The notes under the pieces are model-generated. The model worked only from the letters and a program-made list of their open reading frames with translations, did no database searches and was not told the DNA's origin. A stretch of DNA of 34,552 nucleotides from Xylographa opegraphella. Taxonomy: Eukaryota. The DNA lies in assembly GCA_022813865.1 (NCBI GenBank), contig JALDZX010000110.1, positions 1 through 34,552 on the forward strand, written 5' to 3'. The translations under genes and the position numbers were made by a program. Positions 1 to 34,552 of the stretch are shown here, piece by piece. The number at the start of each line of letters is the position of its first letter. The stretch's first letter is position 1.

Positions 1-60
1 TTGACGAATCCAACCCAGATCCCTAATCGAACTATACTAGTGAGAGGCAGGATCGTAACA
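1..60 (+). mobile_element. Probable 3' end of an LTR, truncated by the window edge
   Basis: GC-balanced stretch ending in CGTAACA (54-60). Its tail TAGTGAGAGGCAGGATCGTAACA resembles the tail TGGTGAGTTGATGAGCCGTAACA of the LTR at 1149-1331. Confidence 0.45.
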
Positions 61-80
61 CGAAGGCCCTGCGGGCCTTC

Positions 81-1035
81 TTTGTTTTCTTCTTTATTTC
101 CTTTTCGAACCTTTCAAATGTAGTTAACACAGAATATATTCAAGATTTCGCCTTGAATATTTTCTCATTTTCATTCAAATTAATTTTATATCTTTCAATT
201 TCAATAAACATAATTTAAAAATTTTAACGAATTTAAATTTTTTATGAAAAATTAATTTAATTATGTATTTATATTATTTATATAAATCTTGTGAAAAGCC
301 TGTTTAAAAGAATTTAAAAATATTTTTCGAAAAATATCTTTTATTTAATTTGGTTTTAATTATTTTTAATAATGTTTAAATATATTTCTTAAACGAAATA
401 ATTATTTTAAAACGTTTTTTTAAAATTTTTTAATTTAATGAAAAAGTTGCTCAACGTATTAAACGTATTAAACGTATTTAACGTATTAAACGTATTAAAC
501 GTATTAACGTATTATACGTATTAAATACGTAAAAAACATGTCAAAAATATACAAAAATATAAATTTTTGTACTGTTTCTGCAGATTTACTTTTTGCGCAA
601 AGAATAAATTTTTTGATCGAATTTTCGATTTTTTGTAATACTTTGAAAGTACTACGGATATTTATATTTTTTATCGTAAAACGAGTATTTAAACGCGAAA
701 ACGATTTTCATTATACGTATTATAATAATTAAATCAATTTTAGTATAATTATATTTTAAGAATTTATTTAATTTTCTGTGTAATTATTTTAAATTAAAAA
801 ATGAAACGAAATCGAGTTTATAATTTAATAAAATTTATAAATATAAATATAATTATCTTGAAGTTAAAAATTAGTAAATAAATAAAACGAAGTTATAAAT
901 ATATTTTGTATTAATAATAATAAAAATTCGAAAAAAATAAAAATCTCGCAGAGTTTTTATTTAAAATAAAAAATATTATATTTTGTATTTAAAATTTAAA
1001 GAATCGAATGTTTTTTACATTTTTAAAAGAATTAT
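81..1035. repeat. AT-rich, RIP-like degenerate repeat/transposon remnant
   Basis: Very high A+T and TpA-rich, with surviving C/G mostly in CpG. No credible ORF. Sharp compositional boundary with the gene-rich region. Confidence 0.75.
453..523 (+). repeat. Tandem repeat of a ~9-bp unit (AACGTATTA), about 7-8 copies
   Basis: Directly visible: aacgtatta aacgtatta aacgtattt aacgtatta aacgtatta aacgtatt aacgtatta tacgtatta. Confidence 0.85.
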
Positions 1036-1117
1036 TCCCCCCTTTTTTCACGTATGCCATTGGCTTTCCACAACGCTGCATATTGAGCGAGAGATCCCCT
1101 CACTCACGCTGGATCAC

Positions 1118-1615
1118 TGTCACGAATCTACGGCGAATTATGACAGGGTGTGACGATTATGACATCAGTCACGAGTAATAGGGGTAGGGCTGGATCAGGA
1201 CTAGCACCTTGAGTATATAGTCTTGCCCATGGAGCAGCCTCATCGCTTCTCCATCTTAATCTGGGTTGAAATCGTCCACCTAAAGCTTACGTTCTAGGCG
1301 TGCTTGTGTGGTGAGTTGATGAGCCGTAACACAGGGTAATACATAAAGGGGGTTCGGCGGAACTATAGGGCGACGCGCCAAGAGATTTGTAATGTTAATA
1401 ATAAATACTAGGAATACTAGAAAGGCTGGAATCATAATAAAAGATTGTTTATATAAAAACGTTAAAAGTTTTGGAAACTCTGGCGTATTTAACTTATATA
1501 TCGCAGGCAATAAATAGTTTTAATATAAACACAAGTCCCGTTTATACCTTTTTACAGACATCTGTGATCGCTGCCACTGCTCCACCACCTGTTTAAGGGA
1601 GTACCCAACGTTACA
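1118..1615. mobile_element. Solo LTR (outer element, ~310 bp once the nested insert is removed)
   Basis: Starts TGTCACG (1118) and ends CGTTACA (1615). Flanked by the perfect 5-bp direct repeat ATCAC (1113-1117 and 1616-1620). Confidence 0.8.
1149..1331. mobile_element. Solo LTR, 183 bp, nested inside the 1118-1615 element
   Basis: Starts TGTGACG and ends CGTAACA. Perfect 5-bp TSD CAGGG (1144-1148 and 1332-1336). Its 3' 71 bp align ungapped to 34342-34412. Confidence 0.85.
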
Positions 1616-1887
1616 ATCACCTGGTTTTAATTAATAAAGATTTCGCGACGATATCACATACGTAATTTTCAATCGTTAAATATAAAATTAATTTATAATT
1701 CCGTGATATTGCTTGCCTCGGGGGAGTAGTCGTTGGACGCGACATAGGTCAACGCACCAATGATCACAGACCTGCGCTTCTGCACGGTATGCTCCGAGCA
1801 TCCACTCGAGCAAGTACGATTACATCAACTCCATCAGTCACTAACATCATCCCGCGCCGCTCGACTGTCGTCCTTCCCATCCAAGCC

Positions 1888-3253
1888 ATGGCAGGTGGTG
1901 CACATAGCAATGACGACCTGAAGGTGTCCAAGCCTTTCGATGTCTGGAATTTCACCGCAGTCGTTCTAGGCATCATTGATCGTGAGTGCAGATGCATCCC
2001 TTGAAGCCGCTAACCAAATGTTCCGTCCAAGACCGGTGGAAGGACCCGTATAGGTTTGATGTTACTCAAGCTCTTGCCTCGAACGGCGCAAGGTTTTATA
2101 TCACTGGCCGCCGCAAGGAAGCTTTGAAGAAGGTAGTAGAGCTGTATAGCTCAGGTCCTGGTACAATTGTCCCCTTGCCAGAAGACATAACTCAGAAACA
2201 CCATTTGAAGCGCCTCACCAGTGTATTAGCAAGCAAAGAGAGCAGCGGCATCCACCTGCTGGTAACAATGGTATGTTTATATGGCTCTCGATAGAAGTCA
2301 CTGCTTGGACAACATTGCCTCACAACCACTATGACCATTTGTCTTACCAAGTCTCTGTTATTGTTATTATGTTCTGATCTTTTAGTTGATTGACCTTGAA
2401 TTGGTACTGTAACGAGTTTCCGAGCTTACTTCAACCTACGCATTGTGTTCACAGCCCAGACTCCATTATATAGCTCATTTTGACCGCTTGAATTGACTTT
2501 AGCGGGTATTGCGCGAGATGATACTATCAAGTAGCCCGGAGGAAAGCCCGATCTCTCTTCAGCTCCGAGTATTTCCCACCATTTTGGGAAGAGCGAGCCA
2601 GGTGAGTGCTAGAGATGAGATAGCCAGTTGGGGTGCAGTGGTGAGAACCTGCTGAAATCTAATCCAGAAAATTGGGCCGAGACCTTTCAAACAAACTTAA
2701 CGGCGCAGTTCTTTACGAACATCGCGCTACTGCCACTTTTAGCTAAGGGCCGTGAAGTTTCGCCCAGGTACTCCTTCCATAAGTGTGGTCAATGTTGCAA
2801 GTATCTCAGAAGTAATGAAAGATAGCAGTAACGGGCAGTTTGCTTACGCGACATCGAAAGCGGGTATGTGTGATCACATTCAACTTGGTTCATACACGTA
2901 TTGGGATCTGCACTCATGGTTTGGTAGGCTTCATTCATATGACCAGAATGGTGTGTCAAAAAGCACTTAGATCTTTAAGGTCTTGTTCCCTGACATTCCT
3001 AGATGGCCACGACGTTTGCTCAAGCCAAAACTCGCGTCAACTGTATTGCTCCCGGGATCTTTCCAGTGAGATGACTGCAGGATCTTCGGGGACGATTAGA
3101 AGTCCAAGCTTGAAATGGAGATGTCGAACCCAGCAGGAGGTACATTCCCTGCATGTGACGTCGGTCGCAAACTATTCTGAACAAACACTATTAGCTCGGA
3201 CGGGCCAGGAATCTGATATGGCTGCCTGTATCTTATTCTTGGCCGGACCGGGT
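1888..3253 (+). pseudogene. Short-chain dehydrogenase/reductase (SDR) pseudogene
   Basis: Fragments in order: MAGGAHSNDDLKVSKPFDV..TAVV; a damaged Gly-rich motif (GGRTRIGLM) frameshifted into TQALASNGARFYITGRR; AGIARDD; WAETFQTNL; VVNVASIS; catalytic YATSK (YxxxK); RVNCIAPG; RTGQESDMAACILFLAGPG. In-frame TAG stops at 2532 and 3097, frameshifts near 2060, 2770 and 3060, and the C-terminus is missing. Confidence 0.85.
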
Positions 3254-3260
3254 TTTGTCG

Positions 3261-3530
3261 GGATTCGAAGAAAAGATACAATATACCATAAATGGTGGCC
3301 ATGTAAATGGTGATGAGGATGAGGATCGGTTCCAGGAATAGCATGGCGAAGGGTCGGGAGAGGTATTTCGTCACGATCTGCCGGAAATTCACCGGGTTCT
3401 CGTCGATCTTGGCGTGTATGGCCCAGTTTCGCGTCTCAAACCGCAGTTTCTTGGCTCTTCGCTGCAGGATCACGGGGCCGAAGGACTCGGGTATGATGAG
3501 TAGTCCCAGCGCGGTGAATAGAGCGATGGT
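3261..3530 (-). pseudogene. Internal fragment of an MFS transporter (DHA1 drug/polyamine:H+ antiporter-like; TM6, central loop, TM7)
   Basis: Translates as LGLLIIPESFGPVILQRRAKKLRFETRNWAIHAK...KYLSRPFAMLFLEPILILITIYMATIYGILYLFFE, matching the PETxxPxxL...RP..ML..EPI..Y..YGILY signature of fungal DHA1 transporters. No other TM segments are visible nearby. Confidence 0.8.
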
Positions 3531-4706
3531 CTTCCTCAACTCGCAAGTGCTGTACCCTGAATGAGGTGAGGAATTGGACTTTGTGGTAACCACTTTGGAT
3601 ATTAATGGGTCCCAGGGAACATTTTGGTACAGCCAGCAGCCACCTAGGGATTGTGGGACTGAAAGTAACATACACGTTGCTGGTGATCAAAAGCGTATCA
3701 AAGTCACAACAATATATTCCTTTCTGATGGTTGCACGGTATGGCATGAATCCGTGAGGAATTAGGAAGTACTAAAAAAGTGTATATTTCACTTGTAACCA
3801 TACCACGTCCAATGGCGTCCCTTACTGCAAATCTGTTGTTGAACACGCTTCAAGAAGATCGGCAGGATTGTCGTAGGATAATGGGAAGCATCATGGCAAA
3901 CATTTTCTTGAGCAAGCTGCAAAGAGCTAATACAATCGTTCCCGAAATCGCATCTTCGGCCCGTGACCGGCGTTCCTGAATAGTGCTGGATCGCTAAACA
4001 CGTTGTCCTGTGTTGCTTTCATGTTGGTAAGGTACAGAGTAGGGAGCATTTCAGTAAGTAGTTAAGTTATATGCAAAGTCACATAGATCAACAAGAACGC
4101 CTGTTCTTTTGCAATATCGATGACTCCATCTCCTCCTGCCAACTCAGCGTATACTGATAATTGATTCCTTACCCTCACTAGCTATGATTGGCAGCTTGTT
4201 GATATTGATGAGGACAAAGACAATTACTAAGTGAGCTAGCTGTCTTTATATCTGTTGCGATTTATTAACACGCAGGCACGCAAGTGATAAGAACTTTTGG
4301 CCTTACGGCTCTTCATGCTTTAGTTGGAAATGTCATTCACATTCATTCGCTTCCACGCGTCCAACCTTCCTCTACAGTCCACTTATTACTCAGTCTCAGA
4401 TAAGCTGGAGAATGTGTCTTTGGACTATTGAGAGATTTTAACACGGATTACCTGAACCGAGGAAGTACCGACTGTTTTCTATCATCCCTTTATTTCTACC
4501 ACCGCTTCCTGGGATATGATTGAGATAAACAAAAATGGCAGAATCCATCCAATCGCCAGTGAACCCGAAGCCTGGCTTTGCGGAAGGATCGATGGTACTC
4601 CTGAGGTAAGCTCAGTCTCACTTAAATCTTAACTCGTCACATAACACATGAACTTAAACGTATTGTTTATAGAGAACCTGCGCAAGATGTGCCAAAACAT
4701 GCAAAT

Positions 4707-6479
4707 ATGGATCCCGACAGAACTTGTGTCACTGTCCTTCCCGGTCGTTCAAGGCCCGCCTTTGTCCGCAAGCCGAGAAATTACAGAGAAAATCCCTTTG
4801 GGTTGACAGCCATTGCTAGAGCTCTGGCACCAGCCCCAAGGCGACGAAGATCATACTCGGCTCAATACGTGGTCCGAGTGCGATCTCCATCATCTCCTAC
4901 ATACTTTAACGCATACTCACCACCGCCTTCGCTGCTCCACTATCATACGTCATCTCAACCTACTGTCACGATGCAGGAAACAGTCCATACATATCCGAGG
5001 TACTCACCGCCGGTCTCTGAACAACGGGTGGTATCGAATTCAGTCACAACCAAGGTCATCCCACATAATGGTCGGGCAGACGAAAGTACGTTGCAGCACA
5101 CTTGCAGTTCTTGTGGTAAGTACCGGTCTGCAAGCCATCAAAGCCGTCATCCTTTAGCACCAGGAGAGATACCCAAGCTTGGTACTTGTCGTCGTTGCAT
5201 CAGGGAACACACATCAAGTGAGGACAGTGCGGAAGACGAACGTCGATTGCGCCGTACTTATAGCTATGCCAAGGGCCACAAAGGATCTCGATATAGATGG
5301 AGAAGAAAATTCAGAGATACAGACTCGATGATAACATACCCCAGACGGTCTCCATGTAAGGAGGAACTTCGAGTAATCCATGAGACTCGATCAATCACTC
5401 ACGATCACCATCGAGCACGCTCAAGCTCGAGGGAAAAAACGCATATTCGCGTCACGATTGAGCCAGAGCAGACGAGAAGGAGCGGAAGAAGACGGTCAAT
5501 CGAGCCTGCCAATCTTCTTGAAGACACGCAATACGTCAAGCAAGGAAAGCGGTCGCGTTCCAGATCTCGTGATGCGAGGCTGTTCGATGACGGATGGCCA
5601 ATGAGCGTCAGGGTGCGTAGAGATGATCATGGTCGAACAATAAGGCGTATGGTGCCAGAATTATATCGACCTCGTGAAGTTAGGACGATCGAACACGGAT
5701 GCGATGGTAACCTTGCCAGAGAAGTGAGCAGCATCTATCCTGTGATCCATCGTAGCTCTGCTTCGTCCTTGTCCAAGCTCACTGCCCCTTATCGTGTCGA
5801 GGAAAGGGAGACGATAGCAAGCCACGAACGCTCCTATTCTCCGCCATTTCCTGTCCGTCGCCGAAGCATAGAAGAAACTTATACGTCCAGATCATTCAAT
5901 AAACGATTTCGGCGACGGCCTACGAACTCTGTTCGGATTCTCAGGATGAGCCGAGAAACCGACCACGAGACTCAAACACACGGTGGTGAACTCCCAGCGC
6001 TTCAACGTCGACTATCTTTTGTCGAAAAAGGGTCACCTTTACGCAGCTCTACCAGGAGGCAGCCCGCAGAAGCAGAGGAGCCGGTAGGTTCTCACTGGCG
6101 GCAGGAAATACGCGACACGCAGTTGGAGAGCAGTGATGAAGCCTCATTGCATGGTATGTATGAGACGTCTTGATATTATGTAGTACATTTTAGCTGACAA
6201 TCTTGAGAAGAATTCCCAAACCACGTGCGAAGTTACAGCACATTTTTTACACAACGAGATACGCACTCTCCTACTGGTAACAGCAACGAAGAGTACGAGC
6301 TCGTTCGTGACCTTGAGCGTACACGCATAGCGCCCAGGAGGACATACTTTCCGCAGCCCACTGCAATTACACGACGCATTGATCACCACCACACCTTACA
6401 TCATGAGAGGTCCATGGGAGGCAGTGCAGATGAAGAGCTTCGGCGTTATTACGACGTCTCAGATGGAGCTGCGTTCTAA
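4707..6479 (+). CDS. Arg/Ser-rich hypothetical protein (~571 aa) with a CxxC...H...CxxC motif; exons 4707-6153 and 6211-6479
   Basis: Long ORF whose first in-frame ATG is at 4707. Intron 6154-6210 (GTATGT, branch GCTGAC, AAG) joins it in frame to the 6225-6479 ORF. Motif: HTCSSCGKYRSASHQSRHP...GTCRRC. Confidence 0.7.
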
Positions 6480-7272
6480 AGAAATGTGTAAGAAAATCGG
6501 AGTCGCAAAATAAACTCGCCTGTAGAAGCGGTGCGGGAAGTCTTTGATCTGCTCAGGGCTGGCAGAGATGCATGGGGTTCTGTTCTTGGTTGTGTGGTCG
6601 CAGCGGCGTCTCAACCACTCGTGTAGACTAGCGATGCGAATGGGCAGCCATTGCTCCATGGCTAGCCGATTTGCAAAGCCAACGCTGAGACATTCGAGCA
6701 CAAAGAGCCTCTGTCGTCCAGTTTCCTCGTCAGACAAAGTGCCACTGGACGCTACAGACGCCATTCCAAACTCCCTTATCGAGTGTTCAATGTTCATTAG
6801 CGTCACAGTGGCGCAGGAGAAACGCCGGTGCCTCCACGATTCACCACGTAGACTAGATAGTTTTGTTATCTCGAAACTGCCCTGAAGAACCTAGCCCTCG
6901 GTGCTGGTCATGCGACCGAGCGTCCTACGCTTACGGAAGACTTTTGACCATTGCAGTCGGGCGTAATCACGAATCGCGCCAGCAAATGCAAGGCAACCTT
7001 CTGCCCTATTGACTCAAATCCTCCACTCACAATTTTTGCTCGTGTTTTCGGGACACGGGTCATCGAGGGCGATCAATTCCTCCGCTTTGATTACGTGCAT
7101 GTTGATGTATCCGCAAATCGCGGGATGGGGGGATAGTGCAATCGAAGACGGATGGGACAAATATCCGTGCTTTGCAGCAGCTTTGCCTTTGGAAGCTACG
7201 ATGCCTGATGAACGGTGATTGTGGTAGTGCAGGTAAATGGAAGGATGCCGGGTGCCGCATTTTATACGACGT

Positions 7273-7317
7273 TGCGCCAATGGCCTCTCGTGCGCCAATG
7301 GCCTCTCGTGCGCCAAT
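7273..7317 (+). repeat. 18-bp tandem repeat (TGCGCCAATGGCCTCTCG) x2.5
   Basis: Exact copies at 7273-7290 and 7291-7308, partial copy at 7309-7317. Confidence 0.9.
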
Positions 7318-7422
7318 CACAAAAGATCGTGCGGCAAAGTGACTGCTGAAATATCCTTACTCGTAATCTCATGCACATCGTGATAGTTTTCCTACTTCAG
7401 CCCGCCGCCGGAGATCCCGGTT

Positions 7423-9132
7423 TCAATTTTTCACCCGTTTACCTTTGCCCTCTTCGACCTGTAAGCCTACCAGGCGTAGCTCTCCACCATCACCGACCCG
7501 CTCGACAAGCCCTTCTGCTATCATCCAGTCTCGCAGCATTGTATCCTCTACCCACTGCTTATCCTGTCCGTGTCCGCTTTCTAGATGTCGCCCTACATGC
7601 TCCATCCTGGCTTCCCACAAGCCAGAACCCTCGAATACCGTCCCTCGCTGACCAGCTGGGCAGTAACCGCATGAACTGTAAGGCGGAGGATTGCGGATAT
7701 CTATCAGGCAGCGCGCGCATGCAGCTTCAAGAGATGCCGCAAAGCGGTCTTTCTCATGCTGAGAACAAGAGGCTGAGGGAGAGTGCATCCGACGTAGATG
7801 CTGGGTGAACAAATCCTTCCGATTAAATTCATTGTAGATGGGTTCCGGGACTTCTGCCGCACCATGATGAGGGGACTGAGGAAGACACGACCCAAGGTCG
7901 CATCGCCATATTCCGAGCCGGAGGTGCTGGGATGAAACGTGGCGCTTCCATTCATTCTTGGAGCCGAACGTTGCGGGACAACCATAGAGTCTGAAGGTGC
8001 ACGTAAATGGCCTTATATGAACTGTAGATATATGTTTGCTCAAGGCAGCCTTGGAGGAGAGGATCTCCTTGCAATGGGAACACATCACGGTAGCGCCGTA
8101 CCCAGAAGTGAAGAGGGTGCCAGCTTTGATGTCTGGGACTCTAGGTAAGCGCTTACCAATGCCGGATGCAGTTCCTCGTGTCTTGCTTTTCAAGCTTGAC
8201 TTGTTGGTGCGCTTGGCCGGAGATGTGGACCGCTTGCCTTTCTGGGTGGAGTGCGATACACTGGGTTTCCTATGACGCGCAGGAGAGTAGTCCGAACCGC
8301 TCTCGTTTTCTACTTCACTGATGCTCTCATCCTTGATTACCAGCTGTTCCTCCTCGAGAGGGTTGGTCGTCGTTATTTGAGTAGGACTAGGTGACGCTGT
8401 CCCCGACTTTCCCTTGTTGAGTTCTGCTGGTATTTCAAAAGTACTGGAGTCAAAACCCTTGCAGCTGAAGCGGGCAGGATGATCTAGCGCGTCTTCTTGG
8501 TAGATGTCCGGATATTGCTGTACATCTTGTAGCGTAATACCAGGGCCGGAGTATATGTCTTCGACATGCGATGTATCTGATACTCCCGGAGATTGGCAAC
8601 TATTTGTGAAGCACGCAGTCCGCCCTGTACATGGAGAATAACTGGCGGTGTGATAGCTGTTTTGGGTATGGCAATCTTCAAGCTCGATTTCGGTATGACT
8701 CTCACTCGGACCTGGACTCCATGTACTTGCGTCCGACCATGACCCCTGCTCACTAGCCATTCGCTCGTCTGCACACAATCCGGGAGAAACAGATTCAGGT
8801 TGGTGGACCGAAGAAGCCCAAGGAGCAGTGGCATTGTACTTTACCTGGTACCCAATGTGTTCATGCTTGTATACTGGCTGCCAGCCTAACCCATTTCGTG
8901 GGAGCGATAATTCATATTCCGATGGCATACAACAGGAGGCTTCGGTCTGCATTTGTGGATCAAAACCACCGAAACAGTCCATGCGGAAGTGATTCGTATT
9001 CCTAGAAGAATGATTGTTGATTGACGACGACCAATCTAAACGAAGACGATCGTTGTGTACATGAGTCCAAGGCGCATCATCAATCCTGAATTCGATTGAT
9101 GGTAGATCCTGAAACATATTGAATGCCGACAT
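7423..9132 (-). CDS. C2H2 zinc-finger transcription factor A (~569 aa; start uncertain)
   Basis: Fingers: CSHC...HISTVH; RPFTCTFRLYGCPATFGSKNEWKRHVSSQH; WRC...C...FNRKDLFTQHLRRMH; CGYC...WEARMEHVGRH. A basic NLS-like region lies upstream. First in-frame ATG is at 9132 (the ORF-track start at 9204 is GTG). Confidence 0.9.
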   Translation of the reverse strand: MSAFNMFQDLPSIEFRIDDAPWTHVHNDRLRLDWSSSINNHSSRNTNHFRMDCFGGFDPQMQTEASCCMPSEYELSLPRNGLGWQPVYKHEHIGYQVKYNATAPWASSVHQPESVSPGLCADERMASEQGSWSDASTWSPGPSESHTEIELEDCHTQNSYHTASYSPCTGRTACFTNSCQSPGVSDTSHVEDIYSGPGITLQDVQQYPDIYQEDALDHPARFSCKGFDSSTFEIPAELNKGKSGTASPSPTQITTTNPLEEEQLVIKDESISEVENESGSDYSPARHRKPSVSHSTQKGKRSTSPAKRTNKSSLKSKTRGTASGIGKRLPRVPDIKAGTLFTSGYGATVMCSHCKEILSSKAALSKHISTVHIRPFTCTFRLYGCPATFGSKNEWKRHVSSQHLRLGIWRCDLGSCLPQSPHHGAAEVPEPIYNEFNRKDLFTQHLRRMHSPSASCSQHEKDRFAASLEAACARCLIDIRNPPPYSSCGYCPAGQRGTVFEGSGLWEARMEHVGRHLESGHGQDKQWVEDTMLRDWMIAEGLVERVGDGGELRLVGLQVEEGKGKRVKN

Positions 9133-11447
9133 GAGAGGCGCCAGTAACAGCCCCTTCAAAATGCTTATGGCAAAGAACCGCGTAGGAAGCCTGTAAGACT
9201 CCACTGATCCTCAACGATGAAGGCCGTGTTTGGCAATGGTGCAGCTCCAGTCATCTAGAGCACGGTACGTGAAGAATTCGGGCAAAAATATTCTCGCGCT
9301 CGATACGGGAAGCTGAAGGAGGAGGTTGATCGGTCGCAGGTAGGGCTCACGAGGAGAGAATAGTAACGCAAGTTGCAGAAAATGATTGAGCGTGACGACG
9401 TGGGAAGTTTTGGATGTGAAGAATGATCGATGCTTCTGGTTGACAGTGGGGACAAAGTAATTGACGGCATCGCATGGGGTATAGTAGGTGGTATAAATGG
9501 TCAAGAGGGATGGCTTCCCACCACACCGGAGACGTGATGGTACCTCGACCATCAACAGAGCCGCATCTTTTAGCTGGAGAAGCGCGCTATCGAATTCAGA
9601 ACGGTAAATCAAGCTCCCCCTGCAGATGTGATCAAGCACACAGGCTCGCACCATTCAGAACAGGGTCTCGGCAGCGATTCTGGGAGACACTCTTGCAGGA
9701 ATGGTTGGTGGCTTAGGGGAGTGAACCACATAAGGGAGGACGAAAGTAAAAGTAGGCAAGCCGTGACAGGCCCGAGTTCGAGCTGAGCAGTGCACATCCG
9801 GGCGCATGCATGGGGTCAAGGTCCAGCCCGGGGAGAAAGATGTGCATCCATCCTGCACTTATTGGCCGGATGAGTGGACAGCAGTCCGTTTGTGAGGTGG
9901 GGAGCCATGCAGCCTACGGCTCCCGTAACCCGTAAGGTAGCTACCAGAGCGCGAGGGGCGTGCCATCTCTGGTCGCCATTTGCCCCCACGGGCAGGGGCA
10001 CTGCAACGCGACGGCAAGGTCGAAGGCGGCAGCCTCAGGCAAACCACAGGCAGCAGAAGCCAGAAGGGCAGTCTGCCTCGATCCTGGCGAAGCATGGGCA
10101 GCGAGGAACAGTAAGGTACTTCGTAGAGAGTCCTGCCCAAGCGATGCGCCAGTCGCCATTCCCCACCCGCCCCCACTCGAGCGTGACATGCGCGAGGAAA
10201 TCATGCACGCCATGCTGTTTGGAGTCTTGGACTTTCCCATTGTGACCCGCTGATGCTGATCGTGATCGTCTGCATTTGGGCTCCGACGGGTTTCGGTGCC
10301 TTTTTGGTGGCTTAATGTGCTTTGCTTTGATGGGCTTGATGGGCTTGGTGGCTTGATGGCTTGGACACCAGCCTGGATGGTTTGGATGCGGTTGATTGTT
10401 GATGGCTGAACAGTGGACGGTTTCCCCGACCAAGCCTTTGCAAACATGAGGCTCTGTTACTGCGCTTTGTGCTGGCGTCTGGAGTCGCAGCTGCTCGATT
10501 AGAGCGCGGGCGCGGACGCGGAGGGACAAGCGGCAGCCGGATCGAGGTAAGGCCAGCAGCGGAGTCGTCACGTGGCGCTGCGGGCGGATCAGACGCGAGC
10601 AGGGGGCCCGCTCGTCCTACGTCGGAAGAGGACTAGCACGGTACCTAGGACACACCCCACTCCCTAGTCCCGTTGCCTCTTTCTTGGCTCGCTTGCCTTG
10701 CCGCGCTGTCCAATCAGAAACCAGCGCAACTCCGATCGTACTCCCGTACCTTATTATTAGTATGGTACGGAGTGAGTAGGACTACGGACTACCTTACCGT
10801 ACCTACCTACTCCTTTCGTCAGTCACATAGATTATATAGCACGTATCACAGTTCACAGTAGGGGAAGTATCTCTGCCGCCTTGACGATATCAAGAGTCTT
10901 CGCCGTGTCTGCCGTTCGTGCCCTGAATGGCAGCTCCCACATCCAGGAAGTGCGTGCCCGTGCCGCGCTCAGAGTGATGTAGACTAAGGTAGACTACCTT
11001 ACTGAGCTGTTCAAGAGGACGATGACCTGCATCTGCCTTTTTCTCGGAACATGTGAAGCTGGCTTCATTACTGGCCGCAGCTTTGGACTACACATCTGTA
11101 TGGACTTGGAAGTTCCTTGTGTCATGGTCGCATTTGAAGCAGAAGTTGGAGCAATTCTATGGGCGCAGAATTCATCAAGTATGAACCACCGCACTCCTCT
11201 GACTGTAATGAGCGGTTTGCTTCTCCACAAACTGGCTTCAATGCTTCCCTGATGCACCACTTGCCCTCATTTGATCCTCTCATTCACAATGTTGCCGCTA
11301 TGATAGCCAACACTTTGCAGGCCTGGTGAATAGGACGCACCTGGACTGGGCTTGACACGCACTAAACTTGGTCAGGTATGTGCGATCGTCGACCAGAAGG
11401 TCGTCAGCTTGAATGCTCAGACATCTCAGTTCGTACCTCACTCGAAA

Positions 11448-12503
11448 ATGTCACACTCTGCAACTGCACTCTTCACATCGCAGCAACAAGCGGCCGACGC
11501 TCGCAAGACAAGCCACCCTCCAAACATTCACAGCCAACACTTCGATGTGGCAGCTGAACTCACCGCAGCCAATACGTCAATCTTTGATGCGCGCTCGGTA
11601 CAGCTTACCCCTTCAATCCTGAAGTCCCGCGACTCAGCTTTCAGCTTTCCCTTCCTGCAAGCTAGTACCGCTATGTATCAGCGGCCGTTTGACATTAACC
11701 CGGCTCATCCAGTCAGCATCCTGCCTGTCCAGCCATGCTCCTCGAAAGCAGACGCGGCGCAGCCGATGCAGGGTAGACCTGAAGGTTTCGGGCTGCAATC
11801 GGACGCTCTCACGTTTGCCACTGGTGATTCGAATACCGTGCCTAATCCGCAAAACCGCCTTCCCCTTGTCCCGAGCACATACGGTAGCTACGTCGCTGCA
11901 TTCGAGCTCCGCGAGCTTTCCGCCTTCACACTTAACCTCAAGGAGCGTTTTGAGGACATCGCGGGCTCGGCGCATGATGCTTGTCAAGATCTCCTGGTCA
12001 AACTGACCAAGGAGTTCAGCGATGTGATGGAGCAGATCCGTGATCTTGCCAAACACGAAGAAGACAGGGACGTGTGTTCACTTTTAAGAGAGCTCACAAA
12101 TTACCCTGGATCACCTCGTCCCAGCGGATTGGCTCCGCCACAGACCACCAATCAACGGCATCGAGATCAGGATTTGAACTGGCAAGCCTCGACTCTAAAG
12201 TGCATTCATCGACGACGAGACCTCATGGTGCAACACATCAACCTCCTGAGCAAAAGTCGCATGATTGGAGCTTCAAATCCGCGTCCGTACCAGGTAGGGA
12301 AGCTCAACTATGGCCCGGATGCTTCATTCTTGGATTGTTTGCAAATCGAAGGAGGAGAGTGGGAGCGTTTGTGGGACTCCTTTCATGTTGAATGTGAGAG
12401 GGCGGGGCTGACAAAGGAGCGCTTGTCGACACTTGCGAAAGTATGGGGCGTCCAGTTTGATACTCCGGAGACCCTCGGATTTGATTGTCAAGTGGAGGAC
12501 TGA
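11448..12503 (+). CDS. Hypothetical protein (~351 aa), no recognised domain
   Basis: Uninterrupted ORF of more than 1 kb with the first ATG at 11448 in AAAATGT context. Possible upstream intron 11376-11429 (GTATGT...CAG). The C-terminal half looks helical. Confidence 0.6.
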   Translation: MSHSATALFTSQQQAADARKTSHPPNIHSQHFDVAAELTAANTSIFDARSVQLTPSILKSRDSAFSFPFLQASTAMYQRPFDINPAHPVSILPVQPCSSKADAAQPMQGRPEGFGLQSDALTFATGDSNTVPNPQNRLPLVPSTYGSYVAAFELRELSAFTLNLKERFEDIAGSAHDACQDLLVKLTKEFSDVMEQIRDLAKHEEDRDVCSLLRELTNYPGSPRPSGLAPPQTTNQRHRDQDLNWQASTLKCIHRRRDLMVQHINLLSKSRMIGASNPRPYQVGKLNYGPDASFLDCLQIEGGEWERLWDSFHVECERAGLTKERLSTLAKVWGVQFDTPETLGFDCQVED

Positions 12504-13009
12504 CTAATAGCTGGCAAACCTATGGCCGCTTCACAATCTATGACCTAGTCTTCAGCATCGTCCGAGGTCTGAAGATGGTAGAGCACCTCGGCTCCGTGGT
12601 GCATGGTTCTCGTCGAGATTAATAATACCAAGGAGTATCTCTCATCTTAACCTATCTCGCCAAGAATCCTCGCTTTCTAACCCGGTCCCGGTTCTAGTAG
12701 ACCCGAAATACTACATCAACCGTATTCTAAAGTTGTAGATTGTGAACAAATACAGGATACATTATTCCTGACTGAATGGCTAGATACACGATGCTTCAAA
12801 TATTTCATGCTTAAACCACAGATTTTACATTCGCCATAGCGCACAGTCGGCCGTCAACAGCTCGACGGATCGCCATACCGTCGGGCCTGTAAGATTTCTA
12901 ATCTGTGGATCGTCAACTCCAAGAACGGGATCCCGAATGACCCAAGACAGAGTCGATAATTGTACTATAGTTACGTTCTCCCGAGCACGCCGCTTCAGTA
13001 TTGTCAAGC

Positions 13010-13505
13010 TTAGCAGCAACCTTCGGCGCATTCACAACAGTCGGCACAGCATTCACAACCCTCCTCCGCCACAAAACAACAGCACAATGCTGCGATACTA
13101 CCGATCTGGTCAGTAGTAGCTCAGAATCTCCCGGATTTGTACCAGCACAGAGCTTAGAACTTACCAGGCCCCGAGGCAACCTCTGTCACTCTGCTGTCTC
13201 ACGGGCGCTTGCTGTGGAGGACCCTGCTGGTATTGCATCTGGATAAAGTTATTAGTAGGGATATCGAAACGAGATCAAAGCGCATGGGCTGCTTCAGTAT
13301 ACCTACCGGCGGCCCTTGATTGTATCCATATTGTGGTTGAGGAGGACCATATCCTTGCTGTTGAGGGTAGCCATAACCGCCACCATAGCTGTGGAATTTC
13401 TGTCAGGATGTATACATCGCGTAGAAGGTGGCAATATGATGGGCGTGAGACCTACGCTTGCTGAGGATATTGAGGCTGCTGCTGGTAGTAACCTTGGTTC
13501 GACAT
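13010..13505 (-). CDS. CYSTM-family cysteine-rich membrane protein, 97 aa; exons 13505-13456, 13388-13307, 13238-13165, 13097-13010
   Basis: Three canonical 67-68 nt introns (donors GTAGGT, GTAGGT, GTAAGT; branches CTGAC, CTAAT, CTGAC; acceptors CAG, CAG, TAG) splice in frame to MSNQGYYQQQPQYPQQAYGGGYGYPQQQGYGPPQPQYGYNQGPPMQYQQGPPQQAPVRQQSDRGCLGACIAALCCCFVAEEGCECCADCCECAEGCC*. A Q/P/Y/G-rich N-terminus followed by GCLxxCxAALCCC is the CYSTM signature. Confidence 0.93.
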
Positions 13506-14537
13506 GTTGTAATGATAGATTGTGCAGGTAACTTGATTGTGATGTCAGCTAAGAGTCGATGCGACAACACTCGGGCTTGCCACTGGGCTAAGTTTGTAGC
13601 CAGAATGTATAGGCAACTACTGATAAGCACACTTACGACAACGTCTTTCCGTTCTCTGGAACGTGGCTAATGGATTGATGGAAAAGTAGGACGGTGTATG
13701 AGATTGCAGAGCAGGCAGGGTTAGTTCTGCGACAACTCAAGTCCGAAGGCTTGTGTGAGGATCCCGGTCACGACGCAGCAGTGGCAGGGGTCGTTACGAA
13801 AATGACGCTACTACGGAGTACACAATTGTGACCACCTGAACGCTTCGCCAAATGTGAACAGCGCGACCAGCACAAACAACCCTGGTAGTGCCAGAGCCTC
13901 CCCAAGGTTCTGGCCCGTAATCATATGCGGCCGTACGCTTCAGGATTCTATCTTATGTCCAGGCAGCCACTGTGCTATCGCTCATTGTATTACGAGAAGT
14001 GGTTTTCACGCAGGATGAATAATGTTTGTTAATGATTGAAATAGAACAGGAATCGAAGCCGTTATCGGAGATGTCGTGACCCACAAAGCAGCGAACGACC
14101 TCCTCCTCCGCACTATACTACAGCCCGCAAAGAGAAAAAAAACAAGGCCGTCCTGACGAGAAAGAGACCACATGAAAAAAGTCAAGCATCCCTTTGAGTG
14201 TACCTTCCAATGAAACCATTGGTTCCCCAAAAGTATACATGTAAGCGGATGAGTGCAACTCTGATATCATCATCAGACTAAAACAAAGCGTCAAGAAATG
14301 TGAAGGGGATCAGATAGTTTACGCAACTAATGATAAGGACTCCCAATCAACGGATTAGAGAGAGGAAGAGGACATCAAAGCATCGTAGGCCGCTCCTTTC
14401 ATACGCTCGTCGAATGACTCCTCTAAGAGCAAGTCATGATCATTCGACGCATGGCTGAGCTGAGAGCCTTGCAAGGGGTGTCTCCGCTGAGTTCTGGGTT
14501 GAACGTGCGTCAAAAGAGATCTGATCTCACTGCAGGT

Positions 14538-16442
14538 TCAGGAATATAGACGTTTGAAGGAGTGATCGGGTTCTGGGTCTGCAAGGGATAGTGATCCCCA
14601 ATAATTATCGTTGTTGCCAACATCTTCATCGCTGGCAATTTCGTTGTTACCGTGGTGGAGTTCTGGTTGCCATTTTGTGCCTTTGTCGAAATCAGCAAAG
14701 AGCTGCTGCTTTATAGTCTCATCGATCTTATCAAAGTCGAACACTTCCCGTTCTTCCATCCAGCTCTTCAAGAATTCCATGGATGGCGAATCACCTCCAC
14801 CTTTACCGCCGCGTTTCTCTTCGGCCGAGCCTTTGACTTTTCGGCCCTTAGGCCGGGGATGAAAGTGAACACGCCGTAGGTGGGCTGCTGCATTGTAGTA
14901 GGCTCCATATTCTTTCTGGGCGCAACAAGCCTTGCATTTCGCCAATCGAGTTTTGTCCTCGGAATTATCAACACAGACCCACACCTTGCGGGATTCACAA
15001 TGGTGACGCTCGTAGTGGCGGTGAAGTTCATGCTCACCACGAAAACCATCCGGCCTCTTATTACACATTTTGCATCTGACCTTTTCTTTTTGCGGGCGAC
15101 TGTAATTGTTCCTTGCAATTGCCATAAGCTCTTTCGAAGAGCCGTCTGCCGACTTAATGCGGATCATTTGATGATCTGACGTAGAAGGCTGTCGTGAAGG
15201 AGCTAAATCTTCCTCTGAAAGCTTTGGTGCTATCGGACGCCCGCTTTGGGCGAGCTGCTCTTCCCGCCGCCGTGACATACGACTCTTCATTAAAGTACTG
15301 CCGTCTTTTGACGTAGATCGCTTCATGTCATGATCATCCTCAACTGGGAAAGATAACACGGGAGCTGCTACTACTGGAAAAGGAACGGGAAAAGCTTGTA
15401 AGGCAGAGTTCTGCGAAACACCGCCGGTGTGATAAAGGAGATGGGAACGATCGAAGTCGGATACATCAACGCCACAATCACTATTAGTAGCTTGCATTGA
15501 ACCGACCTGAAGAGAGGAGTGGTCGTCAGGAAAGAAATCAGAGAAATTTGATCGTTGAGAATGAATTTTCATCATCTGCAATCCTCCACACATTGAGCTA
15601 TTCGCATAGCTATCTTGCCGGCTCATACCATGTGAGAGTGTAGTTGCGTCTGTTAGCGTGCGACTCATTTGCGTGGTAGGAGACTGGGAGAAGGAAAACC
15701 GATTACTGCATGGCGATTGTTGACCAGACGATTGCGAAAGTCTCCGAGCAGCTTCTTGGGGTATCTGCCGTGGTGAAGAGCGCTGCTGATCGTAAATGTA
15801 GTTGTTTGGGGTTGCGGTGCTTCTAAGGTATTCCTCCGGGTCGCATACGGTAAGCTCGGAGACCCGTTGAAGAGGTTTCCGCCCGGAAGCTGTCCGTTGC
15901 ATTTTGAATGAGCTGAAAGGTTCGTCGGTATTCGCTTGCCAGTCTTGGATTGGGATTTGGGACGTATCCCGACTCGGATTGGTGAACTGTGAAAAACTCG
16001 AGCTCGAAAGGTTTGACCGCTTTCGGGACATTGACAATGATTGTTGTGATCGGCTTGTGGTTCTGTCTAGCGCGGGCAGGCGGGGTTGCTTCTGGCAGAA
16101 TATTAGTACCTGTGGATGCCAGTGTTGAGATGGTCATGTTACAGATTGACTTTCGGCCACATCAAACTGATAGGTGGGCACCGAGACAGCCGAATGAGCA
16201 ACCTGTAAGTGTGACAGATCAACAGGAGGCTGAGGAGGAGGCGGCGCAACTTCGAGGACGGAATTGATTTCGGAGACACGTTCGGACCACAACCGTTGAC
16301 TTTCTGCCGCTGGAAGGTGCGATTTCTCCCAAAAGAACGCTTCCCTCATCATGCGCAATGAATTGATAAGCATCGTATCTGAAGACTCCACCATAGTCTG
16401 CCCCGTCCTGCTTTGACCACAATGATTTGGTTGATCTTCCAT
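14538..16442 (-). CDS. Zinc-finger protein B, KLAP1 (key lime pathogenicity protein)-like putative transcription factor (~617 aa); exons 16442-16143 and 16091-14538; start uncertain
   Basis: C-terminal CKMC..PDGFRGEHELHRH..RHH...VWVC...CKAC...YGAYYNAAAHLRRVHF...RGGKGGG.SP.M..LK.WM, which I recall as the KLAP1-like family motif. ORFs 16134-16496 and 14538-16037 are in the same frame, separated by one TGA inside a candidate 51-nt intron at 16092-16142 (GTAACA...TACTAAT...CAG). Confidence 0.8.
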
Positions 16443-18165
16443 GTGTCCACAAGAGGGCTGGAGGTAGCGGTCGAAGCCGGGTGGCTGTGTTATCAATTAG
16501 CAGACATTGTTGACGGGAGATTTCGGTGACGACTGGACGATGCCGGGGTTGGATATCGCGTCCCGTACCTGCTGAAGGCCGCGATAATAGATGGGCCAAG
16601 ATACGGCTCGTGCTAGAACTTCGAGGACGACAGGCAATCCAAAGAGAACATGCAGTTGTGAGAGGACACGACTGGGCTATGGCCGAGATAAAAGCACTGA
16701 ATAATGAAGAGGCGTATTCTACGACCGACGAACTACTTACCCGTCACCTCATCCGGTCGACGCCCGGGGTCCGTGTGGTCATCCGACATGGGTTGAGGAG
16801 CGAGCTGATGAGTGGTCACCAAAACGGAGCGAAGGACATGGAAAGCCCTTCCAAAAGTGAGGCAACCACACGGATCGCAAGGTCGCTGGCCGACAGGAAT
16901 CGGCCAAGCATCTTTGCATAGACAGGCATGGGCGGAAGATGCTGCGATTAACAGGACGGGCGTCGGGCGTCTTGACGCAAGCACTAAAGTTGGCTTGTAT
17001 GATTTAGCGTGATTAAGCACTTGTGCTAACTAAAGGTAATAATAATAATACCTTGAGAGATGAGGGACCGTCGCCAGTCGAGAAGCCTTTGGAAGTGCCT
17101 CGAGCGCGTGAGAGGAATCTATTCGTAACCGCATTGGCCAGCGCAGTGTCACGACGCACGGCAAGGACGAGCGTGTATGGATCCACGTATGCTGCCCACC
17201 CTGTCGTCTCTCCTCCTCCATCCCTCCGCGAAAAGAAAACTCCTTTCTTCCCGGGCACCATTGCACCACTACCTTCTTCACTACTGACTAAATCGAGTCT
17301 CGCTACTCTGGTACCAAGTCCTGAGTCCTGACCCCAAACTGCGTCTGCTGCCATGCGCCTCGGCCTTGGCCACCCTCTCCACCGTCCGATCACTCATGCA
17401 CAAACCATATTGCAGATAGTTTGAATGACGACGGTTCGAGTGCCATCTCGTTTCACTGCTATTCTGCACCGATCGCACTGAAGTATGAAACTGGTTGACA
17501 GCGCCGCATCCACAGAACGTTCTGAGAGCTACAGTTTTAGGCATTCCGCCGTCCCTCTCGAGGTCCTGGCTCAGTGTTTCTTACATAGTGTTTACCTCGT
17601 CCCGGGCATGGTATGGTGTTCGTTTGGATATCGCTATCATTTGGCTATTATCCTTTCGTCTTCAGGCGGCCCAGTTGAACTCTTCATATCTCTTCTTAAG
17701 GGCATGGCAAGTAGCTTATCGTTCAGGGTCTTCGATGGCAGCCTACAGGTCACGTGTCGTGAAACGGAATCCACCATCATTGGGACGAGCGTGTGGTAGG
17801 ACTTTGGCACAATACCTATAAGAGCCATAACTTATTAGGTCCCGTAGTATCTACTCCGTACTGTCTGCTGTCATACATTGGACCATGGGGTTGAGTAGAC
17901 TGACAATAATCCTGGTCGCTCGTGGGCCCTCTGGCCTGTAGCCCGAGCTTAAATGAGTAATGTATCTATGAGGCACTGCCTCGGGTACTTCCAAACCTAC
18001 GTAGGTACCTACCTTATGGTACTGTCAAGTCTGCGGTACTGTGTCTCACGTACACAGTACGCGTCGTTCCGAAAGCTTATTTTCGCCCTGCCAAGCCTGC
18101 CAAGAGGACAGTTTTAGTTCTTGAGCTTCAGCTCGATCGAGTTCAAGCACAAAGTAATACTTCTC

Positions 18166-20801
18166 ATGTCCTCAGCAATGGCAGCAAGCTCAATCGAGCC
18201 GCTGTTGAAAGGGGATACGGCTCGTAGTACTCGTGGCTTGCTTCGATTGATAATTCTCTGCACAATTGCTGCAGCCGCAGTTTCCAGTCGTTTGTTCAGT
18301 GTCATTAGTACGTCCTTGACCCCGTTGTACCGAGTTCGCAATCAGCAGCCTTCACAGAGAGTCTGCCTGTTCCGGAGACAAGAAGACTAATGCATGGTCG
18401 TCATGAATAGGATTTGAAAGCATCATCCACGAATGTCGGTCCCTCCTTGTGAAGAGTCACATTCTCAAAAAGCCGTTACTAACACTCTGCAGTCGATCCT
18501 TGGTTCAATTTCCGAGCAACCAAGTACCTAGTGGAGCATGGCTTCTATAGTTTCTGGGATTGGTTTGATGACCGTAAGTAACTCTTCCCGATGGTTGGAC
18601 ACGATCTGTTGCTTCTGCTCGAGTTCCGCGTGAAAACCAGGTACTTATCTTTCTCTTTCAATACAGGAACATGGTATCCCCTGGGTCGTGTTACCGGAGG
18701 GACCCTGTACCCCGGCTTGATGGTCACCAGTGGTATAATCTACCATATTCTACGTTTTCTGTCGATGCCGGTGAACATAAGGAATATCTGCGTACTGCTG
18801 GCTCCCGCATGCTCAGGACTTACCGCATTCGCCTCATATCTACTTACTTCGGAAATGTCAGCAACTTCATCGGCAGGTCTTCTAGCTGCGGTTTTCATGG
18901 GCATAGCACCCGGCTACATCTCCCGTTCAGTCGCTGGAAGTTACGACAACGAAGCCATTGCAATATTTCTATTAGTCTTCACATTTTACCTTTGGATCAA
19001 GTCTATAAAAAATGGATCCGCCATGTGGGGTGCATTGACTGCTCTGTTCTACGGTTATATGGTGTCTGCGTGGGGAGGATATGTCTTTATCACAAATCTC
19101 CTACCTCTTCATGCCTTTGTGTTGATCCTGATGGGGAGGTATAGTCCGAGGCTTTATGTCAGTTACAGTACATGGTTTGCTCTTGGTACTCTGGCTAGCA
19201 TGCAGATACCCTTTGTTGGATTTCTCCCAATCAGGAGTAGCGAGCATATGTCGGCACTAGGTGAATGATCCACGATCACTGTCAGAGTGTAAAGAACTAA
19301 CTATTCAAGGCGTCTTCGGTCTTCTTCAGCTTGTCGCTTTTGTGGAGTTTGTCCGTCAGCAAGTATCGAACAAACAATTCCAAACCTTGCTCAGAAGCTC
19401 CATCCTCGTTATATTCGCTGTATCTCTTGCTGGTTTAGTCCTCCTGACAGTGTCCGGTATAATCGCCCCATGGACGGGCCGCTTCTATTCTCTGTGGGAT
19501 ACTGGATATGCCAAGATCCATATACCCATTATCGCTTCAGTGTCGGAACATCAGCCCACTGCATGGCCAGCCTTTTTCTTCGACCTCAACTTCCTGATTT
19601 GGCTGTTTCCAGCCGGTGTATACATGTGCTTCAAGCAACTAAAGGACGAGCAAGTCTTCATCATAATATATGCGGTCCTCGCCAGCTACTTCGCCGGTGT
19701 TATGGTCAGATTGATGCTGACATTGACGCCCGTTGTGTGTGTGGCCGCTGCACTCGCAGTTTCGAGCATTCTCGATGCTTACTTACGTATCGAATCACCA
19801 GTTGAAGAGGTACTTGGTAACGGCAATACGGAGGATGAAAAAGCAAAGGTGACATCGTCCGCTTTGCAGGACTCCTTGAGATCAACTCGGAATCCTATAG
19901 TGGGTATCTATTCCACGATATCCAAGGTCTCTACCGTTGGGATGATAACTCTTTATCTGCTCATGTTTGTGCTCCATTGTACATGGGTAACATCAAACGC
20001 GTATTCTTCTCCTTCCGTTGTTCTCGCGAGTAAGTTGCCTGACGGTAGTCAACACATCATCGACGATTACAGGGAGGCGTACTATTGGCTTCGACAGAAC
20101 ACTGCCACCAATGCGAAAGTTATGTCGTGGTGGGACTACGGTTATCAGATTGGTGGCATGGCAGATCGGCCCACACTCGTGGATAATAATACTTGGAACA
20201 ATACCCATATCGCAACGGTCGGAAAAGCGATGAGTTCCAGAGAAGAAGTCAGCTACCCAATTTTGAGACAGCACGATGTTGACTATGTTCTCGTCGTATT
20301 TGGTGGTCTTTTAGGCTATTCCGGCGATGACATTAACAAGTTCCTGTGGATGGTGCGCATTGCTGAAGGTATCTGGCCCGACCAAGTACGTGAGCGAGAC
20401 TACTTTACAGCACGGGGCGAGTACAGGGTTGATGATGAGGCTACTCCAACGATGAAGAACAGTCTGATGTACGTATTGTGCCACTTCTCTGGCTTGCGGT
20501 CGTAGAACAAAGTTTTGCTAATGGAACCAGGTACAAAATGTCATACTATAATTACCAGACACTGTTCCCGGCGGGTCAGGCTATGGACCGTGTTCGTGGC
20601 GTCAAGCTGCCAGTCGAAGGGCCTCAGCTCAACACCCTGGAAGAAGCTTTTACAAGTGAAAATTGGATAATCAGGATATATAAAGTTAAGGACTTGGACA
20701 ATATTGGCCGTGATCATGCGAGTGCAGTGGCATTCGACAAGGGAAACAAGAAGAAGAAAAGTGCCAAAAGACGAGGAGCAAGGGCACTAAGAGTAAATTG
20801 A
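18166..20801 (+). CDS. stt3: Oligosaccharyltransferase catalytic subunit STT3 (~756 aa); exons 18166-18307, 18411-18434, 18493-18573, 18667-19260, 19310-20468, 20531-20801
   Basis: Motifs [73 protein letters not shown] and DDINKFLWM. Five GT-AG introns give a 2271-nt open frame. Confidence 0.98.
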
Positions 20802-21637
20802 TTACGACAGGTATAGCTATGTAAAGTCTCTTGAAAACCTGAGAATTCGCCAGTGCAATGAATAAACGTATATTACGCGACAGCGTGGTTTTGGACGGAT
20901 GTATTCGATTTTACGCCAGCTTCGGTAATGTGCTATCCAGTGGTTTATCCTTCTCAATTCGCTGTCCTCTCAAACGACGCCAGCAACAGGCTCTGCTGGC
21001 ATTGCTTGATAAGGTCCACACTGTAAACACTCGAGAGTAGTGGTCCATGCACTGCTCAGCACGAACAGCACCATGTCGCGCATGTTTGGGTCGGTTCGCC
21101 TGTGAGATTGAACTAGCATGAGCATTGCTGCCCAACACCAAAGGACGTAGCAAACCGCATTCAACGTAATAACTTGTCGTCTCCTGAGATTGCGTTTCCT
21201 GCTCCCTGCCTGTCTTCGTCGAACCAAGCAGGATAGTGCCTGATGATTTCCTACCGGATGCTCCATGATTGGTTCGTCGTCACCTTTGGAGGGAGTAACA
21301 AGAAACTCGGTAGTTTGCGCTAAAGAGTATTGTTGTTATTACTGTGGACGAGAGTGCACTTCTCGGCATGGAATCATGTGTAGCGCGTAACTGCTTTTGA
21401 TGGTCGGTGCATTTCTATGTTGGGCGCCGTGTGCAGTCCTCGCAGACATACCATTTGCAGTGATCGCATTGTCTACTTTAAAGTAGTGCAACACGGGCTA
21501 GACAACAGATCTCATTCCAGGCCCACACTCCGACGTATATCTCTATACAGAATACAAACCATAGGAGCAGGAACAAGCACATCATTCGGTACGATCTGAT
21601 CCTTGGATCTTTTCTGTACAGTTCCGATTCCACTGTG

Positions 21638-23855
21638 ATGCCGTTCCCGTATGCAAGTCCTGCTTCCTCTGTGCGCCCACGACGATTGCGAGACAAGGAC
21701 AAGGATATTCGCTACAGAAGCAGCAGTACCAGTTCTCGGCGGTCGAAAGATCCAGCACCGCTCGTTGACGGCAGACTGTCGGCCCACCAGCCATCGACCA
21801 CTCAGCAGTCTCAACATGCCGTGGAAAGCGTAACGCTTGATCAACTTCCTCCATTACCATTGTCCCGAACCACATCCCCTTGTTCGGCAACATCCTCTGT
21901 ACTTCAGACCCAGGCAGGTTTGAAGACTTGCGAGACGGCCACTCAGCCATATTATATTCGTACCCCCGCTTCCCTCCAGCCATACCTGGAGGAAGACACA
22001 GACTCCAACAGACTGTTTGACTCGCCCCTAGCTAATTCCCAACATAGCAGACAATCTCATAATTATTCTCCGACAGAAACTCGGCGAACGTCAAGTCCAC
22101 AATCTGACTCGACTAAGGTGGAAGCTCCCGAGAACCATGAGGAGCTTAAGGCAGAGAATGCTGTAGCTTCAGCGCTCCCGTCTGACATTCAACAACAAAC
22201 TCTTCACGCTTTTTCAGCCGATTTTTCAATAGCACCGATAACAAGTCAAGCGATAGCTGTTGGCAGCCCTCAGTTAGACTCGCAAAGAATACGCCATCGA
22301 ACTCCTTCCTTTGGTACGTATCCAATCAAGGATATCTCCGGATCAGGGTTTTCGCCATCAGTTCACTTTCCTTCGAGGCCGTTCGATAATTTGACAAATG
22401 ATCAACAGGCAAAGACGGCACAGATTGTGCCGTATGTTGCTGGCTATGGTTACCCAACGATGACGCCAATCAACCCTGATACCATTGGAAATCTGTCTCA
22501 CTACGGGCCAAACCAAGATTCATTTGCTTATGAGCATTTGCAATCTCTGCGAAATTTAGGGTATCCCAATGCAAATTTACCCCAGCGGGATCAAGATGGT
22601 GGATTTTCAGGAGACTACGTTAAAGAAAATGATGCCGCAGCTTTGATGTACCGCATTCAAAACACGATGCCAGATATCTATCTCCTCATGGATCGGTATC
22701 GAGAAACAATGGGGCAGCTTGCTTTCCAAGAAAACAGGGCCCGTCAGGCAGAAGCGGAAAAGTCTCAGATTGTGAAACAAAAGGAGAAATATATTGATCA
22801 TCTAGCAACGGAATTGGACTCTGCAGCGCAGAGGCATTTGGCAGAGATCAGCAAGTTTCGGCTTGAGATGAGCATCCTGGAGGAGAAGCACAAGGAAACC
22901 CAAGAAAACCTGGTCGCAAGTGTGGATTCGAGAATGGAACTTGAAAGCGAATTCCAAAAACAGATGAGTCGGACACAAAAAGAACAACGGTTAAAGGATC
23001 AAGCAATGAGAGCCGATATTGACGCTATGATCAAGGCCGAAGCAGCGGTAGGGACTGACATGGCGTTAATCCGAAGAAAGCATACGGAAGAGCTAGGTAA
23101 GGTGAAAGAACAGTGGTTTCAAGAGAGAACCGAACTCGAAGCCAGTCACGCCAGAGAACGAAAAAACCTCGAAATGATCGTACAAACATGTCAAGATAGA
23201 CTGAAAATCGTCTCACAAAGAGCACAAGACGAACGTGAAAAGTGGGGTGATGAGCGCAACAGGCTCCAGCGGGATTGGGACGAGCAGCGCCAGAACCTTC
23301 TGGTGCAGCACACGAAGGAGCTGGAGGAATTGCGAAAAGCTGGGAGGTTGCCGCATGACAGCAGTGAGCAGAGTCGGTTAGAAAACAGAGCCACGGAATT
23401 TCAGCGACAGATCGAGACACTCGAATCGGGATGGGATACCGATAAGACGAACCTGGCAAAGGTTAGGGATACTTCTGGGGAAGCGACCACTCCGAATAGT
23501 CGAGGAAACAAATACTCGTAAGTCGGCGTAACATAATTGCTAAAGAGTAAGATCCTCAAGAAGCAATGTATTATCATAGTAAGTCCAGTGGCTGGGCATG
23601 GACCACTGCGTTACTTGTATGATCTTCTGGACTGATCGCTGGCGCCCGAACAGCATAAAAGCCTTCGGCCAACTGAGAACAGAAAATACTCGATTATTTA
23701 CACATACATGTAGTGGGGAATTGGCAGGTAACCTACCGACCTATATCAAGTATGGCATCCCTGTAAATCTTCCGGATTTCTTCGCAGAGAGTCCATCATC
23801 AATGAGACTTCGCGTCAGCTACATTAAGTATATCATCTGCTGCACCTTGAACTGA
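21638..23855 (+). CDS. Coiled-coil hypothetical protein (~693 aa), probably C-terminally truncated; exons 21638-23517 and 23654-23855
   Basis: Ser/Pro-rich N-terminus followed by a long E/K/Q/R-rich heptad region. Intron 23518-23653 (GTAAGT...CTGAT...CAG) joins in frame to IKAFGQL...YIKYIICCTLN*. Coding-like sequence continues past the TGA. Confidence 0.7.
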
Positions 23856-25325
23856 AGGATATTCAAACCGTTCCTTCTTACACTATATCGACGCCAAAAG
23901 GCCGCCAAATCCAGTATTCGAAGATCGGTCATATAAATTTCGGACGAAATCTGCAAAACGAGAGGCAACGTGGTGACAGCACACGTTGCAAGGGGCATAC
24001 ACTGCATGCCCAGCATCAGATATTTTGTATTCAAAATGCCGGCGACGGAGTGCAGAGGGCTCTGAAACGGATCGTGAAGCTCGCGGTGGAGACATGGAGA
24101 GATGCAAGGTATCAACGCGGGCAAGCCCCGCCAGCAGGGCGCAATCAGACGTGAAGACTGCTCGAGTTCACATCCTCACGACCCTTTCCTTCCCCTCAAG
24201 TAGTCTTGGAGGTAGGGAGGGTTTGCTCCACCTTAATGGTCTTCATCGGACGCATATCTGGCTTGCAAAAAGGCAAGGCCGATCAGGGGTCGCTTGAGCA
24301 CTCCAACCACCTTGGGTACGGAGTATGCACTGTGTACGAACGAGGGAGGTACCCGTGGACCTAGGTAGTACAGGCGCTTCGCGTGATCAGTTCGGTGGCA
24401 TGCAACATTAGTATACATGATGTAGATGTCAGGGCACTACTCGCCTCGACTCATGGACCATGGTCCTCACGGTATTCCGTACTTTGATAGGTCGTGGCAC
24501 TGAATAATGGCAGTCCGCCCCGGATGGTGGCCGAGTACTCCCCCCTAAGCTCCATCAAGCATGGCGCGGTCATTAGTCGGAGTAGGGCTCTCCCCTAGGC
24601 TGTTTTGGGCGAGTAGGCGATTCAGGTAGTAGTTCACACATCAGTAGTTCTACTGAGGGGAAACGCCGAACGGGGCAGATTGACAGCAGCGAGAGTCCCG
24701 CCAGCAGCAGGCGCATTCTCAGTTCTCGGTGAAGAGCATATCAATGCACTGCTCCCTACCGAGCATCGAAAGCTTCTGCTTTAGAAGCCTTGTCGTTACC
24801 CCAGTCGACTGAGCCTCCCTTATCAGCCGCAGTCCAGCAGGGTGTGGGAGGCCACTCATGCCTGTTGCAGTCACATCCTCGCATTCTCATCTTCTTGTGC
24901 TTGGTTGTCAATATCGTCGGCTACTACTGTGCTTCGGTGGACGTGGTTCACTGACTTTTATCTAGTTTATTCGATCGTGCTCTTGACGTTCCAAGTCTAA
25001 CTCCGCGTCGTGCCTACGCTCAAGATTCTCCTCCTCTTTGCCTTCTCTCTTCCCTAATTGCGACACTTGATCATTCGAAAGACCGTTCGATATCCCACGA
25101 TACGTCTCGCCATTGTAAGGCTGGGCGCGGCTTGGATCAGTTTGAGAAGATTCCCTGTTGCTCCCGCTGAGTTGCTCTAAGTCTTAGACATCTCGTTTGA
25201 AGGCAACGTACCATATTATGCTCTAATTGCTCAACTTCTTATCAAGACAGCTCTGGTCTTAGGAGACCGATCCGGCAACGCAGCTGGTAGGGTCAACACA
25301 TTCGAGGGCCTGCCAGGCCGCGAAC

Positions 25326-28300
25326 ATGGATTTCGGGACTACTTCCTCTGTGGTCGACCGTTCGAATACTCTCGCAGCGCATCAAGAGCAAGTTCCCCAT
25401 GACCCTTTTCTTCCTCCAACGCAGAGTCTTGAGCAGTTTCCAAAAATTGGATCCGACCAGTCCCCTTACGGTGAAGAAATGGAACAAGGCATCGACAGAG
25501 GCTCGTGGTCGCACCCACCGTCTTCCAATGTACACCAGACACCTCATATGGATACCATGAGCACCTACGAGTCGTATGCTGTTCATAATTTCTCTGACGA
25601 CCGACAAATCCACGGTATTTCACCACTGACGAATGAGACTTCTGAGTCATACAATAGCACAAGTCTGGTCAATGAGTGTCTCGCAGATTTTGAATATCCT
25701 CGCGTAGATGGGTATGCGGTACACGATTTCGACAACGCTTTTCTTCTCGAAGCAAATTTTGGTCCTCTTCCGATTCCGGAGGAAGGCCTAGAGCGGTTAC
25801 AAGAGGCTGACCCTCCGGAGCCAGAAGAGCCAACCTCGGCCACATCAAACGCTGTCAGTTATACTTCACGCAGGTCTACGGGTATCGCAACTCTGTCTTC
25901 TCACTTAATGAGTCCGAGTTTGACTGAAACTTCGAGCCCGGGATCAGGAACCGATTCAATGAGCCCCAAAATTAAGACAAGGCTTTTAGGCGGTGGCCCT
26001 ATGAGTAGAATTTCATCTCATAGCACGGCTACCGACTCGAATATGCACGGCTATACCGTGCATATTCAACATACTCCTGCTCTAACTGGCAGTTCGGTTG
26101 AGGCAAGCCCGGAGCCAGCGAATAGAGCGGAGCTCTCCCAACATGCAAGTCCCGTGGTCCGTATTGAAACTTATAGCAGGGGAGACTCCCCTGCAAGAGT
26201 CGCAGAATCCATGTCAAGGACTAGGAGCAAACGTAGTCGAAACAGTCGCTCATCTTCTCACCTAGCTGCACCTTGCGACGACGACGACTCCGAGGAAAAC
26301 GATGAGGCTACTTTCACCGACCGTAGCAGAGGTCTCCGTATTTCGGGCACATCTTGGACGGACGAGGAATCTTACAGCACGGTAACACGCACTGGTCTTG
26401 ATCCACCAGCAAGAAAGAGGATGGCTGACGATACGGTCTTGAACTTCAAAGAAGAAGAAGGTAAAGCCGAGTTGGAGGCAAAAAACGCAGAAGTGTCAAA
26501 GTGGTTAGCAACCAGTGAAGTAGGCAATGAGCGTTTGAACACAGTGCAGCCTTCAAGCGGAGTGAGCAAATATTCTGCGTCCACTTCGCGCAGAAGAGCC
26601 AAAAGTACGAGTGACCAAGATGAGCTAGTGGTAAATTCCCACAAGATAGAGAGCGCTCGACGTGCCGCTCAAAGTGCCAGGATTCCAGGTCCTGGAGCAA
26701 TTCTCCTCGAAAATAGTGACGAGGACGAGGACGACGGGGAAGAGGACGTGGGCTCCACGAGCTACGCGGACTCAAGGCCAGCCAGCATCCACGAAAATGC
26801 TGAAGCTGGAATCACCTCAGAAGCTCTATTTCACGGTTCTGGAAATATAGTTGACGACCTAAAACCGTACGACGCCCATCCTTGGGCAGATTCAATTTAC
26901 CTCTATTCACGACAAGACACGCCAGGCCAACCACTCACTTCAAACGCGGCTGTCGTAAAGTTTCTAAAACGAGCAGCTGATATCGAAACAGCTTCGCGGG
27001 CAGCTACCTGGGGCACAAATGTACGAAGGTTGAGTGAAGCGGATCTCGAGCGCATGATCGGGAGAGAAGGGTTGCTCTCACGTCTTTCTATTAGCAAGAG
27101 CAGAGGTAAGGACCAAGGCGAAAGACGAGGGAGTTTCCTAGAACAGGTCGAATACGCTGCCTCCAAGCTCCTCCCCAGAAAGAGTTCCAGTAACGTGAAA
27201 CGCAAAATCAGTGAGCCGATCAACAACCTTTCTGGGGTAGCTGGAGAGCATGAGACGGCTAGGAAGGAAATGACATCCGGTAAAAAGGAGAATGTGCACG
27301 GGCGAAAGGAAAGTCTGGGAAGCCATGCAGGGTCTCCGTCAATGTCGACCAATCTCAGGCGGATGCCCAGTGTTGGCAAGAAAGCCAAGTCTCCCAAGAT
27401 CAATACTAGCAGCGCTGTTGCTGCTGTAGCTACTCAAATTGCTACTCTAGGCGGTACTGGTGCCATCAGTCCTACTGCTGTATCATCCCCGACCGGTGCC
27501 TGGAGTTCTGCTCGAAACGCGCTCAAGCGAACCGCTCGAGGAGACTTCCATCGTGTATCCTCTAACGATACAGAACAGCCAGGGATTGCTGACTTGTGGA
27601 ACCGACAAGGAGGACCACCTCTGCCGTCGTTCTCTTCACCTCCACAGGACAACGAAATTATGGCTACGCTAGGGCCAGCGGCTTTGGTAGACGATGACGC
27701 CGATGCTGACGAGATGGTGGATGAAAAGGGTATCGCCATGGACTTCACGCCGCGGAATGATCTTATTATTCCTACATACGATGGCTTCAAACGTAACGTC
27801 TCTGATATCAACCCTCGCCTAGCACATTACCTTGTGGATCGAATCGGGCAAGAACAGCTTCGACGATACAAGAAGCTGGTCGAATTTAAGGTGAAACATG
27901 CTCAGGCCCGTCAACTCGCTAACTGTGCGTCGGGGACCCACTGTTTTGACAGAGGAGGCGTACCTACATACTTTCCGTCCAAGTCGAGTCAAAAGGAACC
28001 GAGGCTCTCTCACACAGGGTTCTCAACCGTCCCTCAAGAAGAACTCGACGAAGACGAGGAAGTGGTCGCCGACGGTGCCGTAACAGCAGCTCAATTTCCA
28101 CCCGGCGTGCCAATGCCGCCAGTCAAACGGCTCCCCGCGCAATTCGAATGCCCTCTTTGCTTCACTGTCAAAAGGTTCCAGAAACCATCAGATTGGTCTA
28201 AGCATGTGCATGAGGACTTGCAACCTTTCACGTGCACATTTCCAACGTGTCCGGACCCCAAATCTTTCAAAAGGAAGGCAGACTGGGTAAGGCACGAGAA

Positions 28301-29399
28301 TGAGAGACATCGACAGTTAGAATGGTGGAGATGTACGGAGGAGGGATGCGCGCATCAATGTTTCCGCCGAGACAATTTTGTTCAACATCTAGTCCGCGAA
28401 CACAAAATGCCCGAGCCCAAGGCTAAAAACGCAAAACCTAACAAGCCTGCAGTTAGGGGACCAGCAAAAGCTAAGTCTCGGCTTACTAAAGACATGGAGA
28501 CCGATGCCTCATCTGAAGATCGAGTTCTGACTATGATTGAAACATGCCGACATGAGACTCCTAAAAGTCCCACTCAGGAAGCTTGCCGCTTTTGCGGTAA
28601 CATATGCAGTAGCTGGAAGAAACTCACAGTACATCTGGCTCGGCACATGGAACAAATCAGCATGCCGGTGCTTGAGCTGGTGAAGCAGAAAGACGTGACC
28701 CCAGATACCATTGTAAGTCCCATTGAGCCCAGGCTTTCTACACACAGTGGTCTATCACCTCTCCATCAGACCCAGTCATATCCCGACAGCAACCGAGGCG
28801 GGTCGCCACAGCGTAATGCGAGGGGAATCGATAGCGCCAAGCACGAGCTCCCGGCACCTTTTGCGCCTATTCAGAGTGCGGTAGTCTTCAATGCTCCTCG
28901 TTATGAGGACCAAGTCACAGGCACTTTCCCCTGGGGTCATCCCGGCAATACCAGACCTCATGCGCGGTCTCAGGCATCGCCGGCCGCTGACATCCAAGGT
29001 ATAAATGGCACATATCTCTCAAGTCAGATCCCTTACCAGGCAGATGACGCACTGCAATTTGTACCTCCCCATGGCGAGTCTGGATTTGTGCAACAGGAAT
29101 CGAGGTCGCATATTGACAACGTCTATCGCATTATAGGCGCACATTCTCAGCATGTGAACCAAACTCCATACGCCATGGCGAACCCGTATCATATGACCAT
29201 GGAGCAACAACCATTGTACGGCGACCCGTATATCAATGAAAGCGGCTCACCGGAATTGGGCTCTCGTCAAGTCCCAACAAATGCCGCTCTGCCTATTCAA
29301 TATAATATTTCAGACACCCTCCAATACACACAGCCGCCGACAGGTCAATCAGGGTATGCTGTCAACCACGATCAACAATTTTACGCCTATCCCATGTAA
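25326..29399 (+). CDS. C2H2 zinc-finger transcription factor C, 1357 aa, single exon
   Basis: 4-kb ORF. Fingers: FECPLCF...DWSKHVHED; QPFTCTFPTC...FKRKADWVRHENERH; WWRCTEEGC...FRRDNFVQHLVREH; CRFCGNICSSWKKLTVHLARH. Ser-rich and acidic disordered regions. Confidence 0.95.
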   Translation: MDFGTTSSVVDRSNTLAAHQEQVPHDPFLPPTQSLEQFPKIGSDQSPYGEEMEQGIDRGSWSHPPSSNVHQTPHMDTMSTYESYAVHNFSDDRQIHGISPLTNETSESYNSTSLVNECLADFEYPRVDGYAVHDFDNAFLLEANFGPLPIPEEGLERLQEADPPEPEEPTSATSNAVSYTSRRSTGIATLSSHLMSPSLTETSSPGSGTDSMSPKIKTRLLGGGPMSRISSHSTATDSNMHGYTVHIQHTPALTGSSVEASPEPANRAELSQHASPVVRIETYSRGDSPARVAESMSRTRSKRSRNSRSSSHLAAPCDDDDSEENDEATFTDRSRGLRISGTSWTDEESYSTVTRTGLDPPARKRMADDTVLNFKEEEGKAELEAKNAEVSKWLATSEVGNERLNTVQPSSGVSKYSASTSRRRAKSTSDQDELVVNSHKIESARRAAQSARIPGPGAILLENSDEDEDDGEEDVGSTSYADSRPASIHENAEAGITSEALFHGSGNIVDDLKPYDAHPWADSIYLYSRQDTPGQPLTSNAAVVKFLKRAADIETASRAATWGTNVRRLSEADLERMIGREGLLSRLSISKSRGKDQGERRGSFLEQVEYAASKLLPRKSSSNVKRKISEPINNLSGVAGEHETARKEMTSGKKENVHGRKESLGSHAGSPSMSTNLRRMPSVGKKAKSPKINTSSAVAAVATQIATLGGTGAISPTAVSSPTGAWSSARNALKRTARGDFHRVSSNDTEQPGIADLWNRQGGPPLPSFSSPPQDNEIMATLGPAALVDDDADADEMVDEKGIAMDFTPRNDLIIPTYDGFKRNVSDINPRLAHYLVDRIGQEQLRRYKKLVEFKVKHAQARQLANCASGTHCFDRGGVPTYFPSKSSQKEPRLSHTGFSTVPQEELDEDEEVVADGAVTAAQFPPGVPMPPVKRLPAQFECPLCFTVKRFQKPSDWSKHVHEDLQPFTCTFPTCPDPKSFKRKADWVRHENERHRQLEWWRCTEEGCAHQCFRRDNFVQHLVREHKMPEPKAKNAKPNKPAVRGPAKAKSRLTKDMETDASSEDRVLTMIETCRHETPKSPTQEACRFCGNICSSWKKLTVHLARHMEQISMPVLELVKQKDVTPDTIVSPIEPRLSTHSGLSPLHQTQSYPDSNRGGSPQRNARGIDSAKHELPAPFAPIQSAVVFNAPRYEDQVTGTFPWGHPGNTRPHARSQASPAADIQGINGTYLSSQIPYQADDALQFVPPHGESGFVQQESRSHIDNVYRIIGAHSQHVNQTPYAMANPYHMTMEQQPLYGDPYINESGSPELGSRQVPTNAALPIQYNISDTLQYTQPPTGQSGYAVNHDQQFYAYPM

Positions 29400-30330
29400 G
29401 ACCTTGAGCTTGTCATAGATCGATGCCGGTCGAAGATCACTCTGAGATGGGTTTGGCCTTGTCCTTTAGTTAGACACATATCAGTGCTTCGCTCATGTGA
29501 GGGGGGTAAATCTGCGAGACGACGTTATGAAACAATGTTTGTAGAACTTTGGTATTATGTACTGGGGTATTGTTGGATATGCCCGAGTTGGGACGGTTTG
29601 GGTGGGGCCTCCATCAGCGCCGTGTTCGAAAGTCATGAATCTTCACACGAAGACCACTACTCTTGCATACTCACTCCGTCTGTTATACCTGTGGTCAATT
29701 TGCTGATAAAACGTAACGATAAATTGGCGCCTCCGCGCTTTCTCGAGTATTTTGAGCCTCAAGGTTGCAACTAGGCAAGCACGAGGCAAAAAGCAGGCGT
29801 CTCCCGCGGTGTCCGCTAAACTTTCGCACGGTCAGAAGCCACGGAGGCCAAGCCTTGCCTCACTCCGCCTCATTTATCCTCATCATCAAAGCATTTCCCT
29901 CTCAAACCAAGTCTGCCCTGTGCTTGTACTTGATCCAGTATCTGTCATTTACTCGCGCCACCACTAATTGACCAAATCAGACAGCTCGAATTTTGACAAC
30001 CCAATATCCTGCACCGCCTTCAAGTCTTCTAGAAGTGCCGATGGCGAATGTCGTAGAGTCGCAGCTGTAACCCCGCTTAAAGATCAACAAGCAAGGTACG
30101 CTGGGCGAGGCTCAACGCAACGATACCTCTTTACTACTGCCTGGACCATCTGTTCTTGTCCATAACTCATTGGCTTCCAAAATTCTTTTGACCCGCCACG
30201 GTCCAAGAGTGACGAACATCTGACTGCCCACCCAATACGCATTGAGAAAGCACTCAACACTTTCTTTTCCATCTGGTTATGGTAACTAGAACCATTCGCT
30301 GGTGAAGTCGACGCCGATCGGCTATTGAAA

Positions 30331-33300
30331 ATGGCTCATAATAATCCCTACAATGGTCTTGACAGTATTCGGGATGACCGTATTGTACGAACATTCGTTT
30401 CTATTCCCTTACATGTGCTGGAGATTGACTGACGGTGACTCTTGTGTTGTGTAGCCATCGTTTAACCAGAACTTCGAACACAATCCAGAGATCTATATCA
30501 GCTCACAGGATGATATGGGACGTATGGCGCCTCCTCCAGCTCCTCTAGATACCAGGCTTGATCCTTGGCCGCGATCAGTGATGCCCGTGGTTCCTTGCTC
30601 AAATACATCGAGGAGTGATCGCGTGAGTCACAATGGTCACCGATACCATGATAGAGATTGTTTATCCAGCACTTCCGGAGACCTCGATATCTCCAGAGTC
30701 ATGCTTCCAGCCCTAAGGCCTGGTGACCAGGAGGCAGATCCATTACGGCGCTTCTGGGCGACAGACGGCCCGTGGAATCCACAGGCGATTACGGGAGGAA
30801 CTGGGAACCAAGCTCTTAGCCGGGATATCTCTTTGCAGGGTCGTGCGGTGCGCCCCCATAGCTCCTTCCTCCCTTACCGAGAACCCGCCAGATCAGATCC
30901 TGGCAGTCACTTCACAGGCAGAGGCCCCTCTGATTCTGGATACGCTACCAAGAGTCAAGTTACTCGATCCGTCGTCAGTGCTGATTATCGGGATCAGAGC
31001 CAAGAGAATCAGAGTCTGATAGGTGGCATGTTTGGTATTCAGATCCAGGCGCAAGGGAATCCGCACGACTTTTTCTACCGCGACTCCCAGGATACCCGTT
31101 CCTTGGGATACGAGAATTTGAGCAATGACGCCCAAGAAACCGTTAACAACTCATCATCCGTATATGAATGCCAAGATCGTGGTATCACTTGCAAAAATCA
31201 CTCGGACTACAAGTAAGCAATTTCGAAGCGCGTTATAGGTAATCTGTTGTAACAAAGTGTTTATTTCCAGGAAGCACCTGCAACGTTACGGAAAACCCTT
31301 TGTCTGTAAGGAAGCTGGCTGCAACCGTGGTTTGAAGGGGTTTGGTACGAAGAATGATCTCGACAGACATAAGAAAAGCGTGCATCATATCATTCCAGAG
31401 AATACGATGGATAGAAGCTTCAAGTGCGCAGGCACAAATTGTGCCAAGAAAGAAAAAGTCTGGCCGCGTCTGGATAATTTCAAGTCACATTGCATCCGAA
31501 TGCACAACACAGACGACCTCGACGAGCTCATCAAACAGTCAGCCTTCGCTTACGCACAGGGACTGTTCCATGATGCTGATGAGTCCTAGGTCTGAAGTCG
31601 AAGAATTCAAAGTACTTTCCTCTCATACCGACATGCCAAGGTTCTCTTTCGACTCCAAAGCCTCTGAATCAGAAGATGCTGATGAAAATCTGCGCCCAGA
31701 TTGTACTAGTGTCCACAGCTTAGGATTAGCTATGGAGCAAAAGGATCGTGTACCGTCTGCTCAAGCAGTGGCTGCGCATTATGGGCATTCGCTTGCTGCG
31801 GGTACAGATTCTACCGATACTTTAGAACCGGAAATGCTGCGAGGTCTGCCCGGCGGTCATCATGGAGAGCTTGAGCGGCCGGTAGGCGAGCAAGCCAAGG
31901 AGGAACCCAGGACGAGGGCCGACACTGGTTCCACAATTTATATGGACAGTGAGCAATATGCTAGGGTAAACTCAGACAACGATCGGCAACTACCTCCCGA
32001 CGCTCAACCGTCCAGCTCTTGCCGGATGATTGAGAATGATTTCCGACGGAAAGCTTACGCGGATGATCGGCAACCAAGGTTTACATCCAAAGGTCGTTTA
32101 AATGACCTATTTTCTCCGATGTTCAAAATCAAGGCACAGGAGTTTTCCAAAGCTGTCGCTTCTCAGGTTAGTGATTGCCTTAACAACACTAATTCGTCCC
32201 CGGAAGACATAGAATTGATCATTCAAACTCGGGTCATGAGTTTACTAAACGAAAGTAATCCGAAGAAGCGCAAGAGTGGTGAAATCGAATCGGAGGATTC
32301 GACTCAATCGAACACAAAACGAATTACATGTAGCGTATGTCCCAAGACAGTGGGTCGTCTGTGCGATTTAAAGTAAGTCTATTCTGGATCTTCAACCTCA
32401 TCAAAGTACATCCTAATGCTGGAAACAGAAAACATGAGAAGCGTCATTCCCGTCCATGGGGTTGTACTCACGCGAATTGTAGCAAGTCCTTTGGTAGCAA
32501 GAATGACTGGAAACGGCACGAAAATTCTCAACATCCTCAGCATAACCAGCTTGATACCTGGCGTTGTAACGAGCCAACTCCAACTAGCGAAATATATCAA
32601 TGTGCCAAGGTCTCGTATAGGCGGGATGACTTTCAAGATCATCTTAGAGTAGACCACAAAATCAACGATGAAGCTCACATACAAGAGCGGTGTAAGAAGA
32701 GTCGTATTGGACGCAATGGACAAGGTGGCTTCTGGTGCGGATTTTGCAAAGAGGTTGTGAAATTGCATACACGCGGTTTGGAAGCTTGGGATGAAAGATT
32801 CAACCATATTAACGACCACTTCAAACGGGAATTGAGCATCGCGAATTGGTATCCGGTTGACAAGGATGTACCGAAAGGACTGTTGAAGACCAGCAACATG
32901 CACAGCAATGGTGGACTTTATGCCACTATGCATGGCTCTGACTCTGAGCAAAGTGATACTGATGAAGTCTGGGGGAGAATGGGTCCACCCCAACGCCGGC
33001 CACCGCCGCCGCCACCGCCTCCACCGCCTCTTTCGCCTCCGCCTCCGCCTCCACCCAATCTTCCTGATGATGAGTCACCATCTCTCACCATCTCTCATGA
33101 ACCTTTTGTTGAATTGCATTTTGTTCCTTTACAGAAGCAAGCAAATCCAAAACGTCGAGTCAGCGCAAGTGTTAACAGAGTTCCGGAAAGTCAACGGGAA
33201 AAGCTACCGAGATTTTGGTTTTGTGTAAGTAATCAACAGGCGAGAATACTTCGACCACTTTCAGCTAAATTGAATCTATAGTGTAAATGTTCTGCAGGTC

Positions 33301-33380
33301 CTTACAATACCTCTTTTATTCACAGTTGTCTCGGAGATTCCTGCGCGCATCGAGGATGTAGCTCCTGTAAACGTGAATAA
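30331..33380 (+). CDS. Multi-finger C2H2 transcription factor D (~918 aa); exons 30331-30384, 30455-31212, 31271-31537, 31590-32372, 32429-33224, 33282-33380
   Basis: Five GT-AG introns join the ORF-track fragments into a 2757-nt frame. Fingers: KPFVCKEAGC...DLDRHKKSVH; FKCAGTNC...RLDNFKSHCIRMH; CSVC...DLKKHEKRH; RPWGCTHANC..FGSKNDWKRHENSQH; WRC...RRDDFQDHLRVDH; WCGFC...WDERFNHINDH. Also a poly-Pro tract and a terminal WFCCKC...C...C.H..C..C. Confidence 0.9.
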
Positions 33381-33443
33381 TATAAAAATAATAAATTCTA
33401 AGGAATATAATATCTAAGGAATATAATATATATATATATATAT

Positions 33444-33630
33444 TGTCACGAGCTTCCTCTTGCTGCCAGGGCTCGAAGGGCTCGTGGAAGCTTCTGTCTG
33501 CCTTAAGGGCAGGCAGCACCTTTTGCTTTATTTGCACTGTAAGCGAGATTTTATATAACAGAGTCTTCCTTTATAATTATAATAATATTTTATATATATT
33601 ACAAAATACGACGTAATTTTAATCGTTACA
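33444..33630. mobile_element. Candidate solo LTR, 187 bp
   Basis: Starts TGTCACG and ends CGTTACA, the same termini as 1118-1615. The 5' half is GC-balanced inside AT-rich DNA. Only a 4-bp ATAT flank match in a TA-rich context, so the TSD is weak. Confidence 0.5.
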
Positions 33631-34191
33631 ATATAATAATATTTTTGCATTATTAATTTTATAATATCAAAATCCTTCGCGAAATTATTAAATTTAACTT
33701 TTAAAAATTATAGTATTTTGTTTACGTAATAATTCAACCAATGAATTTTTAATTAAACTCGTTATTTTATTTAATTCGTTATTTAAATTATTCGTAAATT
33801 TATTAAATTATTTTTTAATTAAATTGTTATTTTACCAATTTCAAGTTTCGTTATGTAAATTATTCGTGATTTTTAAATTTTTAAACTAACTTTTTCGTTG
33901 AACCCGTTAGTTTATTATTTTAAATTATTTATATATTTTTTATTATTTTTTATTAAATTTATCGTTTTATTACTTTAATTTTCAAAGCCTTATCGAATTG
34001 ATTTTTTTTAAATTTTTTTCCGAATAATTATGTTTTTAGTAATTTATTTCCATGTAATATTAATTTTAATTAATATAATTTTATCGTGTTAATTGCAGCG
34101 AAACTTTTTATTTTAAATTGAATATTCCTTGAATTTTTTATTTGAACGTCCTCGATTTTTTTTACTATTTTGGGTTATTCGTGTAACGGCG

Positions 34192-34412
34192 TGTTACATG
34201 GCACCTTAACAAGTGATAGACGGAACGGGACTAAAGCGCGTCCGGGACTCAGGCTAGTTCGAAAGCGGTTAGGAGTCTTGGCGTCAGCACTGTTTATTTT
34301 AACTTCTACGTGTATTACTAAACTTGCTTCTTTATATTATTCTAGGTTGAAATCGCTCACTTATAGCTGTGGTTCTAGGCCTGCTTTTCTGGTGAGATAG
34401 CGAGCTGTAACA
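34192..34412. mobile_element. LTR related to the 1149-1331 element (5' boundary at 34192 or 34182)
   Basis: Perfect terminal inverted repeat TGTTACA...TGTAACA. 34342-34412 matches 1261-1331 at 55 of 71 positions ungapped (hand count). No clear TSD. Confidence 0.7.
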
Positions 34413-34552
34413 ATGTTTTTGCGTATTTAATATATTGAATACGTTTAACACGTTTAACAATAGATTTTGCTTTTCGTATTTTTAATAAATATTTTATATA
34501 TTTGAAATATATTTAAAATACATTTTAAATACGGTTTTAAAATTTAATTAAA

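Follow-up and report, generated by a model that had tools for sequence, protein, structure and literature searches.

Four zinc-finger genes lie close to stt3 in the genome of the lichen fungus Xylographa opegraphella, and the question raised by this locus is whether they belong together. Fungal gene clusters have been studied almost wholly as metabolic units, while the EvolClust survey reportedly covers conserved non-metabolic gene neighbourhoods of filamentous ascomycetes. For the stretch analysed here (34,552 nucleotides of contig JALDZX010000110.1, hereafter the window), the original prediction was that the four genes, named A to D, form an ancient and physically linked regulator family around stt3. 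A metabolic gene cluster was rejected since stt3 is the sole enzyme in the span. What emerges from the comparison with other fungi is that C and D form a conserved regulator pair and lie in a housekeeping block that rearranges slowly. No account of this block was found in the literature searched, and supplements, for example those of gene-neighbourhood databases, may already list it.

Gene A (7423..9132, minus strand) encodes 569 aa without intron and carries a four-finger C2H2 module at 7540-8091. The 389-aa open reading frame between A and B (11334..12503, plus strand) is devoid of Pfam domains and is a lineage-restricted filler gene without counterpart in the best 80 of 151 related loci. 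The main exon of the single-copy gene B (14538..16133, minus strand) encodes a DUF7896 domain (PF25438, E 7.5e-29) with two C2H2-like fingers; its 5' end is uncertain and the public model extends to 17354. Next come stt3, the gene of the oligosaccharyltransferase catalytic subunit (18166..20801, plus strand, start approximate), and a coiled-coil gene, CC (21482..24120, plus strand, open reading frame 21482-23521), a conserved neighbour of C whose conserved 3' exon (~23650-24120) is disrupted by stops and frame changes in this window. Gene C (25326..29399, plus strand) encodes 1357 aa without intron, with a zf-C2H2_AcuF domain (PF26082) and the module at 28140-28658. Gene D (30331..33380, plus strand) encodes 918 aa in six exons separated by five GT-AG introns and displays an N-terminal three-finger array, in which finger 1 is degenerate here, a C-terminal four-finger module and a Cys-rich tail. 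The N-terminal array of D had previously been overlooked. So had X4, which accompanies stt3 in one non-lichen clade and whose main open reading frame (4626..6173, plus strand) encodes a protein present in single copy, devoid of Pfam domains and marked by a conserved Cys4 motif (C-x2-C ... C-x2-C). The genes are real and the predicted intron numbers hold, but the span from 7423 to 33380 contains seven genes (A, the unconserved reading frame, B, stt3, CC, C and D) and not the eight first counted, in agreement with locus-tag spacing in relatives; an eighth (4626-6173) lies outside.

The finger motifs proposed to unite A, C and D are present and can be aligned: among six copies of the module, 19 columns do not vary. 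The finger number had been understated: there are four fingers, one more preceding the first described. Profile-profile comparison gave probabilities of 98.2% for A-C, 99.6% for A-D and 99.0% for C-D, but less than 3% for B against any of the three. The resemblance of B is thus limited to finger spacing and does not extend to family membership. B is the sole DUF7896 member in this genome, has just two fingers without measurable homology to the module of A, C and D, and possesses orthologues in Eurotiomycetes; it may be linked to Colletotrichum KLAP1.

A, C and D consist of tandem C-x2-6-C ... H-x3-5-H fingers with an aromatic core. They share with classical C2H2 proteins of the Zif268/GLI/TFIIIA type the Cys/His spacing, this core, the linkers and the Arg/Asp/Asn base contacts. 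They depart from this type in having long inserts, a fourth finger set apart and Trp at two places, within the helix of one finger and ahead of the initial Cys of the finger that follows, and most fingers fall below the curated PF00096 cut-off (best score for A 15.6 bits versus 25.2; no match for C and D). Their closest solved relatives by sequence are the DNA-binding arrays of GLI, TFIIIA and WT1. A fold search with a model of pLDDT 69 returned no match at E<=0.001 (best E 0.023), and the matches listed were all C2H2 proteins. Base-contact positions (-1, +2, +3, +6) are near-fixed, with S/N/E/R in 99/120 for A, R/A/D/R in 120/120 for C and S/N/D/R in 100/150 for D, and the likeness of the A and D recognition helices noted at the outset holds across orthologues. 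In the N-terminal array of D, the contacts are T/D/R in 67/69, with R-D-N in the following finger. Given these conserved helix residues and the zinc-finger recognition code, from which the site prediction derives, A, C and D are probably sequence-specific DNA-binding transcription factors for G-rich nAG-GCn-type sites.

The module itself is common, contrary to the view of an unusual array: at least ten genes of this genome carry it, and the D module alone retrieves 1282 clusters at 50% identity (E<=0.001), PF00096 having 95 matches genome-wide. The density of zinc-finger genes at the locus exceeds the genomic background as predicted, since finding three of ten module genes in 26 kb of 24.7 Mb has a chance probability of ~4e-4, or 0.013 if 30 genes are assumed. 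In the module tree, the best topology intermixes A, C and D with the unlinked genes C157/C113 and C172/C161 (AU p=0.09); the three are old, distinct lineages and are not shown to form an exclusive clade. The profile-profile results and the tree agree with the claim that they are ancient homologues, and recent tandem duplication was ruled out because their clades are old and separate. By precomputed annotation, C has the zf-C2H2_AcuF domain while A and D lack it, and in the module tree the unlinked C172 and C161 genes of this genome group with C; C differs from zf-C2H2_AcuF proteins in constituting a near-single-copy orthogroup of 1.2-1.45 kaa. A recent paralogue of C is found at an unlinked locus (G000:C231), with no further cluster gene within 20 kb.

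Linkage was examined in the best 80 of 151 matches, with flanks of 10 kb; the loci are phylogenetically dependent, and class labels of non-lichen loci, where given, were inferred from gene order. In the tree of C fragments, the mis-cut Schaereria and Psora rows were disregarded. Within these 80 loci, D lies downstream of C in 13/15 non-lichen and 5/7 lichen species-level clusters with at least 6.5 kb visible downstream; in the two other lichen clusters it was not found within 10 kb downstream of C, and it is absent from both clusters of a deep intron-bearing clade (10 kb and 6.7 kb visible). In the 13 non-lichen loci of this set with both flanks of at least 9.5 kb, D was retained in 12, CC in five, and stt3 and X4 in four each. 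One order, CC-C-D-AAA/bromodomain (L023), corresponds to AFUA_8G04310-04300(C2H2)-04290(C2H2)-04270(AAA) of Aspergillus fumigatus, and AFUA_8G04300 and 04290 are therefore candidate orthologues of C and D by gene order. At least four close C2H2 pairs occur in F. graminearum among 60 of 93 rows (FGSG_04083/04084, 07735/07737, 07751/07753 and 04288/04293), none of them tied to C or D by sequence. In M. oryzae, whose STT3 is MGG_04773, no transcription factor was seen at MGG_0476x-0478x in 12/13 supplements of PMC3675110, a weak negative in view of the short text, and the supplements of PMC7194077 held no matching IDs. The proposed old physical linkage is uneven; it is supported in several clades for C-D and among Lecanoromycetes for A and B.

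The promoters of C share an element, which is a new finding of this study. YRAGGCWGAY occurs at 33 sites upstream of C against 3.2 expected, in 20/27 upstream regions of several clades, and its commonest variant is AAGGCTGA rather than AGGCA. When AAGGCTGA was chosen in one clade, it was recovered in 10/20 held-out regions against 0.9 in control windows (0/200). No enrichment was observed upstream of D (1 versus 2.9), and in this window no site is present upstream of C. One of the two sites in the window lies ~0.95 kb upstream of A (10071..10080, minus strand), possibly by chance, and a AGTGAGGC element common to other clades is found in the C-D intergenic region (29857..29864, minus strand). 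The site AGGCG[GT]C[GT], predicted for C by the finger code, was dropped as weak (7/27 regions upstream of C versus 4.6 in shuffles, 16/100 as high; 7/22 upstream of D versus 3.25, 3/100 as high). CrzA recognizes GAGGCTG. Either these fingers or SltA/CrzA could recognize the element, the finger code accounting for only ~6 of its 9-10 bases. The SltA/ACE1 site is AGGCA (PMC3698166), and SltA/ACE1 could lie behind that variant. The AGGC core is common to the element and to the SltA/ACE1 and CrzA regulons, but the element is longer, at 10 bases, and in its main form has no exact match to either site.

An explanation that has about an even chance of being right as a whole starts from an early split of the four-finger module, in filamentous ascomycetes, into the lineages of A, C and D, whose homology and long separation into clades of their own are shown. 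As the locus comparison also shows, C and D have been kept head-to-tail as the core pair of a slowly rearranging housekeeping block comprising stt3, CC, X4 and others, whose members were gained or lost by lineage, A and B being looser members seen mainly in lichens. The three proteins would read G-rich nAG-GCn-type sites, and the repeated YRAGGCWGAY sites may control C, with the N-terminal array of D or C itself as their likeliest binder. Common cis-regulation may help to hold C and D together. The control of C and this effect on linkage are the weakest step. From the conserved promoter element, cross-regulation among these factors is plausible. A bolder version appears rather unlikely. It posits a regulatory cluster of paralogous zinc-finger genes in the ancestor of Pezizomycotina, built around C-D and originally including A and perhaps B and X4. 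Binding of D or C to the element upstream of C would wire the cluster into a circuit and selection would maintain the linkage, so that it would be the fungal equivalent of developmental regulator clusters.

The original prediction in full, an ancestral A-B-C-D cluster anchored on stt3 and acting as one cross-regulating developmental unit, is distinctly improbable. It draws on lichens of two subclasses, in which A, B, C and stt3 span 3-9 locus tags, with B linked in 6/6 named assemblies and A in 7/13. It also draws on the order stt3-CC-C-D-A within 20 kb (L025/L029) and, within the best 80 of 151 loci, on A lying 9.5 kb from C in the deep clade (L043), its only linkage outside lichens, and on C-D-stt3-X4 in four clusters of one non-lichen clade, to which the site upstream of A in this window can be added. 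Nevertheless, A lies on another contig in the remaining 6/13 named assemblies (some possibly through assembly breaks), B is unrelated by profile, and monophyly of the modules is not demonstrated. B was not detected by HMM within 10 kb of C in the best 80 of 151 loci, which is not evidence of absence because B lies ~13 kb from the anchor here. As to stt3, its distance from C was at most 10 kb in only four of the 13 fully flanked non-lichen loci among those 80 and it was missing from nine, and in A. fumigatus (AFUA_8G04430) it is 13 locus numbers from the C2H2 pair; stt3 often lies nearby but is no anchor.

Neutral microsynteny is a real possibility, although somewhat doubtful: a very old local duplication would have persisted in a slow block of essential genes, with the element belonging to a general stress regulator (SltA/ACE1, given its AGGCA site, or CrzA) and unrelated to linkage. 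ORC3+PPR, cystathionine gamma-lyase+Rpc25 and an AAA ATPase turn up repeatedly near C-D and are also present in the A. fumigatus block, and stt3 is near the dynein intermediate chain gene in A. fumigatus and M. oryzae alike. Since such housekeeping neighbours likewise stay linked across classes, the linkage may need no regulatory cause; moreover, syntenic pairs and triplets last between distant ascomycetes, as far as the excerpted account goes (PMC3778014). Against this, CC, which flanks C on its opposite side, is retained much less often than D (5/13 versus 12/13, best 80 of 151), the remaining neighbours of C are clade-specific, and the commonest variant of the element differs from AGGCA. 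Finally, there is a negligible probability that zinc-finger genes gathered on a single gene island of this fungus by chance or recently. The module is common, and C2H2-annotated rows make up ~0.7% in A. fumigatus (70 rows), so that a single adjacent pair in a genome is nothing special, but the linkage is seen again in dozens of further fungi and A, C and D represent long-separated lineages; the recurrence in related loci and in A. fumigatus refutes this reading.

Animal Hox and similar clusters hold old paralogous regulators in linkage, as with A, C and D. Here, on the other hand, there are two to three paralogues with housekeeping genes between them, in variable order and orientation, and no sign of colinearity or shared enhancers was seen. 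Ascomycete microsynteny, as in passages of PMC3778014, resembles the present case in that a small number of orthologues remain within 20-40 kb of one another in different classes, with varying order, orientation and fillers. The present case differs in its most stable pair, which consists of homologous transcription factors and has conserved elements upstream. Adjacent homologous regulators kept across classes, together with a 10-bp element, provide a concrete test of whether wiring holds non-metabolic fungal genes together, and the candidate Aspergillus orthologues (assigned by gene order), the predicted site and its likely binders make this test direct. A neutral linkage would still be of use, providing three unnamed regulator families with orthology, a synteny marker and a predicted binding site. 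The findings hint that C-D is an old, little-studied regulatory unit.

The window spans the entire contig C14 of a 24.7-Mb genome in 241 contigs and is a gene island flanked by AT-rich ends (GC 0.19 and about 0.3), with closest named homologues, among the matches listed, from Xylographa spp., lichen-forming Lecanoromycetes. The repeat-like ends (1-1020 and 33380-34552; GC 0.19-0.3) are consistent with RIP-degraded repeats, and at the contig start is an rDNA-cut-site-like remnant, as occurs in fungal assemblies. Re-derived gene calls agreed with the original prediction on A (7423-9132, minus strand), B (main exon 14538-16133, minus), stt3, C (25326-29399, plus) and D (30331-33380, plus; 918 aa, five GT-AG introns), while seven genes were counted in the span instead of eight. 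B is the sole DUF7896 gene of the genome. The conserved 3' exon of the coiled-coil gene CC (23650-24120) has in-frame stops and frame changes here and is intact in four other fungi compared; judged by its sequence, CC is truncated or decaying in X. opegraphella. X4 (4626-6173), a single-copy gene with an unclassified Cys4 motif, is a putative fifth zinc-binding member of the block and directly follows stt3 in metagenome loci L040, L045, L071/L076 and L082. At 1900-3700, adjoining the AT-rich end, a fragmented short-chain dehydrogenase (plus) and a transporter-like fragment (minus; by eye, without Pfam match) are probable pseudogenes.

The proposed sharing of a finger module by A, C and D was borne out, with four fingers, one more than reported, and profile-profile probabilities of 98.2% (A-C), 99.6% (A-D) and 99.0% (C-D). 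B had been thought to echo these fingers, but scored below 3% against each and is not retained as a relative. D has an additional N-terminal array, whose first finger (31160-31290) has lost one Cys and one His relative to orthologues. The module is common, since it occurs in at least ten genes of the genome (A, C, D and genes on C231, C157, C113, C169, C2, C172 and C161; a lower bound from four single-protein searches and inspection) and the D module matches 1282 clusters at 50% identity. The local density nonetheless exceeds that expected by chance: under random placement, three of ten module genes fall within 26 kb with P about 4e-4, or 0.013 if the genome holds thirty. A lineage-specific paralogue of C (G000:C231:403762-404277; L116-L117), 73% identical in the module, stands apart from the remaining cluster genes, none of which occurs within 20 kb of it. 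The genome also has a further pair of adjacent zinc-finger genes, in which a module-bearing AcuF-type gene (G000:C172:136224-138432) and a C2H2 gene with three fingers are 2 kb apart.

In a 33-row module tree, A (support 98/96) and D (90/92) each formed one group, as did C once two long rows, both unlinked, are set aside. The unlinked homeodomain-finger genes C157/C113 fell with A and D (97/97), and the likewise unlinked C172/C161 with C. Forcing A, C and D together in a 20-row subset cost 8.3 log-likelihood units (AU p=0.09), long branches meeting in both trees.

Within lichens, linkage was read from locus tags in lists of the best 120 of 1491, 1342 and 1491 homologues. Among the matches listed, B and C lay 3-4 tags apart in 6/6 named assemblies common to their two lists, and A within 2-9 tags of B or C in 7/13; the linked cases cover Ostropomycetidae and Lecanoromycetidae. 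The other six comprise five assemblies of Xylographa/Lambiella plus one whose B sits on a contig of 1.9 kb; in each of them A was on a separate contig, which may reflect breaks or moves. Metagenome contigs were scanned with the finger region of C. The 80 top-scoring of 151 loci, with flanks of at most 10 kb per side that do not extend to B, gave 44 species-level clusters, 9 within the clade of named Lecanoromycetes and 35 outside. D orthologs (family HMM at least 100 bits) lay downstream of C in 5/7 lichen and 13/15 non-lichen clusters with at least 6.5 kb downstream; three of the 22 clusters too short for this count also have D. Where both flanks reached 9.5 kb, lichen clusters held stt3 in 6/6, CC in 6/6, D in 4/6 and A in 1/6, in the order stt3-CC-C-D(-A), and non-lichen clusters held D in 12/13, CC in 5/13, stt3 and X4 in 4/13 each and A in 1/13. 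In one lichen cluster (L009, L014, L015) D has the opposite orientation to C and remains next to it, and an NSA2-like ribosome-biogenesis gene (by eye) adjoins C in a deep clade as well as in one lichen cluster (L034 and L031-L033). D was absent from both informative clusters of a deep clade in which C bears introns; there, L043 has a clear A ortholog, scoring 95 bits against 16 and 10 with the C and D profiles, at a distance of 9.5 kb from C.

One non-lichen clade, at a guess Dothideomycetes, has the order C-D-stt3-X4. Another has CC-C-D, with neighbours (AAA+bromodomain, ORC3+TPR, cystathionine gamma-lyase+Rpc25) that it shares with a single segment of chromosome 8 in A. fumigatus; by gene order, not sequence, these loci would therefore be Eurotiomycetes, and AFUA_8G04300/04290 would be C/D. 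PMC4551469, supplement 1, lists there 04270 as AAA ATPase, 04290 and 04300 each as 'C2H2 finger domain protein', 04310 as hypothetical and stt3 at 04430. In A. fumigatus a dynein intermediate chain (04460) lies near stt3, as it also does in M. oryzae (MGG_04773, MGG_04771), so conservation of this block is general. The stt3 gene, proposed as anchor, is a frequent neighbour instead, and of the old A-D linkage the C-D core held across clades, A and B in lichens.

For 27 C orthologues, a de novo scan of the upstream 1.3 kb, independent of the finger code, recovered AAGGCTGA in 16 regions, where 2.0 would be expected and the top 8-mer in shuffles reached 9. The consensus YRAGGCWGAY, chosen on the same data, had 33 sites vs 3.2 expected from the same loci's non-coding background, in 7/8 lichen, 5/8 Eurotiomycete-type, 7/7 third-clade, 1/2 unplaced and 0/2 deep-clade regions. 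Picked in one clade, AAGGCTGA recurred in 10/20 and 10/19 other regions (0.9 and 1.4 in control windows; 0/200 as high), and AGTGAGGC was common to C-D intervals (12 vs 1.5 expected). In the window this 10-mer is absent ahead of C and occurs once upstream of A, and no enrichment was seen upstream of D. In the third clade, an ACGTGAC element lies ~95-130 bp before the C start codon (L039, L040, L045, L076, L081, L086). Sequence conservation thus shows conserved regulation of C, for which A, C and D are candidate binders. Helix positions -1/+2/+3/+6 of the second shared finger are S/N/E/R in 99/120 A homologues (13 unparsed), R/A/D/R in 120/120 for C (0 unparsed) and S/N/D/R in 100/150 for D (11 unparsed); the following finger begins R-K-D in A and C, and the N-terminal array of D has T/D/R in 67/69 parsed, then R-D-N. 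We take these helices, by standard finger code, to read nAG, then GCn, a predicted site that would match the element upstream of C, of which the code accounts for only six bases. The CrzA site also resembles the AGGC element. This likeness and that of the SltA/ACE1 site count against A, C and D as binders, as do the six-base fit, the absence of the 10-mer ahead of C in the window and the lack of enrichment upstream of D; SltA/ACE1 bind AGGCA according to PMC3698166. The wider reading, of an ancestral cluster of paralogous regulators wired as a circuit in which D or C binds YRAGGCWGAY upstream of C, with selection keeping the linkage, seems to us rather unlikely.

The block is apparently undescribed, though of a kind already known, a conserved non-metabolic neighbourhood; gene-neighbourhood databases, we assume, may include it without comment. 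In full-text literature with few subscription papers, neither the block nor the A. fumigatus C2H2 pair was described, including the portions consulted of PMC7058352, PMC3184424, PMC9971887, PMC3778014, PMC7904688, PMC3478160 and PMC3698166 and the supplement rows seen of PMC3197617 (60 of 93 C2H2 rows), PMC4551469 and PMC7058352; supplements of PMC3675110 and PMC7194077 held no matches to the block. Taken together, the linkage is real and old, with the C-D pair as its firm core, lichen support for A and B, and stt3 often nearby but no anchor. The conserved promoter element upstream of C makes the C-D linkage testable.
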